Positions 1 to 64,000 of a stretch of DNA of 64,000 bases are shown piece after piece; positions within the stretch are counted from its first letter, which is position 1; each line of letters begins with the position of its first letter. The translations under genes were made by a program, and so were the position numbers. The stretch lies in the IMG/VR virus record IMGVR_UViG_3300042564_004235; one strand, 5' to 3'. The notes below the pieces were generated by a model. It saw nothing but the letters and a program-made list of their open reading frames with translations. It ran no database searches and was not told where the DNA came from. The DNA comes from a virus. Its lineage: Duplodnaviria > Heunggongvirae > Uroviricota > Caudoviricetes.

Positions 1-67
1 TCATACAAACATTTCATTTTTTGATAAAAATAAAGTAATAGGAAGATTGGATTATTGGGGATCTGAA

Positions 68-940
68 ATGGAAAGATTAGAAAAATTAAAAATCCATAAA
101 CAAAGACTTGCACAACAAGACGTATTAAGAGAAGATGATGATTGGAATGTTGAAAATAATGACAAAGAATCAAATGAAACCGAAGCAATTTTTGAGTACC
201 TTAAAGAAAACGGTGTTGTAGAAGAAGGTGAAGATAAGTATTTTTTATTTAAAGAGAATTATAACCATTACGGAGACTCAAGTGTCTATCTTTGGTTAGG
301 ATCAAAAAACTTTGAAAGTGAATATGTTGTTTATGAAGGTGATAAAATATATGATGCGGCAAAAGAAAATTTAGAATCACAAATTGAGGAATCTGGTTTT
401 GACACATTTAGAGATTGGGTTTGGGAATACCATATTGATGAAAGATATGTGAGAGACTATCTTTATGAGGACTATAGCGAATACGTTAGACAAAGCCCTG
501 AAGATTGGAATATAACTAAAGAATTTACCAAACAACAAAAACAATATTTAGAAATACACCAAGCAAATATTGATAGACTAAATCAAAAACTCGAAGATGG
601 CGGATTAACCGATGAAGAACAAGAAGAAATTGAAAGTGATATTTACGACTACGAACAATTAATAGAAGACATTAAGGAAAATCCAGAAGGTGATTATAAT
701 GAACAAGAAATTGAAGATACCATAGAAGGTATGGTTGATGATAACAAAGATGATATATTTAGAACTTTAAAAGATAGAGGTTATGATAATCAATACCTTT
801 TAAATTTTGTGGATGTAGATGCTGCCATTGATTACGTAATTAGAACTGATGGGTATGGAAGTATTTTAAATGGTTATGACGGAACTGAAGACTCGTATAC
901 CATCAACGGAGAGGAATATTATGTGATGAGATATAACTAA
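68..940 (+). CDS. hypothetical acidic protein (D/E-rich)
   Basis: ORF track 47..940 begins at a TTG. First in-frame ATG (MERLEKL) is at 68. D/E-rich composition. Confidence 0.5.
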   Translation: MERLEKLKIHKQRLAQQDVLREDDDWNVENNDKESNETEAIFEYLKENGVVEEGEDKYFLFKENYNHYGDSSVYLWLGSKNFESEYVVYEGDKIYDAAKENLESQIEESGFDTFRDWVWEYHIDERYVRDYLYEDYSEYVRQSPEDWNITKEFTKQQKQYLEIHQANIDRLNQKLEDGGLTDEEQEEIESDIYDYEQLIEDIKENPEGDYNEQEIEDTIEGMVDDNKDDIFRTLKDRGYDNQYLLNFVDVDAAIDYVIRTDGYGSILNGYDGTEDSYTINGEEYYVMRYN

Positions 941-989
941 TCATTTACACTCATTAAAAAAACATCTATTTTTTATCTAAAATATTTTA

Positions 990-1739
990 ATGAAGACTGA
1001 CTGGTTATTCCAAGACCCAATAGATTTAGAACACAAACAATTGGTTCTTTTAGGTTATTTACAAAAATTAGATAAAAACTTAAATGGTTTTAAGTTATAC
1101 CCACAGTTTCAAGAAATATCACTACATCTTGCTAGTATCAATTTATTAATTGAAAAAGGTCAAATTTTAACACTTAATAGGACATTGAAGGACCCTGATG
1201 ATGAAATATTAATATCAGATTTAATACCCGTTGATTGTCCTTTACTAACAAAAGAAGAAATTTTAGAGGTTTACCACGTATGTAAATACTCGTCAACAAA
1301 ACTGACAGACTATTTTAATCACGCTAAAGCCATTTGGGATATTGTTAATGATACCGTTTCAATTGATCCAGTACAAAACCCAAAAAACATTGACCCAAAA
1401 CAAGGATTATTCTTTTTAGATTATAATGATAAGACATACCTTTATGAGTTTATTGTAAAACCAATAAAAAAAGATAGTGTGGAGACTAAGTGCCACATAA
1501 AAAAAATATGTGAATGTCCAAAAGGTGATTTTGACGATAAACTAAAAGAGGTTAAAAAACCACTAATTAAAAATTTACAGGACCCAAAGGTTCATAGTAA
1601 ATTGATTGTTTTTACTATTAACCACAATAATAATTACCCACTCAAAGAAACATTAATTCCTATTGCAAAAAGGAAAATAATGAACTACATGATTCAATCA
1701 AAAATTATTAAACACAAAAATTTGACAAATAAAATTTAG
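990..1739 (+). CDS. hypothetical protein
   Basis: 249-aa ORF with K/N/D-rich composition like the rest of the proteome. Confidence 0.5.
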   Translation: MKTDWLFQDPIDLEHKQLVLLGYLQKLDKNLNGFKLYPQFQEISLHLASINLLIEKGQILTLNRTLKDPDDEILISDLIPVDCPLLTKEEILEVYHVCKYSSTKLTDYFNHAKAIWDIVNDTVSIDPVQNPKNIDPKQGLFFLDYNDKTYLYEFIVKPIKKDSVETKCHIKKICECPKGDFDDKLKEVKKPLIKNLQDPKVHSKLIVFTINHNNNYPLKETLIPIAKRKIMNYMIQSKIIKHKNLTNKI

Positions 1740-1765
1740 TTTGATATTATTGAAATAAAAAAGTC

Positions 1766-1960
1766 ATGATAGTAAAACAAAGATCATTAAACGAGTTAAG
1801 ACAAGAAAAAGAGTTTGGGTACAAACACCCATCAGTTCAAAAAAAAGAAATCAACGTTGATTCAAAAGTAATAATTGAACTAGTAAAAAAATACCCTAAC
1901 GACATGGAGTTAGGTAAACAAGTAAGAAATTATTTAAACCAACTTGGGATTTATGAGTAA
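1766..1960 (+). CDS. hypothetical small protein
   Basis: 64-aa ORF in gene-dense context. Confidence 0.4.
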   Translation: MIVKQRSLNELRQEKEFGYKHPSVQKKEINVDSKVIIELVKKYPNDMELGKQVRNYLNQLGIYE

Positions 1961-2174
1961 TGAACAAGTAAATCACCCACAACATTATGGGGGAGAAGAT
2001 AACACATATGAAGCTATCAAGGTAATTGATGCGTGGGATTTAGGGTTCTCACTTGGTAATACTATTAAATACATATCAAGAGCCGGTAAAAAAAATAAAG
2101 AAAAGGAGTTGGAGGACCTAAAAAAGGCGTTGTGGTATTTACAACACCATATAAATACATTAGATAAAAAATGA
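1953..2174 (+). CDS. DUF3310-like small phage protein
   Basis: Motifs HPxHYGG, EAIKVI, GNxIKYIsRAGKK and DLKKAxWYL are recalled as typical of phage DUF3310 proteins. ATG at 1953; the track start at 1944 is a TTG. Confidence 0.45.
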   Translation: MSNEQVNHPQHYGGEDNTYEAIKVIDAWDLGFSLGNTIKYISRAGKKNKEKELEDLKKALWYLQHHINTLDKK

Positions 2175-2821
2175 AATATTTTTATTTTTTGTTAATATTG
2201 TTATTAACATCTTGTATTGAAATAATTGAAGATTTAAAATTAAACTCCGACGGATCAGGAACTTTTAAGTATTCAATTAACCTTAGTCAAAGTAAAACCA
2301 AAACCTCAGCAATACTTGCTCTTGATAGTTTATATGGTGAAAAAGTTCCTGAAATATCTGAAATAAAACAAAAAATTAGTTTTTTTAAAAAAACATTACA
2401 AGAACAAGAAGGTATCACAAATGTTACTATCACAGAAGATTATGAAAACTATATTGTAAGACTTCAGTGTGATTTTAAAAACGTGGAAATATTAGAAAGA
2501 GCATTAAAAAGTTCAGTATCAAAGTTATATCAAACAAATGAGTACGACTATGATTGGATATGTTACAAGGGTAAAACTTTAATTAGAAAGACACCAGTAC
2601 TTTATTTAGATGATATTAGAAAGTTTGGTGATAAGGATATTGATAAGTTAAAAACAGGTACCTATACTTCAATAACAAGATTTGCATCTAAAATAGACAC
2701 ATTTGAAAACATAAACTCAATTAGGTCTAAAAGTAATATGGCACTTATGATTAAAGTAAGTCCCGATATGTTATTGATAAATCAAAACTTGTTAGATAAT
2801 AAAATTAAATTACAAAAATGA
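2171..2821 (+). CDS. lipoprotein
   Basis: N-terminal signal peptide MKYFYFLLILLLTSC with a Bacteroidetes-type lipobox Cys. Start overlaps the previous stop in ATGA. Confidence 0.55.
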   Translation: MKYFYFLLILLLTSCIEIIEDLKLNSDGSGTFKYSINLSQSKTKTSAILALDSLYGEKVPEISEIKQKISFFKKTLQEQEGITNVTITEDYENYIVRLQCDFKNVEILERALKSSVSKLYQTNEYDYDWICYKGKTLIRKTPVLYLDDIRKFGDKDIDKLKTGTYTSITRFASKIDTFENINSIRSKSNMALMIKVSPDMLLINQNLLDNKIKLQK

Positions 2822-3666
2822 TAGAAACAAACAAGATTATAAATGGTGACTGCGTTGAGGTCATGAAAACATTACCTGAAGGTTGTATTGACCTAATCGT
2901 GACCTCACCACCCTATGGTGTTGGTATTGCTTATGATACGCATGATGACGACGTTGATTTTCAAGAATATGTTGTGTTTGCAAGAAATTGGTTAACTGAA
3001 GCTTATAAAGTATTAAAAGATGATGGAAGAATTGCATTAAACATCCCTTACGAAATTAACAGACAAAAGAAGGGTGGGAGAATATTCTTTGTTTCGGAGA
3101 TGTACCAAATAATGAAAGAAATCGGTTTTGGATTCTTTGGTATTGTTGATTTAGAAGAACAATCACCTCATCGTAGTAAAACCACAGCATGGGGATCGTG
3201 GATGAGTCCATCCAGTCCTTATATCTATAACCCAAAGGAATGTGTTATTTTGGCATATAAAAAAGTTCATATTAAAAAGGTTAAAGGTGAACCACAATGG
3301 AAAGGAGTCCCTACAGAGATAGAGCAAGAAGACGGAACTTTTAAGAAAAAAGTGGTGTACGAAGAACAAGATAAAAAAGAATTCATGGAACTTGTATTTG
3401 GTCAATGGAATTATTTTGCCGATACTAAGTCTCTAACCAAAGCAACCTTTTCAATGGACATACCAACAAAGGCAATCAAGATATTATCATATAAAGATGA
3501 TATAGTATTGGACCCATTTGCTGGAAGTGGTACTAGTTTAGTTGCCGCTGAAGTTCTCGGACGAAGGTGGTTAGGAATAGAACTATCACCAAACTACACC
3601 GAAATTGCGAAAACAAGAGTAGAATACTTTAAAAAGTTAGAAGATATTAAAGAAGACCAACAGTAA
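2818..3666 (+). CDS. DNA methyltransferase (beta-class N4-cytosine/N6-adenine)
   Basis: Motif IV DLIVTSPPYGVG precedes motif I VLDPFAGSGTSLVAAEVLGRRWLGIE, the beta-class order. SPPY points to amino-MTases (N4C or N6A). Confidence 0.85.
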   Translation: MIETNKIINGDCVEVMKTLPEGCIDLIVTSPPYGVGIAYDTHDDDVDFQEYVVFARNWLTEAYKVLKDDGRIALNIPYEINRQKKGGRIFFVSEMYQIMKEIGFGFFGIVDLEEQSPHRSKTTAWGSWMSPSSPYIYNPKECVILAYKKVHIKKVKGEPQWKGVPTEIEQEDGTFKKKVVYEEQDKKEFMELVFGQWNYFADTKSLTKATFSMDIPTKAIKILSYKDDIVLDPFAGSGTSLVAAEVLGRRWLGIELSPNYTEIAKTRVEYFKKLEDIKEDQQ

Positions 3667-3702
3667 TGTTGGTTTTTTTGTTTTGTTTCATATTTATTTA
3701 GT

Positions 3703-5442
3703 ATGAAAAGACTAATCAAAGAATCGGGAATTAGAGACATTAATTTACTGGCAAAAAGATACAAGAAAGCTAAAATATACTTTCACCAAGATTTAGATGG
3801 GGTTACTACGGCAATTGCAATGAAAAACTACCTTGAACAAAACGGTATTAATGTTGTTGATGCTGAAATTATTCAATACGGAGATAAAGAATTTGGAATA
3901 AAAAAACCTGAAGGTAGTGGTGAAGTTATGCCAGTTTTAGTTGATTTTGCACACGGAAAACCAATGTTTGTTATTCATACAGACCATCACGACAGTCAAG
4001 CGGGTGTAGAAAAGGACACCGCAACAAACTTCAAATCGTCAAGATCAAACGTTGAAACAATTTCACAAAGTATATCACCAAAAGAAATATTCACATCAGA
4101 AGACATACACCTAATATCAACAGTTGATTCTGCAAATTTTGCAGTAAATGACATAACACCGGAAATGGTAATGAATTATCTCTTCAAATATGATAAAAAT
4201 GAATCATTGAAAAGAAATAAAATGTTAATGGGGCTTGTAACAAACAAACTACTATTAGCATTTAAAAACAAACCAAAATTTTTAGAGCGACTTGTTTTAG
4301 AAGCAAAACCATCACTTTTGAGTATATTAAATTTGATTAAAAAAATCATAAAAGAAAAAGGTTATGCGAATATAGATGATTTAGTAAAAAATCAAGAAGA
4401 CTACGTTTCTAAAATGAAAAATTATAAAAATCTTGATGTACAAGGTAATGTGATTGTTCAATACGGAGGAGGATCAATGGTGAAGTCGGGATCTTATGAT
4501 AGGTATACACCATTTAGAAATAATCCTGATGCTGATTTTATTGTGATGGCTTGGCCTAAAGGGTTGGTTCAGTCTTCTTGCAATCCATACAAAAAAGAAA
4601 GAGCGTTAAAGGGTGTTGATTTAGGTGAGATAAAAGATGAGGTTTTAGATGTTTTTAAAAATGAATTAACCTCACAAAAAATAACATTTGGTACCCTAAA
4701 AAGATTATCTGAAATGGGAACGGAATATGGATCTGTTGGGTTTACATTTAAAGATATGATGGCAATATATGGAAACTCGCCTTCATTTAAAATACAAGGG
4801 GATTATGGAAGTTTAAGAGATATTTTATCTAATATATCATCTAGACTATATAGAAGTTTAAGTGAAAAACAAAGAATGTTATTAGATAAAGTTTCGGTTA
4901 ATGGGTTAGATGTTATAAAAGCTAATTCAGGAGGACATAAATGTATTACAAATATATCAGGTATTAATTTTTTATATAGTGGTAAAAAACAAGAAGGCGA
5001 TAGAAAATATGTTGATCTATTAAAGGATATTCAAAAAACATTTGTTGATATATTAAATAAAAAAATAGGGACACCAGCTAACCTAAAAGAATCTAAAGAA
5101 AGTTATAAAAAAGGTGTTGAATCACTTTTAAAAAATCATATAAAGGGTGGTAAAACTTTATCAGAAAAAGAATGGGACTATATAATGGAAAAATTAGATT
5201 GTGTTGTTGATAATAGAGGACAATGGGATCATCCTGAAAAATGTACAATGATTGAAAGTAATTCTATAACTATGAAAAACGTACCATACCCATTATTAGG
5301 TATTGATGATACTGGACATACAAAGTTAATGTTACCCGAAAAAACGTATAAATTTCCAGGTAATAACGTTTTTGAAATCCCACTTAAAGGAAAACACAAA
5401 ACTCTTGGAATAGAATTATTAAAAAATTTATCAAACTACTAG
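3703..5442 (+). CDS. DHH/DHHA1-family phosphoesterase
   Basis: DHH motif I FHQDLDG, motif III VIHTDHHDS, and a C-terminal DHHA1-like motif KANSGGHKCITN (GGGH-like). Confidence 0.7.
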   Translation: MKRLIKESGIRDINLLAKRYKKAKIYFHQDLDGVTTAIAMKNYLEQNGINVVDAEIIQYGDKEFGIKKPEGSGEVMPVLVDFAHGKPMFVIHTDHHDSQAGVEKDTATNFKSSRSNVETISQSISPKEIFTSEDIHLISTVDSANFAVNDITPEMVMNYLFKYDKNESLKRNKMLMGLVTNKLLLAFKNKPKFLERLVLEAKPSLLSILNLIKKIIKEKGYANIDDLVKNQEDYVSKMKNYKNLDVQGNVIVQYGGGSMVKSGSYDRYTPFRNNPDADFIVMAWPKGLVQSSCNPYKKERALKGVDLGEIKDEVLDVFKNELTSQKITFGTLKRLSEMGTEYGSVGFTFKDMMAIYGNSPSFKIQGDYGSLRDILSNISSRLYRSLSEKQRMLLDKVSVNGLDVIKANSGGHKCITNISGINFLYSGKKQEGDRKYVDLLKDIQKTFVDILNKKIGTPANLKESKESYKKGVESLLKNHIKGGKTLSEKEWDYIMEKLDCVVDNRGQWDHPEKCTMIESNSITMKNVPYPLLGIDDTGHTKLMLPEKTYKFPGNNVFEIPLKGKHKTLGIELLKNLSNY

Positions 5443-5535
5443 TTTTTTGTAACATATTTATATATTTATAAAATACCTCTAACAAAATTCATTATTTTTT
5501 TAAAAAAACAATTGACAGTTTAGAATAAATGTTTT

Positions 5536-5560
5536 AGATTTGTAAAACAATTAGGAAATG
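5536..5560 (+). promoter_or_regulatory. Bacteroidetes -7 promoter element (TAgaTTTG) plus conserved TTTGTAAAACAA leader
   Basis: ttgacag at about -33, then tagatttgtaaaacaa. Same module as at 5764, 18431 and 18612. Confidence 0.4.
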
Positions 5561-5591
5561 TCCTAATAATAAATTGAAATAATGTTAAGAC

Positions 5592-5732
5592 ATGAGCGAA
5601 GATCAAGTTGTAAATGAAATTTACGCCTACATCAATAACGAAGGTCAGAAAGTATATACACCTAATTATCAGTTTGCTGATATCATGGCTAAAAAATACG
5701 GAACTGACAAGGTGTACGTAGAAAAAAATTAA
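5592..5732 (+). CDS. small hypothetical protein (46 aa)
   Basis: Hand translation gives MSEDQVVNEIYAYINNEGQKVYTPNYQFADIMAKKYGTDKVYVEKN with stop at 5730-5732. Lies between two copies of the TTTGTAAAACAA promoter module. Confidence 0.3.
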   Translation: MSEDQVVNEIYAYINNEGQKVYTPNYQFADIMAKKYGTDKVYVEKN

Positions 5733-5763
5733 AAAAGTACTTGTCTAATTGAAAAAAAAGACT

Positions 5764-5790
5764 TAACTTTGTAAAACAAATCAGGAAAAG
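5764..5790 (+). promoter_or_regulatory. Bacteroidetes -7 promoter element (TAacTTTG) plus TTTGTAAAACAA leader; drives the GC-rich non-coding unit
   Basis: acttgtc ... taactttgtaaaacaaatcaggaaaagacc...gttctttgaaaaac. Same module as upstream of the tRNA genes. Confidence 0.4.
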
Positions 5791-5849
5791 ACCTGAAACG
5801 TTCTTTGAAAAACTAAAACCGACTGAAATTGTCGTCACAATTATAAAAA

Positions 5850-6696
5850 GCGAATTAACACCTCCCTTTCTTTAAGTGTGAAACTAAATTAAGTCATTGG
5901 GCCGTGTATGGTCCATTAAAATAAACCACGAAAGTGGGATAAAGTGAACCTAACGTGTAATGGGTTTGCGTCTTGGTGAGTCTTATGACTTGTTGAGGTC
6001 GAGTACACAAGCGGGATACCGTTTAACCTTTAGTACCGAGGGCAACGCTGTAGGGAAAGTGGTTCGACGAACTGGCAATGTGGGTTGTCAGTTTGAGGTG
6101 GGAACACCAAGAGGAATAACCCGTAGGAATTATGCAAAAAATAAGATTATCCGATTTTATTATTGCGTGTTCCATTATGATAGGGTACTTAAAACCGAAA
6201 GGTATGTTCGTGTACAGGTGGTGCTGTTACCAACCCTAATAATTCCTTACCAAAGGAATTGTTTTGAAGTAATCTTGATGTATGGAAATGGGGACATTTC
6301 ACAGAGTAGTTGAGTATCGATTCGTCCAAAAGATGGGTTGGCTCGGTTGGCAGACCACTACTTTGACAATCCACAACACACAACATTAATTTACATTAGG
6401 CTGTAAACTCTAAAAAGTAAAAATGTAAAAGTGTCTGTCAGGTTTGAATGAAAGGTGACTACATAGTAATGAGCCGTTCATTGCACACAAGGATCCCAAG
6501 TCTGAGTGTAATTATCCGAAAAACCTTTAGTCCCGCAAGGACGAACTGGGGAGGCATCCTCGGAAAGAGTCAAGTAAGGTGAGAGTAATTCAAACCTCAA
6601 GGAGTGATTCACCTAAATAATCGTCACTGAGGAATACTTCTCAAAAGGAAGTGGATAAGAGTAGAATAAATAATGACTCTAAAGGTTCTCAATAAC
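5850..6696 (+). ncRNA. candidate large structured non-coding RNA (GC-rich block, unknown family)
   Basis: About 50% GC against ~30% in the flanks. No ORF with proteome-like composition or start context. Promoter module upstream at 5764 and terminator at 6697-6720. Internal repeated segment cctttagtNccg...gacgaactgg at ~6027 and ~6527. Confidence 0.35.
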
Positions 6697-6720
6697 AGGT
6701 GTAATCTCAACCTTTTTTTA
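6697..6720 (+). terminator. rho-independent terminator
   Basis: aggtgtaatctcaacct hairpin followed by ttttttt. Confidence 0.5.
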
Positions 6721-6811
6721 AAACATGATTACTGGTAAAAAAAATTGATGGATGATAAAATATTATTGTCCATTTTTTTGTGCATTAAAAATTTTTGCAT
6801 ATCTTTGTATC

Positions 6812-7195
6812 ATGAAAGAAGGAAAAGCAATCAGAGACACACAAGTAAAGGCAATCAAAATGGTTTTGAAAGAATCAAATTTTGAATTAAAACAGGTAGA
6901 TAATGCCGCGTATTCTGAACTTGATAAGGCGGTTGTAAAAATTGTTAATGTAAGAAAATATAAAAACAGTTGGGGTAGTAGTTTTTTGTATGAAGTTGAT
7001 GTGGTTGTTGATATGAGAGTATACGGTAGTTATTTTTACTCAAACAGATACTGTGAAAGATTTAAAGTAAGATGTAATGGTTATTATAGATACAAAATTG
7101 AAAAAATAATAGCAAATGAGATTAAATATTTTGGCGTAGATACTCACTATGATAATGTGAATATTAAAAAAATAACTTACAAAGAAATTGTTTAA
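6812..7195 (+). CDS. hypothetical protein
   Basis: ATG 6812 (MKEGKAIRD) lies 6 nt after a -7 box atatctttgtatc. The track start at 6752 is probably an upstream extension. Confidence 0.5.
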   Translation: MKEGKAIRDTQVKAIKMVLKESNFELKQVDNAAYSELDKAVVKIVNVRKYKNSWGSSFLYEVDVVVDMRVYGSYFYSNRYCERFKVRCNGYYRYKIEKIIANEIKYFGVDTHYDNVNIKKITYKEIV

Positions 7196-7233
7196 TTTAA
7201 AATTTATTCTTAACTTTACAATAAATAAAAAAT

Positions 7234-7500
7234 ATGGCAACACATAAACACGTATTGATAGTTCATCCTAAGTTCGGAGAAGTTTTAAATGAGACTTTCA
7301 TGGATGAGGTGCAGTTTAAAATATTTTTAAATATGATTCACTCTTCAATAGAGTTGAATCAAAACCTTTCAACCTTTAACGGTAAGGACTTCTTAGTTCA
7401 TATACCAAACTCAATACTAAAAGAGTCATTAGTTATTGGTAAGACAAAAGAGGTGTCCATGGCTGAGGTGGTACTTGCAAAATCTAAATTGGAGGAATAG
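7234..7500 (+). CDS. hypothetical protein
   Basis: 88-aa ORF. Confidence 0.45.
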   Translation: MATHKHVLIVHPKFGEVLNETFMDEVQFKIFLNMIHSSIELNQNLSTFNGKDFLVHIPNSILKESLVIGKTKEVSMAEVVLAKSKLEE

Positions 7501-7566
7501 TTTCTTTGTTAATCTTTAAAACAAAGTGGTGGCAGTTCGCACACATCTTGTGTCGACCCTAAAATA

Positions 7567-7591
7567 GGTGAGGTAATACTCACCTTTTTTT
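7567..7591 (+). terminator. rho-independent terminator
   Basis: ggtgaggtaatactcacc followed by a T7 run. Confidence 0.6.
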
Positions 7592-7612
7592 ATTATTGAT
7601 ATATTTATATGT

Positions 7613-8005
7613 ATGATAATTCAATTAACAGAATCGCAACTAATAAATGTAATTAAAAATGTTACTAATAATAACAATTATATATATGAAGATATATATG
7701 GATCTGTTGAGGTAACCAAATTTAAAGACAATAATTTTTTAAATGAGGCAGAATACCAAGGAAGAAAAGTACAACTTGGTAAAATAATGCAAGGAGACAT
7801 TAAAAAATTCAAAGTCTATGTAAAAAACGACAAAGGAAAGGTTGTTAAAGTAAACTTTGGTTTTGGTGGTAAATCAGCTAAAGGTAAAAGGATGGTCATA
7901 AAGAAAAACAATCCTGAAAGAAGAAGATCTTTCAGAGCAAGACATAATTGTGATAATCCTGGACCAAGATGGAAACCAAGATATTGGGCATGTAGAACAT
8001 GGTAA
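7613..8005 (+). CDS. leader-family protein with basic C-terminus
   Basis: N-terminus MIIQLTESQLINVIKNV matches the shared [16 protein letters not shown]-like leader. C-terminus is K/R-rich (RRRSFRARHNCDNPGPRWKPRYW). Confidence 0.55.
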   Translation: MIIQLTESQLINVIKNVTNNNNYIYEDIYGSVEVTKFKDNNFLNEAEYQGRKVQLGKIMQGDIKKFKVYVKNDKGKVVKVNFGFGGKSAKGKRMVIKKNNPERRRSFRARHNCDNPGPRWKPRYWACRTW

Positions 8006-8031
8006 TAAAATAAATAAATAAATAAAACAAA

Positions 8032-8562
8032 ATGAGTAAAAGTTATAGTAAAATTAGACACATGCAAGAATCCAACCAAAGATTGGAGAATAATTTTTTA
8101 AATGAACAAAACGCAAATCTTGCTGGATTAAAGGCAAGAGTTGGTACTGGAATTAAAAACATTTTCACAAAATCTGAAAATGACATGTCACCAAGAATTG
8201 AAGCGGCGTTTGCTAGAGTAACCGCAAAAGGAAATCAATTGAGAAATGATTTAGCGGAATTTAGAGCCGATTATCAAAAATTATATACAGATAGAAAAGT
8301 TTATTTAGATAATGCGGTTGCAAAATTAAAAGCAAAAGGAAAGGCAAATGCCGGAAAAGTTGAACAAAGATTAGCATCACTAGATCAAAATTTTAATAAT
8401 ATCCAAGCAAAAATTGCAGAATTGGATAAAGTTATTTATGATGCTTTCTACACACAAAAGGGTCTGTTGTTACCAAACCCCGACGAATCTATTGAAGGTG
8501 GTAGTGAAGGTGGTGCTGAAGAAGGTGGATCTGAAGAAGAAGGAACTCAAGAATTACAATAA
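8032..8562 (+). CDS. hypothetical coiled-coil protein
   Basis: Heptad-like composition. C-terminal GGSEGGAEEGGSEEEG low-complexity tail. Confidence 0.5.
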   Translation: MSKSYSKIRHMQESNQRLENNFLNEQNANLAGLKARVGTGIKNIFTKSENDMSPRIEAAFARVTAKGNQLRNDLAEFRADYQKLYTDRKVYLDNAVAKLKAKGKANAGKVEQRLASLDQNFNNIQAKIAELDKVIYDAFYTQKGLLLPNPDESIEGGSEGGAEEGGSEEEGTQELQ

Positions 8563-8570
8563 TATAATAT

Positions 8571-8870
8571 ATGAGTAAAATTATTATAACAGAAGAACAA
8601 CTTGAGAGAATGGTAAAAATTCTTAAAGAAAACCATGAGGAAGGTTCTTATATGGCTAAACAACAATTATTTACAATTGCGACTTTAGCTTATAAGATGT
8701 GGGAAATGATGGAAGAAGGTGAAGAACTTGAAGATTGGATGGAGACAAAAATTGCTCAATCTGAACAATCAATCACCGCAGTAGTTAAATCATACATGTA
8801 CGGAGAAGTTGAAGATAGACTAAAAGGAACGGCAGGTCTTGACTTAGGTGGTCTTATTATTGGTACATAA
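8571..8870 (+). CDS. leader-family small acidic protein
   Basis: N-terminus MSKIIITEEQLERMVKIL is a leader variant. Confidence 0.5.
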   Translation: MSKIIITEEQLERMVKILKENHEEGSYMAKQQLFTIATLAYKMWEMMEEGEELEDWMETKIAQSEQSITAVVKSYMYGEVEDRLKGTAGLDLGGLIIGT

Positions 8871-8891
8871 AAAAACAATATATAAATTAAT

Positions 8892-8926
8892 CCCCCTTTC
8901 TTAGTTGACTGGGGGTTTTTATTTTT
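8892..8926 (+). terminator. rho-independent terminator
   Basis: ccccctttcttagttgactggggg followed by tttttattttt. Confidence 0.55.
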
Positions 8927-9130
8927 GTATTATTATTAAAAAAAGTTATGTACGTAATTATAAAACACATTAAAAAAATAAACAAAAAAAGAGTTCCTGT
9001 AACACTATTAGATAGTCAAGGTGAGATTTGGGAATTTGAAACTGAAGACGAGGCCGAAGAAATGAAAAATATTTTCCAAACCAACTCAGATTCTGGACAC
9101 GTTTACGAAGTTAAAAAGATCTAATAATTT

Positions 9131-9202
9131 GGTTCCGTGGTGAAAGGGATATCACAGTAGATTTCTAATCTTCTATTCCTGGTTCGAGTCCAGGCGGGAC
9201 TA
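9131..9202 (+). tRNA. tRNA-Arg (anticodon TCT), second copy
   Basis: Cloverleaf parts: acceptor GGTTCCG/CGGGACT, D-arm GTGA..TCAC, anticodon arm GTAGA-tttCTaa-TCTTC (one T:T mismatch), T-arm CCTGG-TTCGAGT-CCAGG. Overlaps the 3' end of the minus-strand HNH gene. Confidence 0.55.
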
Positions 9203-9719
9203 CTATTTTAGCGTGTACTTCTCTATGACAGTTTGCACAAACAAGAACACACTTGTCCAACTCAGATTTTACTATATCGTTAAATGAATACCTTTTTAAA
9301 CTGGATAAATTAAAATCTTTTTGTTTCGGATCTGTATGGTGGAATTCTAACGCACCTGTATACTTATCATACCCACATATTTGACAAGAACCACCTTTAT
9401 AATCAACCATTTGTTTTTTAAGTTTTTGCATTCTATTTAAAGACTGATCAGACGTACAAATTTTACAGTATGTTGATGAAAATTCAACCCCTCTACGTTT
9501 ATAGAACTGATCGGAAGGTAAGACCAACTTACATTTAGGACATTTTCTTTCAGGATTAACTCCTTTTTTCTCATTATATTTAAACTGGACATGCTTAGAC
9601 TCCAAACTATTTTTTTTAGCCCAATACCTAACAGTGGTTAATGATTTACCTGTTTCTTTACTAATTTGATTAAAAGATTTACCATCTTCAATAAATTTTT
9701 CTAACTCTTCTTTTTTCAT
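9165..9719 (-). CDS. HNH homing endonuclease with N-terminal HTH
   Basis: HTH-like SFNQISKETGKSLTTVRYWAKKN. HNH motif LEFHHTDPKQK...CVLVCANCHREVH. Last ~12 codons overlap tRNA-Arg on the opposite strand. Confidence 0.7.
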   Translation of the reverse strand: MKKEELEKFIEDGKSFNQISKETGKSLTTVRYWAKKNSLESKHVQFKYNEKKGVNPERKCPKCKLVLPSDQFYKRRGVEFSSTYCKICTSDQSLNRMQKLKKQMVDYKGGSCQICGYDKYTGALEFHHTDPKQKDFNLSSLKRYSFNDIVKSELDKCVLVCANCHREVHAKIVVPPGLEPGIED

Positions 9720-9919
9720 AGTTTAATGGATTATATTATATAAATATCCAACTAAACTAAAAAAGTTGATTATAATAAAAAAAATATTTATATTTTTAAT
9801 ATGGAAGAAATCTTTGAACAATTACACCAAGAATTTATTAATTCAGAAGAATTTATAAAATATCTTAAAGAACTTGACGAATATTCAGAAAAATATGTAT
9901 CTTTGTAAAAATAAACAAA

Positions 9920-10219
9920 ATGAACAAAGAACTTGTCTCCCTATTTTTCTCAATGACTCACGAATCTGACGAACTACTTGAAGTATTCAATAAGAAACAA
10001 CTATTAGATTTTTACATCAATGGATGTGAATTAAGACTTCGTATGGAAGGACGTTTGGAGAATTTTGAAAAGTTCAATAAAGAAACGGGAGTTGAGTTCA
10101 GCGCTTTGATCTCAAACAAATTTCACTTAGCAAAACAACTTCACGTATTAAAAATAGCCTTAGAAAAACTTGGAGTTAAAGGTTTAGAAGAAGATCAATA
10201 CGCAATGTTAAATAATTAA
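9920..10219 (+). CDS. hypothetical protein
   Basis: 99-aa ORF. A -7 box tatctttgtaaaaa sits ~12 nt upstream of the ATG. Confidence 0.5.
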   Translation: MNKELVSLFFSMTHESDELLEVFNKKQLLDFYINGCELRLRMEGRLENFEKFNKETGVEFSALISNKFHLAKQLHVLKIALEKLGVKGLEEDQYAMLNN

Positions 10220-10509
10220 TGAAATCATTTAAAGACATAGAATTTAAACCACATTCTTTTGGTGAGGGTGTACACGGACTATTATTTTTCCCAAATGGTT
10301 ATGGGGTGTCTGTTGTTAGATATAAAAACCCAATATCCAAAAGTTTTTCTTCCTACACATCAAATGATAGTGAATGGGAAGTTGCGATAATTTATGGTAA
10401 TAAAAAAGATTGGGAAATATCTTACAACACACATATTACTAATGACGTACTAGGACATTTAACTGAAGGTGAGGTTGATTGGGTTATGATTCAAGTTCAA
10501 GAACTATAA
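10219..10509 (+). CDS. hypothetical protein
   Basis: 96-aa ORF, start overlaps previous stop (TAATG). Confidence 0.5.
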   Translation: MKSFKDIEFKPHSFGEGVHGLLFFPNGYGVSVVRYKNPISKSFSSYTSNDSEWEVAIIYGNKKDWEISYNTHITNDVLGHLTEGEVDWVMIQVQEL

Positions 10510-10620
10510 GATATTTATAGATAACCTCTCAGGGATTTTGTTATTTTTACCCTATTGTCTAATACTCGGCCGTAAAAGCAATAAAGAAAAATTAACTCGG
10601 TAGTTGAGAATAACAAAGAA

Positions 10621-10680
10621 AATCACATGGTGTAATTGGTTAGCACAAAAATTGGTGTAGGTTTGAATCCTACTGTGATT
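10621..10680 (+). ncRNA. truncated tRNA-like element (no anticodon arm)
   Basis: Perfect 7-bp acceptor AATCACA/TGTGATT, canonical D-arm GTGT-AATTGGTTA-GCAC and T-arm GTAGG-TTTGAAT-CCTAC. Only ~10 nt lie where the anticodon arm and variable loop should be. Confidence 0.3.
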
Positions 10681-10709
10681 TCTTTTATCTTTTCCTATAT
10701 TTATTACAT

Positions 10710-11666
10710 ATGGAATTTAGACAGATATATTCACTTGCAAAAACTTTAGCCAATTTAGCCGAGTCCGAATTAAGTGATAAAGCAATAACAAGAACTAAAA
10801 TAAAACAATTGGCATCAAGTGACCATTTTGGTCAATTAATCATGTCAAAAGCACCAACAACTGCAGATAAACTTAAAATCATTATCACATCATGGTTTAT
10901 AATTAATAAGCCAAGACTTAAACCTGAAGACATCAATAGAATTATTAATAATCTTTATGTTTTAACAGTTGATATATATGATGAAATGGGTTATAAAAGT
11001 GAAACATGTGACGACTGTGCTGGTGATGGGTATTATGATTGTTCTAGTTGTGGTGGTAGTGGTGAACAAGATTGTAGATATTGTGATGGTGAAGGAACTG
11101 AAGAATGTTATGATTGTAGCGGTGAAGGATCTCAAGAGTGTAGGTATTGTGATGGTAAAGGAACTGAAATTGAAACAGAAGAAGATGATGAAGGGGACGA
11201 AGTTGAAGTTGAGGTAGAATGTGTTCATTGCGATGGTGAAGGTGCCGAAAGATGTGATTCTTGTGGTGGACAAGGAAATTTTAATTGTGGTACTTGTGAA
11301 GGTAGTGGTACTGAAAGTTGTGATTCTTGTGATGGAAATGGACACGAAGATTGTGATTATTGTGGTGGAAGTGGAGAAGTTGATAGTTATAATTATTATT
11401 ACAATATTGAAAGGGTTGATTATTTAATTCTTGGAAAAAGTTTAGAAAAATATATTGATAGACCAATAGAAAAAGATTTTTTTGATGATATTGAAAATGA
11501 AGATCCTTCTTTTGATTACTATATGATATTAAAATCAAATAACTATATGAGTGAAGAAGATGTTGATGATACAAGAGAACAATATGGTATGGAAGATAAT
11601 TTTGTAATTATTCAAGATATTAATAAACTCGAAGAACTTAGTATTAGAGTTCATGGACTTTCTTAA
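10710..11666 (+). CDS. Cys-rich repeat protein (CxxCxGxG repeats, DnaJ zinc-finger-like)
   Basis: At least 12 tandem CxxC(x)GxG motifs (CDDCAGDGYYDCSSCGGSGEQDCRYCDGEGTEECYDCSGEG...). Repetitive at DNA level. Acidic C-terminal half. Confidence 0.55.
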   Translation: MEFRQIYSLAKTLANLAESELSDKAITRTKIKQLASSDHFGQLIMSKAPTTADKLKIIITSWFIINKPRLKPEDINRIINNLYVLTVDIYDEMGYKSETCDDCAGDGYYDCSSCGGSGEQDCRYCDGEGTEECYDCSGEGSQECRYCDGKGTEIETEEDDEGDEVEVEVECVHCDGEGAERCDSCGGQGNFNCGTCEGSGTESCDSCDGNGHEDCDYCGGSGEVDSYNYYYNIERVDYLILGKSLEKYIDRPIEKDFFDDIENEDPSFDYYMILKSNNYMSEEDVDDTREQYGMEDNFVIIQDINKLEELSIRVHGLS

Positions 11667-11696
11667 CCATTAACATATTTATATAATAAAAAAATA

Positions 11697-11948
11697 ATGA
11701 AAAAAATAATTAGACTTACAGAATCAGATTTGGCAAGAATTGTTAGAAAGACATTAAAAGAAGATAAGGATAAAAATCCACTTTATAATGATATAAAAGA
11801 TATATTATGGGATTCATATGAATCTCAAGAATCTAAAGTATTTATATTAAGACAAATCGCTGATGAAATAGAAGGTGATATGGATTTAAGAAGTGACGTT
11901 TCAAAAAGATGGTCAAAAGAAAAGGAAGGACCGATAAATAGATTTTAA
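11697..11948 (+). CDS. leader-family small protein
   Basis: N-terminus [22 protein letters not shown]. Confidence 0.55.
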
Positions 11949-11956
11949 TAAAAAAT

Positions 11957-12649
11957 ATGAAAAAAATAATAAGACTTACAGAATCAGATTTAACAAGAAT
12001 TGTTAGACGAACAATAAATGAAATGGAGGATGAAGAAGACTATGGAACCATGAGAGGTAGATTTTTTGACGATGAGGATGAAGGCGACGAAGAGTGGGGT
12101 GAAACCGATATGGGTGAAGAAGAACTTCAAGATTTAATTGAAGAAGCAAGAGATTTTCTTGAAAATGAATGTGGATATGATTTACACGATATTAATTTAA
12201 TGGGCGAGGAAGATATTGTTGATGCTTTATATGATGAAGGTAATGATAATTTGGCTAACAATATTGAAAGTTTAATGGAAAAAGAAGGTTTTTATAATGC
12301 CGATGAGGACGAACCATACGATTCAATTGGAGGACACTCTGTTAATGATTTAAAGAAAGCATTTGCAAAAACAAAAGGAAGAGATGAAGAATTAGGTGAA
12401 GGGTTTGATGATTTTATTACCAAAAAAAGATTCAAAGACTACAACCCAAGAGAATTTAGAACAATTAAAAAAGATGATTACAAAAGAAATTTAAGACCAG
12501 GAATGAGAGACTTTGAAGGTACGGAATTAATGGGGTCGGAAGAAGAACCATTTGACGAATATAAAGATTTAAGTATGTATAATCCATATTATGATTCAGA
12601 TTTTGATGATGATGATTTTGAAGATTTTGATGACGAAGAATTTGTATAA
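11957..12649 (+). CDS. leader-family highly acidic protein
   Basis: N-terminus [22 protein letters not shown], then very D/E-rich with C-terminal [16 protein letters not shown]. Confidence 0.55.
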
Positions 12650-12885
12650 AAAAATAATAAAAACACTTGTCAATTAAAAAAAAATACCTATATTTGTAGG
12701 GTAATTAAAACTTTTAGAAAAAACTATATATTTATAACAAGATGAGAACAACTAATAAACATATGAACATTTGTAACCCGAGCATTCAGTGGTCGTTTAA
12801 CGTGTATCGTACGCTTAAGTCACATAATAGGGCATTTTCATTTATGAGTTGATAAAGATTAACAAAAAATATAAAAGAAATATAA

Positions 12886-12917
12886 GACCCGAACTCAAAA
12901 CAGTTCGGGTTTTTTTA
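12886..12917 (+). terminator. rho-independent terminator
   Basis: gacccgaactcaaaacagttcgggtc hairpin followed by ttttttt. Confidence 0.6.
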
Positions 12918-12930
12918 TACCCAAAAATTT

Positions 12931-13003
12931 GGTTCCTTAGTATAGTTTGGTAATATCCCGGCTTTGTAACCCGGAGTCATCAGTTCGAACCTGATAGGAA
13001 CCT
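12931..13003 (+). tRNA. tRNA-Thr (TGT)
   Basis: Acceptor GGTTCCT/AGGAACC is perfect. D-arm GTAT-agtttggta-ATAT. Anticodon arm CCGGC-tTTGTaa-CCCGG has one C:C mismatch. T-arm ATCAG-TTCGAAC-CTGAT. Confidence 0.55.
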
Positions 13004-13043
13004 CAAAAAAAGAAAAAGTTCTTTGACATATTGGCTTCATAAT

Positions 13044-13115
13044 TCTCCCCTCGTCTAATTGGCAGGACACCTGGTTTTGGACCAGAGAATCAAGGTTCGA
13101 GACCTTGGGGGAGAT
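13044..13115 (+). tRNA. tRNA-Gln (TTG)
   Basis: Acceptor TCTCCCC/GGGGAGA, D-arm GTCT..GGAC, anticodon loop ttTTGga, T-arm CAAGG-TTCGAGA-CCTTG. Preceded by gttctttgacata. Confidence 0.6.
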
Positions 13116-13211
13116 CAATAAGGAAGATGAATCACAGCGGCCTGTGACCCCGTCTTGAAAACGGGCGGTACCGAAAGGTATTGGGATCGACACCTACTTC
13201 TTCCTCTATAA

Positions 13212-13286
13212 CGGGATGTGGACTAATTGGTAAGTCGCCACTTTTGGGAAGTGGACATCATCCAGGTTCGAGTCCTGGTATCCCGA
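13212..13286 (+). tRNA. tRNA-Pro (TGG)
   Basis: Acceptor CGGGATG/TATCCCG, D-arm GACT-aattggta-AGTC, anticodon arm CCACT-ttTGGga-AGTGG, T-arm CCAGG-TTCGAGT-CCTGG. Confidence 0.7.
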
Positions 13287-13344
13287 CTAATAATAAACAA
13301 ATAAAAATAAGTGTTATGGAAAGTGACAAGTATGACAAACAGAA

Positions 13345-13419
13345 GATCTCGTAGCTCAGTTGGTTTAGAGCACTCCACTTTTAATGGAGGGGTCGTGAGT
13401 TCGAGCCTCACCGGGATCA
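13345..13419 (+). tRNA. tRNA-Lys (TTT)
   Basis: Acceptor GATCTCG/CGGGATC, D-arm GCTC..GAGC, anticodon arm CTCCA-ctTTTaa-TGGAG, T-arm GTGAG-TTCGAGC-CTCAC. Confidence 0.75.
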
Positions 13420-13424
13420 CAAAA

Positions 13425-13460
13425 AAATTTGGTAGATTAAAAAAAAGTATTATCTTTGTA
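13425..13460 (+). promoter_or_regulatory. Bacteroidetes-type promoter (TTTG at -33, tatcTTTG at -7)
   Basis: aaaaaaatttggtagattaaaaaaaagtattatctttgta immediately before ATG 13463. Near-identical module at 18585-18625 and 19835-19872. Confidence 0.5.
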
Positions 13461-13462
13461 AT

Positions 13463-13678
13463 ATGAAAACAGTAAAAGAAATTAAGAAAGGACTACCAAA
13501 AGGAATGGTTAAAGTTGGTGAAGAATGTGAAAGAGCTATTGTACGATTAATAAAACAAGGACAAACTCAAGAACAAGCAACAAACACCGTTCTAAGACTT
13601 TTGAATGATAGTAAACCTTATTTAGAACAAGGAATGTACTCTACCACAATTGAAAGTATTAAAATGATAACATCATAA
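13463..13678 (+). CDS. hypothetical small protein inside the tRNA island
   Basis: 71-aa ORF with promoter module directly upstream. Confidence 0.45.
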   Translation: MKTVKEIKKGLPKGMVKVGEECERAIVRLIKQGQTQEQATNTVLRLLNDSKPYLEQGMYSTTIESIKMITS

Positions 13679-13681
13679 AAC

Positions 13682-13755
13682 ACACTCTTAGCTCAGATGG
13701 TAGTAGCGGTAGTATTACAAACTACAGGTCACAGGTTCGACCCCTGTAGGGTGTA
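13682..13755 (+). tRNA. tRNA-Val (TAC)
   Basis: Acceptor ACACTCT/AGGGTGT (one G:U), anticodon arm GTAGT-atTACaa-ACTAC perfect, T-arm ACAGG-TTCGACC-CCTGT. Confidence 0.7.
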
Positions 13756-13765
13756 CAAAAAATAA

Positions 13766-13851
13766 GGGAGAGTTGAGCAATTGGTTGGCTCAGCAGACTG
13801 TAAATCTGTCGTCGTGAGACCTTGGGGGTTCGAGTCCCTCCTCTCCCACCA
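13766..13851 (+). tRNA. tRNA-Tyr (GTA), type II, encoded CCA
   Basis: Acceptor GGGAGAG/CTCTCCC, anticodon loop ctGTAaa, 15-nt variable arm, T-arm GGGGG-TTCGAGT-CCCTC, 3' ACCA encoded. Confidence 0.75.
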
Positions 13852-13855
13852 CAAT

Positions 13856-13928
13856 GGACAAGTAGCTCAATTGGTAGAGCAATCGGCTGTTAACCGATAG
13901 GTTACAGGATCGTACCCTGTCTTGTCCG
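13856..13928 (+). tRNA. tRNA-Asn (GTT)
   Basis: Acceptor GGACAAG/CTTGTCC perfect, D-arm GCTC-aattggta-GAGC, anticodon arm ATCGG-ctGTTaa-CCGAT, T-loop ATCGTAC. Confidence 0.75.
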
Positions 13929-14004
13929 CAACCACCGAGAAGTGACTGACGAGTCCGCTGACGAGCTGAGGGGGTGGTTAAGAAATACCCCTAAATACGT
14001 ACCA

Positions 14005-14077
14005 GCTCACGTAGCTCAATTGGTAGAGCGCCGATCTGATACGTCGGAGGTAATGGGATCGTAACCCGTCGTGAACA
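14005..14077 (+). tRNA. tRNA-Ile (GAT)
   Basis: Acceptor GCTCACG/CGTGAAC (one C:A mismatch), canonical D-arm, anticodon arm CCGAT-ctGATac-GTCGG. Confidence 0.6.
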
Positions 14078-14135
14078 CAAAAAGGGGAATAACTAGTGTG
14101 GGTGCCCCAACTACTGCAGGAGTACCACACTCTAC

Positions 14136-14221
14136 GGAAGATAAACCTTGATGGCGATAGGGTCCGCCTGCTAAGCGAGATGTACCCGTAAGGGTGTTTG
14201 GTTCGATTCCAATGTCTTCCG
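14136..14221 (+). tRNA. tRNA-Ser (GCT), type II
   Basis: Acceptor GGAAGAT/GTCTTCC, anticodon arm TCCGC-ctGCTaa-GCGAG, long variable arm tgtACCCgtaaGGGTg, T-loop TTCGATT. Confidence 0.55.
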
Positions 14222-14226
14222 CAAAT

Positions 14227-14296
14227 GCCGATAGGAGAGGTTTCCGGTCCGGGCTCATATCCTGGATGTCATTGGGTTCGATACCCTTTATCGGTA
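14227..14296 (+). tRNA. tRNA-like, probable CAT anticodon (Met/Ile2), degenerate
   Basis: Acceptor GCCGATA/TATCGGT and anticodon arm CCGGG-ctCATat-CCTGG fold. D-arm and T-stem are weak (T-stem 3 GC pairs plus two U:U). Only 70 nt. Confidence 0.35.
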
Positions 14297-14302
14297 CTAT
14301 AT

Positions 14303-14376
14303 GGTGTATGTAGCTCAGTTGGTAGAGTGTCGTTCTGTGAAAGCGGAGGTCGTGGGATCGTGACCCATCATACACA
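14303..14376 (+). tRNA. tRNA-His (GTG) with G-1
   Basis: Extra 5' G before the perfect acceptor GTGTATG/CATACAC. Canonical D-arm. Anticodon arm TCGTT-ctGTGaa-AGCGG (2 G:U). Confidence 0.75.
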
Positions 14377-14382
14377 CAACAT

Positions 14383-14454
14383 ACCTTCGTAGCTTAATGG
14401 AAAAGCCTTAGAATACGAATCTAATGATTGGGAGTTCGACCCTCTCCGAAGGTA
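14383..14454 (+). tRNA. tRNA-Arg (ACG)
   Basis: Acceptor ACCTTCG/CGAAGGT perfect, D-stem GCTT/AAGC, anticodon arm TTAGA-atACGaa-TCTAA perfect, T-arm GGGAG-TTCGACC-CTCTC. Confidence 0.75.
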
Positions 14455-14457
14455 CAA

Positions 14458-14632
14458 AAGATGATAAGAAGCGTAGAATGACAGACGTGGAGAGACGTGT
14501 CGCAAGGGTACAAACTAAGGAAAGGTATTCAATCTTAATTGTATTGATGTAATAACCCAACTCTCTAATGGTGTGTGAAGCTTTGATAGAAGTAGCGGGA
14601 TTCCTGATAAAGTCATTCATCATCTTTTATTC
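14458..14632 (+). ncRNA. candidate structured RNA element in tRNA island
   Basis: About 175 nt non-coding between two tRNAs. Closed by an inverted repeat aaagatgat ... atcatcttt and ending in a T-run. No ORF. Confidence 0.2.
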
Positions 14633-14704
14633 GCCCCTTTCGTATAATGGAAGTACAACACTCTTCTAAGGTGTCAGGTCGGAGTTCGAGTCTCTGAGGG
14701 GGTA
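14633..14704 (+). tRNA. tRNA-Arg (TCT)
   Basis: Acceptor GCCCCTT/AGGGGGT (2 G:U), D-arm GTAT-aatggaa-GTAC, anticodon arm ACACT-ctTCTaa-GGTGT, T-arm CGGAG-TTCGAGT-CTCTG. Confidence 0.7.
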
Positions 14705-14742
14705 CGGATCCGATGTCGGTCCCGAGCTAGGTCGGGCAATTT

Positions 14743-14814
14743 GCGTCTCTGGTGTAATAGGTAGCATGATGGATTCCAAACCCATCGGTCAGGGTTCGAG
14801 ACCTTGGGGACGCG
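14743..14814 (+). tRNA. tRNA-Trp (CCA)
   Basis: Acceptor GCGTCTC/GGGACGC, anticodon arm ATGGA-ttCCAaa-CCCAT (one A:C), T-arm CAGGG-TTCGAGA-CCTTG. Confidence 0.65.
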
Positions 14815-14879
14815 CTAAAAATTTAATTTTGTTAATTAAAAAAAAATACTTATATTTGTTTTATTAAATATTAAAAAAT

Positions 14880-15314
14880 ATGACTTTAAAAATTTCTAAC
14901 ATACAAAAACAAAAATTTTATGATTTAGGACATAAATTACCAAAATGTATAAATCCTGGATGCAATAACAATGTTGCTGTAAGAAATTGGTCCAATTGGT
15001 CTTTTAAATCTGAATGTCCACGTTGCCAAAAGGCAAGAAAGAAGGGTGTTGTTATTGAGGGTATCACTATACATAAAAAAAAATATTGTGAAAATATAGA
15101 CGGTCATTTAGGTTTTATGTGTCCTGTTCCTAGTATAGAAAATTGGAAAGGGTTTGAGGTTGGATGTTTAGATTTAGATCACATAGATGGAGACCACAAT
15201 AACAATTCAGTAGAAAATGTTAAAACTTATTGTAAATTGTGTCACAATAGAAAAAGTATTGAGAGCGGTGACTGCTCTAATAAAAAAGATTCGGCAAGAA
15301 CATTTAACACATGA
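14880..15314 (+). CDS. HNH endonuclease
   Basis: Zn-ribbon Cys pairs CINPGC...CPRC. HNH core GCLDLDHIDGDHNNNSVENVKTYCKLCHNRK. Stop overlaps the start of the MTase gene in ATGA. Confidence 0.7.
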   Translation: MTLKISNIQKQKFYDLGHKLPKCINPGCNNNVAVRNWSNWSFKSECPRCQKARKKGVVIEGITIHKKKYCENIDGHLGFMCPVPSIENWKGFEVGCLDLDHIDGDHNNNSVENVKTYCKLCHNRKSIESGDCSNKKDSARTFNT

Positions 15315-16096
15315 AACAAAAAATTATATGTAAAGATTGTCTTTTAGGTATTAAAGACATTAAAAATGAAACAATACACTTAACTTGGACATCACCACCA
15401 TACTTTAATGCAAAATCTTATAGTACATGGGAAACATATGATGATTATTTATCGTTTCTTAAAGAAGTGTTTTCTGAAGTGTTTAGAGTAACTAAAGAAG
15501 GTAGAATGTGTGTTGTTAATTTATCTCCGGTAATAATACCTAGAGAAAATAGGAATTGTGAGAGTAAAAGATTACCAATACCCTTTGATTTTTTTCCAAT
15601 AATGAAAGAAATTGGTTGGAAATATTTAGATGATATTGTGTGGGTAAAACCTGAAGGAGCGGCAATAAATAGAAATGGAGGGTTTTACCAACATAGAAAA
15701 CCAGTTGCATATAAACCAAATTTAGTGTCTGAAGTAATATTTGTTTTTCAAAAACCGGCAAGTTTTCTTATAGATAAAGTTGTTAGATCTTATAAAGGTG
15801 AAATTTTAGAAAAATCACTGGTTAATGAAACTTATGAGAGGAGTAATGTTTGGACGATAAACCCCGAAACTAAATCAAAACATTTAGCACCATACCCTGA
15901 AGAGTTATCAGATAAAATTATAAAATATTATTCTTTTGTTGGTGATATTGTTTTAGATCCATTTTTAGGTTCGGGAACAACATTATTATCTTGTGAAAAA
16001 TTAGATAGGTTAGGTATTGGGTTTGATATACATGAGGAATACTGTGAAATGTGTACTGATAGAATTAATGATTGGGTTAATAAACATAAAAAATAA
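15311..16096 (+). CDS. DNA methyltransferase (beta-class N4C/N6A), second copy
   Basis: Motif IV LTWTSPPYFNA and motif I VLDPFLGSGTTLLSCEKLDRLGIGFDIHEEY. Confidence 0.85.
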   Translation: MKQKIICKDCLLGIKDIKNETIHLTWTSPPYFNAKSYSTWETYDDYLSFLKEVFSEVFRVTKEGRMCVVNLSPVIIPRENRNCESKRLPIPFDFFPIMKEIGWKYLDDIVWVKPEGAAINRNGGFYQHRKPVAYKPNLVSEVIFVFQKPASFLIDKVVRSYKGEILEKSLVNETYERSNVWTINPETKSKHLAPYPEELSDKIIKYYSFVGDIVLDPFLGSGTTLLSCEKLDRLGIGFDIHEEYCEMCTDRINDWVNKHKK

Positions 16097-16172
16097 GGAA
16101 CTATGGTGTAAGTATGGTGTGTCACGCTGGTCTGAAAAACCAGAGGTTGCGGTTCGACTCCGCATGGTTCCA
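16097..16172 (+). tRNA. tRNA-Phe (GAA)
   Basis: Acceptor GGAACTA/TGGTTCC, anticodon arm CTGGT-ctGAAaa-ACCAG perfect, T-arm TGCGG-TTCGACT-CCGCA. D-region is unusually long, with a direct 7-nt duplication atggtgt. Confidence 0.6.
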
Positions 16173-16188
16173 CAAAAAAATAGAAATA

Positions 16189-16644
16189 ATGAACAGAGTA
16201 TTTAGAACGGTTAACGGTGAAACAATTCCTGATGTGGTAAAACATACCTTAGATGTTCTAAAAGAATGTCCATGGGTGGAAGTACACATCGGTACAGACT
16301 CACAAAACCACAGAAGAAGTACCGTGTATGTTACGGTAATAGCTTATAGGTATGGGAATCGTGGTGTCCACTACATACTACATAAACAGAAAGTGAAAAA
16401 AATTAAAGACAAATGGACACGTCTTTGGAATGAGGCCGATTATTCAATTGAGGTTGCGGAATGGTTAACCAAAAAAGTAAAGGTACAAGTTGAGATTGAC
16501 TTAGATTATAATAGTCAAGAAAAACATTTCAGTTCAAAATTGGTTCAACCTGTTGTTGGGTGGGCAACATCTTTGGGGTATAAAACAAACATTAAACCCG
16601 ACAACCAAATTGCAACAAAAGCGGCAGATCACCACTGCCGTTAA
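16189..16644 (+). CDS. hypothetical protein
   Basis: Track ORF 16114.. runs through tRNA-Phe; first plausible ATG is 16189 (MNRVFRTVNGE). Contains a HIGTDSQ motif of unknown significance. Confidence 0.45.
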   Translation: MNRVFRTVNGETIPDVVKHTLDVLKECPWVEVHIGTDSQNHRRSTVYVTVIAYRYGNRGVHYILHKQKVKKIKDKWTRLWNEADYSIEVAEWLTKKVKVQVEIDLDYNSQEKHFSSKLVQPVVGWATSLGYKTNIKPDNQIATKAADHHCR

Positions 16645-16649
16645 TATAT

Positions 16650-16721
16650 GCTCAGGTGTCTGATAGGTAAAGTCCCGGTCTGCAAAACCGTGGTATGTGG
16701 GTTCAAATCCCTCCCTGAGCT
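16650..16721 (+). tRNA. tRNA-Cys (GCA)
   Basis: Acceptor GCTCAGG/CCTGAGC perfect, anticodon arm CCGGT-ctGCAaa-ACCGT, T-arm GTGGG-TTCAAAT-CCCTC. D-arm irregular. Confidence 0.6.
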
Positions 16722-16730
16722 CAAAAACAG

Positions 16731-16811
16731 GCCTTCGTGGTGGAACGGTAGACACATCCGGCTTAGACCCGGATTCCGAAAGGAGTGAGAGTTCGAGTCT
16801 CTCCGGAGGTA
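16731..16811 (+). tRNA. tRNA-Leu (TAG), type II
   Basis: Acceptor GCCTTCG/CGGAGGT, anticodon arm TCCGG-ctTAGac-CCGGA perfect, 13-nt variable arm, T-arm GAGAG-TTCGAGT-CTCTC. Confidence 0.75.
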
Positions 16812-16851
16812 CAAATCTTTATTATCAACATATTTATATTAAAATGTTGAT

Positions 16852-17964
16852 ATGAAAAGAATTATTAGACTAACAGAATCTGATTTAACAAGAATAGTTA
16901 AACAAGTTATTCAAGAACAATCAGAACACGTTAAAAATTTATATAAATCGTGGGCCAATAAAAGGAGTGGGAATCCCGAAAAAGCATTATCAATTATTGA
17001 TGATGTTTTTAAATACCAAAAACAATTATCAAAAAAAGATTTTGCTCAATATTCTTCATACGAAGAATTGGTTGGTGATTTAAATAGAATTAAACAAGCC
17101 GCCAAATCAGAGGATGCCACAAAAATTTATGAAGATAAAGATTTGTTGGTATTAAAGGCAAACACACACGAAGCAAGTTGTAAATATGGTGCAGGATCTA
17201 AATGGTGTACAACCGCAAAAGATGATAGTTCATATTGGAGAAGACATAATGATACTGGAACTGAGTTCTTTTGGATATTCAAAAATAAACCACAAGATGA
17301 TCCGAATCATAAATTTTCTTATCACGTAAAAATAACTGGAGAGCCTGATTGGTGTAATGCGGTTAATAATTGTATGTCAACTTCAAGATTATCTGAAGAG
17401 TCTTATCCAAAGAAACATCCAAGATATACTGAAATTATTGAAAAATTACAAGAAATTCATGATGCTAGAGGATTGAAAGCACCAGAAAAAAGTGAAAGAC
17501 AACGACTTATTAATCAAATTGTAGATTGGGTTAGTGAAAATTTTGATGAAATTGAACCTATAATCCTTGATAATGATACTATTAATGATATTGTAAACAA
17601 TTGTACTTCATTTTTTTTAGATAGTGATGTATATGATTATTTACCATTTGATATAGATTTAGATGATGAAGACGCGACAGATGAATTTATCAGTAATTTA
17701 GAAAAAGAAATAAGAAACAATTTTGTACCAGATGTTGATGGGTCATCATTTGAAATTATTCATGGTTTATCGTGGTTAATTAATGATAATTTTGAAGACC
17801 CAATTGATTACTTAAACGCACACACACCGGAAGAGGTAATTAATGAATTAGGTGAAATGGATTCAAGAGGTCTTGAAGAAATTATTAATGAAGTACTTTA
17901 TGGTGGAATTACAGATCAATTAGTAGATTTCACTCTATATTACGGAGATAATTATCAACCATAA
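16852..17964 (+). CDS. leader-family protein (370 aa)
   Basis: N-terminus [22 protein letters not shown]. Acidic C-terminal half. Confidence 0.55.
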   Translation: MKRIIRLTESDLTRIVKQVIQEQSEHVKNLYKSWANKRSGNPEKALSIIDDVFKYQKQLSKKDFAQYSSYEELVGDLNRIKQAAKSEDATKIYEDKDLLVLKANTHEASCKYGAGSKWCTTAKDDSSYWRRHNDTGTEFFWIFKNKPQDDPNHKFSYHVKITGEPDWCNAVNNCMSTSRLSEESYPKKHPRYTEIIEKLQEIHDARGLKAPEKSERQRLINQIVDWVSENFDEIEPIILDNDTINDIVNNCTSFFLDSDVYDYLPFDIDLDDEDATDEFISNLEKEIRNNFVPDVDGSSFEIIHGLSWLINDNFEDPIDYLNAHTPEEVINELGEMDSRGLEEIINEVLYGGITDQLVDFTLYYGDNYQP

Positions 17965-18267
17965 TATTTGATTAATTAAAAAATAAGTTATATATTTGTA
18001 TTGTGATTGGTTGATGACTCCCACCGGTAAAATAGGTTGAGTCTCCCACACAAAAAACTGGGTTTGGCCACCCGGAGGTTAGCTAACCAAAAATTAACGA
18101 GGGTTAAGGTATGTGTCCCCATTATACACGATTTTGGGTTTTGATACAAGGAAGGTTGGACACTAATTCGTGATTAAATGTGTTCTTGTAGTTAATTTTA
18201 TTTTAAAAAAACTTGACACTTTTGAAAAGTAGCATATATTTATAAGACAAAACAAATAAAAACGCAA

Positions 18268-18342
18268 ATGAAAAATTTACATATCATACTATTAGGCGGA
18301 TTGGCGATAGCTGAGGATCGTTCCTTTAGGGAGGTGGTATGA
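18268..18342 (+). CDS. tiny hydrophobic peptide ORF (24 aa), speculative
   Basis: Hand translation MKNLHIILLGGLAIAEDRSFREVV. Followed by a strong terminator at 18367-18398. Confidence 0.2.
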   Translation: MKNLHIILLGGLAIAEDRSFREVV

Positions 18343-18366
18343 TAATTTAATACATAATAAATTTTG

Positions 18367-18398
18367 AAACCCATCTCCAAAAGAGGTGGGTTTTTTTG
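18367..18398 (+). terminator. rho-independent terminator
   Basis: aaacccatctccaaaagaggtgggttt hairpin followed by tttttt. Confidence 0.65.
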
Positions 18399-18419
18399 TT
18401 TAAGGGTATTGTGGAATTA

Positions 18420-18468
18420 AAAGTTTTTTGTAACTTTGTAAAACAAAAGAGGTTCTTTGACATAATGG
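18420..18468 (+). promoter_or_regulatory. promoter module (taacTTTGtaaaacaa ... ggttctttgacata) upstream of tRNA-Leu
   Basis: Same TTTGTAAAACAA plus GGTTCTTTGA(C/A)AT module as at 5764, 18612 and 13018. Confidence 0.45.
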
Positions 18469-18481
18469 TGATGAATAAAAT

Positions 18482-18565
18482 GGTTCGGTGGTGGAATTGG
18501 TATACACGACAGGTTTAAGCCCTGTTGCCCTTTGAGGCTTGTGGGTTCGAGTCCCACTCGGACTA
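18482..18565 (+). tRNA. tRNA-Leu (TAA), type II
   Basis: Acceptor GGTTCGG/TCGGACT (3 G:U), D-stem GTG/CAC, anticodon arm ACAGG-ttTAAgc-CCTGT perfect, 15-nt variable arm, T-arm GTGGG-TTCGAGT-CCCAC. Confidence 0.6.
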
Positions 18566-18584
18566 CAGAAAAAAAGTTTAAAAA

Positions 18585-18625
18585 AGATTTGGCAGATTAA
18601 AAAAGATTATATATCTTTGTAAAAC
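18585..18625 (+). promoter_or_regulatory. Bacteroidetes-type promoter (aaaaagtttaaaaaagatttggcagatt ... tatcTTTGtaaaacaa)
   Basis: Near-identical to the modules at 13425 and 19835. Confidence 0.5.
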
Positions 18626-18759
18626 AAATAAGGAAAAAAGGTTCTTTGAAATATTAAAAATATGTGGTTGTAAGAAACGGGAAACTCGTAAAGTGCATTA
18701 ACCTGTTGACTCAAGATGGTGAAACGAGAGTTTGAGTCAACTACTAAACTACAAATTAT

Positions 18760-18833
18760 GGTGCGGTAGCTCAGTTGGTAGAGCAAGGAGACGGAAACCT
18801 CCTGTGCCGATGGTTCGATTCCATTCCCACACC
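18760..18833 (+). tRNA. non-canonical tRNA-like (8-nt anticodon loop), possible pseudogene
   Basis: Canonical D-arm GCTC-agttggta-GAGC and T-arm GATGG-TTCGATT-CCATT. The only stable anticodon helix AGGAG/CTCCT leaves an 8-nt loop acggaaac. Acceptor GGTGCGG/CCACACC has a C:A mismatch and needs one extra nt after the T-stem. Confidence 0.35.
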
Positions 18834-18842
18834 ACAAACATA

Positions 18843-18925
18843 GCGGGATAGTCAGTAGTTGGTAGCTAGCGAGGCTCATAACCTTGTGTCGAAAGGCCCC
18901 GGTGGTTCGAGTCCACCTCCCGCAA
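18843..18925 (+). tRNA. tRNA-like, CAT-anticodon hairpin, irregular
   Basis: Clean T-arm GGTGG-TTCGAGT-CCACC and hairpin CGAGG-ctCATaa-CCTTG. D-region and a 14-nt stretch before the T-arm do not fit a standard cloverleaf. Confidence 0.3.
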
Positions 18926-18928
18926 CAA

Positions 18929-19007
18929 GTGTTGTTCCCTTGAGAAAGGAATGTAGGAGTAACAAATATAGACGTTAACAACACCGAGGAACTCAACCTC
19001 AAATTTG
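18929..19007. repeat. repeat A (structured element, copy 1 of 2)
   Basis: gtgttgttcccttgagaaaggaa ... aacaacac ... caacctcaaattt. The 8-bp helix GTGTTGTT/AACAACAC is preserved in copy B at 20255-20357 despite different internal length. Confidence 0.5.
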
Positions 19008-19087
19008 CTGATGTACCAGTGGACGCTTATATCGTCCATACCTGTAGCGGTAAGTTGAAAACGTTGGTTCGAATCCAACCGTCAGTA
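19007..19087 (+). ncRNA. tRNA-like fragment (acceptor plus perfect T-arm; internal arms unresolved)
   Basis: Acceptor GCTGATG/CGTCAGT (2 G:U) and T-arm GTTGG-TTCGAAT-CCAAC. Internal hairpin GGACG-cttatat-CGTCC, but no D-arm can be placed. Confidence 0.25.
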
Positions 19088-19303
19088 CGGGAGTGTAGAC
19101 AGTAGAGTTCTGTCAGAGAGAAGAGGGTGACACGCACTTAAAATAGGGGTCACAAGGCATCTGACCGTTTAGTAGTTTTGGGCGATAAAAACTAACGTTT
19201 TGTGGAGATAGTTTAACGTATAAACTTACACCCGTGTTGTTAGTAGGTTTGATCACCCCATTCACGTTAAGTGACGAAACTACCCAAGGAGTAGTCACAC
19301 TTC

Positions 19304-19375
19304 GCAGGTATCGTATAACGGTTATTACTTCTGACTTCCAATCAGAAGATCTCGGTTCGATTCCGGGTACCTGCT
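19304..19375 (+). tRNA. tRNA-Gly (TCC)
   Basis: Acceptor GCAGGTA/TACCTGC perfect, D-arm GTAT-aacggtta-TTAC, anticodon arm TCTGA-ctTCCaa-TCAGA perfect, T-arm CTCGG-TTCGATT-CCGGG. Confidence 0.75.
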
Positions 19376-19544
19376 CAAATAAACCTTACAGAAGTCCGAA
19401 TAGCGCGGATGAAAGGAACCTTGGCTCTCATAGGATCGCAACCTTTACGGAGAGTTTGAATGTCCCAAGGTACTCTGTAATGGACCCTGCTCTGATGTGC
19501 ACGTCAACAGGTGATGGGGAACAAACCATCGATCAAATCCAAAC

Positions 19545-19577
19545 CCGTGGTGAGCACGGAAGGTTTATTTTTTTTTA
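19545..19577 (+). terminator. rho-independent terminator
   Basis: ccgtggtgagcacgg hairpin followed by aaggtttattttttttt. Closes a ~190-nt GC-rich non-coding unit downstream of tRNA-Gly. Confidence 0.5.
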
Positions 19578-19744
19578 TGGGCCTGATGCCGACGGCAGGT
19601 CGACTGATTTGCAATCAGATCGTTTGGGTTCGATTCCCACAGTGTCCACGAAGACCGGAGTAATTAACCGAGTCCTAACAAGAAGATGGGTCATATATCA
19701 CAGTGTAGTTTGGTACCAATAATTCCTGTCTGTCCTCTTGAATA

Positions 19745-19817
19745 ACTACTTATGGTGTAAATGGAGAGCACGTCGGCACCTAGCCGGAAGATGTAGGTTC
19801 GAGTCCTATGGGTAGTT
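19745..19817 (+). tRNA. tRNA-like, possible Arg(CCT) with A33, irregular D-arm
   Basis: 73 nt. Acceptor ACTACTT/GGGTAGT (2 G:U), T-arm GTAGG-TTCGAGT-CCTAT, anticodon hairpin GTCGG-caCCTag-CCGGA. Position 33 is A rather than U. Confidence 0.3.
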
Positions 19818-19834
19818 CAAAAAAAGTTTAAAAA

Positions 19835-19872
19835 AGATTTGGTAGATTGAAATAAAATACCTATCTTTGTGA
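19835..19872 (+). promoter_or_regulatory. Bacteroidetes-type promoter driving tRNA-Glu
   Basis: aaaaagtttaaaaaagatttggtagattgaaataaaatacctatctttgtgag. tRNA-Glu starts ~12 nt after the -7 box. Confidence 0.5.
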
Positions 19873-19880
19873 GAGTTAAA

Positions 19881-19954
19881 CGCCCGTTGGACAAGCGGTT
19901 TAAGTCGTCTCCCTTTCACGGAGAAGATCATGGGTTCGATTCCCATACGGGTGA
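19881..19954 (+). tRNA. tRNA-Glu (TTC)
   Basis: Acceptor CGCCCGT/ACGGGTG, anticodon arm TCTCC-ctTTCac-GGAGA perfect, T-arm ATGGG-TTCGATT-CCCAT. Confidence 0.75.
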
Positions 19955-20016
19955 CAATAGGACGAACAACGCGACCGCAGGAGTTGTACCTTTATGGTTT
20001 TGTAATGTGGTTTTTT

Positions 20017-20088
20017 GGTCCATTGGTGTAACGGCTAACATATATCCCTGTCACGGATATGCTTCGGGTTCGATTCCCGGATGGACCG
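20017..20088 (+). tRNA. tRNA-Asp (GTC)
   Basis: Acceptor GGTCCAT/ATGGACC perfect, anticodon arm TATCC-ctGTCac-GGATA perfect, T-arm TCGGG-TTCGATT-CCCGG. Confidence 0.75.
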
Positions 20089-20108
20089 CACAAAGTGTTC
20101 TTTGAAAA

Positions 20109-20250
20109 TATTGATAGTGGACGCCTCTACTTATGTTGTCGACGAACTAGGTAGGTCAAGGATAGTCATCACCCTTCTGCCGGTGCACCCTAAAACTCGG
20201 GCAAGCAGTTAAGATTGGAGCGAGACCGGGTACTCCATCACTATCAATAA
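20109..20250 (+). ncRNA. candidate structured RNA element closed by a long-range helix
   Basis: tattgatagtgga ... tccatcactatcaata terminal inverted repeat around ~140 nt of GC-rich non-coding sequence. Confidence 0.2.
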
Positions 20251-20254
20251 TATT

Positions 20255-20357
20255 GTGTTGTTCCCTTGAGAAAGGAAATATAAAGATGAGTGACATTACT
20301 TGAATTATGGAAAACATAATCGTACACTACAACACAGAGGATTTCAACCTCAAATTT
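20255..20357. repeat. repeat B (structured element, copy 2 of 2)
   Basis: Shares gtgttgttcccttgagaaaggaa, the closing helix partner acaacac and caacctcaaattt with copy A. Lies directly upstream of the nuclease-like gene. Confidence 0.5.
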
Positions 20358-20494
20358 GGTAAATGTAATTAGGAGGTAAAAGTGAAATTCTTACCTTAAT
20401 TAGTGTAGGTGTATCAGCAACCTAATTACATTACCTTTATAATCAGGTAACACCTTTGTCCTGTATTGTGATATTTATTAATAAACTAAATATT

Positions 20495-20881
20495 ATGAAA
20501 ACACAAGGTGATAATGCTGAACTTAAATTTATGTTATTCAGTTATGAATTAGGATATATAATATCAAAACCATTTGGGGATAATAGTAAGTATGATTTAA
20601 TAATTGATAACGGAGATTCTTTAGAAAGAATACAAATAAAATCAACAAGTAGAAAAGACACTTCATCCGGAATGGATTGTTATAGTTGTTCTGTTTGCTC
20701 AGGGTCAAAATTGAAAAAAAAATATAACGAAAAAGATGTTGACTTTATTGTTATTTATGTGATACCTGAAAATACTTGGTATAAAATACCAACAAAAGAA
20801 ATAAAAGGAAAGACAGTAAAATTATACCCCCATAGGAAATCACAAAGAAACACCTATGAAAAGTATAGAATCTTGTCCTGA
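20495..20881 (+). CDS. PD-(D/E)xK-like nuclease with Zn-ribbon insert (tentative)
   Basis: First ATG in good context is 20495 (MKTQGDNAELKF). Pattern E..(20)..YDLIID..(8)..ERIQIKS resembles D...(D/E)xK cores. CYSCSVCSG Cys cluster. Confidence 0.35.
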   Translation: MKTQGDNAELKFMLFSYELGYIISKPFGDNSKYDLIIDNGDSLERIQIKSTSRKDTSSGMDCYSCSVCSGSKLKKKYNEKDVDFIVIYVIPENTWYKIPTKEIKGKTVKLYPHRKSQRNTYEKYRILS

Positions 20882-20934
20882 CTACGTGGGAAAGATTCAT
20901 CCCGAAATTAGAACATGGATCACAAACACGTAAA

Positions 20935-21007
20935 CCTAAGTACCCATACCGCTGACGGTGGGCTAAGTAAGATACAATTTCGTACCGCGGGAAGTAGAAT
21001 GCTTAGG
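20935..21007. repeat. tRNA-sized structured element C (paralog of D)
   Basis: 73 nt closed by CCTAAGT/GCTTAGG. Shares gggctaagt.a.atacaatt and gggagtagaatgctt with D. Confidence 0.45.
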
Positions 21008-21108
21008 AGCGTGTTTTTAAATTATAAAAAATTATGACACCATTATTGTTTTTAATATTTATTTTATTTATCTTTGGGGTAAGAAAAAGAAGATAAGTTT
21101 TTGATAAA

Positions 21109-21184
21109 CTCAAGTACCTGTACAGCGGTGAGTAACGGGCTAAGTTATATACAATTCCTCGGAGCTGGGAGTAGAATGCTTGAG
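21109..21184. repeat. tRNA-sized structured element D (paralog of C)
   Basis: 76 nt closed by CTCAAGT/GCTTGAG, a compensatory double change relative to C that keeps the terminal helix. Confidence 0.45.
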
Positions 21185-21195
21185 AGTCAAAGGTT

Positions 21196-21311
21196 GGTCA
21201 GGAGCGTAATGAGGCACGGTGCCGAGTCCTAAAAGTACCACGGTCCATAAGCAATTGGACGCGAGAAACTATAAAGGTTGCTCATTGTGGGTTCGAATCC
21301 CACCCTGACAT
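21196..21311 (+). ncRNA. 116-nt tRNA-like element with internal insertion
   Basis: Acceptor GGTCAGG/CCTGACA (one mismatch at 1:72) and perfect T-arm GTGGG-TTCGAAT-CCCAC. About 45 nt of excess internal sequence with hairpins GGCA-cgg-TGCC and GTCC..GGAC. Confidence 0.3.
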
Positions 21312-21476
21312 CACCGGTTACTTGATTCCTGGTAGTAGAGTAACAACCATTGGGGAATTCGGGATGTCCCGCGAATGGTGGTGTAAGATAAGAGAAACTT
21401 ACAACGGTAGAGTACCATAAACAAAAGAAACAAGACGTAGAGGTGACTCTGCGTTGGCGCAAATCTCTACCAACTT

Positions 21477-21568
21477 AGTCAGGTTGGTACAAGGTCGGTT
21501 CGAGTCCGATGGAAGGTCATGGATGTCGGGTAGCTCCCTGTAGAGAGGTTCGATTCCTCTCCTGACTA
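21477..21568 (+). ncRNA. 92-nt tRNA-like element (possible type II; internal Ser(CGA)-like hairpin)
   Basis: Perfect acceptor AGTCAGG/CCTGACT and T-arm AGAGG-TTCGATT-CCTCT. Internal hairpin GTCGG-ttCGAgt-CCGAT. Arms cannot be placed unambiguously. Confidence 0.3.
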
Positions 21569-21607
21569 CACTTGACATTATTAAATTAATGTCTTATTAT
21601 TATACAA

Positions 21608-21680
21608 AACCGGGTAGCTCAGCTGGTAGAGCAATCCTTTTTAAACAGGACGTGTCATTGGTTCAATCCCTTTCCCGGTT
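21608..21680 (+). tRNA. degenerate tRNA-like (perfect acceptor and D-arm, weak anticodon and T stems)
   Basis: Acceptor AACCGGG/CCCGGTT, canonical TA-GCTC-agctggta-GAGC. Anticodon region only pairs as TCCT/AGGA with an 8-nt loop ttttaaac. T-stem ATTGG/CCTTT is poor. Followed by a T-run. Confidence 0.35.
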
Positions 21681-21705
21681 TTTTTATTTATAAAATTAAA
21701 ATATT

Positions 21706-21912
21706 ATGAAAAAGTTTCTTTTATTGGTTTTGTCTTATGTTCTGTCATTCAGTATTGTTTGGATTGGTTTGGGGTTGTTCAAATACTATTTGGAATCAGA
21801 ATCATCAATCGGAACTTTTTTAATTGGATTAGTTGGTTTTTTCGTTGCCATTAATCCTGCTATGGATGTATGGGAAAAATTATTCAAACGCTGGTTTAAA
21901 ATCAAAGAATAA
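21706..21912 (+). CDS. small membrane protein
   Basis: Two hydrophobic segments (LLLVLSYVLSFSIVWIGLGLF and FLIGLVGFFVAINPAM). Confidence 0.45.
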   Translation: MKKFLLLVLSYVLSFSIVWIGLGLFKYYLESESSIGTFLIGLVGFFVAINPAMDVWEKLFKRWFKIKE

Positions 21913-22094
21913 TAATTTAATAGTATGATCCACTCAAGAGGAGTGTTGGAACGGAGTTTGTTAATCTATTTATAAAAAAAACACTATGGAAATAATTATC
22001 GCATGTTTAGTACCGATCGCGTTGATAGGTATTATGGTAGTATCTTATTTGACCTACAAGGGGAGATAAAAAAAGGGACCGAAGTCCCTTTATG

Positions 22095-22703
22095 TTATTT
22101 AATGTCTGTTGACTCTATTAGAGTATATGAAAACTTGTTTCCGTGAATTTTAGATGCCTTCTTACATAAAGACATAAACACATCAAAGTCTTTTACTCTT
22201 TTAAATACTTGACAACCCTCACTCCAATTTTCTACCCACTGAGAGTCTTGACCTGCTTTGTGGATGTTAATACCAAAAATACCTGTATCAGTTTTTGTTT
22301 CTTCAAAAATAAGGTCTTTGTTTACATCTCTCCAAACAGTTACATTACCAAGTCTTTGACAAAGAGCTTCGTATTTTCCTTGATGCAAATCAATTTTCCA
22401 TACGCCTCTGTATTGTCCCGGTACTAATCTTGCAACACCATTTTTGTTATGGAATTGTTGTACACCCTTTTTACCTGGATCACATGTTGCCATCCAACAA
22501 TAGTATTGCCAAGCACCTTTTTCATCTTTAAATGATAATGTAAGGTGATCATCAAACACGTTTGTTACTTTTTTTGCAACTGAAGGTGCGTTATTTCTTA
22601 CTCCTACGATATTCACATCGTAACTTTTGTTGTTTGCGTCTTCAAACCAAACATACCCTTTGGCTTTTACGGCAGCCTCAACCTGTTCTCTTGTGTAACT
22701 CAT
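22095..22703 (-). CDS. hypothetical protein with L,D-transpeptidase-like (YkuD-type) His/Cys motif
   Basis: GINIHKAG ...(~16 aa)... SEGCQVFKR resembles the YkuD catalytic signature H..S.GC.R. Only minus-strand gene in this region. Confidence 0.4.
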   Translation of the reverse strand: MSYTREQVEAAVKAKGYVWFEDANNKSYDVNIVGVRNNAPSVAKKVTNVFDDHLTLSFKDEKGAWQYYCWMATCDPGKKGVQQFHNKNGVARLVPGQYRGVWKIDLHQGKYEALCQRLGNVTVWRDVNKDLIFEETKTDTGIFGINIHKAGQDSQWVENWSEGCQVFKRVKDFDVFMSLCKKASKIHGNKFSYTLIESTDIK

Positions 22704-22770
22704 AATAATTAATTTTCATTATAAATATTGTGATTTTTGAAAAGTAAAGAGTTAAGGTATATTTATTAAT

Positions 22771-24369
22771 ATGATTAAAAAACGTAAACTATTAATAATA
22801 CCATCTGTAATATTGATGGTTATTTTTCTTTTAACTAAAATTTTTGTTTTATCGGGTCTTATTGAAGCCACTGATATAACAAGAATTATTGAGATATCTT
22901 GCTTTTTATTATTTTCCCCATTATTTTATTTCTTAATGAAATCTCAAACCGTAGAATTAAAAGGTGAATTATTAAAACAAATAAAAGATAGTGAGGATTT
23001 TATTGATTCTGCAACCATTGTTTCTGTTGCCGATAAATACGGTAAAATTACATACGTTAATAAAAAATTTGAGGAGGTTTCAGGTTGGTCTTTAGATGAG
23101 GTTAAAGGTGAAGATCATAGTGTTGTTAACTCTGGATTACAACCTGATGGGTATTGGGGTAAGATGTATGAAACCGTTATGAAAGGTGAGATATGGAATG
23201 ATGTTGTGACCAATAAAGGAAAGTCAGGAGAACTTTATTATGTTGATACATATATTAAGGCAAAATTTGACAAGAATGGTAAGTTGGAAGGGTTTTCATC
23301 AATTAGACAAGACGTTACGGAGCTTAAGAAAAAAGAAGTGGAAATTCGTAATAGAATGAACGCAATAAATAAATCTAATGCTGTTATTGAGTTTGATTTG
23401 GAAGGAAACATAATTTTTGCTAACGAATTGTTTTTAACAACTATGGGTTATTCATCAATTGATGAAGTTGCAGGAAAACACCATAGAATTTTTATAGACG
23501 AAGACCATTCAAAAAGTGAGGAGTATTCACTTTTTTGGAAAAAATTAAATGACGGTATATTATTTACTGGTGAAATCACTAGAGTTAAAAAAGATGGTTC
23601 TTTAGTTCATCTACAAGCAACATACAATCCGATTGTTGGTTTGGATGGTAAGATTTATCGTGTTATGAAAATAGCAACAGATGTTACCAATTCTTACGAA
23701 CAAAAGAAAGAGATTGAAAAGAAAAATACCTATTTAGAACATGCGGCAAAGATATTAAGACACGATATGCACTCAGGTATCAATACATATATGCCAAGAG
23801 GGTTAAGTTCTTTAGAGAGAAGATTAAAACCCGAAGACATATCCGATTTAAAAATAGAGGCACCAATTAGAATGATTAAGGAAGGTCTTAAACATTCACA
23901 AAAAGTGTATAAAGGGGTATATGAGTTTACAAATCTTGTTAAAAAAGACGTTGTCTTAAATAAATCGGAATGTGATTTAAAAGTGATCCTATCTGATTAT
24001 CTATCATCAACCGCATATAGTAGTCAAGTTATTATTGAGGACTTACCAACAATAGAAGTAAACGAGGCGTTATTTTGTACTGCAGTAGATAACCTTATTA
24101 GGAATGGTTTAAAGTATAATGATTCTGACACTAAGTTTGTTAAAATTTATTATGATGAGAATAATATATACATTCAAGATAATGGTAGGGGAATCACACA
24201 ACAAGATTTTGATCACCTACGTAAACCATACGTAAGAAAAGAAGGACAAACAGAATCAGGTACTGGTTTGGGATTAAATATTTGCGTTGCAATTTTAGAA
24301 GAACACAGGTTTACTATTACTTGTGAGAAGAATGAAATAGGAACAAAAATGAAAATAAAAATAAAATAA
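22771..24369 (+). CDS. membrane-anchored PAS-domain sensor histidine kinase
   Basis: Two N-terminal TM helices. PAS-like repeats (GKITYVNKKFEEVSGWSLDEV, NIIFANELFLTTMGYSSIDEV). H-box AAKILRHDMHSGIN. N-box DNLIRNGLKYN. G1 DNGRGI. G2 GTGLGLNI. Confidence 0.8.
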   Translation: MIKKRKLLIIPSVILMVIFLLTKIFVLSGLIEATDITRIIEISCFLLFSPLFYFLMKSQTVELKGELLKQIKDSEDFIDSATIVSVADKYGKITYVNKKFEEVSGWSLDEVKGEDHSVVNSGLQPDGYWGKMYETVMKGEIWNDVVTNKGKSGELYYVDTYIKAKFDKNGKLEGFSSIRQDVTELKKKEVEIRNRMNAINKSNAVIEFDLEGNIIFANELFLTTMGYSSIDEVAGKHHRIFIDEDHSKSEEYSLFWKKLNDGILFTGEITRVKKDGSLVHLQATYNPIVGLDGKIYRVMKIATDVTNSYEQKKEIEKKNTYLEHAAKILRHDMHSGINTYMPRGLSSLERRLKPEDISDLKIEAPIRMIKEGLKHSQKVYKGVYEFTNLVKKDVVLNKSECDLKVILSDYLSSTAYSSQVIIEDLPTIEVNEALFCTAVDNLIRNGLKYNDSDTKFVKIYYDENNIYIQDNGRGITQQDFDHLRKPYVRKEGQTESGTGLGLNICVAILEEHRFTITCEKNEIGTKMKIKIK

Positions 24370-24383
24370 AAAAAAAGAAAAAA

Positions 24384-24821
24384 ATGATTGACTCAATTTT
24401 ATTGGTAGATGATGAGGATTTATTCCATTTGGTATTTGAAGACGCTTGTTCATTACTTGACATAAGTTTGTCTTTAACCGCATTAAATAGTTCTGACGAA
24501 GCTGCAAAGAAATTTGAAAAATGGTTCAAAAGTGGGGACGATAACGATAAACCTGAATGTGTGTTTGTTGATTTAAACATTATTGGTAGTTCTTTTGATG
24601 GTATAGAATTAATTAGAAAAATTAATTTTGAATATGGTAATCACGTAGTTGTTGGTATTATATCATCGTCAAACGAACCTGAAGAACAAGCAAAGGCGGT
24701 TCAAGCCGGTGCTCAGTTTTGGATTATTAAATCTGACGATATTGAACCTCGTTTAGAAGAGTTCAGAAAAGATTATGAAGGGTATAAAAATAGAACATTA
24801 CCATTTAAAGTTTACAAATGA
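24384..24821 (+). CDS. stand-alone response-regulator receiver (CheY-like)
   Basis: ILLVDDED acidic pocket, phospho-acceptor context CVFVDLNIIG, conserved T/S (IISSS) and K (WIIKSD). Confidence 0.7.
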   Translation: MIDSILLVDDEDLFHLVFEDACSLLDISLSLTALNSSDEAAKKFEKWFKSGDDNDKPECVFVDLNIIGSSFDGIELIRKINFEYGNHVVVGIISSSNEPEEQAKAVQAGAQFWIIKSDDIEPRLEEFRKDYEGYKNRTLPFKVYK

Positions 24822-25495
24822 TAAAAATAGATAGTAATACTAAAAAAACATTGATGGACTTATACCTTAAAAAAGGTATAGGTCTTGAAGGTAATATTAC
24901 TAAACTTATTGATACTGAAAATGATGAAGATTTTAAAAACTATTTAAAAGATTGTGAAACAAAAGACGGAGACAAAAGAAGAAAACGTCTTGAGATGACA
25001 AAAAAAATACAAAAACAAAATGAAGAACTTGTAACGTTAAATGAAAAAAACGAAAAAATGATGGAGGACCTTCAAAACAAAATCACAGAAATAGAAGAGT
25101 CCAAGTTAACATTTGAAGTTCAAAACAGAGAACTTAACGAATGGAAAAAAGAAAATTTAGAACTTACAGAAAAACTTCAAACAGAAATGATGAAGTCCGA
25201 AAAGGCGAGAGTTGATGCTGAAGCAGCAAAACAAAATGCAGAAAATGATTTAGATTTATTACAAAAGAAAACACAAAACGAACTCATATCCACAATAGTT
25301 AAAGTGGCTCTTTGGGTTATCATGGGTGTAGGTGTTGTCACTACCGGCGTATATGTTTTAACATTATTTGTTGGTAAGGACACCCAAGTTATCAGTGCTG
25401 CTTGGTCAAACATATTTGGTATTCTTTTAACAAACGCTTTTTCAATAGTAGGAACAATTATGGGTATAAAATACGCAACAGAAAATAAACAATAA
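24818..25495 (+). CDS. coiled-coil protein with C-terminal double TM (possible lysis-associated membrane protein)
   Basis: N-terminal K/E-rich heptads. C-terminal VALWVIMGVGVVTTGVYVLTLF and FGILLTNAFSIVGTIMGI. Directly upstream of the endolysin. Confidence 0.45.
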   Translation: MIKIDSNTKKTLMDLYLKKGIGLEGNITKLIDTENDEDFKNYLKDCETKDGDKRRKRLEMTKKIQKQNEELVTLNEKNEKMMEDLQNKITEIEESKLTFEVQNRELNEWKKENLELTEKLQTEMMKSEKARVDAEAAKQNAENDLDLLQKKTQNELISTIVKVALWVIMGVGVVTTGVYVLTLFVGKDTQVISAAWSNIFGILLTNAFSIVGTIMGIKYATENKQ

Positions 25496-25506
25496 AACAA
25501 AAACGT

Positions 25507-26331
25507 ATGTTATTAAAAGTAGGATCTACAGGAGAAGATGTAAAAAAACTCCAAACAAAATTAGGATTAACCGCTGATGGTTCTTTTGGACCTAAAACTG
25601 AAACGGTGGTAAAAGAATGGCAAACTAAAAACGGATTAACCGCTGATGGTATTGTTGGTGACGGTACTTGGTCTAAAATGTTCGGGACAACTCAGGTGGT
25701 TAAAGAAGATGTTGTTATTCAACCTGCAGGTGGATTAAACATTCAAAAATTAAAAGGACACATTCCGGATGTTGTTATCGCACAGATTCCTGAAACTGCA
25801 AAAAAATTTAATATCACAAGTAACTTGAGACTTGCTCACTTCTTATCACAATGTGGACACGAGTCAGGTGGTTTTAAAGCAGTATCAGAAAATTTAAATT
25901 ATTCTGCTGATGGATTAAAAAGAACGTTTGGTAAATACTTTCCTGGTAACTTGGCTGAATCATATGCTAAACAACCTGAAAAGATCGCATCAAGAGTTTA
26001 TGCTAACCGTATGAGTAATGGAGATGAAGCATCAAAAGAAGGGTTTAAATTTAGAGGAAGAGGTTATATTCAATTAACAGGAAAGGCGAACTATACTAGT
26101 TTCACTAAATTTATTGGCGAAGATTGTGTTTCGAACCCTGACTTAGTTGCAACTAAATACCCATTGGCATCTGCGGCATTTTTCTTTGACTCAAACAAAC
26201 TTTGGTCAATATGTGATAAAGGAGCTGATGATGCTACGGTTACTGCGGTAACAAAAAGAGTAAATGGAGGAACAATAGGTCTTGCGGATAGAATTAAACA
26301 CTTCAAAGAGTATTATAACTTATTAAAATAA
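25507..26331 (+). CDS. endolysin: peptidoglycan-binding domain plus GH19 chitinase-like lysozyme domain
   Basis: Two PG_binding_1-like repeats (LGLTADGSFGPKTETVVKEWQ, GLTADGIVGDGTW). GH19 motifs FLSQCGHESGGF and GRGYIQLTGKANY. Confidence 0.8.
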   Translation: MLLKVGSTGEDVKKLQTKLGLTADGSFGPKTETVVKEWQTKNGLTADGIVGDGTWSKMFGTTQVVKEDVVIQPAGGLNIQKLKGHIPDVVIAQIPETAKKFNITSNLRLAHFLSQCGHESGGFKAVSENLNYSADGLKRTFGKYFPGNLAESYAKQPEKIASRVYANRMSNGDEASKEGFKFRGRGYIQLTGKANYTSFTKFIGEDCVSNPDLVATKYPLASAAFFFDSNKLWSICDKGADDATVTAVTKRVNGGTIGLADRIKHFKEYYNLLK

Positions 26332-26340
26332 AATAAAAAA

Positions 26341-27195
26341 ATGGCAGAAAATAATACAATATTTTTTAAACTTGAGGAATACTACGACAACGATGGATCT
26401 AAGGAGTTACAAGCATCTACCGGTGTAAGTGGTAAGGTTAATATCTCAGTAATTAATTTACTAAATAAGGAAACCGCTGCGGATCAACCTAGAGAAGTTG
26501 TTGGTTTAACTCCACTATCACGATACACCATAAATGATACGACAGAAAATTTATTTAGTGTTAGTTTTATAACTGACAATGATGGGTATACTAAAGTTGA
26601 CCTATCCAAAATGTTATTAAACACTACATTTATAAAGTTTTATCAAAAGTACAAAGGTGAGGTAACTTTAAATGTAACAATTGAAATACCAAAAACAGAT
26701 AAATATAACGTTTTTGTTGGTAACGCTAAAATAACACCATCGTGGAAAAAAGAAGAATCAGGAATTATATTTGAAAGTTATGACTATTACAACAATGACG
26801 ACACCATCATTTTATCACCAATTGAAGATAAAGTGACTGATTTGGCAACATTAAGACAAACATATAAAACAGTTGAAGAAAATTACCTTTTAGTTAAAAA
26901 AAGATATGAGAGTCAAATTGTTGGTGAGGTTGATTTAGAAATTGATACTACGGAAACTTATGAACCTAAAAGTCTTAAAACCGTTATAACAAGATTATTA
27001 GAATTTCAAGTGGGTACTTTACAACCGGCACTTGAATATACAAAAACCGCAAAACTAACAACAGAATACGACAGGTTAAACACAATGGATAAATTAGTTA
27101 ATATTTTATCTAAAATGTATCCAAATATTACTATTGAAGATGGTGAAGGTATTCCTTATAATTCGGATATTGATCCAAAATCGGAAACATTGTAA
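26341..27195 (+). CDS. hypothetical protein
   Basis: 284-aa ORF. Confidence 0.5.
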   Translation: MAENNTIFFKLEEYYDNDGSKELQASTGVSGKVNISVINLLNKETAADQPREVVGLTPLSRYTINDTTENLFSVSFITDNDGYTKVDLSKMLLNTTFIKFYQKYKGEVTLNVTIEIPKTDKYNVFVGNAKITPSWKKEESGIIFESYDYYNNDDTIILSPIEDKVTDLATLRQTYKTVEENYLLVKKRYESQIVGEVDLEIDTTETYEPKSLKTVITRLLEFQVGTLQPALEYTKTAKLTTEYDRLNTMDKLVNILSKMYPNITIEDGEGIPYNSDIDPKSETL

Positions 27196-27230
27196 TATTT
27201 ATATATAAATAAACTTTTAAATTTTCAATT

Positions 27231-27398
27231 ATGAAACTTACAAAAGAACAAGTATTAGGTATTGTTAGACACACATTAACATTTGTTGGTGGTATTGTTG
27301 TAATGAAAGGTCTTGTTGATGAGGCAACCGTTACTGAGATCATCGGTGGAGTTATGACGTTAACTGGTACTATTTGGTCAGTTATTACCAAAAAATAA
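27231..27398 (+). CDS. holin-like small two-TM protein (55 aa)
   Basis: Hand translation MKLTKEQVLGIVRHTLTFVGGIVVMKGLVDEATVTEIIGGVMTLTGTIWSVITKK. Sits 3' of the endolysin and is followed by a terminator. Confidence 0.45.
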   Translation: MKLTKEQVLGIVRHTLTFVGGIVVMKGLVDEATVTEIIGGVMTLTGTIWSVITKK

Positions 27399-27417
27399 TT
27401 TTATTAAATTAATACTT

Positions 27418-27446
27418 AACCCCCATAAATAGTGGGGGTTTTTTAA
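27418..27446 (+). terminator. rho-independent terminator
   Basis: aacccccataaatagtgggggtt hairpin followed by ttttaattt. Confidence 0.65.
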
Positions 27447-27470
27447 TTTAAGATATATTTATAATTTAGT

Positions 27471-28079
27471 ATGGAAAATTATGTAGGAATAATAATCGCA
27501 TTTATAACAGGTGTGATTGGTCCAATTTTGGTTCTTTATATAAAGAGTAGATTGGAAAAGAAGGAGAAACCAGACATGGTTAAAGAAACTTTAAGAGTTT
27601 CAGAGTTGGTTACAAACAAGATAGAACATATAAAAGAAGAGTTTAATGCTGACAGAGTTTGGATTACACAATTCCATAACGGAGGAAACTTCTACCCAAC
27701 AGGTAAGTCAATGGCGAAGTTTTCAATAATGTATGAGACCGTACATCCGGGAGTAACATCAGTACAAAACAATTTCCATAATATACCGGTTAATTTATTT
27801 TCAAAGTCAATCAATCAACTATTAAGTAATGATGTAATTGAAATACCGGACTATAAAGACGAGACAATAGCTACTTATGGTTTAAAATATATTGCAGAAG
27901 ATACTGGATGTAAATCAGGTTATTTATTTGCTATTAAAACTATTGATGATAGATTTATTGGGACTTTAGGTGTTGAATATACAAAAAGAAAAACGAAATT
28001 AAATATTGAATCAATAAATCATTTATTAGTACACGCAACATCACTTGGTGGTGTTTTAATGACTCACTTACAACAATGA
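27471..28079 (+). CDS. hypothetical membrane-anchored protein
   Basis: N-terminal TM segment IIIAFITGVIGPILVLYI. Confidence 0.5.
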   Translation: MENYVGIIIAFITGVIGPILVLYIKSRLEKKEKPDMVKETLRVSELVTNKIEHIKEEFNADRVWITQFHNGGNFYPTGKSMAKFSIMYETVHPGVTSVQNNFHNIPVNLFSKSINQLLSNDVIEIPDYKDETIATYGLKYIAEDTGCKSGYLFAIKTIDDRFIGTLGVEYTKRKTKLNIESINHLLVHATSLGGVLMTHLQQ

Positions 28080-28729
28080 GACAACAAATTATAGAATCAC
28101 TTATTGGTAGAATTACAAACCGGTTAATCAACGAAAGAAAGTCAGATGAGTTATCAATAAAACTTTCCCGAATGGTTATCAAGCAATTTAAAAAAGATGA
28201 GGACTTTGAGTTGTATGATTTAAGATTTGACAGGGGAGATGAGTATGCGGTCTTTGATTTTAAGTGTTATTTTTTGGAGGATATTGATTTGGACGATCCA
28301 TTCTCAATACATGCTGAGGCAGATATGGAAGAGATATATATGGAGATCACATTCAACCCACAACATTTTCCTAAAAGTATGAGTGATTTGGTTGCTGAAG
28401 TTAAAGAAACTATTGAACACGAGTTAGAACACGTTGAACAACAGAATTTTGAGGATATGGAATTTGAACGTGAAGATGATATTGAAGACGATGAAGAATA
28501 TAATTTTAAATACCTCACATCAAAAGTTGAAATACCCGCATATGTTAGAGGATTAATAAAAAGATCCAACACCAAAAAAATGTCATTGTCCGATGCTATG
28601 GAAGAATGGTTTAAAGAAAACAAAAGAAATTTTAAAGACCCCAAAAAAGATTGGTCAAGAGTTAAAAAAGTTTGGATGAAATATGCCTCCGAAATGAGAG
28701 GAAAAGAAAAAATCAAAAAATTTAAATAA
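28076..28729 (+). CDS. hypothetical acidic protein
   Basis: 217-aa ORF overlapping the previous stop. Confidence 0.5.
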   Translation: MRQQIIESLIGRITNRLINERKSDELSIKLSRMVIKQFKKDEDFELYDLRFDRGDEYAVFDFKCYFLEDIDLDDPFSIHAEADMEEIYMEITFNPQHFPKSMSDLVAEVKETIEHELEHVEQQNFEDMEFEREDDIEDDEEYNFKYLTSKVEIPAYVRGLIKRSNTKKMSLSDAMEEWFKENKRNFKDPKKDWSRVKKVWMKYASEMRGKEKIKKFK

Positions 28730-28778
28730 AAGTTTGTTTTATACCAAATGTTTTCCTAACTTTGGTAAAAAATAAATT

Positions 28779-29216
28779 ATGAGTGTAAAAAGTTGGACTA
28801 GACGATTGTATAAACGTTTAAAAGTAAAATTCTATATTTGGGAAAGAGGACATAAGTGGTTTAAAGCACCAGAAGACTCAACAGGTTATGAAAATATCAC
28901 AACCGCGATTGTTAGAAAAATGATCAATCATCCCGATTCTAAATTTACCATTGCTCCACTTTCAGGTAAAAGATATATAGTCAATAAGACTTTGGATATT
29001 TTTATCATTATGGAGGATAGTAAAGTAGAAATCACCAACCACGTTTATCATTATGTTTCAACATTAGGTCAAAGAGACTTACAGAAACTCAAAAAACTTT
29101 ACGATACCAAAGTGGAGGATCAAAGAACTAATTATGAGGAAGAAATCAAATCTCAAATAACAAATACATTACAATCAATTTATGATAAAATCAATAAACA
29201 ATCAGCCAATAATTAA
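28779..29216 (+). CDS. hypothetical protein
   Basis: 145-aa ORF. Confidence 0.45.
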   Translation: MSVKSWTRRLYKRLKVKFYIWERGHKWFKAPEDSTGYENITTAIVRKMINHPDSKFTIAPLSGKRYIVNKTLDIFIIMEDSKVEITNHVYHYVSTLGQRDLQKLKKLYDTKVEDQRTNYEEEIKSQITNTLQSIYDKINKQSANN

Positions 29217-29394
29217 TACACCAAAGGGTGTTGGGCAAATTGAAAAACTTTACGTGTCTGATCTTGGATTTTTGATGGTGAGGGTTTATTTTGATAACGG
29301 CACGTACACAACCTATAATATGGGAAAACACGATATTCAAAACAACCTGATCACCAACCAATTATTTGAAGATGAAAGTAAAACTTTTGGTTGA
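29182..29394 (+). CDS. hypothetical small protein
   Basis: 70-aa ORF. Confidence 0.35.
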   Translation: MIKSINNQPIINTPKGVGQIEKLYVSDLGFLMVRVYFDNGTYTTYNMGKHDIQNNLITNQLFEDESKTFG

Positions 29395-29517
29395 TAACGA
29401 GATAACCGAAGGGGTTGTTGAGATTGATGAAAGATTTTATGGTGGCAAAAAAGTAATTTACCAAAATAAAGAAAAAATAATGTGTGTTATATCAATAAAT
29501 TTAGTTACCTTTGTATT

Positions 29518-29736
29518 ATGAAAAAATTATTAATTATGTTATGTCTTGTGTCCTGTACATCAAACGGGTACAAGTACAAAATTGAAGGTGTGGTTGAAAC
29601 AAAAGATGGTGGACATCCAGCAGTCTGGTATACCGACACAATAAGTTTTGATGGTGATACTGCGTATTACTTTAATAGTGATGGTAGTGAAGTAAGAATC
29701 AGTCCTCCATATGTTATTAAAACGATTAAATTATGA
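29518..29736 (+). CDS. lipoprotein
   Basis: MKKLLIMLCLVSCTSNG; ATG 29518 follows the -7 box tacctttgtatt. Confidence 0.5.
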   Translation: MKKLLIMLCLVSCTSNGYKYKIEGVVETKDGGHPAVWYTDTISFDGDTAYYFNSDGSEVRISPPYVIKTIKL

Positions 29737-30005
29737 ATGTGAAAGAATTAAACGACGGAGAACTTTTAGATTTGGCTCGGAAAAATTTGGCAATTGCCGA
29801 TAAACACATGTACTCAACAATAATCTTAACTATTGTATCACTTATACAATCTATCTTATTATTTTTTAATTTTGTTGGAGTAGTTAGTTTTTTAATTGTA
29901 TACCTAATCTGTTTTTTATTATATCTTTATCATAGAAAAAAACAAGAAAAATATATGAAGGTTGTTGACGAAGCACTTAAAGAATTTACATCAAGAGAAA
30001 TTTGA
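29733..30005 (+). CDS. small membrane protein
   Basis: Hydrophobic core TIVSLIQSILLFFNFVGVVSFLIVYLICFLLYL. Confidence 0.45.
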   Translation: MNVKELNDGELLDLARKNLAIADKHMYSTIILTIVSLIQSILLFFNFVGVVSFLIVYLICFLLYLYHRKKQEKYMKVVDEALKEFTSREI

Positions 30006-30256
30006 TTATGAAAAAAATGTTATATATATTTGTTCTGTGGTTGGTAACGAGTTGTTCAAACTGGCAATATAAAGATTTCACATATTTGAAATGTAAAAAG
30101 TTGGATAAAATACATGTCCATCTGTATTATCACGAAACTTGTGAATGGAATTGTTTAAACATGGACCATCAGTACATTTTAGTTGTTGATACTGTTAGGG
30201 TTAAATATAAAACAGATAAAAACGGAGATTTAAAAAAAATAAAACTAATAAAATGA
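30002..30256 (+). CDS. lipoprotein
   Basis: MIMKKMLYIFVLWLVTSCSNW lipobox. Confidence 0.5.
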   Translation: MIMKKMLYIFVLWLVTSCSNWQYKDFTYLKCKKLDKIHVHLYYHETCEWNCLNMDHQYILVVDTVRVKYKTDKNGDLKKIKLIK

Positions 30257-30516
30257 AGAAAGTATTTTTAGCGATTTTAATGGGTGTTATGGTAACATCT
30301 TGTACAGAAAACGAAAGAGTTAAAAGTTTTGGCGGTGAAGGAACAATACATCTACCAAAAGGACGTAAATTGGTGACTGTTACTTGGAAAGAAACCCAAA
30401 TTTGGTATTTGACACGTCAGATGGATTCTAATGATGTTGCCGAAACATATCAATTTCACGAAGAATCATCTTGGGGTGTAATTGAAGGAACTTATAACAT
30501 TATAGAAACTAAGTAA
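30253..30516 (+). CDS. lipoprotein
   Basis: MKKVFLAILMGVMVTSCTENE lipobox. Confidence 0.5.
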   Translation: MKKVFLAILMGVMVTSCTENERVKSFGGEGTIHLPKGRKLVTVTWKETQIWYLTRQMDSNDVAETYQFHEESSWGVIEGTYNIIETK

Positions 30517-30517
30517 T

Positions 30518-30769
30518 ATGACAGAAAGAGAATTAATACTTTTAGGGTTTAAAAGTGAGGAAATCAGAGAACACGATGAAGATGAGTCCTATTACTATGT
30601 TCTTGATATTGTGGACGGTTTAACCTTTATTACACCAACTAACGAGGAAATAAAGGAAGATAAATGGTACGTTGATTTTTTCAATACTGATCCACTTGTT
30701 AGATTTCACGAGTTCGGTGAATTACAAGGATTAATCAACCAGTTAACAAGGGCAATAATAAAAAAATAA
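30518..30769 (+). CDS. hypothetical protein
   Basis: 83-aa ORF. Confidence 0.4.
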   Translation: MTERELILLGFKSEEIREHDEDESYYYVLDIVDGLTFITPTNEEIKEDKWYVDFFNTDPLVRFHEFGELQGLINQLTRAIIKK

Positions 30770-30779
30770 AAATAAAAAA

Positions 30780-30965
30780 ATGGAACAAAACAACGGAATT
30801 TTGCAAGGAGCTTTAATGGAACAACATAGAAGAATCATTAATGAAATTGCAGACATTAAAGCAGAAAAGTTTGAATTAACTGAAGAGGATAAACAAAAAA
30901 TTTCAAAATTAGAATTTCAATTAAAAGAAATTGCTCAAAGATTGTACGTACTTTATAATAAGTAA
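30780..30965 (+). CDS. hypothetical small protein
   Basis: 61-aa ORF. Confidence 0.35.
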   Translation: MEQNNGILQGALMEQHRRIINEIADIKAEKFELTEEDKQKISKLEFQLKEIAQRLYVLYNK

Positions 30966-30967
30966 TA

Positions 30968-31339
30968 ATGAAGAAAATACCAACACACGATCCACAGACC
31001 GGAGAACTTAATCCTTACTACGAAGAACTAACAGGTGAGAAAAATCCATTATCAAAAGATGTGGAAAATGAAAGGTTTGATATTCCAAGATTTGTCGGTA
31101 GAAAGTTTAGGTATAATGGAAAATATGGATTATCAACTTGGACCGATACTGTTAAAAGGATATCATATAGACAAGGGGTAGTATTTGATAAACCATTAAA
31201 GTTTAAAGTACCAAAAAAAGGTGAAGACTTTAAAGCAGAAAAAATAAACATTATTGGTTATAACATTGAATTAGATGTAATATCCTCAAGATCCGGACAA
31301 GTTTATGAATTTAAGAATTGTGTTTTTATAAATGATTAA
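30968..31339 (+). CDS. hypothetical protein
   Basis: 123-aa ORF. Confidence 0.45.
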   Translation: MKKIPTHDPQTGELNPYYEELTGEKNPLSKDVENERFDIPRFVGRKFRYNGKYGLSTWTDTVKRISYRQGVVFDKPLKFKVPKKGEDFKAEKINIIGYNIELDVISSRSGQVYEFKNCVFIND

Positions 31340-31354
31340 TATATAAAAAATGAA

Positions 31355-31549
31355 ATGAAGTTTTTTAAAGTGTTTCTGATGTGGTTAGGCTTTATCGCAA
31401 TCGGAACAATGTTTGGCGAATATGTCGTCAGTAGAGAAGTAAACGGATTCCTCCAACTGTTAAGTTTCGTTGGTGTTGTTGGACTCCTTATGTATGTAAT
31501 AAACGAAACAATAAAATTATTTAACAAAAAAGAAGAAAAAAATGATTAG
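31355..31549 (+). CDS. small membrane protein (NfeD-like partner of the SPFH protein?)
   Basis: Two TM helices. Directly upstream of and overlapping the SPFH gene. Confidence 0.4.
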   Translation: MKFFKVFLMWLGFIAIGTMFGEYVVSREVNGFLQLLSFVGVVGLLMYVINETIKLFNKKEEKND

Positions 31550-32489
31550 TACTTTAATTTTTATTTTAGGATTGGTAATTGCTGGATTTGTAGCATTTAC
31601 AACAAGAGACCGAATGTATGTAACAGGAACAGACAGATGGGGTGATAGTAAAGAGATGTTTAATACTATGTGGATAGTTAAACCAATTGGTATTTTTGTC
31701 TTGGCTATTATAATCTCTAGCATCCAACCATTCGCATTAGATAGAGTAGATGCTGGACACGTTGGGATTAAAGTTAATTTAACCGGTGACAAAAGAGGTG
31801 TGTCAAGTTATGAATATAAAACGGGGTGGGTATTATACAATACTTGGACAGAACAGATGTTAGAGTTTCCTACATACCAACAACATATTGAATATAAGGA
31901 TCAGACCGTGATTACAAAAGGTGGATTTGCAGCAACAATTAAACCAAGTTTTAACTATTCATTAAAACCGACGGCAATTGGTAATATGTTTGAGAACTTA
32001 CGTTTAGATATAAAACAAATTGAACAAGGATGGTTAATGAACGCAATTGTCTCTTCAGTAAATGACGTGGCTAATAAATGGGAAGTGGATGCTATCTTTA
32101 ATAAAAGAGAGGAATTTGAAGCGGCTATTGTTGCTGAGTGTAATAAAAGATTATCTAAATGGTTTGAAGTATCACAGTTAAGAACTAACATCACACCACC
32201 AAAAGCACTACAACAGGCGATTGAATCTAAAACAAAGGCGGTTCAGGAGGCACAGGCTGCGATGCAACGTAAGTTAGTTGCGGAAGCTGAAGCTCAAGAA
32301 AAAATCGCAATCGCTCGTGGAGATTCGGCAAAAGTTATAATTGACGCACAAGCCTTGGCCTTGGCAATGAAGTTAAAACAAAAAGAAATTACACCTCTTT
32401 ATGTTGAATATTTGAAAGCACAATCTTGGGACGGAAAACTTCCTACAACAGTTGCGGGTGGATCAGGAACATTTTTAAACATTAAATAA
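31542..32489 (+). CDS. SPFH/band-7 (prohibitin/HflK-like) membrane protein
   Basis: N-terminal TM segment, then an SPFH-like core and an Ala/Glu-rich coiled coil (QRKLVAEAEAQEKIAIARGDSAKVIIDAQALALAMK). Confidence 0.6.
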   Translation: MISTLIFILGLVIAGFVAFTTRDRMYVTGTDRWGDSKEMFNTMWIVKPIGIFVLAIIISSIQPFALDRVDAGHVGIKVNLTGDKRGVSSYEYKTGWVLYNTWTEQMLEFPTYQQHIEYKDQTVITKGGFAATIKPSFNYSLKPTAIGNMFENLRLDIKQIEQGWLMNAIVSSVNDVANKWEVDAIFNKREEFEAAIVAECNKRLSKWFEVSQLRTNITPPKALQQAIESKTKAVQEAQAAMQRKLVAEAEAQEKIAIARGDSAKVIIDAQALALAMKLKQKEITPLYVEYLKAQSWDGKLPTTVAGGSGTFLNIK

Positions 32490-32490
32490 T

Positions 32491-32742
32491 ATGATAAGAA
32501 ATTTTAGTTTTATAATTTTATTTATAATATTAACATCTGTATTATTTAGTTGGTTTGTGTACATCTCAATCCAAAATGATAAAGTTTGTGATGAGTTAGT
32601 AATATTAAATGATGGATCACAAATTGAAGCAACACAGGTAATATCATATGAAAGTGGAATGAGTACCATAAAAATGTGTAACGGACAATGGATGGACACA
32701 CCAACCGTTAATATAAAGATGGTCAAACCTATTGAGAAATAA
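32491..32742 (+). CDS. small membrane protein
   Basis: N-terminal TM segment FSFIILFIILTSVLFSWFVYI. Confidence 0.4.
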   Translation: MIRNFSFIILFIILTSVLFSWFVYISIQNDKVCDELVILNDGSQIEATQVISYESGMSTIKMCNGQWMDTPTVNIKMVKPIEK

Positions 32743-32750
32743 GATTCAAA

Positions 32751-32782
32751 CCCCACCTTCTACCGGTGGGATTTGTTTTTTT
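32751..32782 (+). terminator. rho-independent terminator
   Basis: ccccaccttctaccggtggg hairpin followed by atttgttttttt. Confidence 0.6.
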
Positions 32783-32807
32783 AATTTAATTTTTTTACAT
32801 TTGTATT

Positions 32808-33323
32808 ATGAAAGCAAAACTGATTAAGACTGATTCCAATTATTATCTGTATGTTGATGGAAAAATAATTGCGTCAACAGAATATGTTGAAGGAAATCAA
32901 AAACTCTTCAAACAAAACTGTGATGAGATATTTGGTGTAGTTGATGTTATTGATGTTGTATATAAACAAGTTAGAAACGGATTTGATGGGGTTATAGATT
33001 CATTCACTGAAGCATTTGCTAAAGAATGTATCAACAAAGCAATTGAGTTGAACAAAGACAAGGTATTTACTTTGGAGGATGTTAGAAAAGCATATATGGA
33101 TGGAGTGTCTAATGGTCATAATTTTGGTTATCCTGCAATAGACCACACAGATAAATATATCCAATCCCTTCAACAACCAACAGAAATTGATGTTGAGATT
33201 AAAATGGAACCTTGTTTCTATGACCAATCATTAGGTGGATTTTCAACATCGTATACTGAAGACAAACCAAAAGAACAACCAAAACTTGACGAGAACGGAT
33301 GTTTAATTTTAAAAAAAGCATAA
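32808..33323 (+). CDS. hypothetical protein
   Basis: 171-aa ORF; -7 box acatttgtatt precedes the ATG. Confidence 0.5.
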   Translation: MKAKLIKTDSNYYLYVDGKIIASTEYVEGNQKLFKQNCDEIFGVVDVIDVVYKQVRNGFDGVIDSFTEAFAKECINKAIELNKDKVFTLEDVRKAYMDGVSNGHNFGYPAIDHTDKYIQSLQQPTEIDVEIKMEPCFYDQSLGGFSTSYTEDKPKEQPKLDENGCLILKKA

Positions 33324-33324
33324 A

Positions 33325-33561
33325 ATGGAAAATAGAAGCACACACTACGGAGACGTATCAAACTGGATTGAAAAGATAATTGATTCTTGTGAAACATACC
33401 AACAAACATTTACCGCTAAAAAATTGATTAGTAATTTTGCAAAACAATTAAGAACTAAATCTCCAGATAAATACTGGAACAGTTATCAATACACAGTTAT
33501 TGACCCACTTAATGATTTGGTAAGAATTAAACGACAATCATTCATAAATAAATCGGAATAA
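33325..33561 (+). CDS. hypothetical protein
   Basis: 78-aa ORF. Confidence 0.4.
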   Translation: MENRSTHYGDVSNWIEKIIDSCETYQQTFTAKKLISNFAKQLRTKSPDKYWNSYQYTVIDPLNDLVRIKRQSFINKSE

Positions 33562-33878
33562 TGGAAGAAGTAAAATATCCAATAGGTGGATTTGCTCCTG
33601 GGTTTTATCACTGTAATTGTATAACATGTAAGAATACTTTTTCAGGTGATAAAAGATCCGTTCAGTGTGAACCTTGTGCTATTGAAATGGTTAGAACTAA
33701 AATAGTTGAAAGTGAAAATGGTGGATTTGAAATTGAACAAGATTATTTACAAGGTTTTATTGATCAGTTCGGAGATGGTCCATTAGGTGAATTGGATCCA
33801 AATGAATGGACGGCACCTGATTTTTTAGAATGGTTAAAACTTAACAAATATAAAATTATAAAAGAAAATAAAATATGA
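33561..33878 (+). CDS. hypothetical protein with CxxC pairs
   Basis: HCNCITCKN ... CEPCAIE zinc-ribbon-like motif. Confidence 0.4.
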   Translation: MEEVKYPIGGFAPGFYHCNCITCKNTFSGDKRSVQCEPCAIEMVRTKIVESENGGFEIEQDYLQGFIDQFGDGPLGELDPNEWTAPDFLEWLKLNKYKIIKENKI

Positions 33879-34063
33879 ACAACAACCCCTTTGATCCAAA
33901 TATGTTTAAAAATTTGGAAAACGTAATGAAAGGTTTTCAACAACCACAAAACAATAACGGATTTTTTAATTTTAATAAGATTAAAAAATATTTAATAACA
34001 TTTATTGTTTCAATATTTGTGTCAGGATTTGCATTAGGATTGGCAATTGGATTATTATTTTAA
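33875..34063 (+). CDS. small membrane protein
   Basis: C-terminal TM segment ITFIVSIFVSGFALGLAIGLLF. Confidence 0.4.
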   Translation: MNNNPFDPNMFKNLENVMKGFQQPQNNNGFFNFNKIKKYLITFIVSIFVSGFALGLAIGLLF

Positions 34064-34075
34064 AATTAAAAAGGC

Positions 34076-34225
34076 ATGGAAAAAGTAATTGAAGTAAATT
34101 TAGGAATTGGAATGAATATGTTATTCCCTGAAACAGTAAAGATCGTTATTGAAGACGATACAGATGATGAAACAACTAAAAAACCAAGTAAGGTTAAACC
34201 GGAAATAGAAATAGAAAAGGAGTAG
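34076..34225 (+). CDS. small acidic ORF (49 aa), speculative
   Basis: Hand translation MEKVIEVNLGIGMNMLFPETVKIVIEDDTDDETTKKPSKVKPEIEIEKE. Confidence 0.25.
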   Translation: MEKVIEVNLGIGMNMLFPETVKIVIEDDTDDETTKKPSKVKPEIEIEKE

Positions 34226-34302
34226 GGGTTTACCCTATATTTTAACAAAAAAACTTTTTTAATCAAAATAAATTGTTTAAGTTTGTATAAAAAAGATAGA
34301 AA

Positions 34303-35028
34303 ATGAAAAACATACATTTATTACCAACAGAAAAACCAAGTAGGTTAACTAAACCTGGTGGGAGTTCATCCATTAAACTTTATACTAATGGATTAACTAA
34401 CACACCAAAAGGACATTGTAAGAATTATCATTTATACATCACTTCTAACGAAGAAATTAAAGAAGGAGATTATGGATTAATTGGAAAAGAAGTTGGTAAA
34501 ATTATATTAACTGAAGATGGGTATGAATTTTTAATTGGCAAAGGAGTTTCTTATGAATATGGAGATTATCATTCTTTGCAAAAAGTTTGTAAAAAAATCA
34601 TCCTGACAACAGACCAAGATTTAATCGCAGATGGTGTACAAGCTATTGATGATGAGTTCTTAGAATGGTTTGTTAAGAATCCAAGTTGTGAGTTTGTTGA
34701 AATTAGAAAATATCATAGTGGTATTTTAAGTGATATTACCGAAATTACTTCTTCTCTAAAAATCATCATTCCACAAGAAGAACCTAAACAAGAAACACTT
34801 GAAGAGTATTCTAATGGACTTTACAAACAAAGTTTAAAAGATGATGTAGATTTAACATTTAGTGATGGTGTTAAATTAGGTGCTAAATGGCAATCTGAAA
34901 GAATGTATAGTGAGGAAGAACTAAAAAATGCAATTGAAATATCTGTAGCTAAAGCACTTGGTGTAATGAGCTTTACAATAAATGAAGAATCGTTTGAACA
35001 ATTTAAAAAGAAGTACCATATAAAATGA
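34303..35028 (+). CDS. hypothetical protein
   Basis: 241-aa ORF. Confidence 0.5.
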   Translation: MKNIHLLPTEKPSRLTKPGGSSSIKLYTNGLTNTPKGHCKNYHLYITSNEEIKEGDYGLIGKEVGKIILTEDGYEFLIGKGVSYEYGDYHSLQKVCKKIILTTDQDLIADGVQAIDDEFLEWFVKNPSCEFVEIRKYHSGILSDITEITSSLKIIIPQEEPKQETLEEYSNGLYKQSLKDDVDLTFSDGVKLGAKWQSERMYSEEELKNAIEISVAKALGVMSFTINEESFEQFKKKYHIK

Positions 35029-35269
35029 TTGACTGATGAAAAAAATTTACATATTTTTTTGGTGGTTATGGAATTATCCTGAAATAGTGTGGATGAAATT
35101 CAAATCAAAATTTAAGAGATGACAAATAAAATGAAAGAGTTTCTTGATAAAGTGGATAAAATTTGTTATGAATATCGTTATGAAATAAAACCCACCCATC
35201 CTGTTCCAGATGATGAATATCCCACTTTAACAATTATAGGTGATGGTGAAACGGTAAAGTTAATATACA

Positions 35270-35755
35270 TTGACGGAGAGGGAATTGGTATTAAATAGTA
35301 AAACAAAGATGAAAAACATTAAAGAACTTACTGAAGACGAAGCAAAAGATATTTTAAAATTTGTCTATCCAAATGAGAAATATTATTGGTTTAAAAAATT
35401 ATCATTTGAACCGGTTATTACTGAAGATGGTAAACAACAAATAACATTTGATGGTCGGTCAATTATAGGTATTGAATTTCACGATGGTCAGGACAATTGC
35501 ATATTACATTTTGATAATTCCAAAGTGGTTTTATGGTTACATAAAAATGGTTATGATATTACAGAATTACTTGAAACAAATTCTTACCTTAGCCAAATGG
35601 AAAAAGATTTTGAAAACTTCGCATTTGCAATTGAATGGATATCAAAAGGTGAAGAAGGATTTAAAGATGGTTTTAAACAAAATTGGACATTGGAATATGT
35701 TACAAAAAAATGTAGAGAATTATTAGACAAATACTACTATAAAGATTATGAGTGA
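35270..35755 (+). CDS. hypothetical protein
   Basis: 161-aa ORF. Confidence 0.45.
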   Translation: MTERELVLNSKTKMKNIKELTEDEAKDILKFVYPNEKYYWFKKLSFEPVITEDGKQQITFDGRSIIGIEFHDGQDNCILHFDNSKVVLWLHKNGYDITELLETNSYLSQMEKDFENFAFAIEWISKGEEGFKDGFKQNWTLEYVTKKCRELLDKYYYKDYE

Positions 35756-35975
35756 ACAAATTAAAATAGAACTTTCCTTTACTATGGAGGAAATGGAGAA
35801 CTTCCTTTTATACAACTACCCAACAAACTATCACTGGAAAGACAGGGTTAAAAAAGACGTAATGGTGTGGGGTAACGATATTGTTGTTGAAGACATAAAA
35901 GAAGAATTTGTTAAGTGTTTCAAGGAAACATTATTGAGTCAAAGACTTAATTCAAGACCATCAATATACAAATAA
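35748..35975 (+). CDS. hypothetical small protein
   Basis: 75-aa ORF. Confidence 0.4.
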   Translation: MSEQIKIELSFTMEEMENFLLYNYPTNYHWKDRVKKDVMVWGNDIVVEDIKEEFVKCFKETLLSQRLNSRPSIYK

Positions 35976-35982
35976 AACAAAG

Positions 35983-36501
35983 ATGAATAAAGAAACAAAG
36001 TTTAAAGTGGGAGACAAGGCTCACAAACCAAAAGGTTATAAATTTCCTTGCACAATTGTAGGTGTATTTGAAACAATTGCTGGTGAAGTTCGGGTGATTG
36101 GTGAAATGGATGAATACGGATTATTACACATCTTTAACGAAAATCAATTGGAACATTATGGTAAAAACGAACCAGACTTATTGAATGAGGCTTATATGGG
36201 TTATTACTGGATAATGGGGGATAAAATTAAATTAACACAAAATGAATTTATCAACAAATGTAAAACAGATCTGGAGTTCTCTGAAAGGTGGGGATTAACC
36301 ATTGAAGAACGAGAGTTGAGTGATGATGAAAGGTTTAGAATTGCTTACAAAAATTTAGATTTAAGAAAGGAATTAGAAGCGCAAAGTAAAATGTTACACT
36401 ATCCTGATGGTCATAATAAAGCTATGGATGAAGCAAACATCCCAACCAAATTAATCACAATAACATACAACGATAAAACAATAGAAAGTTATGAGCAATG
36501 A
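35983..36501 (+). CDS. paralog-array protein P1 (SERWGL motif plus C-terminal IPTKLITITYNDKTIESYE)
   Basis: Contains TDLEFSERWGLTIEERELS and the conserved 19-aa C-terminus. Stop overlaps the start of the next gene. Confidence 0.55.
   Translation: MNKETKFKVGDKAHKPKGYKFPCTIVGVFETIAGEVRVIGEMDEYGLLHIFNENQLEHYGKNEPDLLNEAYMGYYWIMGDKIKLTQNEFINKCKTDLEFSERWGLTIEERELSDDERFRIAYKNLDLRKELEAQSKMLHYPDGHNKAMDEANIPTKLITITYNDKTIESYEQ
36441..36498. repeat. junction cassette J1 (~58 bp, conserved at DNA level)
   Basis: cccaaccaaattaatcacaataacatacaacgataaaacaatagaaagttatgagcaatg. About 90% identical to J2, J3, J5 and J6. Confidence 0.6.
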
Positions 36502-36742
36502 TAAAACAAAATGGGAAGACATAAATTTCCCAAGAGTTAAAAATATACAAGCAAAAACACTAGCTGATAGCATTGAAGGAATTCCAACAAAAGACATGCC
36601 AAAACGTATGGCAGAAATGTATACGTCAGTATTTAAACACGCATTAGAAACAATAAACAAAGAACTAAATGAAATACGTGGCGTTGAAGGTAAAGAAGAT
36701 AGAGTTAAATACCTTGAAGAACTTTTAGCAGCGTGGTCATAA
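36491..36742 (+). CDS. hypothetical small protein (array interstitial gene)
   Basis: 83-aa ORF starting inside junction cassette J1. Confidence 0.4.
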   Translation: MSNDKTKWEDINFPRVKNIQAKTLADSIEGIPTKDMPKRMAEMYTSVFKHALETINKELNEIRGVEGKEDRVKYLEELLAAWS

Positions 36743-36755
36743 AAAATTGAAAGTT

Positions 36756-37145
36756 ATGAATAAAGAACAACAAGAATTATTGGGTGAGGCTTATAAGGCA
36801 TTTGAAAAGTGGTACAACGAACATTCAGGTAAGGAAGATTATACAGGTTACTTTGTCCCGGACAAAGAAGAATTTATTAGACTAATCAAAACAGATGATC
36901 TGTTTTCTGAAAGGTGGGGATTAAAAATTGAAGAACGAAAGTTGAATTTAGATGAACGAGCTAAACTCCACCCAAATCCTGAAAATTTCTATGATATTCA
37001 CGGAACATTTTCAATTAGTAATAGTATTGAAGATAGTAACTTTCCAGATAAAGATTGGTTACACGAACAATTTGATAAACACAATATCCCAACCAAACTA
37101 ATCACAATAACGTACAACGATAAAACAATTGAAAGCTATGAGTAA
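36756..37145 (+). CDS. paralog-array protein P3
   Basis: ATG 36756 (MNKEQQELL); the track start at 36747 is a TTG. Contains DDLFSERWGLKIEERKLN and the C-terminal NIPTKLITITYNDKTIESYE. Confidence 0.55.
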   Translation: MNKEQQELLGEAYKAFEKWYNEHSGKEDYTGYFVPDKEEFIRLIKTDDLFSERWGLKIEERKLNLDERAKLHPNPENFYDIHGTFSISNSIEDSNFPDKDWLHEQFDKHNIPTKLITITYNDKTIESYE

Positions 37146-37146
37146 A
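37088..37146. repeat. junction cassette J2
   Basis: cccaaccaaactaatcacaataacgtacaacgataaaacaattgaaagctatgagtaa. Confidence 0.6.
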
Positions 37147-37335
37147 CAAGAATACGAACTTGCAGTGGGTATGTACCAACAATACCAAAAAGATGTTGCT
37201 ATAGTAGGAAATCCTATGAACATTTATCAAGTAAAAACATTACAACTGCTTGAAAAAAACTTTAAAGATAAACAAATAATTGAACCAAAATGGTATCAAA
37301 AATTAATAGGAGCATTTAAAAATAGAAAGTTATGA
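37129..37335 (+). CDS. hypothetical small protein
   Basis: 68-aa ORF starting in J2 (MKAMSKQEYEL). Confidence 0.4.
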   Translation: MKAMSKQEYELAVGMYQQYQKDVAIVGNPMNIYQVKTLQLLEKNFKDKQIIEPKWYQKLIGAFKNRKL

Positions 37336-37589
37336 ATAACGAATTATCGGTTAAAGACATTAAATACGGGTTGATAGTCGTTGATCCAACGCAAGAAAGT
37401 GAAATGATGGACATCCTACATTTTGTCGGTTACTGGACTGAACCAACCAAAAATGACGCTAATTTATTGAGAGAGGAACTAATGACTGATGAAGAATTTG
37501 GACTGACGGAAATTGCTCACCGACTTGATATTCTACCCGCACCTGATTATATTGTTAAAGAATATATTAAAGACCTCGACGATGAATAA
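37332..37589 (+). CDS. hypothetical small acidic protein
   Basis: 85-aa ORF. Confidence 0.4.
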   Translation: MNNELSVKDIKYGLIVVDPTQESEMMDILHFVGYWTEPTKNDANLLREELMTDEEFGLTEIAHRLDILPAPDYIVKEYIKDLDDE

Positions 37590-37935
37590 AGAACAACAAG
37601 AAATAATTGATGAAGCTTACGAGAATTATTGTAAAGAATACGAAAATGGTACTCATTTAATAGGTACTGGCTTATTATGGATGGCAAAAGAAACTAAAGG
37701 AACGTTTGTCTATAGAAGCAAAACCGATCTTGAGTTCTCTGAAAAGTGGGGACTAAAGATTGAGGAGCGAGATTTGAGTTTCGAAGAAAGACAAGAAAGA
37801 TGCCCTGTATGGACAAAAGATTCTTATGGAATGGATGGCGAATTAAGGTCTCCTATTACAATAGATTGGGATAAAACTCCAACAAAACTAATCACAATAA
37901 CATACAACGATAAAACAATTGAAAGTTATGAATAA
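37582..37935 (+). CDS. paralog-array protein P6
   Basis: ATG 37582 (MNKEQQEIIDEAYENY). Contains TDLEFSEKWGLKIEERDLS and the C-terminal TPTKLITITYNDKTIESYE. Confidence 0.55.
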   Translation: MNKEQQEIIDEAYENYCKEYENGTHLIGTGLLWMAKETKGTFVYRSKTDLEFSEKWGLKIEERDLSFEERQERCPVWTKDSYGMDGELRSPITIDWDKTPTKLITITYNDKTIESYE

Positions 37936-37936
37936 A
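37877..37936. repeat. junction cassette J3
   Basis: ctccaacaaaactaatcacaataacatacaacgataaaacaattgaaagttatgaataaag. Confidence 0.6.
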
Positions 37937-38131
37937 GATGTATACGATTGGATGAAGCAATGGTCAGACCTTGTTAATAAAGAAATACCACAAGAAGATT
38001 TTTGGATTGAAACACCTGTTGGTAGATTTAAGAATCCTAAATTTATACCAGAAGAAAGTGAATTTGATAATGAAATCAACATTACTATCAAGTATGATGA
38101 GTGGGATAAAACAATTGAAAGTTATGAGTAA
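37928..38131 (+). CDS. paralog-array short member (C-terminal DKTIESYE only)
   Basis: MNKDVYDWMKQW ... YDEWDKTIESYE. Keeps only the 3' half of the cassette (J4, 38105-38131). Confidence 0.45.
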   Translation: MNKDVYDWMKQWSDLVNKEIPQEDFWIETPVGRFKNPKFIPEESEFDNEINITIKYDEWDKTIESYE

Positions 38132-38516
38132 AGAACAGGAAAAATTGGTGGATGAGGCTTATAATAATTTTATTAAGAAAACTAAAGGTTTAAATCTTTT
38201 TTTAGAAGTCAATAAAGATATTGTAGCGGTAGAAGGACCTGTTTACAACGCACATCCAAAATTATTAACACAAGAAGAGTTCATCAACAAAATCAAAACA
38301 GATGATGAGTTCGCTAAAAAGTGGGGATTAAAAATTGAAGAACGAGAGTTGAGTTTGGAAGAAAGGTATAAAATAGCCCTCCCAATATGGAAAGAAAAAT
38401 ACGGTCTTTTAGCTAATATGATGGTTCCTACTAATGTAGATAACACACCTTATAAAATCCCAACCAAACTAACCACAATAACATACAACGACAAAACAAT
38501 AGAAAGTTATGAATGA
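38124..38516 (+). CDS. paralog-array protein P8
   Basis: ATG 38124 (MSKEQEKLVDEAY). Contains DDEFAKKWGLKIEERELS and the C-terminal IPTKLTTITYNDKTIESYE. Confidence 0.55.
   Translation: MSKEQEKLVDEAYNNFIKKTKGLNLFLEVNKDIVAVEGPVYNAHPKLLTQEEFINKIKTDDEFAKKWGLKIEERELSLEERYKIALPIWKEKYGLLANMMVPTNVDNTPYKIPTKLTTITYNDKTIESYE
38459..38516. repeat. junction cassette J5
   Basis: cccaaccaaactaaccacaataacatacaacgacaaaacaatagaaagttatgaatgaa. Confidence 0.6.
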
Positions 38517-38850
38517 AATTGAAACAATACAAGAAACGATAACTAGGTTTATCAATAAGGGTGTGTATCAAACTAAAATAATACCAACTGAATCACCTTC
38601 TGTCGTTATTTGGTCAAAGACACGAAAATGTCTTGTAGGTGGTAAAGACCAACCAAATTCACTTGAAGTGATAGATGATGGTAATGGTAATTTATCACTT
38701 GGTATTGATAACAATATCTTTATCTCTTTACAAAACAGAAGTGAATTATCCGAATCTGATGTGAAAGAAATAAATGAATCCGAAGGGATTATAGTTACAA
38801 ACGCAACATATGGCAAACCTTATTTTAGATATGGATTTATACCAAACTAA
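38509..38850 (+). CDS. hypothetical protein (array interstitial gene)
   Basis: 113-aa ORF (MNEIETIQET...). Its 3' end runs into the decayed cassette J6. Confidence 0.45.
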   Translation: MNEIETIQETITRFINKGVYQTKIIPTESPSVVIWSKTRKCLVGGKDQPNSLEVIDDGNGNLSLGIDNNIFISLQNRSELSESDVKEINESEGIIVTNATYGKPYFRYGFIPN

Positions 38851-38895
38851 TCACAATAAAATGCAACGACAAAAAAATTGAAAGTTATGAATAAA
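38841..38895. repeat. junction cassette J6 (decayed; reading frame broken)
   Basis: ataccaaactaatcacaataaaatgcaacgacaaaaaaattgaaagttatgaataaag. Stops interrupt the ancestral ...PTKLITI..NDKKIESYE frame, but nucleotide identity is kept. Its ATG serves the thyA-family gene. Confidence 0.55.
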
Positions 38896-39717
38896 GCCGA
38901 TAAATATTATATCCAAAATCTATCAAATATTATGTCAGATGGATCTTGGGATGAAAATCCAAGACCAAAGTATTCTGATGGAACACCGTCACATTCAAAG
39001 TTTATAACACAAGTATTTGAAGAATATGACATATCAAAAGGCGAGTTTCCAATCCCAACATTAAGAAATACCGCAATTAAAATTGGTATTAAAGAAATTT
39101 TATGGATATACCAAAAACAAACTTCATCACTTGATGTTGCTCGTGAGATGGGTATTAACTGGTGGGAAGAATGGAATATTGGAGATAATAGTATTGGTCA
39201 GAGATATGGCGCAACAATCAAAAGATATGATTTGATGAATAAACTACTTGATGGATTAGTTAATGATCCATTTGGTAGAAGGCATATTATTAGTATGTAT
39301 CAATATGTTGATTTAGAAGAAACAAATGGTTTATTTCCTTGTGCTTATGAAATACTCTGTTCGGTTAGAAAAGTTGATAAAGATAAGGTTTTGGATATGA
39401 CGTTGGTCCAAAGATCAAACGATTATTTGGTTGCGGGTTATATTAATAAAGTGCAATATTTGGCTTTACAAATGATGGTTGCGGGACATTGTGGTTATAA
39501 AGTTGGTAAGTTCTGTCATTTAGTCCAAAACCTTCATATATATGATAGACATTTTGATGGTGTTTCAGAACTATTAAACAAGGAACCATTAGACACACAA
39601 CCAAAGTTAATTTTAAAGGAAAATAAAAACTTCTACGACTATACAATTGATGATTTTGAGATTACCGGTATTGACGGTATAACTAAAATAAATTCAAAAT
39701 TAGAGTTGGCAATTTAA
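38887..39717 (+). CDS. thymidylate synthase-family enzyme (ThyA or dNMP hydroxymethylase-like)
   Basis: FGRRHIISMYQY (like SRRxIxSAWNP), nucleophile context LFPCAYEI (like PCH.F.QF), TLVQRSNDYLVAGYINKVQY (like LYQRS.D..LG.PFNIASY) and NLHIYDRH (like DAHIYxNH). ATG 38887; the track start at 38878 is a TTG. Confidence 0.65.
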   Translation: MNKADKYYIQNLSNIMSDGSWDENPRPKYSDGTPSHSKFITQVFEEYDISKGEFPIPTLRNTAIKIGIKEILWIYQKQTSSLDVAREMGINWWEEWNIGDNSIGQRYGATIKRYDLMNKLLDGLVNDPFGRRHIISMYQYVDLEETNGLFPCAYEILCSVRKVDKDKVLDMTLVQRSNDYLVAGYINKVQYLALQMMVAGHCGYKVGKFCHLVQNLHIYDRHFDGVSELLNKEPLDTQPKLILKENKNFYDYTIDDFEITGIDGITKINSKLELAI

Positions 39718-39765
39718 ACTTTTTTGGTTTTAATAGATATTTATATGGTAAGGAGGTAATACCAT

Positions 39766-40518
39766 ATGATTATTTATAAGACAACAAATTTAGTAAACCA
39801 AAAATTTTATGTGGGTAAGGACACAAATAATAACCCTAACTATTATGGTTCAGGTAAAAGGTTAAAACTGGCAATTAAAAAATACGGAATTGTGAACTTC
39901 AAAAAAGAAACTTTAGAAGTTTGTAACACACTAGAGTTACTTAATGAAAGAGAAAAATTTTGGATTAAAGAATTAAAAGCAATCACTGAAGGTTATAATA
40001 TTTCGTTAGGTGGTGATGGTGGCGATACTATAAGTAATAATCCAAGAAGGGATGATATAAGATTGGAACATAGTAGAAAAATGAAATCACCAAAACACAA
40101 TAAGAAGAAAGGAACTAAAATTATAAAATTAAAAAAAAGAGACGATCCCGATTGGGTTAACCCACGAAAAGGTAAAGTTGGCCCAATAAAAGGTAGACCA
40201 AACGGAAAAAAAGGCATACCAAACCCGGAACACTCAAAATGGATGAAAGAAAACAACCCGTTCAAAGGGAAAACACATACACCAGAAGTGGTCCAAAAAA
40301 TAAAAGAAGTAAATTCAAAACCTAAAAGTGAAGAGCATAAACGAAAAATATCAGAAACGTTAAAGGGAAATAAACCAGGTAATATGAGAAAAGTTATTGT
40401 TGATGGTATTGAGTATGAAAGTTTAAGTGAAGGTGCGAGACAAATTGGTATACCGACATCAACTATAAAAAATAGATTAAAATCACCAAAGTTTGAAAAT
40501 TACAAATATAAAGAGTAA
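39766..40518 (+). CDS. GIY-YIG homing endonuclease with NUMOD3-like C-terminal repeats
   Basis: MIIYKTTNLVNQKFYVGKD...YYGSGKRLKLAIKKYG (GIY...YIG). C-terminal repeats EHSRKMKSPKHNKKKG, EHSKWMKENNPFKGKTHTPE and EHKRKISETLKGNKPGN. Confidence 0.8.
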   Translation: MIIYKTTNLVNQKFYVGKDTNNNPNYYGSGKRLKLAIKKYGIVNFKKETLEVCNTLELLNEREKFWIKELKAITEGYNISLGGDGGDTISNNPRRDDIRLEHSRKMKSPKHNKKKGTKIIKLKKRDDPDWVNPRKGKVGPIKGRPNGKKGIPNPEHSKWMKENNPFKGKTHTPEVVQKIKEVNSKPKSEEHKRKISETLKGNKPGNMRKVIVDGIEYESLSEGARQIGIPTSTIKNRLKSPKFENYKYKE

Positions 40519-40525
40519 ATTAATT

Positions 40526-40774
40526 ATGATACACCAAATAAAAACCTTTGATGATAAGACCCTTGTGGAACTGAAAATTATTGATCACGGAACAGAATTT
40601 TATACTTCAAACGAACTTTCCGTTCTTAAACAAAAAATTATGGATGCAAACCAGGAACACGGTTTACAATTTGAGAATGACTTCTCATATTTAAATGGAA
40701 TTAAAGAAGAAACAATAAACGATAAATTCACTGAGATAAGTGAAAGATGGGGATTAACCTACGAAAAAGTGTAA
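40526..40774 (+). CDS. hypothetical small protein
   Basis: ATG 40526 (MIHQIKTFDD) avoids overlap with the GIY-YIG 3' end. Confidence 0.4.
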   Translation: MIHQIKTFDDKTLVELKIIDHGTEFYTSNELSVLKQKIMDANQEHGLQFENDFSYLNGIKEETINDKFTEISERWGLTYEKV

Positions 40775-40989
40775 CTATGAAAGAACTATCAAATAGACAT
40801 ATGAACACACTTAAAAACACATTTCCTGACCTTGAAATTCAAAAGGAAGTTGAACCACAAACACAACTTGATGAACTAAACGACTATTTGAGGTTATTGG
40901 CTGATATGGATAATATTGGTATTAGAAGAAAACTTTTTCTTCTTGAGGGATATATGAATAAAGTTATAAGTCAATTAAAAAATAAATAA
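40747..40989 (+). CDS. hypothetical small protein
   Basis: 80-aa ORF. Confidence 0.4.
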   Translation: MGINLRKSVTMKELSNRHMNTLKNTFPDLEIQKEVEPQTQLDELNDYLRLLADMDNIGIRRKLFLLEGYMNKVISQLKNK

Positions 40990-40990
40990 T

Positions 40991-41497
40991 ATGAGCGAAA
41001 AACAAACGTATGATTATGGATGTGTGATGTTGTATTTTGATTTTCCTGAAATCAAAAACCTACATTCATTAATTGATGAAGAAGATATATACACCGAAGA
41101 TGGTGATAGAAGTTTTGGTTTAGAAGATGAACCACACACAACATTACTTTATGGATTGCATGATGATGTGACAGAAGATGATGTTAGAGATGTTGTTAAT
41201 GGTTTTGATTATGTAACTTGTAGAATCACAAATCCATCTTTATTTGAAAATGAAAACTATGATGTTTTAAAATTTGATGCGAGTGGGCCAAACCTACACG
41301 AAACAAATTTTGAACTAAAAAATTATCCACACACGACATCTTTTCCTAACTACCATCCACATTTAACTATCGGTTATTTAAAACCAGGTATGGGTAAAAA
41401 ATATGTAAATAAACTAAAAGGATTACAGTTTAAATTGGATCCGACCCATGTTGTTTATTCTATGGCAAATGGGGATCAAATAAATTATGATTTATGA
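40991..41497 (+). CDS. 2H phosphoesterase superfamily protein (LigT/Acb1-like)
   Basis: Two H-x-T-x motifs (EPHTTLLYGL and HPHLTIGYL) ~75 aa apart, in a 168-aa protein. Confidence 0.6.
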   Translation: MSEKQTYDYGCVMLYFDFPEIKNLHSLIDEEDIYTEDGDRSFGLEDEPHTTLLYGLHDDVTEDDVRDVVNGFDYVTCRITNPSLFENENYDVLKFDASGPNLHETNFELKNYPHTTSFPNYHPHLTIGYLKPGMGKKYVNKLKGLQFKLDPTHVVYSMANGDQINYDL

Positions 41498-41754
41498 AAT
41501 ACAGAAAAAAACCAGTAGAAATTGATGCGATACAATGGGTATCCGATAACATTGAACAAGTGTATGAAATGTTAGGTGATAATCTAATAATAAATACAGA
41601 TGAAGATAAAGATGAGGTAAAACATTTCATTAACACATTGGAAGGTAAAATGGAGATGTCTTGGGGTGACTACATAATCAAAGGAGTTAAGGGCGAATTT
41701 TATCCGTGTCGTGAGGATATATTTTTATTAACTTATGAAAAATGCGTTGATTAA
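41494..41754 (+). CDS. hypothetical small protein
   Basis: 86-aa ORF. Confidence 0.4.
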   Translation: MKYRKKPVEIDAIQWVSDNIEQVYEMLGDNLIINTDEDKDEVKHFINTLEGKMEMSWGDYIIKGVKGEFYPCREDIFLLTYEKCVD

Positions 41755-41797
41755 TATTTTATGGTGTTTATTTTACTTATAAACCAAAAAATAAAAG

Positions 41798-42562
41798 ATG
41801 CCGTTTAAAGACAAAGAAAAATTAAAAGAGTGGAGAAGAAAATGGTGGTCATCATTAAATCCTGAAAGAAAAAAAGAAAAACAAGAAAAGGCAAACAATA
41901 GATCTAAAAAAATAAAACAGTTTCTTGCTGAATATAAAATAGAAATAGGATGTGTGGATTGTGGTTATAATATCCACCATGCGGCATTAGATTTTGATCA
42001 TATCACAAATGATAAATCATTTAATGTTTGTTTTGCAAAAAGTATTACACAGGCTAAAAAAGAAATTAAAAAATGTGAAGTAGTTTGTGCTAATTGTCAT
42101 AGAATAAGAACATATAATAGAATACAAAAAAATAAAATTATGAAAACAAAAGTATATTCAGCATTTCCTGGTGTAGGGAAAACAACTTATTTTAACACCA
42201 CAGATAAAAACGTATTGGACAGCGATAGTTCAAAGTTTGATAAGAAACTATTTCCTGCAAACTATATTGAACATATTGAAAGAAACATCCAAGACCCAAA
42301 GGTTGATATGATCCTTGTATCATCACATAAAGACGTTAGAGACGCACTTCTTAAAAAAGGAATACCTTACGTATTGGTTTATCCACAAAGAGACATCAAA
42401 GATGAGTATATCCAAAGATATAAAGATAGAGGAAACAACGACGCGTTTGTTGACTTATTGAATAAAAATTGGGATAATTGGATGGATGAGATGGACAGTC
42501 AAGAAGGTTGTGAAAAAGTAACACTTGGTCCTGGTCAATATTTAGCTGACGTAATAAATTAA
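41798..42562 (+). CDS. HNH endonuclease domain fused in-frame to a P-loop kinase-like domain
   Basis: N-terminal HNH (CVDCGYNIHHAALDFDHITNDKS...CEVVCANCHRIRTYN). Internal Met then Walker A MKTKVYSAFPGVGKTTYFN and VLDSD. Confidence 0.55.
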   Translation: MPFKDKEKLKEWRRKWWSSLNPERKKEKQEKANNRSKKIKQFLAEYKIEIGCVDCGYNIHHAALDFDHITNDKSFNVCFAKSITQAKKEIKKCEVVCANCHRIRTYNRIQKNKIMKTKVYSAFPGVGKTTYFNTTDKNVLDSDSSKFDKKLFPANYIEHIERNIQDPKVDMILVSSHKDVRDALLKKGIPYVLVYPQRDIKDEYIQRYKDRGNNDAFVDLLNKNWDNWMDEMDSQEGCEKVTLGPGQYLADVIN

Positions 42563-42639
42563 GATATGAAAAGATTATTTAAATACCTTGCTTGGTTAGA
42601 GCAAGAAAGAATTAAAGCGATGTCACAATCCGGTAGAGG

Positions 42640-42876
42640 ATGGGGATAAAACGTATTCACGTTAATCAACATAATGTTAGGTCCAATAAAACAAAGGACA
42701 CCGATCTTCCTGTAATAACAATTAAGGAAGGTAAGACCAATACGTACTGTAACGAAGTGGAGATACTTGGACCAAGTAAAATAAAGTATTGTGGTAGTGG
42801 AGATAAAAAACCATTATTACCTTGTGGTGCTAGAGTAGTAATAGAAACAGAGAGTGAAATTAAAATAATAAGTTAA
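42640..42876 (+). CDS. hypothetical small protein
   Basis: 78-aa ORF. Confidence 0.4.
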   Translation: MGIKRIHVNQHNVRSNKTKDTDLPVITIKEGKTNTYCNEVEILGPSKIKYCGSGDKKPLLPCGARVVIETESEIKIIS

Positions 42877-42877
42877 C

Positions 42878-43198
42878 ATGACAGATAAAGACATCTCAAA
42901 ATTCGGAGAAATACAATACCTCAAAGGTAGATTAGATGAACTATTTAAAGCGTTACCGACAGTATTTGATGTAAGTAGAAGTAGAAAACTTGACCAAAGA
43001 GTGGAAAAGTATTTGATTAAACTTAGAAACGTTGATGAGGTTTCTTTTCATTTATATCAAGTGGAATTAAAAACCAGACACAAATCAAAAGAAAGATCCA
43101 AAAAAGAAATAAAAGAACTATTGGAGGAAGTGTCTAAATCAGAAAACATATCAGAAGAATTATTAGAAAAAATTAAAAAACAAATTGATAAATATTAA
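42878..43198 (+). CDS. hypothetical coiled-coil protein
   Basis: 106-aa K/E-rich ORF. Confidence 0.4.
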   Translation: MTDKDISKFGEIQYLKGRLDELFKALPTVFDVSRSRKLDQRVEKYLIKLRNVDEVSFHLYQVELKTRHKSKERSKKEIKELLEEVSKSENISEELLEKIKKQIDKY

Positions 43199-43605
43199 TG
43201 GAATTAATCTCAACACACCCAATTAAAAAATCAGATTTAGGATTTCATGGTAACCTATTTGGCGGATCTCTATTAAAATGGATTGATGGTTCCGCTGCGG
43301 GGTATGCCATGCAACTTTGTGATACACCAAGAATGGTGACTGTATCTATTGATAAATGTAATTTTGAAAAACCCGCAAGAGAAGGTCAGTTATTAAAAAT
43401 ATATGGCTATCCATCCGCTGTTGGTAATAGTTCTGTAACATTATATATGGAAGCAAGAGCTCATAATGTTTATACTGGTAAACAAGTGATTGTATTAAAA
43501 ACACAAATAAAGTTTGTGCACATAGACGAGGAGGGTAACCCAATTCCAATCGGAGAAAAAGGAAGAAGAAGAATTCAAACATTAATTGATGCCAATTCAA
43601 AATAA
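43198..43605 (+). CDS. hotdog-fold acyl-CoA thioesterase-like protein
   Basis: GNLFGGSLLKWIDGSAAGYAM ... VTVSIDKCNFEKPAREGQLLKIYG resembles the 4HBT/YbgC-type thioesterase core. Confidence 0.5.
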   Translation: MELISTHPIKKSDLGFHGNLFGGSLLKWIDGSAAGYAMQLCDTPRMVTVSIDKCNFEKPAREGQLLKIYGYPSAVGNSSVTLYMEARAHNVYTGKQVIVLKTQIKFVHIDEEGNPIPIGEKGRRRIQTLIDANSK

Positions 43606-43622
43606 TTTATTATCTTTGTATT

Positions 43623-44327
43623 ATGAAAATGAGAATCACATTTATATCGGATACACATAATAAACACAATCAAATAAATAGTTTTTTGACTGGTGGTGAT
43701 TTATTAATACATGCTGGAGATATATCTAGTAGAGGTTATGTACACGAAATAGAGAATTTTGCGAAGTGGTATGATAAAATAGATAACTACGACAGTAAAG
43801 TTTTTATATGTGGTAATCACGACTTTGGGTTTCAAGATGATGCTGAAAAAGTAAAAGGATTACTTACTGGTTATAAAAACATAGATTATCTTCAAGATGA
43901 TTGGATGGGTGTTGGTGAAGATATAGATAACATGGTTAAAATATGGGGTAGTCCATGGCAACCTGAGTTCCATAATTGGGCTTTTAATTTACCTCGTGGT
44001 GAAAAACTAATGGAGAAGTGGAACTTGATACCAAAAGACGTTGATATCTTGGTTACTCACGGACCCGCTTTTGGTAAATTAGATTTTGTTCCATATGACG
44101 GTTTAAATGTTGGTTGTGAAGATTTGTTATCTAAAATACAAGAAGTAAAACCTAAAATCCATGTTTGTGGTCACATCCACGAAGGTTATGGGTATGTGTT
44201 TGATGGTACAACTCACTTTATAAATGCTTCCGTTCTTAACGGACGATATGAATTCCGAAACAAACCATTAACTGTTGATTGGGATCCAAAAACAAACGAA
44301 TTAGAATTTGTTGATAACGCAGGTTAA
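43623..44327 (+). CDS. calcineurin-like metallophosphoesterase
   Basis: Motifs ISDTHNKH (DxH), GDISSRG (GDxxDRG), GNHD and GHIHEG (GHxH). Confidence 0.75.
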   Translation: MKMRITFISDTHNKHNQINSFLTGGDLLIHAGDISSRGYVHEIENFAKWYDKIDNYDSKVFICGNHDFGFQDDAEKVKGLLTGYKNIDYLQDDWMGVGEDIDNMVKIWGSPWQPEFHNWAFNLPRGEKLMEKWNLIPKDVDILVTHGPAFGKLDFVPYDGLNVGCEDLLSKIQEVKPKIHVCGHIHEGYGYVFDGTTHFINASVLNGRYEFRNKPLTVDWDPKTNELEFVDNAG

Positions 44328-45904
44328 TCTACCTGCGTTATTGATACTATTTCAGCACCAAACCCTTTATTTAGTAATGTGATTTCTATTTCGTTAGGAT
44401 AAAGAATATTATTCTTTATTGATTCATAAAAATCAATCATATGTTTTTGTACTTTCACAGTGATCAAATAACAATTATCACCATATGAACTATCTCTTAA
44501 TGGTCCGTAATGGTTATTTAATAAATGATTCTTTTTTACTGAGTAATGTGAACCTGGATATTGTGTATCTATTTCATCTTTACTTCCTGCAAAAACTAAT
44601 CTATATAAAGTAAGACTTTCAGGTAACATATCATAATAATCCGTTAAATTGTTTAATTCATAAAGGGCGTCGTCATTATCAAAACCCATCTCATATAAAT
44701 ATCCAAGTAAGTTGTCAGTGTTATCTTCGCTCAATCTAATATAACTTTCATCTAAAGTTTTTCTTTCTTCTGGTGTTGTATTTTTAGGTGAAAGAGGTGG
44801 ATCCAATAAGAACTTCTCATTTAACCAATATCTTAATTCATTTTCAACAAAAAACTCAGGAACTTCTTCATCATCAGGTTTTTCTGATGCGGTATCTGCA
44901 ATGTATCTTGCAAATTTAACTTTTAATTTATCATCTAACATCGTCATTAAACCATCCGATATAAAAAATATTTTAGATAAAGGATCGGTTGTGCCTAACT
45001 CACCCTCCACTAAATTAAAGATTTTCATAATGGTTTTACCCCACCATGTTTTATAACCGGTAGTTTCTTCTAACGTAGGCCTAAAAACTTTATTAAATGC
45101 TCTTAACAATGAACCTGTAAAACCAGCAATTGCTAACTGAGGAAAAAACCATGGCAATAACCTTAATGTTGCCTTATAACCACCCTCACCGACATGTAAA
45201 ATTAATCTATTGGTTTTGGCGTTTTCAACCAATTCTCTTAACTGACCGAATGTTATTTTTCCTTGAGCTTTACAAAACTTTTTTGCGTCACAAATATTTT
45301 TAATTGTTTTAGATGAAGGTTCAATGTCTTCTTTTAGAGTTACAAAACTTTCACCTAAATTATATTTTGATTTTTTTAATAGGTTTTTAATAAAAAATAC
45401 AATACCTCCTAATACAACACCACTTACCAATACTTGTAAATTATCGGTGGTTATATTTCTATCATTTATTATTGATCCAATGATCTTCATAACCGGATTC
45501 AATAAGAATGCAAATCCAAGTATTTCACTTAATGAATATGAAACACCTAAAACACCTTTAACGACTTCTCTTATTATGTCCGTTGAATTTTTAATTAAAT
45601 TTTTTACACCATCAAATGCCTTTGTTAAATTCATTTCTTTTAATCTATCAAACAACAATTCTTTATTTTTGTCATTAATTAAATGTGCAATTGATGTTAT
45701 AATTAAAAGGGAAATCTCTGTTTCATTAAATGAAAACCCTGATCCTGTAAGCAATCTTTCAACGGGACCTAAAAATGCTGCCATTCCTGTACCGAAGGTG
45801 AATAATATACCTGTGTTTATTTTAAGATCCTTTAAGGTGTCCTTAAATAAATTCTCATTTATTAAACTTTTATATTGTTCTTCTGTTATTATTATTTTCA
45901 TCAT
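44324..45904 (-). CDS. leader-family membrane protein (526 aa)
   Basis: N-terminus MMKIIITEEQYKSLINENL (leader variant). Several TM segments (ILFTFGTGMAAFLG, VVLGGIVFFIKNLL). Confidence 0.55.
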   Translation of the reverse strand: MMKIIITEEQYKSLINENLFKDTLKDLKINTGILFTFGTGMAAFLGPVERLLTGSGFSFNETEISLLIITSIAHLINDKNKELLFDRLKEMNLTKAFDGVKNLIKNSTDIIREVVKGVLGVSYSLSEILGFAFLLNPVMKIIGSIINDRNITTDNLQVLVSGVVLGGIVFFIKNLLKKSKYNLGESFVTLKEDIEPSSKTIKNICDAKKFCKAQGKITFGQLRELVENAKTNRLILHVGEGGYKATLRLLPWFFPQLAIAGFTGSLLRAFNKVFRPTLEETTGYKTWWGKTIMKIFNLVEGELGTTDPLSKIFFISDGLMTMLDDKLKVKFARYIADTASEKPDDEEVPEFFVENELRYWLNEKFLLDPPLSPKNTTPEERKTLDESYIRLSEDNTDNLLGYLYEMGFDNDDALYELNNLTDYYDMLPESLTLYRLVFAGSKDEIDTQYPGSHYSVKKNHLLNNHYGPLRDSSYGDNCYLITVKVQKHMIDFYESIKNNILYPNEIEITLLNKGFGAEIVSITQVD

Positions 45905-46291
45905 CTATTTTTTCAATGGTGATTTACGTTTAAGAACATCTGCGTCCTGTTTATACTTTTCATTAAACCATTTTAAAATCATATTATCATCTGGTATATA
46001 ATTTTGTATTTCATCATAAGTTCTACCATCAATCCATAAAGTTTTTGGTAGATCTTTGTATTTTGTAATTTCATCGTCATTATCATCAAAATCCCAAACT
46101 AAAGCTCTTCTTGCTTCAGAAACTCTAAAGTAATATTCCTTATTTTTAGGGTTGTAATATATGGTATTATATCCATACAAATTTGAACTAAAGTTGGATT
46201 TTCGTTTAAGGTTATTAAGTTCGGGCATTGCAGATTCAATAAAATCATTCATCACCTCTTCCTTTAATATTTTTCTAATTAAGTTTTTCAT
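45905..46291 (-). CDS. hypothetical protein (LIRKILKE N-terminal subfamily)
   Basis: MKNLIRKILKEEV, paralogous N-terminus to the next gene. Confidence 0.5.
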   Translation of the reverse strand: MKNLIRKILKEEVMNDFIESAMPELNNLKRKSNFSSNLYGYNTIYYNPKNKEYYFRVSEARRALVWDFDDNDDEITKYKDLPKTLWIDGRTYDEIQNYIPDDNMILKWFNEKYKQDADVLKRKSPLKK

Positions 46292-46773
46292 AAATAATAA
46301 TCTACAAGAGATTCAAAAGTTAAATTTAATAAATCATCCGATAACTTTTTAAGTGGTAAAAAATAGTCATCAACACTTTCATCATACATATTACCATCTT
46401 CATCATATTCATAAACACTAACCCGAACAGAACCGTCACCTACTAAAATCATATACTCTTCAAATGTGTGTCCGTCACCACTATCATAAGCGTCATCAGA
46501 ACCTAAATATATATCTCTTCCGAGTATATCGTAAAAATATATATAACCATCAGGATCATTAGCATTAACAAGTTCATTAATTAAATCTATTTTGTGACTT
46601 TTTTTAGAAAAGTAATCGGGAACTATTTCATTAAAAATATCAATATCACCAACCATTTTTATTGTTTCTAAAACACCAACGGTTGAAATATAACCCATTA
46701 AGGTTTCTTTAAGATTTGTTAGTTTTTTTTCTTCTTCCACCTCCTTTAATATTTTTCTAATTAGTCTTTGCAT
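46288..46773 (-). CDS. hypothetical acidic protein (LIRKILKE N-terminal subfamily)
   Basis: Likely start is MQRLIRKILKEVEEE (46773); the track start at 46815 is an upstream extension. Confidence 0.5.
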   Translation of the reverse strand: MQRLIRKILKEVEEEKKLTNLKETLMGYISTVGVLETIKMVGDIDIFNEIVPDYFSKKSHKIDLINELVNANDPDGYIYFYDILGRDIYLGSDDAYDSGDGHTFEEYMILVGDGSVRVSVYEYDEDGNMYDESVDDYFLPLKKLSDDLLNLTFESLVDYYL

Positions 46774-46826
46774 GATAATATTATAAATAGTTTGATTAAT
46801 TAAAAATATAATCATACTTTTGCATT

Positions 46827-48239
46827 ATGGAAATAACACCTAAAATAAGAAAATTGATATATGGCATGTTTGATGACATGATTGAAGGTGCCGATAAGTA
46901 TGTAACAAAATCATCAATGTGGTTAATATTCACAGAAGAAAAAAGATGGGTTATTGAATTTACAAACACAAAAACTCTTTGGTTTAATTATAATCTATTT
47001 CATTCTGAATTAAAATTACTTAGCATTGATTGTGTTGAGTCAAAAGATATAATTAAAGAATGGTTTGAATCAAGATTTTTAGAAAAAGACATTGAACATG
47101 TTACTGACACATCTAATGTACCGTATTCAATAGTTGAAAACGTAGTTCAAAATGGGGTGAAGGACGCCAAACAAAAAAATATGATTTACTACAGGCGAGT
47201 TGAAGATACCATTCAAAATGGGGTAAAGGACACCTCATATCAAAATGAGTTGGTACAACACTTAGTTGAAGACACCATTCAAAATGGAGTGAAAAATACT
47301 GAACCCGATGATTTTATGAATGACATGGGTGTTGAAAACGCAATTCAAAATGGGGTAAAGCACACCTTCTTTGATTTTATAAAAGGAAGGATGTTTGTTG
47401 AAGACGCCATTCAAAATGGAGTGAAAGAAATTATAGATAATCCATTTTCTATGACAACCAATGTTGAAAATGCCATTCAAAATGGGGTAAAGGAAATTGA
47501 CGGTGATTCAAGTCCGTTGGAGGATATCGTTGAAGACACCCTTCAAAATGGGGTAAAATATGTCAAGGACGTACTTGAATCCTTAAATCCTGATTTTGAA
47601 GATACCCTTAAAAATGGAGTGAAAGAAAGTTATCCGTATTATTTTGAGGGAGATATAAATGTTGAAGACACAATTCAAAATGGGGTAAAGGACACCCAAA
47701 CACGAATGTGGTATCCATTGGGTGCGGTTGACGAAACTATTCAAAATGGGGTAAAAGAAATCTCAGCTTGGGTTTTCCCAAGAAGTAGGGAAATTAAAAA
47801 TGCGATTGAATTTGGTGGTCAGCAACCACCGAATGTTGATAAGACAATTAAAAATGGGGTGAAAGATATTGGACACTTTGACATGGATGATAATATTATT
47901 GCTGAAGATGTTATAGAAAATGGGGTGAAAGAGGTGAAGTCGGTATACCTAAGGAGTTGTTTAGGGGTTGGAGACGCCATTCAAAATGGTGTAAAAGAGA
48001 CTATCGGTACGCTACGACGTACTCTTCTTGGGGTTGATGACATTATTCAAAATGGTGTAAAAGACACAGGTGCTAGACATCTCCGTATAAATCGTAAAGT
48101 TGATGATGTTATACAAAATGGTGTTAAAGAAGTTAAACATAAGATGGCTGAAAGTTATCAACAAAAAGATCATATGGTTACTAACGCTATAATTACTGAA
48201 GATATTAATTATGCTATTGAAAATGGTATTAAAGAATAA
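46827..48239 (+). CDS. tandem-repeat protein (about 19 copies of (E/V)(D/N)(T/A)IQNGVK(D/E))
   Basis: Periodic IQNGVKD motif every ~18-25 aa along 470 aa. DNA-level repeats attcaaaatggggtaaaggac. ATG follows the -7 box catacttttgcatt. Confidence 0.55.
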   Translation: MEITPKIRKLIYGMFDDMIEGADKYVTKSSMWLIFTEEKRWVIEFTNTKTLWFNYNLFHSELKLLSIDCVESKDIIKEWFESRFLEKDIEHVTDTSNVPYSIVENVVQNGVKDAKQKNMIYYRRVEDTIQNGVKDTSYQNELVQHLVEDTIQNGVKNTEPDDFMNDMGVENAIQNGVKHTFFDFIKGRMFVEDAIQNGVKEIIDNPFSMTTNVENAIQNGVKEIDGDSSPLEDIVEDTLQNGVKYVKDVLESLNPDFEDTLKNGVKESYPYYFEGDINVEDTIQNGVKDTQTRMWYPLGAVDETIQNGVKEISAWVFPRSREIKNAIEFGGQQPPNVDKTIKNGVKDIGHFDMDDNIIAEDVIENGVKEVKSVYLRSCLGVGDAIQNGVKETIGTLRRTLLGVDDIIQNGVKDTGARHLRINRKVDDVIQNGVKEVKHKMAESYQQKDHMVTNAIITEDINYAIENGIKE

Positions 48240-48260
48240 AAAAATTATTATATTTGCAAT

Positions 48261-48665
48261 ATGGAAAAAATGTTATATTTAGTTAGAGGAATACCAGGTT
48301 CAGGAAAATCAACATTTGCTAAAACGATAAGTCCTATTATTGTTGAGGCGGATCAATACTTTATTGATGGTGAAGGTAATTACAAGTTTGATGGGTCAAA
48401 AATAAAATTGGCTCATGAATATTGTAGAGCACAAACCGAAGCTTGGATGCAAACTAAAGGAGACCAAGTGAATGTTGATAAAATTGCAGTATCAAACACC
48501 TTTACACAGTTCTGGGAAATGGAACCATACTTTGAACTTGCAGAGAAATATGGGTATAAAACTTTCAGTATTGTGGTTGAAAACAGACATGGTAATAAAA
48601 GTATTCACAATGTCCCTGAAGATAAGGTGCAAATGATGAAAGACAGGTTTGAGATTAAGATTTAA
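48261..48665 (+). CDS. P-loop polynucleotide-kinase-like protein (T4 Pnk kinase-domain-like)
   Basis: Walker A YLVRGIPGSGKSTFAKT, close to the T4 Pnk GCPGSGKST context. 134 aa, kinase domain only. Confidence 0.55.
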   Translation: MEKMLYLVRGIPGSGKSTFAKTISPIIVEADQYFIDGEGNYKFDGSKIKLAHEYCRAQTEAWMQTKGDQVNVDKIAVSNTFTQFWEMEPYFELAEKYGYKTFSIVVENRHGNKSIHNVPEDKVQMMKDRFEIKI

Positions 48666-49245
48666 CAATAAACTTTTTGTAGTCAGTTGTTGAAGGTTTT
48701 TCATTTTTAAAGTAATACGTTTCAGTTTTACCGTTATATGTGATTTTTTTATAATACCCATCAGGTACAGTTGCACCAGATTTTAAAACAACTGAAGTTT
48801 TAGAAAACATACAAGTAACGGTTACTGTCACCGTATATTTTAAAGCCAATTCTCTTTCATATACCTCCAACAATCTCCAAGTAGTTCGGTTTAGGTCCTG
48901 ATGTTGTAGTGTACAATTTAAATAACTAAAGGTTTTCTTTAACATTATTTTATCACAATTAAAATCTGCCGCAGGGGCCATATGACCCTTGTCCCAAACA
49001 TTACTTTCATAATCTTTACTGTCTGATGTCTTAACAGAATCACAAGTAAAAAAATCCATACCTGATCTTGATGCGGAACCTGAAGGACACTGAACGGTGT
49101 ATGTTACTGAAAGTGGTTGTTCTAATTTTTCGGAGTAAACGACTTGAAATATGTCGGTTTTAATTGTGACATTATCTCTTAATACTTTTTGAGATAATAA
49201 AATAAAAGGTAAAATAAAAAATAATAGTAGTAAAAACTTTTTCAT
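48655..49245 (-). CDS. secreted DNA/RNA non-specific endonuclease (NucA family)
   Basis: Signal peptide MKKFLLLLFFILPFILLSQ. Active-site motif WDKGHMAPAADF (DRGH.AP-like). Confidence 0.6.
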   Translation of the reverse strand: MKKFLLLLFFILPFILLSQKVLRDNVTIKTDIFQVVYSEKLEQPLSVTYTVQCPSGSASRSGMDFFTCDSVKTSDSKDYESNVWDKGHMAPAADFNCDKIMLKKTFSYLNCTLQHQDLNRTTWRLLEVYERELALKYTVTVTVTCMFSKTSVVLKSGATVPDGYYKKITYNGKTETYYFKNEKPSTTDYKKFIVKS

Positions 49246-49272
49246 CTAAATAAATATTAGTATATTTGTATT

Positions 49273-49926
49273 ATGAGTTTTAGAAAATTATTAACAACAG
49301 GAAAAGTATATATAACATCCGATACCCATTTCGGACACAAAAATATTGTGCGAGGAGTAACCAATTGGAGAACACAAGATGGTGAAGTACCTATTGATTC
49401 AACAAGGGACTTTCAAACAATTGAACAGATGAACGAACGTTTGATTGATGGTATTAACCACTTTGTTGGTCAAGATGACACATTAATAATGTTAGGTGAC
49501 GTTTCATTTGGTGGGTTTGATAACATCGGTATCTTTCTTGAAAGATTGGTTTGTCACAACATCCATTTAATACTTGGAAATCACGATCATCACATAGATA
49601 GAAACCGTGACTTTGTTCAAGGAAGATTTTTAAGTGTTCAACACTATTTGGAAGTAAATATTGAAGGTCAGGACTTTGTGTTATGTCACTATCCTTTACA
49701 AAGTTGGAACGGACTTAACAAAGGTGTTATCCATTTGCACGGCCACGTACACCTTAGTCCTAATAGAAAATTTGGTAATGGAAAAAGACTTGACGTTGGT
49801 ATGGATGGAAATGGAATGGACCCATACAGTATTTCTGAAATAATAAAAATTATGGATAAAATACCTGTTGGTTCTGATATGTCAGGTGATCACCATTTGG
49901 ACGGATTAGTTGGTGTTGTAGGTTAA
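49273..49926 (+). CDS. calcineurin-like metallophosphoesterase (second copy)
   Basis: Motifs ITSDTHFGH, GDVSFGG, GNHDHH and GHVH. Confidence 0.7.
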   Translation: MSFRKLLTTGKVYITSDTHFGHKNIVRGVTNWRTQDGEVPIDSTRDFQTIEQMNERLIDGINHFVGQDDTLIMLGDVSFGGFDNIGIFLERLVCHNIHLILGNHDHHIDRNRDFVQGRFLSVQHYLEVNIEGQDFVLCHYPLQSWNGLNKGVIHLHGHVHLSPNRKFGNGKRLDVGMDGNGMDPYSISEIIKIMDKIPVGSDMSGDHHLDGLVGVVG

Positions 49927-49952
49927 ATCACAACACCAATATATTTATTATT

Positions 49953-51185
49953 ATGAAAATCATTTTAACAGAAAGTCAATTTAGAATATTACAGGAAGCT
50001 GTCGGTGTTCCTGAAGGAATATTACAAGCGGGTGAAGAATTATACAATTTAGTATCTGATGAATTAAAAACAATAGATACCACCGAAGAAAATTATAGTT
50101 TTAAAATTTATAGTGACTTAGTAATATCTGATGTAACGTTCACTAAAATAAATGTTGAAGTTTCTGTTGAAGAAGTTGAAGATTTCCCATATGAATATCC
50201 GGTGATTGCATCTATGGGTGTTGGTAATGAATTTAAATTTGACGAAGGTGTAATGTTGCAAGTTAACGCTAAAAGCCAAACAATAGAACTACACATAAAC
50301 TTTATATCTCCCGAAGGTTGGGAACCTGAAGAGTTATATGAAGAATTCACCAAAGATAAAGAACAAACAATATCTGTAATGTCACACGAAATAATGCATA
50401 GATTTCATAGACAAAAACAAGAACACGAACTTATTGGTGGAACTGCTGATTATAACGTTTATTCTTCAGGAACTTTAAGATTTGGAATACCTGTGATTAA
50501 TGAATTTATGAGGTATAGTTATTTTATACAACAATCAGAAAACATTGTAAGACCAACTGAGGTTGCCTCAAGAATGATCCAAAAAGGAATTAAAAAACAA
50601 GATTTTTATGATTTTATTGTAAATGATGAGGTTTTTACTGAACTTAAAAAAATACGTGAATTTTCATATGATTATTTAATGGAGCAGTTATACGAACAAA
50701 TGGATAGTATTGATGGATTAATTAGTCATGCGGGTGGAGATCCTGATACTATGAATGATGAAGAAAAAATTAAATCAGTTTTGGAACTTATTTATATTAA
50801 CTTAGTTAATGCTAAAGTGGATACATTTGATAATTTCTTTTATACACATTCTGAAAAAATGGCACAAATGTTCAGTGGATTTATGGGTCAATTATTTGGT
50901 AAAACACAAGAACCAAGTGGAGAAAAAGAAAAGGTTAGAAGAAAGTTTATTAATCACGTTTCAAAATATAAAGATAGAGAAATGGACTTCTTCGTGGATG
51001 AATGTGAAAGATTTAATTATGTCTCAACAAATTTAATGAAAAAAATATCAAAAATATATTCTCTCCTTCCTGATGAAAAAGAACAAACAAACGAATCTAT
51101 ATTAGATTGGGACTTACACCAAAAACTTATGGAAAAAAGATATGGTAAAAGACCAATAGAAACTTCCTACAAATTCAAAAAATAA
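49953..51185 (+). CDS. leader-family protein with HExxH zinc-metallopeptidase motif
   Basis: N-terminus MKIILTESQFRILQEAV (leader). VMSHEIMHRFH is a HExxH motif. Confidence 0.55.
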   Translation: MKIILTESQFRILQEAVGVPEGILQAGEELYNLVSDELKTIDTTEENYSFKIYSDLVISDVTFTKINVEVSVEEVEDFPYEYPVIASMGVGNEFKFDEGVMLQVNAKSQTIELHINFISPEGWEPEELYEEFTKDKEQTISVMSHEIMHRFHRQKQEHELIGGTADYNVYSSGTLRFGIPVINEFMRYSYFIQQSENIVRPTEVASRMIQKGIKKQDFYDFIVNDEVFTELKKIREFSYDYLMEQLYEQMDSIDGLISHAGGDPDTMNDEEKIKSVLELIYINLVNAKVDTFDNFFYTHSEKMAQMFSGFMGQLFGKTQEPSGEKEKVRRKFINHVSKYKDREMDFFVDECERFNYVSTNLMKKISKIYSLLPDEKEQTNESILDWDLHQKLMEKRYGKRPIETSYKFKK

Positions 51186-51221
51186 TTTGTTTAATCAAAT
51201 TTAATTTCCTACCTTTGTAAG

Positions 51222-51416
51222 GTGAAAAAACCTTGTAAAGAATGTCCACACTTTATTCGTAATCGTCACAACGATATGATTGTTGATTTTGCCGATAGAA
51301 CCGGTAAGAAACACAATTGTCATATGACGGAAGGAAAAAAAGATTTGTGGAATGTTAAAGATAAAAAATTAGAATGTTATGGAAGTAAAACAGACAGCAG
51401 TAGAATGGTTATATGA
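51222..51416 (+). CDS. hypothetical small protein
   Basis: 64-aa ORF; -7 box tacctttgtaagg precedes the ATG. Confidence 0.4.
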   Translation: MKKPCKECPHFIRNRHNDMIVDFADRTGKKHNCHMTEGKKDLWNVKDKKLECYGSKTDSSRMVI

Positions 51417-51897
51417 CCAAATAGAGAATGAAGGAAAATGTATCTATGAAGTAATTGAACAAGCAAAAAAAATGGATGATGAGTTTTTAGAAAAACTTAA
51501 AGATTTTGATGTTTGGAAAGAATGGAAAAATTCTAGTATGAAAACAAAAGAAACTAAATTTGGAACTTACGTTGAAACTGAAAGTGCAACAAAACTAACC
51601 GGTGATAAGATCACAAGGTTTGTTGAAAGATTGAAAAAAATTGGTATTGATGTGAAACTATCAGGGAACTTTCCTTGGGTTTATATTGATGAAATCTGCG
51701 GAATTAGAGTTACTGAAAAATTTGAGGCAAATCACGGATTTACTTTGATATTTCTTCCAGGAAGAAATGATAGTCCTGTATCTGAATTTACAGATATTAC
51801 AGAGATTTTCAAACTTATACGAAGATATTCAAGAGAAGCTAGACTAACACAAATGATGAAAGATGATGAAGAAAATGGATTATATGAAGAATTGTAA
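51379..51897 (+). CDS. hypothetical protein
   Basis: 172-aa ORF. Confidence 0.45.
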   Translation: MEVKQTAVEWLYDQIENEGKCIYEVIEQAKKMDDEFLEKLKDFDVWKEWKNSSMKTKETKFGTYVETESATKLTGDKITRFVERLKKIGIDVKLSGNFPWVYIDEICGIRVTEKFEANHGFTLIFLPGRNDSPVSEFTDITEIFKLIRRYSREARLTQMMKDDEENGLYEEL

Positions 51898-52297
51898 GCT
51901 CTTTTTAGATGACGTGCGTTCACCAAAGGACGCAATTGGATTGGTACCGGATAAACATAATAAGTTTTATTGGGAGAATGATTGGGATGTTGTAAGAAAC
52001 TATGATGAGTTCGTACAATACTTAGAAGTAAATGGTGCTCCTGAGTTTGTTTCATTTGATCACGACCTTGGAGATACTGCAATGGATGAATATTTTAGAA
52101 ATGTTGCAACCAAAGGAACTTTGGACTACGACAACATCAAAGAAAAAACTGGACTTGACTGTGCTAAATTTCTTGTTGAATACTGTGCGGATGAAAACCA
52201 ACCATTACCGGAATATTTGGTCCATTCGGCAAATCCTGTTGGTAAAAAAAATATTGAATTATTTTTGGAAAATGCAAAAAAACATTTATCTTTGTGA
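51863..52297 (+). CDS. hypothetical protein
   Basis: 144-aa ORF with FLDDVRSP...SFDHDLGD motif of unknown family. Confidence 0.45.
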   Translation: MMKKMDYMKNCKLFLDDVRSPKDAIGLVPDKHNKFYWENDWDVVRNYDEFVQYLEVNGAPEFVSFDHDLGDTAMDEYFRNVATKGTLDYDNIKEKTGLDCAKFLVEYCADENQPLPEYLVHSANPVGKKNIELFLENAKKHLSL

Positions 52298-52298
52298 T

Positions 52299-52709
52299 AT
52301 GGAAAAAGAATTTGTTATATACTCACTTGCATTAAGGATGAAAAAACTTGGGTATAATCGTCCTTGTTTTGCTTTTTATCAAGTAGAGAACTTTGAAGAA
52401 AAACCTTGTGGTGTTGATGATAGAGATGAGTATATTAGAACAGGTTTTGCCACTTGTAAGAACTCTGAAATTCCTGAACATTTTACATCGGCACCAACCT
52501 ACTCACAAGCATTTAGATGGTTTAGAGAGAAGTATCAGTTACAATCTGAAATTCTTTGGATAACTGATATGAACTGTTTTTGGTATAAAACAGGTAAGTT
52601 TAAATATAGTTCACGTGATTTATCAAAAAATGATTATAAAACTTACGAAGAAACAGAACTTGCTTGTCTTGAAAAGTTAATTGAAATTGTAGAACAAAAA
52701 GAGAAATAA
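52299..52709 (+). CDS. hypothetical protein
   Basis: ATG 52299 (MEKEFVIYSL) directly after the -7 box tatctttgtgat; the track ORF 52032.. is an upstream extension. Confidence 0.45.
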   Translation: MEKEFVIYSLALRMKKLGYNRPCFAFYQVENFEEKPCGVDDRDEYIRTGFATCKNSEIPEHFTSAPTYSQAFRWFREKYQLQSEILWITDMNCFWYKTGKFKYSSRDLSKNDYKTYEETELACLEKLIEIVEQKEK

Positions 52710-52710
52710 T

Positions 52711-52962
52711 ATGAAACTAATTAAATTAACATCCCATAAAGACGATAGTTTCATTTACATCAATATTAATGAAATTGGACATTTTTACGAAGTAAAGGAA
52801 AGTCAAATGTGGCATCAAGGAGAACCAATATCAAAAAAACATACAGTTGTTGGTGTAACGACACATAATAACGGAGGTTTCAAAGTTAAAGAAACGCCAG
52901 AAGAAATACTTGAAAAAATTAGAATGATACGTAATGCTTTATCAACATACATAATACTATGA
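52711..52962 (+). CDS. hypothetical small protein
   Basis: 83-aa ORF. Confidence 0.4.
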   Translation: MKLIKLTSHKDDSFIYININEIGHFYEVKESQMWHQGEPISKKHTVVGVTTHNNGGFKVKETPEEILEKIRMIRNALSTYIIL

Positions 52963-53480
52963 ACTTAGATAAACTAACAATGGACGAACTTATTTCATTA
53001 CGAAATAAAATTGAATATAAAATAAATTCTTATGAAGATGGGTATTTGTATATCTGTTCTGTCCGTCAGTTTGGTAGTGTCTGGGAAGAAAGACCAAGTA
53101 GTGTATATGGTTTAAGAGAACTTTGTGATTCATATTACGGTGACAACGGTATTGTTGATGTTTATACCAACAATCCAAATTTAGAATTTCCTGAAATGGG
53201 GTTTGAAAATTATGGTGACGTTATGTATATTAAATCTGAGGATGATTACAGAGAGTGGATTAAACATACTAAGACTAAAAACCTTATTGAAGATGTAACA
53301 AAACGACTTGATGAATGGGATGAAAGTAAAAATTTACCATTTAAGTATCGTCCTTCTTTTGCTCCACATTGGACAAGAGAAGATGTTAGTGAATGGATCA
53401 CAGAGTTTGAAAGTAAGAAGTGGGATTTCACTGAACCAAGATCTATGAAGATAAATTATCTTGAAGACGACGTTGAATAA
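52959..53480 (+). CDS. hypothetical protein
   Basis: 173-aa ORF. Confidence 0.45.
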   Translation: MNLDKLTMDELISLRNKIEYKINSYEDGYLYICSVRQFGSVWEERPSSVYGLRELCDSYYGDNGIVDVYTNNPNLEFPEMGFENYGDVMYIKSEDDYREWIKHTKTKNLIEDVTKRLDEWDESKNLPFKYRPSFAPHWTREDVSEWITEFESKKWDFTEPRSMKINYLEDDVE

Positions 53481-53638
53481 TTAAAAAATAATTATTATAT
53501 TTGTGATATGAAATATTTAGGAATTGGTTTGATTTATTTAGGTTTCTTTGGATTAATAGGAACTGCACTATACATTACCCAAAGTGCTACGTGTCTTTGG
53601 GCTTTATTATTAACACCCAGTTTAAAAATGAATGACTG

Positions 53639-53899
53639 ATGGAATTAGAAAAATTTGAACAAGCAAAAAAAGTTAAAGAAACCCTTGATAGGTTGGAAAC
53701 ACAAAAGTCTAAATTAGAATATGCACTCAAATCTTGTTCTTTGGGAGCAACAATTGCATACTCAAGAGGTGGAGAATTCCGAAGTAAAGGTGAAGTTAAT
53801 ATTTATAACACAGGATCAATTAGGGAGATGTTATCTAAAGAACTTGAAAGATTGAAAGAAGAAATAGATTCAGTAAAAAAAGAATTTGAAAATATATAA
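53639..53899 (+). CDS. hypothetical coiled-coil protein
   Basis: 86-aa K/E-rich ORF. Confidence 0.4.
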   Translation: MELEKFEQAKKVKETLDRLETQKSKLEYALKSCSLGATIAYSRGGEFRSKGEVNIYNTGSIREMLSKELERLKEEIDSVKKEFENI

Positions 53900-53901
53900 A
53901 A

Positions 53902-55035
53902 ATGGAAAATTTAAATAGTGTTGCATATGTTGGTAAGATAGGTTCTATATCTGAAATACCAAACGCCGATAACATAGAGTTAGTTACTGTTGGTGGGTGG
54001 AACGCCATAACCAAGAAAGGCGAATACAAAGTAGACGATAAGGTTGTTGTTGCAACTACTGATGCGGTAATACCACAAGCTTTATCTGACTTGATGGAAG
54101 TAACTAACTACCTTCGTAAAGGACAAAGAGTTCGTACCGTTAAACTTCGAGGTGTTTACTCTGAATGTTTATTAATACCATTCAAATACTTGGCACCAAA
54201 ATCATTGGAGAACAACGTTAATGAAGGTGATGATATGATGGGAATACTTGGTATAACTAAATACGAACCACCAGTTAAAACCGTTCAGTTAAGTGTTGGT
54301 GGACGTAAAATAAAATACCACCAAAACCCTAACTTCAAAGTTTACTACAAGTTCCCTAACCAAAAGAACGTACCTGATATGTTCAGTGAGGAAGATGAAG
54401 TTGTTATAACTCGTAAACTTCATGGAACTAATGCTCGTTACGGTATAGTTAGAAAGAAAAAACTATCTATATGGGATCGTGTTAAAATGTTCTTTGGAAA
54501 TCAATGGGCAGCATTTGAATATGTTTATGGTTCTCATAACGTAGAAAAAGGTTCTGACTCACAAGGATTCTATGATACTGATGTGTGGAAAACTGTAGCA
54601 AACAACTACGACATAAGAGGTAAGTTGTGGGATCACGTAAAAGATACTTACGAACCACTTGACTTGACTGAAGGTGTTGTAATATACGGTGAGATATATG
54701 GTGCTGGTATACAGAAAAACTACGAGTACGGTTTGACTGATGTTAAATTTGCTGGATTTGATGTTGAAGTTGACGGAGTGTACCAACCATACATAAATGA
54801 AACGGTACATTTTGATTGTCTTCAATTACCTCAAGTTGAGTTACTATACAAAGGCATATGGGTTAAAGAAATACAAGATAGTTTTGTATTCAATAACAAC
54901 ATAGAAGGGACTAAAGTACCACACGAAGGTGTTGTTGTTAAATCTATAACTGGTGACCGTAGAAAGGTTAGTAAGGTAATAAATCCTGACTATTTAATAT
55001 ATGGTGAAAAAAATAACGTAGGTGACTCCCATTAA
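53902..55035 (+). CDS. RNA ligase, Rnl2/Rnl5-like nucleotidyltransferase
   Basis: Motif I ITRKLHGTNARYG (KxHGxN, the Rnl2-family lysine-adenylylation motif), preceded by an N-terminal ~110-aa domain as in Rnl5/NgrRnl-type ligases. Confidence 0.55.
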   Translation: MENLNSVAYVGKIGSISEIPNADNIELVTVGGWNAITKKGEYKVDDKVVVATTDAVIPQALSDLMEVTNYLRKGQRVRTVKLRGVYSECLLIPFKYLAPKSLENNVNEGDDMMGILGITKYEPPVKTVQLSVGGRKIKYHQNPNFKVYYKFPNQKNVPDMFSEEDEVVITRKLHGTNARYGIVRKKKLSIWDRVKMFFGNQWAAFEYVYGSHNVEKGSDSQGFYDTDVWKTVANNYDIRGKLWDHVKDTYEPLDLTEGVVIYGEIYGAGIQKNYEYGLTDVKFAGFDVEVDGVYQPYINETVHFDCLQLPQVELLYKGIWVKEIQDSFVFNNNIEGTKVPHEGVVVKSITGDRRKVSKVINPDYLIYGEKNNVGDSH

Positions 55036-55058
55036 CTTGATGGAGTCACTTTTTTTTA
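55022..55058 (+). terminator. rho-independent terminator
   Basis: gtgactcccattaacttgatggagtcac hairpin followed by tttttttt; overlaps the ligase stop codon. Confidence 0.65.
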
Positions 55059-55081
55059 TTAACTTTATAAAAAATTAAATT

Positions 55082-55348
55082 ATGCCTTACATAAATGTAA
55101 AAGTGGAATTGGATGAGGTTTATGACCAAATGGGTACGTATGATAAAAATGATATTGCCGAATGGTTATACGAAGACGGAATATTAGAAACACACCCAAA
55201 TTCCGAAATAAGAAAATTAGTTAGAGGTAAAGAAGAATCTAATGGGGAAAAAGAGTTAAGAGATAATTTAGCTAAATTATGGAATGCTCATTACCAACTA
55301 ACAAATGAAGAAGAATTATTAATTAAACAAATAGCAAATAGATTATGA
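55082..55348 (+). CDS. hypothetical protein
   Basis: 88-aa ORF. Confidence 0.4.
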   Translation: MPYINVKVELDEVYDQMGTYDKNDIAEWLYEDGILETHPNSEIRKLVRGKEESNGEKELRDNLAKLWNAHYQLTNEEELLIKQIANRL

Positions 55349-55584
55349 TACAGCCAGCAAGAGAAATTATTTACGGTGTTTGTGATAAAACCGGTGATTG
55401 TGATTCGTATTTTGGATTCTTTAAAAATTATGAAGACGCACAAAAAGAAGTTAAAACTCAATCAGACAGATTAAAAAATGAATTAGGTATGATGGATATT
55501 GTCGTTAAAGAAGACAGGGCAATTGTACCTAAAGATAGAGTAGAAACCGTTGTAATAATAATTCATAGTTATGTCCTTAGATAA
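55345..55584 (+). CDS. hypothetical protein
   Basis: 79-aa ORF. Confidence 0.4.
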   Translation: MIQPAREIIYGVCDKTGDCDSYFGFFKNYEDAQKEVKTQSDRLKNELGMMDIVVKEDRAIVPKDRVETVVIIIHSYVLR

Positions 55585-55783
55585 AGAAAAAGAACCAATA
55601 GGGTTAAAGATCACGAAGTTTATAGTGGCGAACGTTTTTTGGTATTTGTTATTTTCTATAATTTATCTTAATATTGATTGTAGAGAATGGTGGTTAGTTA
55701 AAGGTGCATGGGGTAGATTCGTGCTTGTGGTTTTAGAATTATTAATTTATGGAAATATATTTTTAAATGGGAAAAAAAATTGA
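55571..55783 (+). CDS. small membrane protein
   Basis: Two hydrophobic segments. Confidence 0.4.
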   Translation: MSLDKEKEPIGLKITKFIVANVFWYLLFSIIYLNIDCREWWLVKGAWGRFVLVVLELLIYGNIFLNGKKN

Positions 55784-55970
55784 AGTTTTAGTTAGGTTTG
55801 CAAATGAAGGAACTTACTACAATACCATTAGTATTGATCCAAAAAAAATAGAAGACCCGATGATTTTTACAGATGAGGTTTTTGTGACTATTGATGGTAT
55901 TAGAGTTGCAATAAAAAAAGAAGATTGGAATAAAATTGAATCATGGGTAGAGATTGGAAAAGAGAATTAA
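55767..55970 (+). CDS. hypothetical small protein
   Basis: 67-aa ORF. Confidence 0.35.
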   Translation: MGKKIEVLVRFANEGTYYNTISIDPKKIEDPMIFTDEVFVTIDGIRVAIKKEDWNKIESWVEIGKEN

Positions 55971-57016
55971 AAGAAATTTTAAAAAAAAATAATATGAGTG
56001 AAGAATATATTGAAGAAACGGTAGGGTACGGTGATACTGTACCTGAAGAAGAAGTAGAATACGCAGATGATGAAAGAATGGATGAACCTGTGATTACTGG
56101 AAGGTTTGGTAGGTTAAGAGCATCTATAGAAGATAAAAAAATTGATGCGGATGTACCTTCTTGTTGGAGTAATTTAAAAAATAATGAATATGCGCCAGCA
56201 TATCCTACAGTACCAAAAGTACCTGCCGGTGTTTATGAAATCGGGTGGAATGGTAATTTATCAACACATACATTAAAGAAACAACCATTCAAGACAGATG
56301 AGTTATACCATTTACCATCATATGAGATCACAGACATATTAAAAGACATTGATAATTTTTGGAATAGAGCAGACAATTATAAGAAGTATAACTACATCCA
56401 CAAGAGAGGAATTTTAATGTATGGTGAACCAGGTTGTGGTAAATCAGGAATTATTCAACTAATATCACAACAAATAATTGAAAAAGATGGCATTGTGATC
56501 AATGTTAAAGATGAAGAAGATGTTGAAAGGTTTACATCATTTATTGCAACATTTAGAAAAGTTGAACCTAATAGACCATTGATTGTTTTATTAGAAGATA
56601 TTGATTCACTTGCCGGTGAAGGTAGAAGTCAGACCGCAAGACTATTAAACATCCTTGATGGTGTAAAACAAATTGAAGGTGTTGTTTATATTGCAACAAC
56701 AAACTATCCTGAGAAGTTACAAGATAGAATCACAAACAGACCATCTCGTTTTGACAGACGTTATAAAGTGGAACTACCAAACGCCGATATTAGAAGAGCA
56801 TATATTCAACACAAATTAAATGATGAAGATTTAAAAGGTATTGATATTGAAGAATGGATCAAAAAAACTGAAGGAATGTCTTTGTCACATTTAAAAGAAG
56901 TTGTAATTTCGGTTATTGTTATGGGTAGAACATTTGAAGAAACAATTGAAAACCTTGAAGGGTTGAAAAAAACACCAACAATTAAAGGTGGAGGTAAAGT
57001 AGGGTTTGGAAATTAA
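55943..57016 (+). CDS. AAA+ ATPase
   Basis: Walker A GILMYGEPGCGKSGI. Walker B IVLLEDIDSL. Sensor/Arg-finger region TTNYPEKLQDRITNRPSRFDRRY. Confidence 0.8.
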   Translation: MGRDWKRELKEILKKNNMSEEYIEETVGYGDTVPEEEVEYADDERMDEPVITGRFGRLRASIEDKKIDADVPSCWSNLKNNEYAPAYPTVPKVPAGVYEIGWNGNLSTHTLKKQPFKTDELYHLPSYEITDILKDIDNFWNRADNYKKYNYIHKRGILMYGEPGCGKSGIIQLISQQIIEKDGIVINVKDEEDVERFTSFIATFRKVEPNRPLIVLLEDIDSLAGEGRSQTARLLNILDGVKQIEGVVYIATTNYPEKLQDRITNRPSRFDRRYKVELPNADIRRAYIQHKLNDEDLKGIDIEEWIKKTEGMSLSHLKEVVISVIVMGRTFEETIENLEGLKKTPTIKGGGKVGFGN

Positions 57017-57022
57017 AAGATT

Positions 57023-57460
57023 ATGAGACATCACGCAAATTTTTATACAAATAGATTAGTCAAGGAATGGTTGAAAAACGGTAAGGTCATAATTGCTTGT
57101 GACCTTGATGATACAATCATTCCTTACAACGAAGAAATCAAAGAGAACTGTAAAAAAATGGTTAATTTGATTTTGGACTGTCAAAAAGAAGGTATTATAT
57201 TTTTAATTAACACAGCAAGAAGTGAACACCAATTAGAAAGGGCAAAACAACAAGTTGAAGAACTTGGTATTATTGTTCACGGAGTAAATGAAATGCACCC
57301 TGAATGGGATAAACCTTATGGTGTAAATGGGAAGTTGTATGCAAATATCTTCCTTGATGATAGAGGAGGTTTTTGGGACACGTATTGGACTTTATCAAAC
57401 GCTTTAAGTATTGTTAGACACCAAAGAAAAAATGGGGATCAGAATGAACGACAATCATAG
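57023..57460 (+). CDS. HAD-superfamily hydrolase-like protein
   Basis: Motif I KVIIACDLDDTII (DxDxT). Confidence 0.45.
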   Translation: MRHHANFYTNRLVKEWLKNGKVIIACDLDDTIIPYNEEIKENCKKMVNLILDCQKEGIIFLINTARSEHQLERAKQQVEELGIIVHGVNEMHPEWDKPYGVNGKLYANIFLDDRGGFWDTYWTLSNALSIVRHQRKNGDQNERQS

Positions 57461-57995
57461 AACAGATTTTGAATTTGAAAGTTTTTTAAATTCAATTAGT
57501 GGGGTAACAATTTCACATAAACCACATTTACCACCAATTACAGAAAGAAGATATTTTGGAATTAACAATGGTTGGTTAGGAATTTTACAAAGATTATTTG
57601 AAACGTTGATTGCTCTTGGTTGGGATAAAAGTTTTATAAATGTAAAAGAAAAGTTTGGAGGTATGAGTATATTTTTGGATAACCTACCTGAAAACGGATT
57701 TTATTTTGTGGTGGAAGCAGAAAGAGAAACATTTAAAGTTTGTGAAGTTTGTGGAGAGCCGGGAGAACAAAATCGTATTAACGGTTGGGTCCATACTTTA
57801 TGTGAAAAACATAGAGATGAAAAACTATATGTTGATCATGAAGGTAAAACATACCTTAAAAAATTAATGGAACCAATATTAAACGGAGACCTGTATTACA
57901 ATGCTTTAAATAATGAAATTATACTTTGTGATGTGGATAAATTTTTTGATCCTTGGTCATTAAAAGTTGTTGAAGTTATAAAAAATAATAATTAA
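57411..57995 (+). CDS. hypothetical protein with CxxC...C..H cluster
   Basis: FKVCEVCGEPGEQNRINGWVHTLCEKH. Confidence 0.45.
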   Translation: MLDTKEKMGIRMNDNHRTDFEFESFLNSISGVTISHKPHLPPITERRYFGINNGWLGILQRLFETLIALGWDKSFINVKEKFGGMSIFLDNLPENGFYFVVEAERETFKVCEVCGEPGEQNRINGWVHTLCEKHRDEKLYVDHEGKTYLKKLMEPILNGDLYYNALNNEIILCDVDKFFDPWSLKVVEVIKNNN

Positions 57996-58004
57996 ATTTT
58001 TGTT

Positions 58005-58325
58005 ATGGAAAGTGAAATTGAAAGATTAAACAAAATGAGAGAAAGAATAATTGAAAAGGCAGAAAAAATTAAACCAGATTTTAAACCAAGACAAGAGCCA
58101 AAACAAGATTTGGGAGATGAAGGTTACGGACCAATGACATTTACCATCTACCCAAAAGAAAACAAAATACTTAACGAATGGATGGGAAGTATTTACGGTG
58201 TTTATGGTAAGTATGGTAACTTTGATTACACATTCAAATCAACAGGTGGGTTAGGTTGGGATATTTGGGTTTATAGCGAATTAGCAAAAACAGAAATATG
58301 TTTAACAAAAGATGTTGACTATTAA
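58005..58325 (+). CDS. hypothetical protein
   Basis: 106-aa ORF. Confidence 0.4.
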   Translation: MESEIERLNKMRERIIEKAEKIKPDFKPRQEPKQDLGDEGYGPMTFTIYPKENKILNEWMGSIYGVYGKYGNFDYTFKSTGGLGWDIWVYSELAKTEICLTKDVDY

Positions 58326-58349
58326 AAATTAAAATTATATAATTGAACT

Positions 58350-58784
58350 ATGAATATAAAACAAGCACTTAAACAGAAAAATAAGTTGATCAAAGAGATC
58401 ACCGAAAACACAAGGTTAATGCAAGAGTATAACTCAATTGAACTTGGAAATGAGAGACCATATAGTATAAATTCACTTTATGATGAGGTAATTAACGCAT
58501 CTTTAGAATTATCTAAATTAAAAGCAAAAATCCATAGAGCAAATGTTCCTGTGTTAGAAGACATATTCTTAATGGCAGAAATGAAATCAACAATCCAGTC
58601 ACTTAAAAAAATGGATTGCACATCAGGAAAATCAAATAGGAATATGTATTCCTCAACAGAAATTGTTTTAATGGTTGAAATGAATATTGTTGAAAGAAAT
58701 AATAAAATTAAACAATTAGAAAATAGAATTGAAGAAATTCAAGATAAGCTTGATATATTCAATGCAAACACAGAAATAGTATAG
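58350..58784 (+). CDS. hypothetical coiled-coil protein
   Basis: 144-aa ORF. Confidence 0.4.
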   Translation: MNIKQALKQKNKLIKEITENTRLMQEYNSIELGNERPYSINSLYDEVINASLELSKLKAKIHRANVPVLEDIFLMAEMKSTIQSLKKMDCTSGKSNRNMYSSTEIVLMVEMNIVERNNKIKQLENRIEEIQDKLDIFNANTEIV

Positions 58785-58957
58785 TTTGAGTAAAAGGTTA
58801 AAAATTATGGTTTACTTCATTGAAAATCCGGCTGGAAGATAAGTGATACTGATAATGCATAGTCCCAAACTCAAAATTCAAATCATCATAAATCATTTAG
58901 TTAAAATTTAAAATTCTCGCTTTGACCATTTTTAACTCTTGAACCAAACTATATTAA

Positions 58958-58990
58958 GCCCCCAGTATTTTTATTGGGGGTTTGTTTATT
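58958..58990 (+). terminator. rho-independent terminator
   Basis: gcccccagtatttttattggggg hairpin followed by tttgtttatt. Confidence 0.55.
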
Positions 58991-59017
58991 TAAAATATTT
59001 TTATTATCTTTGTTATT

Positions 59018-59563
59018 ATGAAAGTTTTATTTTTAGATTTTGATGGGGTTATATGTCTATCTTCAGAATGGGGAGGACGATATAAAAAAAAAGGGTTTGA
59101 TTCAAATCCCGAAACACCTATGGACACCCGAATGGACAGTTTCAATCAAAAAGCCGTTAAAGTATTAAATGAAATCATAGAAAAAACTGGATGTGAATTA
59201 GTTATTTCATCTGATTGGAAAAAACACGGAACTTTGGACCAACTAAAAGAAATGTTTATTACTCGTGGAATTAAACCACCAGTTGATATAACACCATTTT
59301 GTAGTGTTCTATTTCGTGAAGGTAAATTACCTGATGATTTTGTTTTACCACACTTTAATAAAACAGAATATGAACGACATATTGAAATATTAAATTGGTT
59401 AAAAGAACATCCTGAAGTAACACATTGGGTTGCTGTTGATGATCTTGATATGTCAAAACGAGATGGTTGGGGACTTGAAAACTTTGTTCACTGTAAACGA
59501 CCATATAATGAAGGTATCAAACAATCAGGAATTAAAGAAAAAATTATAAAATTTTTGGAATGA
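59018..59563 (+). CDS. HAD-superfamily phosphatase-like protein
   Basis: Motif I VLFLDFDGVIC (DxDG[TV]). Confidence 0.5.
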   Translation: MKVLFLDFDGVICLSSEWGGRYKKKGFDSNPETPMDTRMDSFNQKAVKVLNEIIEKTGCELVISSDWKKHGTLDQLKEMFITRGIKPPVDITPFCSVLFREGKLPDDFVLPHFNKTEYERHIEILNWLKEHPEVTHWVAVDDLDMSKRDGWGLENFVHCKRPYNEGIKQSGIKEKIIKFLE

Positions 59564-59874
59564 TTAATATAAAAGATTTATTTAAAAAAAGACCTGATTT
59601 GCTTGCAGAATTGGAAGTTAAAAAACTTATCGAACACACCAAGGAACTTGAGGGTGAAATATTTGAAAAGAAAATAGAAGAAACATATAATAAAGAACAC
59701 ATATTAAAATCAATGTTGTCTGACATTCTTACAAGTTGTAGAGAGCATGAGGAAAATAAATTACTCCAAGATAGATACCCAGAATTATATGAAAAAGTTG
59801 ATGCGGATTCTTTAGTTAAAAATTTAATGGATTATATTATATCTATGAATGCTAAAAACGATTTGAGGTTATGA
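59560..59874 (+). CDS. hypothetical protein
   Basis: 104-aa ORF. Confidence 0.4.
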   Translation: MINIKDLFKKRPDLLAELEVKKLIEHTKELEGEIFEKKIEETYNKEHILKSMLSDILTSCREHEENKLLQDRYPELYEKVDADSLVKNLMDYIISMNAKNDLRL

Positions 59875-60251
59875 AAAAAAGAGTTTATTTAATTGATATT
59901 GATGGGACTGTATGTGACGATATAAAAAACGAAGACAGCCATTTATATAAAGACGCAAAACCATATGAGGGGTCTAAAGAAGAAATAAATAAACTTTATG
60001 ATGAAGGAAATAAAATTGTTTTCTTTACTGCAAGGGAATATAAAGATAAGGGAACCACACTTATTTGGTTATGGAAACACGGGTTTAAGTTTCACGATTT
60101 AATAACCGATAAACCAAGATGTGGTGAGGATGAAGAATACGTTTGGATTGATAACAAACCAGTAAGAGGTATAACATATAAAGGAGAGTGGGGACCAATT
60201 GTTGAAACAAAAAATCAAGAGGTTGAAACTTTATTAAATTTTAAAAACTAA
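59871..60251 (+). CDS. HAD-superfamily phosphatase-like protein (polynucleotide 3'-phosphatase candidate)
   Basis: Motif I VYLIDIDGTVC, identical in form to the T4 Pnk phosphatase DxDGT motif. Confidence 0.5.
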   Translation: MKKRVYLIDIDGTVCDDIKNEDSHLYKDAKPYEGSKEEINKLYDEGNKIVFFTAREYKDKGTTLIWLWKHGFKFHDLITDKPRCGEDEEYVWIDNKPVRGITYKGEWGPIVETKNQEVETLLNFKN

Positions 60252-60562
60252 TGGAACAAACATTTAAAATATTTGTGGTTCAAAATGAACCATATCTTAC
60301 AATAGATGAAGACGTAAAAGTTGGGGATAAAGTAATTGTAACTGTTAATGAAATGTATGCAACTTTGGTTGAGTGTCAAAATGAAGAACAAATTAATTTG
60401 TTTCAAAAACCAAAAACATCAATGACCAAAAGACATAAAGTGGTAATGACTCCTGATAAGTTGGAATTGGAAAACGACATTTTAAATCTATTGAGTGAAA
60501 GAGATGAACCATTAACAGTAACATATGTGGATGGAGTGATTAAGGTCGTGACAGAAATGTAA
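60251..60562 (+). CDS. hypothetical protein
   Basis: 103-aa ORF. Confidence 0.4.
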   Translation: MEQTFKIFVVQNEPYLTIDEDVKVGDKVIVTVNEMYATLVECQNEEQINLFQKPKTSMTKRHKVVMTPDKLELENDILNLLSERDEPLTVTYVDGVIKVVTEM

Positions 60563-60575
60563 ACTATTTATTAAT

Positions 60576-60932
60576 ATGCCAATATCCGATGCGATTAAAA
60601 CATATATTAAAGAGTTTTATGAGGTAAGTTATTACCCAAAAGAAAAACAAATTTTACTTCATGATATTCCTGAATCACAAACAAGAAACAACAGAATAGA
60701 TATTGGAAGAGTTGGTCGTGTTAAAATTACTTTAATGTGGGGTAAAATTGAAGAAATTACTGGTGTACAATATCACCACAAAGAATTTCAGTCAGAGTTA
60801 TCAAAATTTTTTGTAAATTTGATAACGGAAAAAAAATCAAAAGACTTTTTTAAATTGATGACTGAAGAAAATATTCCAGTAAGTTTTACGTTAAATGAAA
60901 TGATTGATGAGTTTCCTGTTTTAAATGACTAA
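60576..60932 (+). CDS. hypothetical protein
   Basis: 118-aa ORF. Confidence 0.4.
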   Translation: MPISDAIKTYIKEFYEVSYYPKEKQILLHDIPESQTRNNRIDIGRVGRVKITLMWGKIEEITGVQYHHKEFQSELSKFFVNLITEKKSKDFFKLMTEENIPVSFTLNEMIDEFPVLND

Positions 60933-60944
60933 GTATTTATTGTT

Positions 60945-61328
60945 ATGAAAAGAATTTTTTTAACTGAAGAAGAAAAAGACGACCTATCAAAAAAACATGA
61001 AGATATTGACAGAAAACTTATGAACTTTCTTTTAAGAAGGTATAATGTAGAAAAAAGAACATTACCAAAAACTCCTTTTTTTGATCCCGATGACGACGAT
61101 TTGCCACCAATTAGTTGGACTGAAGTTAATTTTGTGGATTTTCCTGGATATGGACTTTCAAGTTATATGAGTAGAAAAGATATGGAGTGGAGATTACTTA
61201 ATATGTTAGAAGAGGCCGAAAAACTTAATACTGATGATTTCAGAGGTAATAGAGGATTTGATGCTGATAGACAAAAAAAGATGAAAACAATAAGAACATT
61301 TTTAAATTTTGTATTACCTGTAAAATGA
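60945..61328 (+). CDS. hypothetical protein (weak leader-like N-terminus MKRIFLTEEEKDDL)
   Basis: 127-aa ORF. Confidence 0.4.
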   Translation: MKRIFLTEEEKDDLSKKHEDIDRKLMNFLLRRYNVEKRTLPKTPFFDPDDDDLPPISWTEVNFVDFPGYGLSSYMSRKDMEWRLLNMLEEAEKLNTDDFRGNRGFDADRQKKMKTIRTFLNFVLPVK

Positions 61329-61726
61329 AAATAGAAGAAAATATCAAAATAAAAAAATTACTTATTAATATGTTTGAAAACCAAGAGTTTGAAACAACAT
61401 ATCAAGATGAGGTAACTTCATGGAATGAAGAAAATTTTTATGAAGATTACGTTTTCAAGTATTATATAGAGGTAGGTAAAGTGTTAGGTGAAGGAACAAT
61501 GACCGTTGCTTCTATTAACATTATTATAACTGAATTCACCGTTGATGGTGAAGATAAGATGTTAATTTGGAAAGAAGATAATTATGACGAACATCTTTGG
61601 TATATAGTAACATTAGAAAATGAAATATATGAAGATAAATTAAAAGATATTCCAATATCAACTTATCTAACTTGTTATGCTGAAGATGAATATGAAAATT
61701 TACCTTTTGAACAAAAAAACTTATAA
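61325..61726 (+). CDS. hypothetical acidic protein
   Basis: 133-aa ORF. Confidence 0.4.
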   Translation: MKIEENIKIKKLLINMFENQEFETTYQDEVTSWNEENFYEDYVFKYYIEVGKVLGEGTMTVASINIIITEFTVDGEDKMLIWKEDNYDEHLWYIVTLENEIYEDKLKDIPISTYLTCYAEDEYENLPFEQKNL

Positions 61727-61743
61727 TTAAATCAAAAAATATT

Positions 61744-62097
61744 ATGGCACATCCAATTCTACACGCAAAAAGTTCTGCCAAAAAGTTTGGAGGAATTTGG
61801 GAAGATTATATTCATCTACATAATTGGCTTGACGAAACCAAAGGATGGTACGGACATTCGTATCATAGAATGTGGAGACACCACTCAGAAGGGATATTTG
61901 AGATGGAACAAAGGTTTGGTCCTGAGTTTAAAAATAGTGACGGGAAAACCGTTTATACTCGTTATGTTGGTGAACAACATGTAAAAGAAGACTGTGATGG
62001 ATACATACCATCAGCCAAAGAATGGTTCATGATTGTTGAAAATAAACAACGACCTATATGGGCAACTAAAACTCAAAAGTTAGAGTTTGAAGATTAG
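61744..62097 (+). CDS. hypothetical protein
   Basis: 117-aa ORF. Confidence 0.4.
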   Translation: MAHPILHAKSSAKKFGGIWEDYIHLHNWLDETKGWYGHSYHRMWRHHSEGIFEMEQRFGPEFKNSDGKTVYTRYVGEQHVKEDCDGYIPSAKEWFMIVENKQRPIWATKTQKLEFED

Positions 62098-62111
62098 AAG
62101 TATTTATAGTT

Positions 62112-62858
62112 ATGAGTTCATTACAAGAAAAACTACAAAAAGAATTAACTCCTGAATTAAAAAGAGAATTTAGGAAGTATTGTTTATTATTACAAGGGTA
62201 TTCGGACTCCAATAGTTGGGTATATGAGTGTGACTTTAGATTAACTGACAACATTTATTGGAATGATTTTGTTTTTTATAGTACAAAACAAGGTGTTGAA
62301 ATGTTACCACCAATAGAAGAATATTTTAAAAAAGTAATCAAATACTATATTGATACCGATGAACTATGGGAACACATTGAAAGAGAACCTGAAACATTAG
62401 TAGAAACGGGATGGTTACATTTTACTATTTTTCCAACACAAAACAAATTACAAATTGAAATGGAGTATGACTACTACGATAATATGGGAACGACACACGA
62501 AGAAAGTATCGCCAATATGATTGAGTTATATTCAAAAGGTGATGAGGACAACACACAAATACAATTATTAAAGTGGGAAAAACAAGGAGCTATCTTTACA
62601 GTAAAATACGAAGGGTCTGAATGGGGTGATTATATTGATGATAGTTGCAGTAGTAATATTGGAATCACAAAAACACCAGAAATAATTGAACATTTAAGTG
62701 AAATGATGATTGAAGAATATGAAGAGGGTTATCATTTAGAAAATGATGGAGGAAGTGGAGAAATTAAATTTGATTTTAAAACGGATACTGTTTTAATGGA
62801 ACATACACAATATAATACGTCTTCTACTGAAGTAGAATTAGCAGAATTAAATTTTTAA
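62112..62858 (+). CDS. hypothetical acidic protein
   Basis: 248-aa D/E-rich ORF. Confidence 0.45.
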   Translation: MSSLQEKLQKELTPELKREFRKYCLLLQGYSDSNSWVYECDFRLTDNIYWNDFVFYSTKQGVEMLPPIEEYFKKVIKYYIDTDELWEHIEREPETLVETGWLHFTIFPTQNKLQIEMEYDYYDNMGTTHEESIANMIELYSKGDEDNTQIQLLKWEKQGAIFTVKYEGSEWGDYIDDSCSSNIGITKTPEIIEHLSEMMIEEYEEGYHLENDGGSGEIKFDFKTDTVLMEHTQYNTSSTEVELAELNF

Positions 62859-62862
62859 TTGA

Positions 62863-63627
62863 ATGAAAACAATAAAATTAACTGAGGAACAAAAACAAAA
62901 ACTAGTAAGACCAAATGGTTATATTGCTGCAGTATTTGGCGATGGAATAGAATGGAGTGTATATTGTTATTCCGACTATGGATTAGAGATGGATCAATTA
63001 AATGGACCATTACCTGCGGGAGATAACGGATGGGATAGAAGAAACGAACTTGATCGAATTGATAGAGATCCTGGTTTTGATATCATATGTGATACTGCAG
63101 AAAAAATTGTGAAAAATTCTGAAGATGACTTAGTTGATGAATTGTCTTGTGATGATTGTACAGGGAATGGTTATTTATATGTAAATTATGATGGAGAAAC
63201 AATGACTTTTACCACTAGAGTTGAAAAATATGTAAGAGATTCACAAGATAGTGAATACATGAAAACTTTTGATGAGTGGGCCAGTACACAACCACAATAC
63301 CCATGGCAAACTTTTACATACCTAAAAAAATTAAAAGATCCTAATTTTATTGAAGAATATAAAAATGAAGGTGAAAATGGTGTATTTGAATTAGTTTATA
63401 ATGGTGGAGGAGATAGCGGACAATTTGATGAACCAATAGATATTCCAAGAGATATTGAATATTTGGGTTATGAAATAATAGATGTTTATCATAGTGGTTG
63501 GGAAAATAATGAAGGTGCTGATGGAAGAATTGTGATAGATTTTAATGAAAAAACAATATCACTTTATCACCAACATTATTATGAAGAATCTGAAGAAATA
63601 GAATTAGAAAAATACCAATTTGTATAA
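62863..63627 (+). CDS. hypothetical acidic protein (weak leader-like N-terminus MKTIKLTEEQKQKL)
   Basis: 254-aa D/E-rich ORF. Confidence 0.45.
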   Translation: MKTIKLTEEQKQKLVRPNGYIAAVFGDGIEWSVYCYSDYGLEMDQLNGPLPAGDNGWDRRNELDRIDRDPGFDIICDTAEKIVKNSEDDLVDELSCDDCTGNGYLYVNYDGETMTFTTRVEKYVRDSQDSEYMKTFDEWASTQPQYPWQTFTYLKKLKDPNFIEEYKNEGENGVFELVYNGGGDSGQFDEPIDIPRDIEYLGYEIIDVYHSGWENNEGADGRIVIDFNEKTISLYHQHYYEESEEIELEKYQFV

Positions 63628-64000
63628 TGGAAAATTTACAAGAAAATATAAATAGAATTAAAGAATTGATGTTGGTTGAAAATGACGACCAACTTTCTTT
63701 ATTTTCTAGTGATGAAGGAAAACCAATAAACATCAACTCAGACGAATTTACAAAAAGATTTAAAGAAAAAGTTTATTTTATATTAAAAGATTTATATAAA
63801 TCAAATTGGGATAGCGATAGAAGTAGAGGACCTGGTGGAGGTGGAGGAGTTGTTGGTGTTCATACTGTTTTTGATTTATTAAATAAAAAAGGTTTGACAG
63901 ATTATGATCCTGAAGGTGGCGATTGGTCAATACTAAATTACTTTGACACAAACCCACAAGTTAGAAGAACAATTGTTGGGTTATATGAAAAAGAAACAGG
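63627..64000 (+). CDS. hypothetical protein, 3'-truncated by window end
   Basis: ATG at 63627 overlaps the previous stop (taATGg). Gly-rich RSRGPGGGGGVVGV segment. Runs off the window. Confidence 0.4.
   Translation, partial: MENLQENINRIKELMLVENDDQLSLFSSDEGKPININSDEFTKRFKEKVYFILKDLYKSNWDSDRSRGPGGGGGVVGVHTVFDLLNKKGLTDYDPEGGDWSILNYFDTNPQVRRTIVGLYEKET

Follow-up and report, generated by a model that had tools for sequence, protein, structure and literature searches.

A phage-specific DHH-DHHA1 phosphoesterase with a swappable C-terminal module and an independent 2H protein as predicted phosphodiesterases of a freshwater phage lineage

The DHH-DHHA1 and 2H superfamilies both include enzymes that degrade immune messengers, and one gene of each type is present in a 64,000-nt stretch of tailed-phage DNA (IMG/VR record IMGVR_UViG_3300042564_004235), here called the window. 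This raises the question of whether either product acts on the cyclic oligonucleotides of CBASS or type III CRISPR signalling, as a preliminary description of the sequence had suggested. The anti-defence idea has already been raised in the literature, where it was suggested that DHH phosphodiesterases of jumbo phages act against SMODS and type III CRISPR signals (PMC7824862). Taking both genes together (Table 1), we read the DHH protein as a predicted active phosphoesterase, possibly of host-takeover or counter-defence type, with a probable placing or delivery module, and the 2H protein as an independent predicted phosphodiesterase, with a probability of about 0.5 for this joint reading.

Table 1. 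Positions of the DHH and 2H genes, their motifs and domains, and other genes of the window
Feature	Position (nt)	Strand	Basis or remark
N6/N4 DNA methyltransferase, constant upstream partner of the DHH gene	2818..3666	+	Pfam N6_N4_Mtase E 1e-33
Phage-specific DHH-DHHA1 phosphoesterase gene, 579 aa	3703..5442	+	stop codon included
DHH catalytic lobe, ~residues 13-160, motifs I-IV	3739..4182	+	Pfam DHH stretch 25-113, invariant columns, model secondary structure
Motif I, H28-Q-D30-L-D32-G33	3784-3801	+	read from DHH protein sequence
Motif II, D81	3943-3945	+	read from DHH protein sequence
Motif III, D94-H95-H96	3982-3990	+	read from DHH protein sequence
Motif IV, D142	4126-4128	+	read from DHH protein sequence
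Long helical linker between lobes, ~residues 161-243	4183..4431	+	model helices 169-186, 193-200, 205-219, 224-239
DHHA1-type substrate lobe, ~residues 244-456	4432..5070	+	invariant columns, model, structural alignments
DHHA1 motif, G410-G411-H412	4930-4938	+	read from DHH protein sequence
Separable C-terminal module, residues 467-579, motif GQWDHPEK...ITMKNV...	5101..5439	+	recurrence in other proteins
Thymidylate synthase	38878-39717		
2H phosphoesterase gene, 168 aa	40991..41497	+	HxT motifs H49/T51, H124/T126
Non-specific endonuclease	48655-49245		
DraRnl-type RNA ligase	53902-55035		TIGR02306 E 4e-36
HAD_SAK_2 RNA-repair phosphatase	59018-59563		E 3e-25

The DHH gene starts with ATG and stops with TAG. 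The DNA 3' of this stop is AT-rich and of intergenic type, and orthologues stop at the same place, so the standard code fits the gene; a recoded stop, as in some huge phages, was considered and rejected. The DHH core (DxD, DHH) and the DHHA1 GGH motif that had been recognized in the protein are confirmed, as all motifs are present and invariant in an alignment of 52 diverse relatives, and the model shows a confident two-lobed DHH-DHHA1 fold (pLDDT 90), of which 271-298 residues align to two-lobed DHH-DHHA1 structures. The catalytic site is intact. More specifically, the DHHA1-type lobe carries invariant R267, Y268, N294, P295 and K333, E337, in addition to GGH, and in the model it contains a helical insertion at ~residues 300-395. 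Judging from size (targets of 317-340 aa against a core of ~455 aa), the linker would be longer than in the ~320-aa NrnA-type enzymes. As the curated Pfam models were not passed (DHH PF01368, 20.1 bits for a threshold of 28.1; DHHA1 PF02272, no match), membership in DHH-DHHA1 rests on structure and motifs. Sequence-level searches of solved structures, including those with family profiles, gave no link for the DHH or the 2H protein, and neither protein was matched by PADLOC or NCBIfam.

The DHH family is phage-only and not host-like. More than 3,800 homologues were found in metagenomes (clusters at 90% identity), and at least 586 loci were confirmed in IMG/VR. None of the Pfam, PHROG or NCBIfam models matches the family above threshold. 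At E<=1e-3 the family search matched no more than 963 among 1.84 billion cluster representatives, which leaves canonical NrnA, RecJ and GdpP proteins outside the family. Among 185,579 GTDB species genomes only 4 loci were detected, three on short MAG contigs of unrelated assigned taxa and one on a 283-kb contig. Relatives in BFVD come from uncultured phages only; by tblastn against INPHARED the protein matched only two unannotated uncultured phages of 635-642 kb, and no INPHARED phage carries DNA near-identical to this stretch. The hosts of these phages are probably Bacteroidota, not archaea.

The structures nearest to the DHH model are enzymes of linear substrates, namely RecJ-like nucleases and a pAp phosphatase, and not cyclic-nucleotide phosphodiesterases, which argues against a messenger-degrading effector. 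The archaeal RecJ-like nucleases compared, P. furiosus PF0399 (5yh1), M. thermautotrophicus RecJ-Cdc45 (7bhi) and M. jannaschii RecJ2 (7ykv), share 12% identity with the phage protein, with no sequence-level match even with a family profile, and the phage protein differs from them by its own insertions and its swappable C-terminal module. NrnA, Pde2, TM1595, DhhP, GdpP, PggH and the PAP phosphatase of M. thermolithotrophicus (8a8k) are cellular housekeeping or signalling proteins of ~320 aa, whereas the DHH core has ~455 aa, is phage-only and falls below the Pfam DHH threshold, without a DHHA1 match. The likeness to NrnA, GdpP and Pde2 claimed in the preliminary description holds for the superfamily fold, but these three are not the closest neighbours in structure or in sequence. 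The preliminary description would count housekeeping structural neighbours with a host-like phylogeny against its proposal; half of this holds here, as the phylogeny is not host-like. The DHH enzymes of jumbo phages (Bacillus phage AR9 'NrnB', Erwinia phage PhiEaH1, Pseudomonas phage PaBG) are phage-encoded like the present family (PMC7824862), but they are NrnA/NrnB-like proteins of ~280-350 aa with weak Foldseek matches (E 1e-5 to 1e-3, 10-14% identity), and the present family forms a separate clade from uncultured phages only.

An abundant freshwater phage lineage carries the DHH gene as a fixed component, and its linkage to the methyltransferase gene is fixed as well. Starting from 80 methyltransferase-seeded loci, the DHH core lies downstream in all 53 with at least 2.5 kb of downstream sequence (gap of 37 nt here, median of 74 nt in related loci). 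The surroundings are methyltransferase, tRNA, NUDIX and other auxiliary genes, with no identifiable structural or early operon, which argues against an effector role. By sequence identity to the window, the DHH core is changing faster than its neighbours: the median is 65.7% for the core, 88.5% for the methyltransferase and 85.5% for DUF3310, and the core was less identical than the methyltransferase in 59 of 60 paired loci. As these two neighbours are the more conserved, the argument that extreme conservation means a core housekeeping enzyme was rejected.

The C-terminus of the family is modular and swappable. The module of the window protein, which there accompanies a single enzymatic domain and is itself non-enzymatic, also exists as a free-standing gene of ~123 aa, and at loci L087-L089 two distinct genes encode the DHH core and the module. 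In other members the core is fused to PG_binding_1, GH19, Peptidase_M23, a domain of the DUF3293/SAM-lyase family, SET, GNAT and others. The long fusion forms are uninterrupted ORFs in independent contigs; fusions with a sigma factor and with an FtsH-like protein, which fit a delivered effector poorly, each occur in one representative and may be artefacts of assembly or gene calling. Foldseek matched the module to a LysM protein of virus NIOZ-UU157 and to a 'structural protein' of Cellulophaga phage phi4:1, and tblastn with the free-standing homologue P0393 gave one significant match, which in Leptolyngbya phage Lbo-JY46 adjoins the gene of a giant virion structural protein; the last 82 residues of the DHH protein gave no tblastn match among phages. 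This recurrence in a phage 'structural protein' and beside a virion structural gene is only an indirect hint of virion packaging. The idea of delivery with the virion is weakened because the structural matches are short and weak (64-81 aligned columns) and the single tblastn match has an E of 4e-6.

Phage polyvalent proteins are defined by mixed cell-wall-attacking, protein-modifying and nucleotide-related domains (PMC5512222). Like them, the DHH family combines a constant enzymatic domain with disparate partners (GNAT, peptidoglycan hydrolases, peptidases, virion-related modules); unlike them, most of its members have two modules only, and DHH domains occur 0 times in the polyvalent-protein survey (PMC5512222). 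Virion packaging is the key prediction for polyvalent proteins of phages.

For the DHH protein we infer metal dependence, a small-oligonucleotide substrate, a placing function of the C-terminus and a biological role along the following lines. The mechanism would most likely be the one common to the DHH-DHHA1 superfamily: the DHH lobe (H28, D30, D32, D81, D94-H95-H96, D142) would hold two Mn2+/Mg2+ ions, the DHHA1 lobe (R267, G410-G411-H412) would grip a small substrate by its phosphate and nucleotide, and closure of the lobes would lead to cleavage of a terminal or internal phosphoester in a short oligonucleotide or nucleotide derivative. Candidate substrates are nanoRNA or nanoDNA and pAp, and a signalling oligonucleotide, whether linear or cyclic, is a further possibility. 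The variable C-terminal module probably takes no catalytic part and serves to place or deliver the enzyme. Our best guess for the role is a host-takeover or counter-defence effector of 'polyvalent protein' build, with messenger degradation as one candidate activity. Against a counter-defence role, the DHH gene is fixed and not patchy, which is unusual for anti-defence genes.

The 2H gene lies 35.5 kb from the DHH gene, with no linkage between them. Its assignment in the preliminary description agrees with a 2H fold modelled at high confidence (pLDDT 94) and with the presence of two HxT motifs. LigT-type RNA healers and Acb1-type enzymes match the protein with about equal scores. The 2H protein is a predicted active phosphodiesterase that may open a 2',3'-cyclic phosphate or a 2'-5'/3'-5' linkage, independently of the DHH protein. 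It could well be, at slightly under even odds, a 2',3'-cyclic phosphodiesterase that heals RNA ends and, with the RNA ligase and the HAD phosphatase, mends tRNAs cut by anticodon nucleases of the host. This is supported by a match to PHROG 755 'RNA ligase' (E 3e-9), by the presence in the window of the DraRnl-type ligase, the HAD_SAK_2 phosphatase and 23 tRNA genes, and by a homologue in Maribacter phage Colly_1 that lies 3.6 kb from a HAD-SAK gene. Here, however, 12-17 kb separate the 2H gene from the ligase and HAD genes, it lies outside any RNA-repair operon, its neighbours are wholly different between related phages and include no RNA-repair gene, and no polynucleotide kinase was found among the scanned ORFs. 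Identity to the LigT/ThpR types (P. horikoshii PH0099, D. radiodurans CPDase, B. subtilis YjcG, E. coli ThpR) is 9-16%, and the Pfam Acb1 matches equal the LigT-type ones.

The viral 2H messenger enzymes compared were Acb1 (T4 gp57B; FBB1 7t27), Burkholderia phage BCSR5 PDE-9 (9q2y) and the penguinpox cGAMP phosphodiesterase (9bkq); the 2H fold with two HxT/S motifs is common to Acb1 and the window protein. The window protein itself falls below the threshold of Pfam Acb1 (PF23474), a model that matches 28 of 28 tested relatives (best E 1.9e-7) and is precomputed on many close homologues. By hhalign, T4 Acb1 is favoured over E. coli ThpR (probabilities of 32%, over only 20 columns around the second HxT, and 2.7%). 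Lid elements set substrate choice in Acb1 and PDE-9, and some viral 2H structural groups cleave 0 of 18 tested messengers (bioRxiv 10.1101/2025.08.21.671373), so membership in the fold does not predict an anti-signalling role. The substrate-choice lid elements of Acb1 and PDE-9 were not identified in the window protein.

In a strict anti-signalling reading, the DHH protein would act as a ring nuclease or as a phosphodiesterase of cyclic oligonucleotides and clear the messengers of CBASS or type III CRISPR (cGAMP, cA3, cA4, cA6, c-di-AMP), and the 2H protein would be an Acb1-type enzyme; this reading appears unlikely. The phage-only distribution and fast change of the DHH family speak for it, as do the adjoining DNA methyltransferase, a typical anti-restriction gene, and the fusion of some members to a domain of the SAM-lyase family, which includes the anti-restriction SAMase of phage T3; for the 2H protein, the Acb1 profile matches of its relatives and the hhalign preference point the same way. 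Against it stand the linear-substrate structural neighbours, a DHH gene that is fixed rather than accessory, the viral 2H groups that cleave no messenger, and the finding of no CARF or SAVED messenger-binding domain fused or adjacent in the DHH family members examined. Sequence, fold and gene neighbourhood cannot tell a cyclic-oligonucleotide substrate from other phosphoesters.

We also consider it improbable that the DHH protein is an NrnA-like nanoRNase or nanoDNase or a pAp phosphatase that completes the degradation of host nucleic acid to mononucleotides or removes inhibitory pAp, feeding the replication of a large genome. Such a salvage or housekeeping function would suit a gene fixed in its lineage, a window with thymidylate synthase and a non-specific endonuclease, and the NUDIX hydrolase gene found immediately downstream of the DHH gene in sister phages. 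Yet it is not evident why a purely salvaging enzyme would be joined to peptidoglycan-binding, SET, GNAT or SAM-lyase-like domains or to a structural-protein module, the core with its large insertions is well above the ~320 aa of NrnA, and it changes faster than its neighbours.

A bolder version of the counter-defence reading, which we regard as a long shot, is that the DHH core is the constant 'warhead' of modular effectors in freshwater jumbo phages, whose C-terminal modules, either the one associated with structural and LysM proteins or domains that bind or hydrolyse peptidoglycan, would carry it into the entry site or hold it there, so that nucleotide immune messengers are destroyed at the start of infection. 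In a still more speculative variant, the enzyme would act on or with GOLLD RNA in the sub-lineage where the two are adjacent.

GOLLD lies 310 nt downstream of the DHH gene on the same strand, and likewise downstream in 26 of 80 related loci, with DHH identities there from 51% to 100%; a tRNA array of 23 genes starts 3.7 kb beyond it. A general functional pair of the two was rejected, because 11 loci without GOLLD contain no Rfam family at all, no more than 16 of the 52 loci from a GOLLD-seeded scan had the DHH gene upstream, and two contigs carry both at separate, distant places. GOLLD also appears to have its own promoter-like box (TAnnTTTG at ~5764). A RecJ/Cdc45-like nuclease on long single-stranded DNA or RNA, serving replication, recombination or the processing of GOLLD or the tRNA array, is thus very unlikely despite these nearby RNAs, as the adjacency is not general, GOLLD has its apparent promoter-like box, the DHH protein showed no OB fold or other domain for binding long strands, and no replication genes were found beside its gene.

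To our knowledge, the phage enzymes shown so far to degrade immune messengers all have other folds: 2H (Acb1), metallo-beta-lactamase (Apyc1) and those of the DUF1874 or SAVED ring nucleases. The only DHH-DHHA1 messenger nuclease that we know of, MAD of Sulfolobus, comes from a cell, and our literature search turned up no viral DHH counter-defence enzyme with an experimental characterisation. If the DHH protein were a messenger-destroying effector, it would be the first viral anti-signalling enzyme of DHH type, and the 'warhead' effector family would be previously undescribed; if it were a nanoRNase, the finding would be ordinary. The substrate of one core would tell whether the function is salvage, nucleic-acid processing or immune evasion. 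As the family is large, is missed at Pfam, PHROGs and NCBIfam thresholds, is fixed in its lineage and has an unusual modular build, that one substrate would annotate thousands of 'hypothetical proteins'.

More than 3,800 homologues of the 579-aa DHH-DHHA1 protein, each annotated "hypothetical," came up in a word-indexed search across 5.8 billion proteins. When 1.84 billion cluster representatives were searched exhaustively with an HMM, just 963 matched at E ≤ 1e-3 (165 at E ≤ 1e-30), a number so small that the profile must stay clear of cellular NrnA, RecJ, and GdpP proteins, of which there are hundreds of thousands. We confirmed at least 586 loci of the family in IMG/VR and found four in prokaryotes, sampled at one genome per species (185,579 species): three on 2- to 3-kb MAG contigs whose assigned taxa are unrelated, and the fourth on a 283-kb contig of jumbo-phage-like appearance. 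Close structures in BFVD belong to uncultured phages only. The family is phage-only, large, and without a name; the previously known DHH proteins of jumbo phages AR9, PhiEaH1, PaBG, and Bobb are small and distant from it.

The preliminary description had recognized a DHH core and a DHHA1 GGH motif, and both are indeed present and invariant across 52 relatives. In the alignment of these relatives, which extends down to 27% identity, invariant residues are H28, D30, D32, G33, D81, D94, H95, H96, and D142 in the DHH lobe and R267, Y268, N294, P295, K333, E337, and G410-G411-H412 in the second lobe; the motifs are predicted from sequence to be functionally meaningful. Pfam DHH scored 20 bits, under the model threshold, the DHHA1 model, PHROG, NCBIfam, and PADLOC gave no match, and no PDB sequence was matched, even by the family profile. 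In the structural ranking, the best group contained the P. furiosus PF0399 DHH protein (18.0), M. thermolithotrophicus PAP phosphatase (17.4), M. thermautotrophicus RecJ-Cdc45 (16.8), and M. jannaschii RecJ2 (15.8), followed by a Bacteroides NrnA-like protein (13.7), TM1595 (13.4), DhhP (13.3), S. aureus NrnA/Pde2 (13.2), PggH (11.6), GdpP (11.0), and bacterial RecJ (10.9), all at 12% to 17% identity. This order places the modelled fold nearer to linear-end-acting enzymes than to cyclic-dinucleotide phosphodiesterases, which does not imply a substrate, since substrates differ widely even among DHH superfamily members of closely similar structure. Housekeeping nanoRNases as structural neighbours and a host-like phylogeny had been named as arguments against degradation of cyclic-oligonucleotide signals (CBASS or type III CRISPR); the ranking did yield housekeeping-type neighbours, whereas four loci among 185,579 species do not amount to a host-like phylogeny.

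The conserved core ends at about residue 456, and the sequence beyond differs among relatives. In place of the window's own module (residues 467-579), we observed SET domains, RimI-like GNAT domains, PG_binding_1 alone or with GH19, Peptidase_M23, the DUF3293/S-adenosylmethionine-lyase family and, in single representatives each, an FtsH-like AAA+M41 unit, a sigma-70 factor, and DUF5661. The long forms are unbroken ORFs seen in independent contigs. The window's module also occurs as a free-standing gene of about 123 aa. In three related contigs of 132-218 kb (L087-L089, ~3130-5372), the core, an unrelated 141-aa ORF, and the module are three separate genes with synteny kept, and the 123-aa product shares 74% identity with residues 470-574 of the window protein. 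By Foldseek, the module resembles a segment of a LysM-domain protein from virus NIOZ-UU157 (64 columns, 44% identity) and a Cellulophaga phage phi4:1 "structural protein" (81 columns, 28%). In Leptolyngbya phage Lbo-JY46, tblastn located it (E 4e-6) at the N-terminal end of a 495-aa protein whose gene adjoins that of a giant virion structural protein. With its constant enzyme and cell-wall-attacking, protein-modifying, and nucleotide-related partners, the family resembles phage "polyvalent proteins," for which joint packaging and delivery with DNA has been predicted, although DHH domains are absent from the survey of these proteins (PMC5512222). Because one constant enzyme combines with such disparate domains, the preferred reading, which we infer by analogy, is that members of the family may be polyvalent-protein-like effectors.

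The commonest neighbour is an N6/N4 DNA methyltransferase gene directly upstream (64 of 80 related loci). In an independent second sample, seeded on the methyltransferase and scored only where the sequence continued for 2.5 kb or more downstream, the DHH core was found in 53/53 loci at a median distance of 74 nt, so the gene is fixed, not sporadic, in the window's phage lineage. Its conservation is not unusually high: median identity to the window was 65.7% for the core, against 88.5% (methyltransferase) and 85.5% (DUF3310 gene), and 59 of the 60 paired loci had a lower value for the core than for the methyltransferase. Downstream genes vary; in sister phages, they were recognized from their sequences as a DUF192-like gene and a NUDIX hydrolase. 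Also in sister phages, genes for a eukaryote-like glutamine synthetase and for a dTDP-glucose 4,6-dehydratase-like enzyme, both identified by eye, lie upstream of the DHH gene, a few genes away (related loci of cluster 10: L017-L023, L026, L035, L067; cluster 15: L029-L032, L054, L062, L065-L074).

The sub-lineage to which the window belongs has a GOLLD RNA downstream instead. Sequence conserved in related loci carries its 5' part back to ~5752; the full-length element (5752-6713, +) lies 310 nt past the end of the DHH gene and has a promoter-like box TAACTTTG at ~5764. The small ORF in between is preceded by a promoter-like TTGACA...TAGATTTG, and a gene of similar size and position was called in the related loci L001, L002, and L087-L089. 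GOLLD lies downstream on the same strand in 26/80 family loci and also in L087-L089. This adjacency is a property of one sub-lineage, because 11 loci without GOLLD contain no Rfam family at all, only 16 of 52 GOLLD-seeded loci have the DHH gene upstream, and two contigs carry both at separate places; as a clue to DHH function it was therefore set aside.

The 168-aa 2H protein, with two HxT motifs, had been likened to both LigT and Acb1, a double resemblance also seen here. Structural comparison gave P. horikoshii LigT and D. radiodurans CPDase (both 13.0), human Usb1 (12.8), penguinpox cGAMP PDE (12.3), YjcG (12.1), AKAP18 (11.9), Acb1-like PDE-9 of phage BCSR5 (11.4), and FBB1 Acb1 (11.2), and 28/28 relatives tested matched both Pfam Acb1 and 2_5_RNA_ligase2 (best E 1.9e-7 and 2.3e-6). 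By hhalign both likenesses were weak (T4 Acb1 32%, E. coli ThpR 2.7% probability), and the immediate gene neighbours vary between phages and are uninformative. In the window, which also has the 23 tRNA genes, an RNA ligase and a HAD phosphatase form a dispersed RNA-repair toolkit; polynucleotide kinase was not found among the window ORFs scanned, and in Maribacter phage Colly_1 the 2H homologue lies 3.6 kb from a gene of the same HAD family. RNA healing and messenger degradation are about equally likely for the 2H protein, given that among 12 viral 2H enzymes assayed against 18 messengers specificity varied by structural group and two groups were inactive on every messenger (2025 preprint, 10.1101/2025.08.21.671373). 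A calcineurin-like metallophosphoesterase 2.1 kb from the 2H gene, with a homologue near the 2H homologue in two related loci (L092, L093), aligns over nearly its whole length with PADLOC candidate defence family PDC-S10 (E 8e-79) and is possibly another nucleotide- or messenger-directed phosphoesterase.

No near-identical relative of the window was found among 50,697 deposited phage genomes; identical or near-identical DHH proteins are encoded on freshwater metagenomic viral contigs. As more distant DHH relatives occur on contigs of 270-300 kb, the window represents part of the genome of a large, uncultured phage. GC content is low (~30%), almost every gene is on the + strand, and the many auxiliary genes include two DNA methyltransferases and an SPFH protein. 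The thymidylate synthase gene and the homing endonuclease gene directly after it are reminiscent of the td/I-TevI association of phage T4, while the non-specific endonuclease and the adjoining second calcineurin-like phosphoesterase could be host nucleic-acid degradation functions. The PAS histidine kinase is a sensor kinase unusual among phage-encoded proteins. One tRNA gene has a predicted four-base anticodon (ttaa) and could be a frameshift/suppressor-type tRNA or a mis-call. TAnnTTTG, the -7 box typical of Bacteroidota promoters, is enriched within 60 nt upstream of + strand ORF starts (14 observed, 5.8 ± 2.2 expected; for example at 5535, 5764, 6800, 12689, and 14851). This enrichment, the finding that among cultured phages a 2H homologue at ≥35% identity occurs only in those infecting Maribacter, and the recurrence of the C-terminal module of the DHH protein in a Cellulophaga phage protein suggest a Bacteroidota host.

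Coordinates of the features discussed in the window
Feature	Position	Strand	Details
DHH-DHHA1 gene	3703-5442	+	579 aa
Small ORF	5594-5734	+	46 aa; between DHH gene and GOLLD
GOLLD RNA, Rfam match	6302-6713	+	318 bits, threshold 150
tRNA array	9131-21682	+	23 genes, ARAGORN
Extra tRNA match	18761-18831		Rfam
"freshwater-1" RNA (RF02979)	19476-19537	+	85 bits, threshold 72; within tRNA array
tRNA with four-base anticodon	21607-21682
PAS histidine kinase	22771-24369	+	532 aa; tandem PAS and histidine-kinase ATPase domains
Thymidylate synthase	38878-39717	+
I-TevI-like homing endonuclease	39766-40518	+	GIY-YIG, NUMOD3, I-TevI DNA-binding domains
2H phosphoesterase	40991-41497	+	168 aa
Calcineurin-like metallophosphoesterase	43623-44327	+
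DNA/RNA non-specific endonuclease	48655-49245	-	E 3e-23
Second calcineurin-like phosphoesterase	49273-49926	+
RNA ligase, DraRnl/Rnl5-type	53902-55035	+	TIGR02306 E 4e-36; PHA02142 OB domain
HAD_SAK_2 "Swiss Army Knife" RNA-repair phosphatase	59018-59563	+	E 3e-25

An anti-signalling role of the DHH and 2H proteins is a legitimate hypothesis, and the literature already contains a general proposal that jumbo-phage DHH and 2H enzymes counter signalling (PMC7824862). What is new here is descriptive: the DHH-DHHA1 clade is large, unannotated, and confined to phages, its gene is fixed beside that of a methyltransferase, and its C-terminal module is swappable.

Follow-up and report, generated by a model that had tools for sequence, protein, structure and literature searches.

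A full-length GOLLD RNA gene with a putative boxA-type leader and a tightly linked small gene in a tRNA-rich phage sequence

The viral DNA analysed in the present study (the window, 64,000 nucleotides of IMG/VR record IMGVR_UViG_3300042564_004235, Caudoviricetes) carries a full-length GOLLD RNA at 5898-6713 (+), which is a member of the family by covariance model, is conserved in structure, is non-coding, and lies in a unit whose anatomy is laid out in Table 1. Taking all lines of evidence jointly, we are highly confident that the locus is best explained as a GOLLD gene of the env-38 type, with a promoter-to-terminator unit of its own, a putative boxA-type leader and an RNA product that would form a cage. 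Since GOLLD has already been described, the region is not a new class of RNA, and the boxA-type leader and the linked 46-aa gene may be the only potentially new points.

Table 1. Features of the GOLLD locus, with positions in the window
Feature	Position	Strand	Description
46-aa ORF	5592..5732	+	Directly upstream of the GOLLD promoter; candidate GOLLD-linked gene
Promoter	5740..5771	+	cTTG element 5740-5743, 20-nt spacer, -7 box TAACTTTG 5764-5771
Leader hairpin TCAGGaaaagaCCTGA	5781..5796	+	Stem-loop call; position of boxB in an rrn-type leader
boxA-like element GTTCTTTGAAA	5800..5810	+	Putative NusB/NusE loading site; ~22-34 nt past the predicted start
Variable leader part	5811..5897	+	Poorly conserved outside close relatives
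GOLLD 5' domain	5898..6301	+	24 helices including the pseudoknotted first hairpin; architecture of the env-38 5' "cap" domain
First hairpin of the conserved GOLLD 3' region	6302..6364	+	Rfam model positions 1-62
A-rich variable linker	6365..6437	+	GC 30%; unpaired in the Rfam consensus
GOLLD 3' domain core	6438..6713	+	RF02032 match
Terminal hairpin and seven T's	6697..6719	+	Stem AGGU/ACCU (A/GGU...ACC/U), loop GUAAUCUCA; Rfam positions 401-416

Results

The whole window was scanned with the Rfam covariance models at the curated thresholds, and 5400-7100 was also read directly. RF02032 (GOLLD) matched 6302-6713 (+) with 318.3 bits (gathering score 150, E = 2.5e-90), and the alignment was untruncated, covering model positions 1-416 of 416. 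This match confirms the original prediction, made from the letters of the window, of a large structured RNA of the GOLLD/ROOL type such as occurs in tRNA-rich phages. RF02032 models the conserved 3' region of GOLLD only, and 5898-6301 lies outside the Rfam model. The sequence of env-38 GOLLD was taken from the supplement of PMC12286853 (PDF text), from which 816 nt of the published 833 were recovered; it aligns over 5898-6713 at 72% identity, through both domains. The RF02032 match, together with the alignment and the helices in common with env-38, shows that the window contains a complete two-domain GOLLD of env-38 architecture. The structured RNA is about 816 nt long (5898-6713), is preceded by a predicted leader of about 120 nt, and has an MFE z-score of -4.1.

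Relatives were collected by a scan of IMG/VR viral sequences with a conserved motif of the 3' domain, which gave 119 loci, 101 of them full-length. About 73 of the 101 have the 5' domain of the window at 60-100% identity, and across the relatives the leader and the linker are far less conserved than the domains. For the 5' domain we aligned 47 sequences from viral metagenomes with a mutual identity of at most 94%. RNAalifold predicted 107 pairs from this alignment, 81 of which show compensatory changes (81-84 for the 23 helices plus the pseudoknotted first hairpin). On the predicted structure 97.4% of cells are paired, as against 35-42% when the partners are slid by one to three columns; the covariation score is 0.506, compared with at most 0.112 for the slid partners, and none of 500 shuffles reached the observed values. 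The first hairpin (5898-5915 region) is likewise supported when added to the structure, and since its loop forms one predicted helix with a downstream segment, it is part of a pseudoknot. Furthermore, env-38 retains 95 of the 107 pairs derived from the family, and in 37 of these both bases differ from those in the window. The GAAA hairpin at 6194-6203 (ACC-GAAA-GGU) is conserved. The alignment and covariation analysis of homologs that accompanied the original prediction as a proposed check, now carried out on viral relatives, therefore finds covarying pairs in the 5' domain, and it provides independent covariation support for a domain that is absent from the Rfam model.

In the 3' domain, the long-range helix 6440-6449/6588-6597 is a fully complementary 10-nt inverted repeat, and a compensatory A-to-G/T-to-C change in one relative (L023) supports the pairing of the core. 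The hairpin at 6546-6563 has a GGCA loop, whose GC dinucleotide is retained in nearly all relatives and loop variants. The linker behaves differently from the domains: in the closest relatives (L067, L088, L094 and L115) 6381-6428 is swapped for an unrelated sequence while both domains are 98-100% identical. When the linker (6365-6437) was searched against the rest of the window for complementarity or repeats that might point to a cargo or target, only chance 11-mers were found. In env-38 the linker is disordered and located within the cage (Kretsch 2025, PMC12286853).

Three other identities for the region have to be weighed. The original prediction had suggested a distinct large non-coding RNA, that is, an undescribed class of large structured RNA, and it is true that known cores were not recognised by eye and that Rfam offers no separate model for the 5' half (5898-6301). 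However, the 3' half is a high-scoring, full-length GOLLD and the 5' half has the helices of the env-38 5' domain, and with the full-model match and the env-38 homology the "distinct" RNA turns out to be GOLLD itself; we regard a new class as very improbable. The chance of a self-splicing intron, an RNase P RNA, a tmRNA, or a ROOL or OLE RNA is slimmer still. Such RNAs are also large and structured, introns and tRNA-like elements occur in tRNA-rich regions of phages, and another part of the window (20456-20881) encodes a homing endonuclease, but the covariance search that had been proposed to distinguish these families matched GOLLD, which explains the region fully, and none of the others (group I and II introns, RNase P, tmRNA, ROOL, OLE) reached threshold in 5764-6720.

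Just as slight is the chance that the region codes for a protein of unusual composition. Both of the ORFs pointed out in the original prediction, 5960..6313 (+, 117 aa) and 6189..6386 (-, 65 aa), do exist, and the former is annotated as a gene in public metagenomes (L240, L243). Neither has a Pfam or PHROG match, however, and neither is conserved: of 65 distinct homologs that are at least 60% identical across the ORF span, 6, mostly near-identical ones, preserve the start and frame of the 117-aa ORF, and for the 65-aa ORF 1 of 62 does so. The substitutions track base-pairing rather than codons. With no Pfam match, unconserved ORFs and a promoter-to-terminator anatomy that can be read from the sequence, the description of the region as a non-coding transcription unit holds, and public metagenome annotations evidently carry a spurious 117-aa "protein" inside GOLLD.

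Two compositional statements need revision. The GC content, put at about 50% earlier, averages 40.8% over 5898-6713 and peaks at 47% (5900-6099); it is nonetheless elevated over the flanks (26-28%), the mean of the window being 31.6%. The internal repeats that had been noticed are real (AACCTTTAGTNCCG at 6025 and 6522, GACGAACTGG at 6066 and 6540), but the long-range pairing between copies that they had suggested is not: because the repeats are direct rather than inverted, the copies cannot pair together, and they lie in different helices that covary separately. We also considered pairing or a duplicated module built from the two repeats and rejected it, as the copies belong to different helices, carry 1-10 mismatches and show no covariation across the relatives.

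Upstream of the RNA lies a promoter of Bacteroidota type. The consensus of the -7 promoter element in Bacteroidota is TAnnTTTG, and we take TAACTTTG to be a -7 box of this type from its fit to the consensus. There are exactly four copies of the 12-mer TTTGTAAAACAA in the window, at 5539, 5768, 18435 and 18616, all on the + strand; the copy at 5768 with the TAAC that precedes it gives TAACTTTG, and the copies at 18435 and 18616 sit upstream of tRNA genes. The claim of a promoter module common to the tRNA genes is thus correct. The relatives conserve this promoter arrangement ahead of GOLLD, and transcription is predicted to start at about 5776-5780. Many further intergenic TAnnTTTG sites are found ahead of ORFs in the window.

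A hairpin occupies the position of the leader hairpin in all 41 of the distinct related leaders. Sixteen different sequences of this hairpin were observed, in which changes in one arm are compensated in the other; two include G-U pairs. The surrounding leader changes rapidly: relatives with an identity of 0.6-0.8 in the 5' domain have only 0.2-0.6 over 5780-5880.

The boxA-like element just past the hairpin belongs to a recurrent motif. The window contains five exact copies of GTTCTTTGAMA where 0.21 would be expected, all on the + strand and all adjoining untranslated RNA genes: in the GOLLD leader, in the interval between tRNA-Thr and tRNA-Gln, past two tRNA promoters, and past tRNA-Asp. Of 103 GOLLD leaders (taken as 330 nt each), 68 contain the shorter pattern G[TC]TCTTTGA, against 0.012 expected per leader from the rest of the loci, and the pattern always has a hairpin on its 5' side. 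For comparison with rRNA leaders we retrieved 120 Bacteroidota operon starts by the 5' end of 16S, of which 102 were usable. In 49 of these 102 operons the pattern lies within 600 nt upstream of 16S, mostly at 75-250 nt, the background being 13 matches in 403 kb further upstream; here too, the motif often comes after a hairpin. Some Bacteroidota rRNA leaders read GTTCTTTGAAAATATTGAAAT, the first 18 bases of which (GTTCTTTGAAAATATTGA) are identical to the copy in the window at 20097. About a third of the GOLLD loci are without the motif, and an exact match is missing from roughly every second Bacteroidota rrn leader in the sample. At the tRNA promoters 18431 and 18612, which have GTTCTTTGA, there is no clear hairpin of the leader type, and the promoter with hairpin at 5535-5566, which belongs to the 46-aa gene, is without GTTCTTTGA. 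Since each thus occurs without the other, the two elements are separable.

At the 3' end, the "clean intrinsic terminator" of the original prediction stands in part. The hairpin and the seven T's are present, but the stem is weak, with 3-4 bp around a loop of 9 nt (6697-6713; T-run 6713-6719), a scan with a terminator consensus called no terminator at 6697-6719, and the structure is at the same time the last hairpin of GOLLD. In 45 of 68 distinct relatives at least five T's come straight after the hairpin, the stem of which covaries; in some relatives without the T-run, a tRNA comes directly after GOLLD. We consider the last GOLLD hairpin and its U-run to be a probable intrinsic terminator.

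The 46-aa ORF has a promoter module of its own (TAGATTTGTAAAACAA, 5535-5550), followed by a hairpin at 5551-5566. Of the 95 GOLLD loci whose upstream sequence was long enough, 50 proved in profile searches to have a homolog (41-100% identity) on the same strand just ahead of the GOLLD promoter. Conversely, searching IMG/VR with the protein alone yielded 70 loci: the GOLLD 5' domain lay within 500 nt in all 54 loci with at least 600 nt downstream, and the 3' domain was present in all 51 with at least 1150 nt downstream. The outer neighbours are more variable, with 5 unrelated clusters upstream and 9 downstream. The linkage of the 46-aa gene to GOLLD within this phage lineage is solid. The protein matches no Pfam or PHROG family, and its relatives in a database of 5.8 billion sequences are all labelled "hypothetical" except for one JGI label, histidyl-tRNA synthetase. 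Its predicted fold is strand-strand-helix-strand (pLDDT 78.6), for which no significant structural neighbour was found, and the mildly acidic character of the protein does not suggest a classical RNA binder.

As for the genomic context, ARAGORN finds 23 tRNA genes at 9131-21682 and Rfam 22, all on the + strand, at 9131-21681; the tRNA genes thus lie 2.4-15 kb downstream of GOLLD on the same strand. A freshwater-1 RNA was found at 19476-19537 by the Rfam scan, and the window carries phage-type genes such as an RNA ligase and a DNA methyltransferase. A blastn search of 5740-6730 against 50,697 deposited phage genomes gave weak partial matches only, in two huge uncultured phages and as stretches of 67-76 nt in Acinetobacter phages, and thus no close cultured relative. 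Nothing informative on the host was obtained by tblastn with a 470-aa protein of the window. The source is an uncultured freshwater phage that very probably has a Bacteroidota host, as indicated by the type of promoter and by the motif of rRNA leaders.

Discussion

Because the region is an ordinary, well-scoring member of GOLLD, little follows from its identity alone, and its interest lies in what is known of the family and in what surrounds the RNA. GOLLD RNAs are associated with phages, are often near tRNAs and increase in expression during lysis, and they consist of conserved 3' and variable 5' regions (PMC12286853, PMC12990946). The env-38 GOLLD was shown by cryo-EM to form a 14-subunit cage of D7 symmetry (Kretsch et al. 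2025, PMC12286853; PDB 9MEE according to PMC12990946), and published GOLLDs are 10-, 12- or 14-mers depending on peripheral helices (PMC12990946). The cages, empty and made of RNA only, might enclose tRNAs, ribosomes or other cargo (PMC12286853, PMC12990946), and the leading published idea is that the cage encapsulates or sequesters translation-related cargo such as phage tRNAs.

The present RNA resembles env-38 in its full-model 3' domain, in 95 of 107 pairs of the 5' domain and in length (about 816 against 833 nt), as well as in the A-rich linker past the first hairpin of the 3' region, the GAAA hairpin, the terminal loop GUAAUCUCA and the neighbourhood of a phage tRNA island. It differs in that the hairpin at 6198/6199 is about 17 nt shorter and the hairpin at 5982-5999 is longer; furthermore, the sequence of the linker is unrelated, and env-38 came from a marine scaffold whereas the window represents a freshwater phage of Bacteroidota type. 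With the GOLLDs of Streptococcus agalactiae (a 12-mer, PDB 9L0R), Lactobacillales and Mycobacterium it has in common the 3' domain, and these show an association with prophages and tRNA arrays. They lack, however, the peripheral helices P9, P11a-c and P21b and form 12-mers (PMC12990946), and those of Mycobacterium can embed a tRNA in the linker, whereas the copy in the window has no internal tRNA. ROOL, too, is large, ornate, associated with phages and found near tRNAs, and it makes RNA-only cages with an interior linker, but it is unrelated in sequence and secondary structure, and the window has no ROOL match. By homology with env-38, the RNA in the window would have two folded domains, a 5' "cap" and a 3' "ring", connected by the hypervariable linker. 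It most likely self-assembles into a cage, which would be a hollow multimer formed without protein (14 subunits in env-38) and would hold the linker inside.

How such a transcript is completed is a separate question. BoxA in rRNA leaders recruits NusB/NusE and the Nus complex, and BoxA/Nus antitermination shields long untranslated RNAs (rRNA, CRISPR arrays) from Rho, in Bacteroidetes as elsewhere (PMC7665894). The leader of the window resembles the rrn type in having a U-rich GTTCTTTGA(A/C)A shortly past the promoter of a long untranslated RNA, with a possibly boxB-like hairpin before it; the motif is identical in Bacteroidota 16S leaders and recurs in the tRNA arrays, much like boxA in the spacers of rRNA operons. 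It differs in being phage-encoded and placed ahead of GOLLD and tRNA genes. The nut sites of phage lambda are different in that boxA comes before boxB and the N protein of the phage is needed. The variant GCTCTTTAACAA serves as boxA in Proteobacteria. The identity, position and enrichment of the motif suggest that the GTTCTTTGA element is of boxA type and that GOLLD is subject to antitermination by host Nus factors; on the same grounds, we infer that GOLLD and the tRNA arrays may both be under rrn-type antitermination. A literature search found no paper that links GOLLD to antitermination, and for GTTCTTTGA or UUCUUUGA in connection with boxA or NusB only irrelevant matches came up.

A possible course of events is as follows. 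A Bacteroidota-type promoter (-7 box 5764-5771) would start a transcript that begins with the leader hairpin (5781-5796), followed by GTTCTTTGAAA. As a boxA, GTTCTTTGAAA would recruit an antitermination complex based on host NusB/NusE, by which the untranslated structured transcript of about 0.9 kb could escape Rho and reach completion. Transcription would then stop at the last GOLLD hairpin and its seven U's.

The same elements could have another function, with GTTCTTTGA and the hairpin being an RNase processing site, a target at the promoter to which a phage regulator binds, or a stem-loop that stabilises the 5' end, instead of signals for antitermination. The hairpin is also a palindrome in the DNA, at about +3 to +18, and the promoter of the 46-aa gene has it without GTTCTTTGA while the tRNA promoters show the reverse; the presence of the hairpin at the 46-aa ORF without a boxA indicates that it may belong to the promoter module. 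However, the motif is enriched at the boxA position of Bacteroidota rRNA leaders (49/102), and the copies in the window are found only beside untranslated RNA genes, including positions within the tRNA arrays. In addition, the two hairpin variants with G-U pairs favour an element that acts at the level of RNA over a DNA palindrome. We therefore regard a function other than antitermination as rather unlikely, and prefer the boxA-type reading of the leader.

If the boxA-type reading is combined with the gene linkage, the locus might be, in this lineage of Bacteroidota phages, a conserved three-part cassette made up of the 46-aa protein, the promoter with its rRNA-type hairpin/boxA leader, and GOLLD. 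The phage would borrow host NusA/B/E/G and SuhB to transcribe, and fold co-transcriptionally, the cage RNA together with the tRNA arrays, and the 46-aa protein would be a partner of the cage. We put this forward as a tentative possibility; if true, the protein may have a role in, for example, cage assembly, cargo loading or regulation.

The locus and its more than 100 viral relatives provide handles on GOLLD, the cage structure of which has already been solved. One is a well-defined unit from promoter to terminator. Another is a putative boxA of the rRNA-leader type, which would account for the escape of an untranslated 0.9-kb RNA from Rho and might aid chaperoned folding. The third is the tightly linked 46-aa gene as a candidate protein partner; in public JGI and ENA metagenomes, 149 contigs of up to 157 kb encode exactly this protein.

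rRNA-type leader motif

The sequence GTTCTTTGA(A/C)A, which occurs five times in the window (see the table below), is also carried by the 16S rRNA leaders of Bacteroidota. Its copies in the window are found only beside the gene of GOLLD (the phage non-coding RNA family RF02032) and within or ahead of the tRNA arrays. This pattern suggests a putative rRNA-type antitermination for all of the untranslated RNA genes of the phage.

Features of the window discussed in this section, with other phage proteins
Feature	Position	Strand	Remarks
N6/N4 DNA methyltransferase	2818-3666	+	
579-aa protein	3703-5442	+	weak DHH-domain match; shortly 5' of the GOLLD cassette
Conserved 46-aa gene	5592-5732	+	immediately 5' of GOLLD; related loci L246-L315 (IMG/VR)
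GTTCTTTGA(A/C)A motif	5800, 13018, 18452, 18641, 20097	+	five copies
Almost wholly non-coding stretch	18640-21600	+	about 3 kb; GC 41-55%
Freshwater-1 RNA (RF02979)	19476-19537	+	85.2 bits, full model
141-aa ORF	20456-20881	+	PF11645 match, E 2.3e-24
tRNA, anticodon 'ttaa'	21607-21682	+	ARAGORN, without amino-acid assignment; 8-nt anticodon loop
PAS plus HATPase_c histidine-kinase-like protein	22771-24369	+	
RNA ligase	53902-55035	+	PF09414, phrog_968

The GC-rich non-coding stretch

In addition to the called tRNAs, the GC-rich stretch contains several T-arm-like GGTTCGAnTCC motifs that are uncalled, near 19066, 19619, 21289, 21497 and 21547, together with direct repeats of about 70-100 nt, which form two pairs (18931-19010 and 20257-20360; 20940-21010 and 21112-21190). 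A permissive Rfam scan explained none of these uncalled motifs or repeats. They may represent additional structured RNAs that lack annotation, or tRNA-like genes that are split or contain an intron. The freshwater-1 RNA in this stretch is flanked on one side by a tRNA-Gly and on the other by an uncalled tRNA-like element. The tRNA with the 'ttaa' anticodon, which scores 42 bits with the Rfam tRNA model, could be a suppressor tRNA, a quadruplet-decoding tRNA or a degenerate gene.

Inside the same stretch lies the 141-aa ORF, with a low GC content (25%), and the family that it matches is the PD-(D/E)XK endonuclease of the I-Ssp6803I homing-endonuclease family. The ORF has the appearance of an inserted homing-endonuclease gene or intron, but group I intron models gave no match.

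Variation and surroundings of the GOLLD gene

We compared positions 6381-6428, in the A-rich interior linker of GOLLD, and 5776-5799, around the leader hairpin, with the related metagenomic loci L067, L023, L088, L094 and L115. Relatives with 98-100% identical GOLLD domains have unrelated sequence in place of the linker segment, and the hairpin, short in the window, is replaced by a longer one in L067, L023 and L115. These replacements look like localised swaps within an otherwise frozen gene.

Family and structural-neighbour searches with the conserved 46-aa protein found no known family and no structural neighbour. Among the viral loci that were retrieved via this protein and have sufficient downstream sequence, every one (54 of 54) has GOLLD on the strand of the protein gene, at a distance of no more than 500 nt.

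In public metagenome annotations of two related loci (L240 and L243), a gene is called at 3396-3749, corresponding to 5960-6313 of the window. The annotation of this 117-aa ORF, located within the GOLLD 5' domain, as protein-coding is spurious.

Follow-up and report, generated by a model that had tools for sequence, protein, structure and literature searches.

A shared N-terminal peptide on unrelated proteins of a large uncultured T4-related phage: a candidate capsid-targeting propeptide

The same peptide of 15–22 residues opens about a dozen unrelated proteins encoded in a 64,000-nt stretch of DNA (the window) from a large uncultured T4-related phage. The tag is strictly N-terminal, sharply bounded, modular, selected at the level of the peptide and confined to viral sequence. 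It probably represents a capsid (prohead-core) targeting propeptide, a long variant of the T4 capsid-targeting sequence (CTS) not seen before; the probability of this reading is put at roughly 0.6. We infer core binding, cleavage, packaging and ejection of the tagged proteins, as follows. The peptide, in which an amphipathic helix comes after a short strand-like MKKIIRL, would dock unrelated small proteins onto the prohead scaffolding core while the head is being assembled. A T4 gp21-type serine protease would then cut after the Glu of a terminal [L/I]-x-E motif, and probably also after an internal L-T-E, which would free the mature cargo inside the head. The cargo would be ejected together with the DNA and could act early in the next host, in muralytic, anti-restriction or host-takeover functions.

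Leader-bearing genes in the window

Seven genes in the window are strong members, and all seven translate as the initial annotation had written them; the shared N-terminal peptide is real and stronger than was claimed there. Three plus-strand genes carry the canonical class A leader, and their proteins start MK[KR]IIRLTESDL[AT]RIV. In gene 11697–11948 (83 aa) the leader occupies residues 1–22 (nt 11697–11762; PSSM score 64.7). Gene 11957–12649 encodes a 230 aa protein with a very acidic tail; its leader is at nt 11957–12022 (PSSM score 72.4), and the cluster that contains its tail is the largest among the tails, with 17 members. The third gene, 16852–17964 (370 aa), has the leader at nt 16852–16917. 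A near-canonical class A leader, MIIQLTESQLINVIKNV, is found at nt 7613–7663 of the plus-strand gene 7613–8005 (130 aa, basic tail). It has a PSSM score of 5.6 and does not display the terminal Glu. The strict matrix (PSSM), which was built from canonical leaders, recognises 11697, 11957, 16852 and, more weakly, 7613, and matches no other strong members.

The remaining strong members are assigned to a shorter class, A2. Gene 8571–8870 (plus strand, 99 aa) has the leader MSKIIITEEQLERMVKILKE at nt 8571–8630, which is kept in orthologs P0093–P0113. The minus-strand gene 44324–45904 encodes 526 aa with hydrophobic segments and has the leader MMKIIITEEQYKSLINE at nt 45854–45904, with orthologs P0075, P0076 and P0099. 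Gene 49953–51185 (plus strand, 410 aa), which displays an invariant HExxH motif, opens with MKIILTESQFRILQE at nt 49953–49997, followed by AVGVPEG.

The earlier list of members missed several genes. Two are on the minus strand and carry class B leaders of the form MxxLIRKILKE. Gene 45905–46291 (128 aa) has MKNLIRKILKE at nt 46259–46291, and the open reading frame 46288–46815 has MQRLIRKILKE at nt 46741–46773, where the true start is likely the internal Met at nt 46773. A class C leader, MENLQENINRIKELMLVE, is found at nt 63627–63680 of the plus-strand sequence 63627–64000, which is the 5′ part of a 292-aa gene. The plus-strand gene 3703–5442 (579 aa, weak DHH match) starts MKRLIKE|SGIRD. A homolog elsewhere opens with the A2 leader MKIIITENQLKSLISE|SGIRN, and MKRLIKE is probably a mini-leader.

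The two genes that had been listed as weak members do not belong with the strong ones. The N-terminus of gene 60945–61328 (plus strand, 127 aa), MKRIFLTEEEKDDLSKKH, is of a separate class D with the pattern MKKFLITEEEKxRILxxH, which is N-terminal in 57 cases and found elsewhere in none. Gene 62863–63627 (plus strand, 254 aa, DUF6878) has a weak class-D-like N-terminus, MKTIKLTEEQKQKL, and its membership is doubtful. Classes A2, B, C and D are shorter or alternative leaders present in the window, and about 10% of the window genes have a leader of some class.

Modularity, selection and distribution of the peptide

Translation of the window in six frames gives 16 matches to the loose core [LIV][TS]E[SEDT][DEQ], and 10 of these are located 4–6 residues past the start Met of a real open reading frame. 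With 6% expected by chance for the first 10 residues, the binomial P is 6e-9, and therefore the shared peptide is not a chance occurrence. In related loci surveyed among IMG/VR contigs (1.15 Mb), the core is N-terminal in 244 of 247 cases and is elsewhere in the other three. The class A leader of these contigs is a sharply bounded 22-aa module ending [KN]E. Each position through E22 has an information content of 3–4 bits; four residues further on it is less than 0.5 bit. When the leaders are cut off, 187 proteins separate into 119 BLASTP clusters of unrelated tails, which bears out the earlier statement that the proteins diverge completely past the peptide.

Leader classes A, B and C also replace one another on orthologous cargo, as seen in the 16852, 7613 and YMFFSNLEQ families. 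In the 16852 family a leader of class A, B or C is at the N-terminus of all 120 listed homologs with the exception of one truncated open reading frame; class B is found in place of class A on some orthologs and class C on another (P0215). The 7613 cargo has a class B leader in locus L038.

In the AlphaFold model of the 16852 protein the body is confident, whereas leader residues 1–14 and 16–22 have pLDDT values below 50; a helix at leader residues 9–22 is unpacked from the body. The leader helix is strongly amphipathic, with a muH of 0.70 that is matched by 0.9% of shuffles. An amphipathic helix of this type, at about residues 8–22 with a heptad-like hydrophobic pattern, might instead be a retained structural element, i.e. 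a coiled-coil or oligomerisation segment, or a membrane- or nucleic-acid-binding helix, of a fast-diverging multigene family. The tandem arrays formed by leader genes suggest paralog expansion of this kind. This explanation is nevertheless unlikely: the leader is on clearly unrelated folds (lysozyme, LysM, Tae4, SAM lyase), its helix is detached in the model and different classes swap on one ortholog. A retained element, moreover, needs neither a strict N-terminal position nor a protease motif at its end.

Amino acids of the leader are 90–100% fixed across 22 codons while synonymous sites vary freely. For example, Leu7 is encoded by TTA (75), CTT (47) and CTA (22), and Arg18 by CGA (50), CGT (36) and AGA (36). 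No conserved upstream DNA was seen at leader genes. The variation of synonymous codons together with the lack of upstream conservation shows that selection is on the peptide. It also makes very improbable the proposal that a nucleic-acid element is conserved here, such as one that enhances translation initiation, binds a regulator or lets gene cassettes shuffle by recombination, even though leader genes have no Shine-Dalgarno sequence and begin with an A/T-rich ATG AAA AAA ATA ATT. The leader is in addition absent from most window genes. The 66 nt that are shared could recombine tandem arrays; such recombination is a possible side effect and not the selected trait.

The leader DNA pattern is present in more than 118 stretches in IMG/VR. 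It has no match in the 185,579 species genomes of GTDB, and therefore no host protein uses the leader; nor did the leader pattern match among GenBank phages. The absence from cellular genomes argues against a signal that is read by host machinery for export or localisation to the envelope or periplasm. Such a signal would suit those cargos that are active on peptidoglycan (Phage_lysozyme, LysM, PG_binding_1, Tae4). The leader, however, is highly charged (mean hydrophobicity −0.26) with no hydrophobic core or lipobox, only about 4% of the tails have a TM-like segment, and the genuine lipoprotein-like signals in the window are different, e.g. MKK...LTSC. A host export signal can be given very little credence.

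Head genes, the cleavage motif and related systems

In 167 of 190 class A leaders the motif [ILVM]xE is located exactly at the conservation boundary. [L/I]-x-E terminates the leaders of classes A, A2, B and C, and those of class D less uniformly. In T4, gp21 cleaves after L/I-x-E, and the CTS are core-binding N-terminal propeptides of 10–19 aa (PMC9026906). A gp21-family protease is encoded in the related locus L070, where it matches PDB 5jbl (E = 1.6e-13) and keeps the catalytic His and Ser motifs. The same locus has genes for an acidic scaffold and for a capsid protein of the gp23 family (E = 1e-27), and the gene order protease-orf71-scaffold-capsid protein is found again in 80 loci. The predicted capsid maturation site, ...ASFLINE|A, is conserved and parallels ...GSFLTE65|A of T4 gp23.

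Two contigs, one of 296 kb and one of 78 kb, have the head module as well as leader genes. In L070 a homolog of 16852 (~58% identical) is flanked by the prohead protease gene and orf71; none of the other loci among the 80 shows this arrangement, which could result from chimeric assembly. In L138 a leader gene has the portal side on one flank and the protease on the other. Leader genes are scarce in the vicinity of head modules, with 8 in 1.0 Mb, which counts against a prohead role. The window and up to 10 kb beyond either end display no structural genes. The head module of the window genome itself was not seen, and therefore orthologs and leaders in common are what connects this genome to the T4-like lineage. 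The sequence TATTTAT[AT] is upstream of 5 of 11 window leader genes compared with 13 of 108 other genes (P = 0.012); it is also upstream of the protease and scaffold genes and is not specific to late genes.

Another connection comes from the T4-like Kyanoviridae phage C48C1. Its ortholog of the 7613 cargo opens with MKKFKQYIDE, a decapeptide resembling the T4 CTS, MKTYQEFIAE, with which IPII and IPIII open. This type of start is on just one further C48C1 open reading frame. The initial annotation had compared the peptide with T4 capsid-targeting sequences removed by the prohead protease. That comparison is partly and indirectly supported: it fits the head genes, the [L/I]-x-E ends, the predicted capsid maturation site, the virus-only range and the C48C1 start, and would imply packaging and processing of the tagged proteins. 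Some features count against it. The leader sequence is unlike the T4 CTS, and cleavage would have to occur before residues that are mostly not Ala (N, Q, E, S and D predominate at the P1′ position that follows E22), and on 7613 with no terminal Glu.

The leader could also be a handle for another phage-specified partner, such as a chaperone or AAA+ unfoldase, a timed-degradation system or the import apparatus of a phage-built intracellular compartment. Any docking system specified by the phage equally fits the modularity, the sharp boundary, the virus-only range and the detached helix. DnaJ-like, AAA and ClpB-like proteins are encoded in the window and in related contigs, and the tagged tenth of the genes is set among accessory rather than structural genes. 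This reading leaves unexplained the gp21-type ends of most classes, the nearly constant E|A end in the 49953 family and the T4-CTS-like start of the C48C1 ortholog, and no candidate receptor that co-occurs with the leader was found. It is considered unlikely.

Compared with T4, the candidate propeptide has several features in common. Both tags are short and N-terminal with L/I-x-E at the end, and both are on divergent small proteins from variable, non-structural regions. The T4 tagged genes have a tRNA cluster and the lysozyme gene as neighbours, and so do leader genes here; the head genes are of T4 type. The T4 tag attaches to the gp22 core and gp21 cuts it off; the T4 cargo, once ejected, counters host defence. 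A like function is proposed for the leader. The leader is 15–22 aa long versus 10–19 aa in T4, is much more conserved, across a broad lineage, and unlike the T4 tag has interchangeable classes, at least four or five of them. In related phages more than 100 families bear it, compared with a handful in T4. At a tenth of the window genes this would be a very large packaged set, which counts against packaging.

The large phages phiKZ, 201phi2-1 and SPN3US also have many head-internal proteins and a gp21-related protease that cuts C-terminal to Glu. Propeptides of the phiKZ type often have several cleavage sites, to which LTE-9 and IxE-22 of the leader would be parallel. Their motifs, however, are S/A/G-x-E, many of the propeptides exceed 100 aa and no one sequence is shared, whereas here one conserved tag is reused; the capsid protein and protease here are nearer to T4. 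P1 Dar and the P22 and T7 ejection proteins are anti-restriction or envelope-breaching proteins packaged in the head and delivered with DNA. These are loaded by specific protein-protein hierarchies and not by a common cleavable N-terminal tag. In encapsulins a short conserved peptide is enough for cargo of diverse kinds to enter a shell of the HK97 fold; unlike the leader, these peptides are usually C-terminal, uncleaved and cellular rather than viral.

Properties of the tagged proteins

Taken as a set, the tails of the leader-bearing proteins do not differ from neighbouring genes in their pI distribution, whereas T4 internal proteins are basic. Some tails are extremely acidic and one protein is multi-pass membrane-like. 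All of these properties count against packaging. The acidic members had been put forward in the initial annotation as possible DNA mimics.

The HExxH motif of the 49953 family is invariant (120 of 120 homologs), and in nearly all full-length members the leader, of 15 or 20 aa, has been kept and terminates in [L/I]xE|A. The 49953 protein, with the sequence HEIMH, had been suggested as the cognate protease, which is unsupported. The evident candidate is the gp21-family serine protease, and comparison of the 49953 model with known metalloprotease and protease folds gave no match. The protein itself bears a leader that ends LQE|A and therefore looks like cargo.

Few tail domains are recognisable, i.e. 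Phage_lysozyme, Tae4 amidase, LysM, PG_binding_1 and SAM lyase. None of the recognisable domains is that of a replication or metabolic enzyme, and the cargo set fits putative ejected effectors. The endolysin at 25507–26331 of the window has no leader, and a second lysozyme of the same phage, located 6.4 kb past the window end, is leader-tagged.

Anatomy of the class A leader

The translations of all seven strong members of the leader set agree with those of the initial annotation. Its claim that these proteins share only an N-terminal peptide, the leader, and are unrelated beyond it was also borne out, as 187 proteins with the leader removed fall into 119 BLASTP clusters. Six-frame translation of the window gives 16 matches to the pattern of the core, the conserved Thr-Glu-containing stretch of the leader, and 10 of these lie 4–6 residues after a start Met (P = 6e-9). 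Relatives were gathered with a 40-aa alignment and with a degenerate DNA pattern for IIRLTESDL[TA]RIV. The DNA pattern is found in more than 118 IMG/VR stretches, on contigs of up to 322 kb, and of the occurrences of the core in these related loci, 244 are N-terminal and three are not.

The class A module was derived from 191 unique proteins aligned on the invariant Thr-Glu. Its information content is 3–4 bits per position through Glu22 and is less than 0.5 bit four residues further. This sharp boundary at Glu22 is seen although the search pattern excluded positions 17–22. The conserved block encompasses residues 1–22 in class A and about residues 1–15 in the shorter class A2. The tripeptide [ILVM]-x-E ends 167 of 190 class A leaders, exactly at the conservation boundary. 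L/I-x-E also ends classes A2, B and C, and class D is less uniform. Thus the leader ends at a candidate prohead-protease site, L/I-x-E. That the peptide is instead a structural helix, retained in the protein, appears improbable next to this ending.

Synonymous codons are freely mixed in the leader, e.g. TTA (75), CTT (47) and CTA (22) at Leu7, CGA (50), CGT (36) and AGA (36) at Arg18, and five different codons at Ser10. No conserved block was found in the 60 nt upstream of the leader genes. Conservation of the leader acts at the peptide level, and a nucleic-acid element has a very small chance of being the correct explanation. The motif TATTTAT[AT] is present upstream of 18 of the 119 window genes, e.g. 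3703, 7613, 11697, 16852, 22771 and 49953 (gene start positions). It lies 11–28 nt from the ATG with preferred spacings of 11–12 or 21–28 nt, and it precedes 5 of 11 window leader genes compared with 13 of 108 others (P = 0.012). The motif is also found before protease and scaffold genes in the related loci L127–L206 and is not specific to leader, protease and scaffold genes. It looks like a promoter element that would give leaderless or very short-leader mRNAs; no Shine-Dalgarno sequences were detected at the window genes.

The leader is not found in 50,697 GenBank phages searched by DNA, by the 11957 protein and by the leader peptide, and no cultured member was found. There is no Pfam or PHROG family that covers it, and no paper was found with leader strings such as RLTESDL or RLTESQL. 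The leader DNA pattern also has no matches in 185,579 species-representative bacterial and archaeal genomes, which argues against a signal recognised by the host; that the peptide is a host export signal is highly unlikely. A Sec, Tat or lipoprotein signal peptide was considered and rejected, since the leader is charged and amphipathic, with a mean hydrophobicity of -0.26, a muH of 0.63–0.70 and no Cys.

Leader classes and their exchange

A strict PSSM made from canonical leaders was too narrow for the short class, and class-specific patterns were used instead. The class A2 pattern, MKIIITExQ[YF]xxLxE, occurs at the N-terminus of 34 unique proteins and once at another position; in the window it is carried by genes 8571, 44324 (minus strand, 44324–45904) and 49953. 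Six tandem A2 genes are located directly past the 3′ end of the window, at positions 10068–13552 of the locus L217, and a seventh is at L217 position 7143. Class D, MKKFLITEEEKxRILxxH, has 57 N-terminal occurrences and none at other positions. Two window genes had been proposed as weak members of the leader set; 60945 does belong to class D, and 62863 resembles it. With the class B genes 45905 and 46288 and the class C gene 63627, about a dozen of the approximately 119 window genes carry a leader of some class.

Different leaders are found on the same cargo, i.e. the part of the protein that follows the leader. The 16852 family has 120 homologs among the matches listed, and the conserved body of these begins EHVKNLYKSWANK. 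All of the 120 except one truncated open reading frame have an N-terminal leader, which is of three kinds: class A, class B (MN[IL]RKIILEEI....E) or class C (MNLNEQINRIKEMMGILNE). Exchange between A and B leaders is also seen in the 7613 family and in the YMFFSNLEQ family. Leader genes are found in tandem arrays in five loci (L024, L043, L062, L106 and L217).

Additional leader variants, 26 aa in length and ending in I-L-K-E, are present in the metagenome proteins P0083–P0116, among them RLTESQLHRVIKESV...ILKE; the cargo consists of other unrelated small proteins. At L001:10001–12402, a 31-aa open reading frame that is leader only precedes a LAGLIDADG endonuclease gene, after which comes a 381-aa open reading frame. 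Here a mobile intron may have interrupted a gene that carries a leader.

Comparison with T4 capsid targeting and head assembly

The common feature of the T4 internal proteins is only an N-terminal capsid targeting sequence (CTS) of 10–19 residues. This sequence attaches to the scaffolding core, and the prohead protease gp21 takes it off by cutting after L/I-x-E; the cargo is ejected and then counters host defences (PMC3012670; PMC9026906; PMC5694885). The leader resembles the CTS in its location at the extreme N-terminus and in its cargo of divergent small proteins from variable regions, with 119 tail clusters and leader genes in tandem arrays. In addition, the internal L-T-E of the leader is the same tripeptide as the cleavage site of T4 gp23, the capsid protein. 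The leader of the 49953 family is 15 or 20 aa in length, and in nearly all full-length members it ends ..[L/I]xE|AVGVPEG, where the Glu-Ala bond at the leader end is like a classic gp21 site. Comparison with the N-termini of T4 IPI, IPII and IPIII (NC_000866) shows nothing alike beyond MK and the terminal IxE. By sequence the leader does not belong to the T-even CTS family (MKT[YF][QK]EF...), but it appears to work like the T-even CTS.

The lineage encodes head assembly genes of the T4 type. T4 gp21, checked against NC_000866, was used as the BLAST probe. A 242-aa product of L070, a related IMG/VR locus, matches the T4 prohead core protease (E = 1.6e-13, confirmed with PDB 5jbl), and the catalytic motifs ELNHP and GISSRG are kept. 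Adjoining the protease gene are genes for a very acidic, scaffold-like protein of 515 aa and for a 622-aa protein that matches T4 gp23 (E = 1e-27). A capsid protein of the L070 type is encoded on more than 600 IMG/VR contigs, and the gene order protease-orf71-scaffold-capsid is constant in the 80 loci fetched. The closest cultured capsid proteins are those of Microcystis phage Mel-JY01 (40%) and Flavobacterium phage immuto, and T-even-like phages are at about 26%–31%; the Mel-JY01 protein has no useful annotation and no paper on it was found.

The T4 gp23 sequence (NC_000866) reads ...GSFLTE65|AEIGG, and the loss of 65 residues is confirmed by PDB chain lengths of 521 and 456. The lineage capsid protein has a conserved ...ENQASFLINE|A[TS].. 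sequence at the equivalent position, directly ahead of the region that can be aligned with mature gp23. The predicted capsid-protein site, I-N-E, equals the commonest leader ending, V-I-N-E.

The cargo domain of 7613 is also present in cultured Pelagibacter and Roseobacter phages. The ortholog in the T4-like Kyanoviridae phage C48C1 begins MKKFKQYIDE|GCC..., which closely resembles the start of T4 IPII and IPIII (MKTYQEFIAE|A) and of IPI (MKTFKEF...ITE|A); 150 kb of C48C1 contain only one other open reading frame with such a start (MKTFQEF...). Thus one cargo is joined to a T4-type tag where the phage is of the T4 type, and to a 17–22-aa tag or a class B leader in this lineage.

In the best-supported mechanism the leader serves as a propeptide for capsid (prohead-core) targeting that a gp21-type protease cuts off, and to this we give a probability of about 60% on the sequence evidence. 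The large share of genes tagged and the presence of cargos that are acidic or membrane-like are weak points for this reading, as is the P1′ residue of the leader, which is mostly polar and not Ala. An alternative, which seems unlikely, is that the leader docks with a different phage-specified partner. More speculative still is the proposal that the leader is not a capsid label but an address code of an undescribed phage-built destination or machine, with interchangeable A, A2, B, C and D codes on about 10% of the proteins in an abundant clade of uncultured jumbo phages. It might be a compartment inside the cell, an unfoldase or secretion route specified by the phage, or a system for timed proteolysis.

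The locations of the genes also bear on the capsid-targeting reading. The head module of the phage itself was not seen in the window nor in the 10-kb flanks on both sides, and a scan for it with exact 40-mers reached only a 4.4-kb contig. Two contigs, of 296 kb and 78 kb, are common to the list with the leader and the list with the capsid protein. Leader genes are rare near head modules, with eight in 1.0 Mb, and are not clustered with head genes except in L070 and L138, where leader genes are inside the module (in the gap between protease and orf71 and in that between the portal side and protease, respectively). The L070 gene, at L070:3890–5035, is a 16852 ortholog. Its arrangement is seen in one of 80 head modules and is either a genuine insertion or a chimera that arose in assembly. 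The T4 ip genes are likewise outside of the head module, where they adjoin a tRNA cluster and the lysozyme gene.

Between portal and protease in L127–L206 there is a gene of about 238 aa, the product of which is a conserved head-module protein that starts MKFGxLKSKIExxLxE|SY and has a conserved L-x-E|S 17 residues from the N-terminus. The T4 core proteins gp67 and gp68, which are cleaved, occupy the corresponding position.

Cargo proteins and gene content of the window

The median tail is 129 aa long, and most tails are soluble. No unusual acidity, basicity or membrane association was found in the tails tested, and their pI distribution is that of the neighbouring genes. Few tails display known domains, i.e. 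PG_binding_1 (two members), Tae4 amidase, LysM, Phage_lysozyme, SAM lyase and DUF6576. Enzymes of replication or nucleotide metabolism are often encoded in these loci, but none was found with a leader. Two muralytic enzymes are encoded: an endolysin (PG_binding_1 and GH19) at window positions 25507–26331 that has no leader, and a leader-tagged Phage_lysozyme at L217:10068–11036, 6.4 kb past the window end, which is the first of the six tandem A2 genes.

If the leader is a capsid-targeting propeptide, it would provide a sequence-readable label for the proteins injected by an uncultured and very abundant lineage of T4-related large phages. The tagged set includes more than 100 families of unknown function, which would then be leading candidates for effectors that counter defence, take over the host or breach the cell wall. 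To our knowledge, the CTS principle of T4 is so far known in detail from T-even phages only; it would be extended to a distant branch in which the tag is longer, far better conserved and of several classes. The classes would constitute a natural experiment on the co-evolution of tag and scaffold, and the leader could give a new portable tag for the loading of foreign proteins into phage heads.

Two cargos were modelled with AlphaFold. In the 49953 protein (window positions 49953–51185), the residues H145, E146, H149, E196 and E203 are all invariant, a gluzincin-like pattern. The protein has no Pfam hit and no fold match, and with these invariant residues it may represent a new metalloenzyme fold.

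The window has a G+C content of about 30%, and its genes are tightly packed and nearly all on the same strand. It has no near relative at the DNA level among the 50,697 GenBank phage records. The genes that could be recognised have accessory or metabolic roles and include those for two DNA methylases, thymidylate synthase, RNA ligase, an AAA ATPase, a Band-7 protein, a PAS histidine kinase with a response regulator, homing endonucleases and an endolysin. As no structural genes were found in it, the window is a non-structural part of the genome of a large tailed phage. Positions 9131–21682 contain 23 clustered tRNA genes; for the tRNA at positions 21607–21682, ARAGORN gives an odd four-base anticodon, ‘ttaa’, with the amino acid undetermined. 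The two-component pair consists of a membrane PAS histidine kinase at positions 22771–24369, followed by a response-regulator receiver protein at positions 24384–24821.
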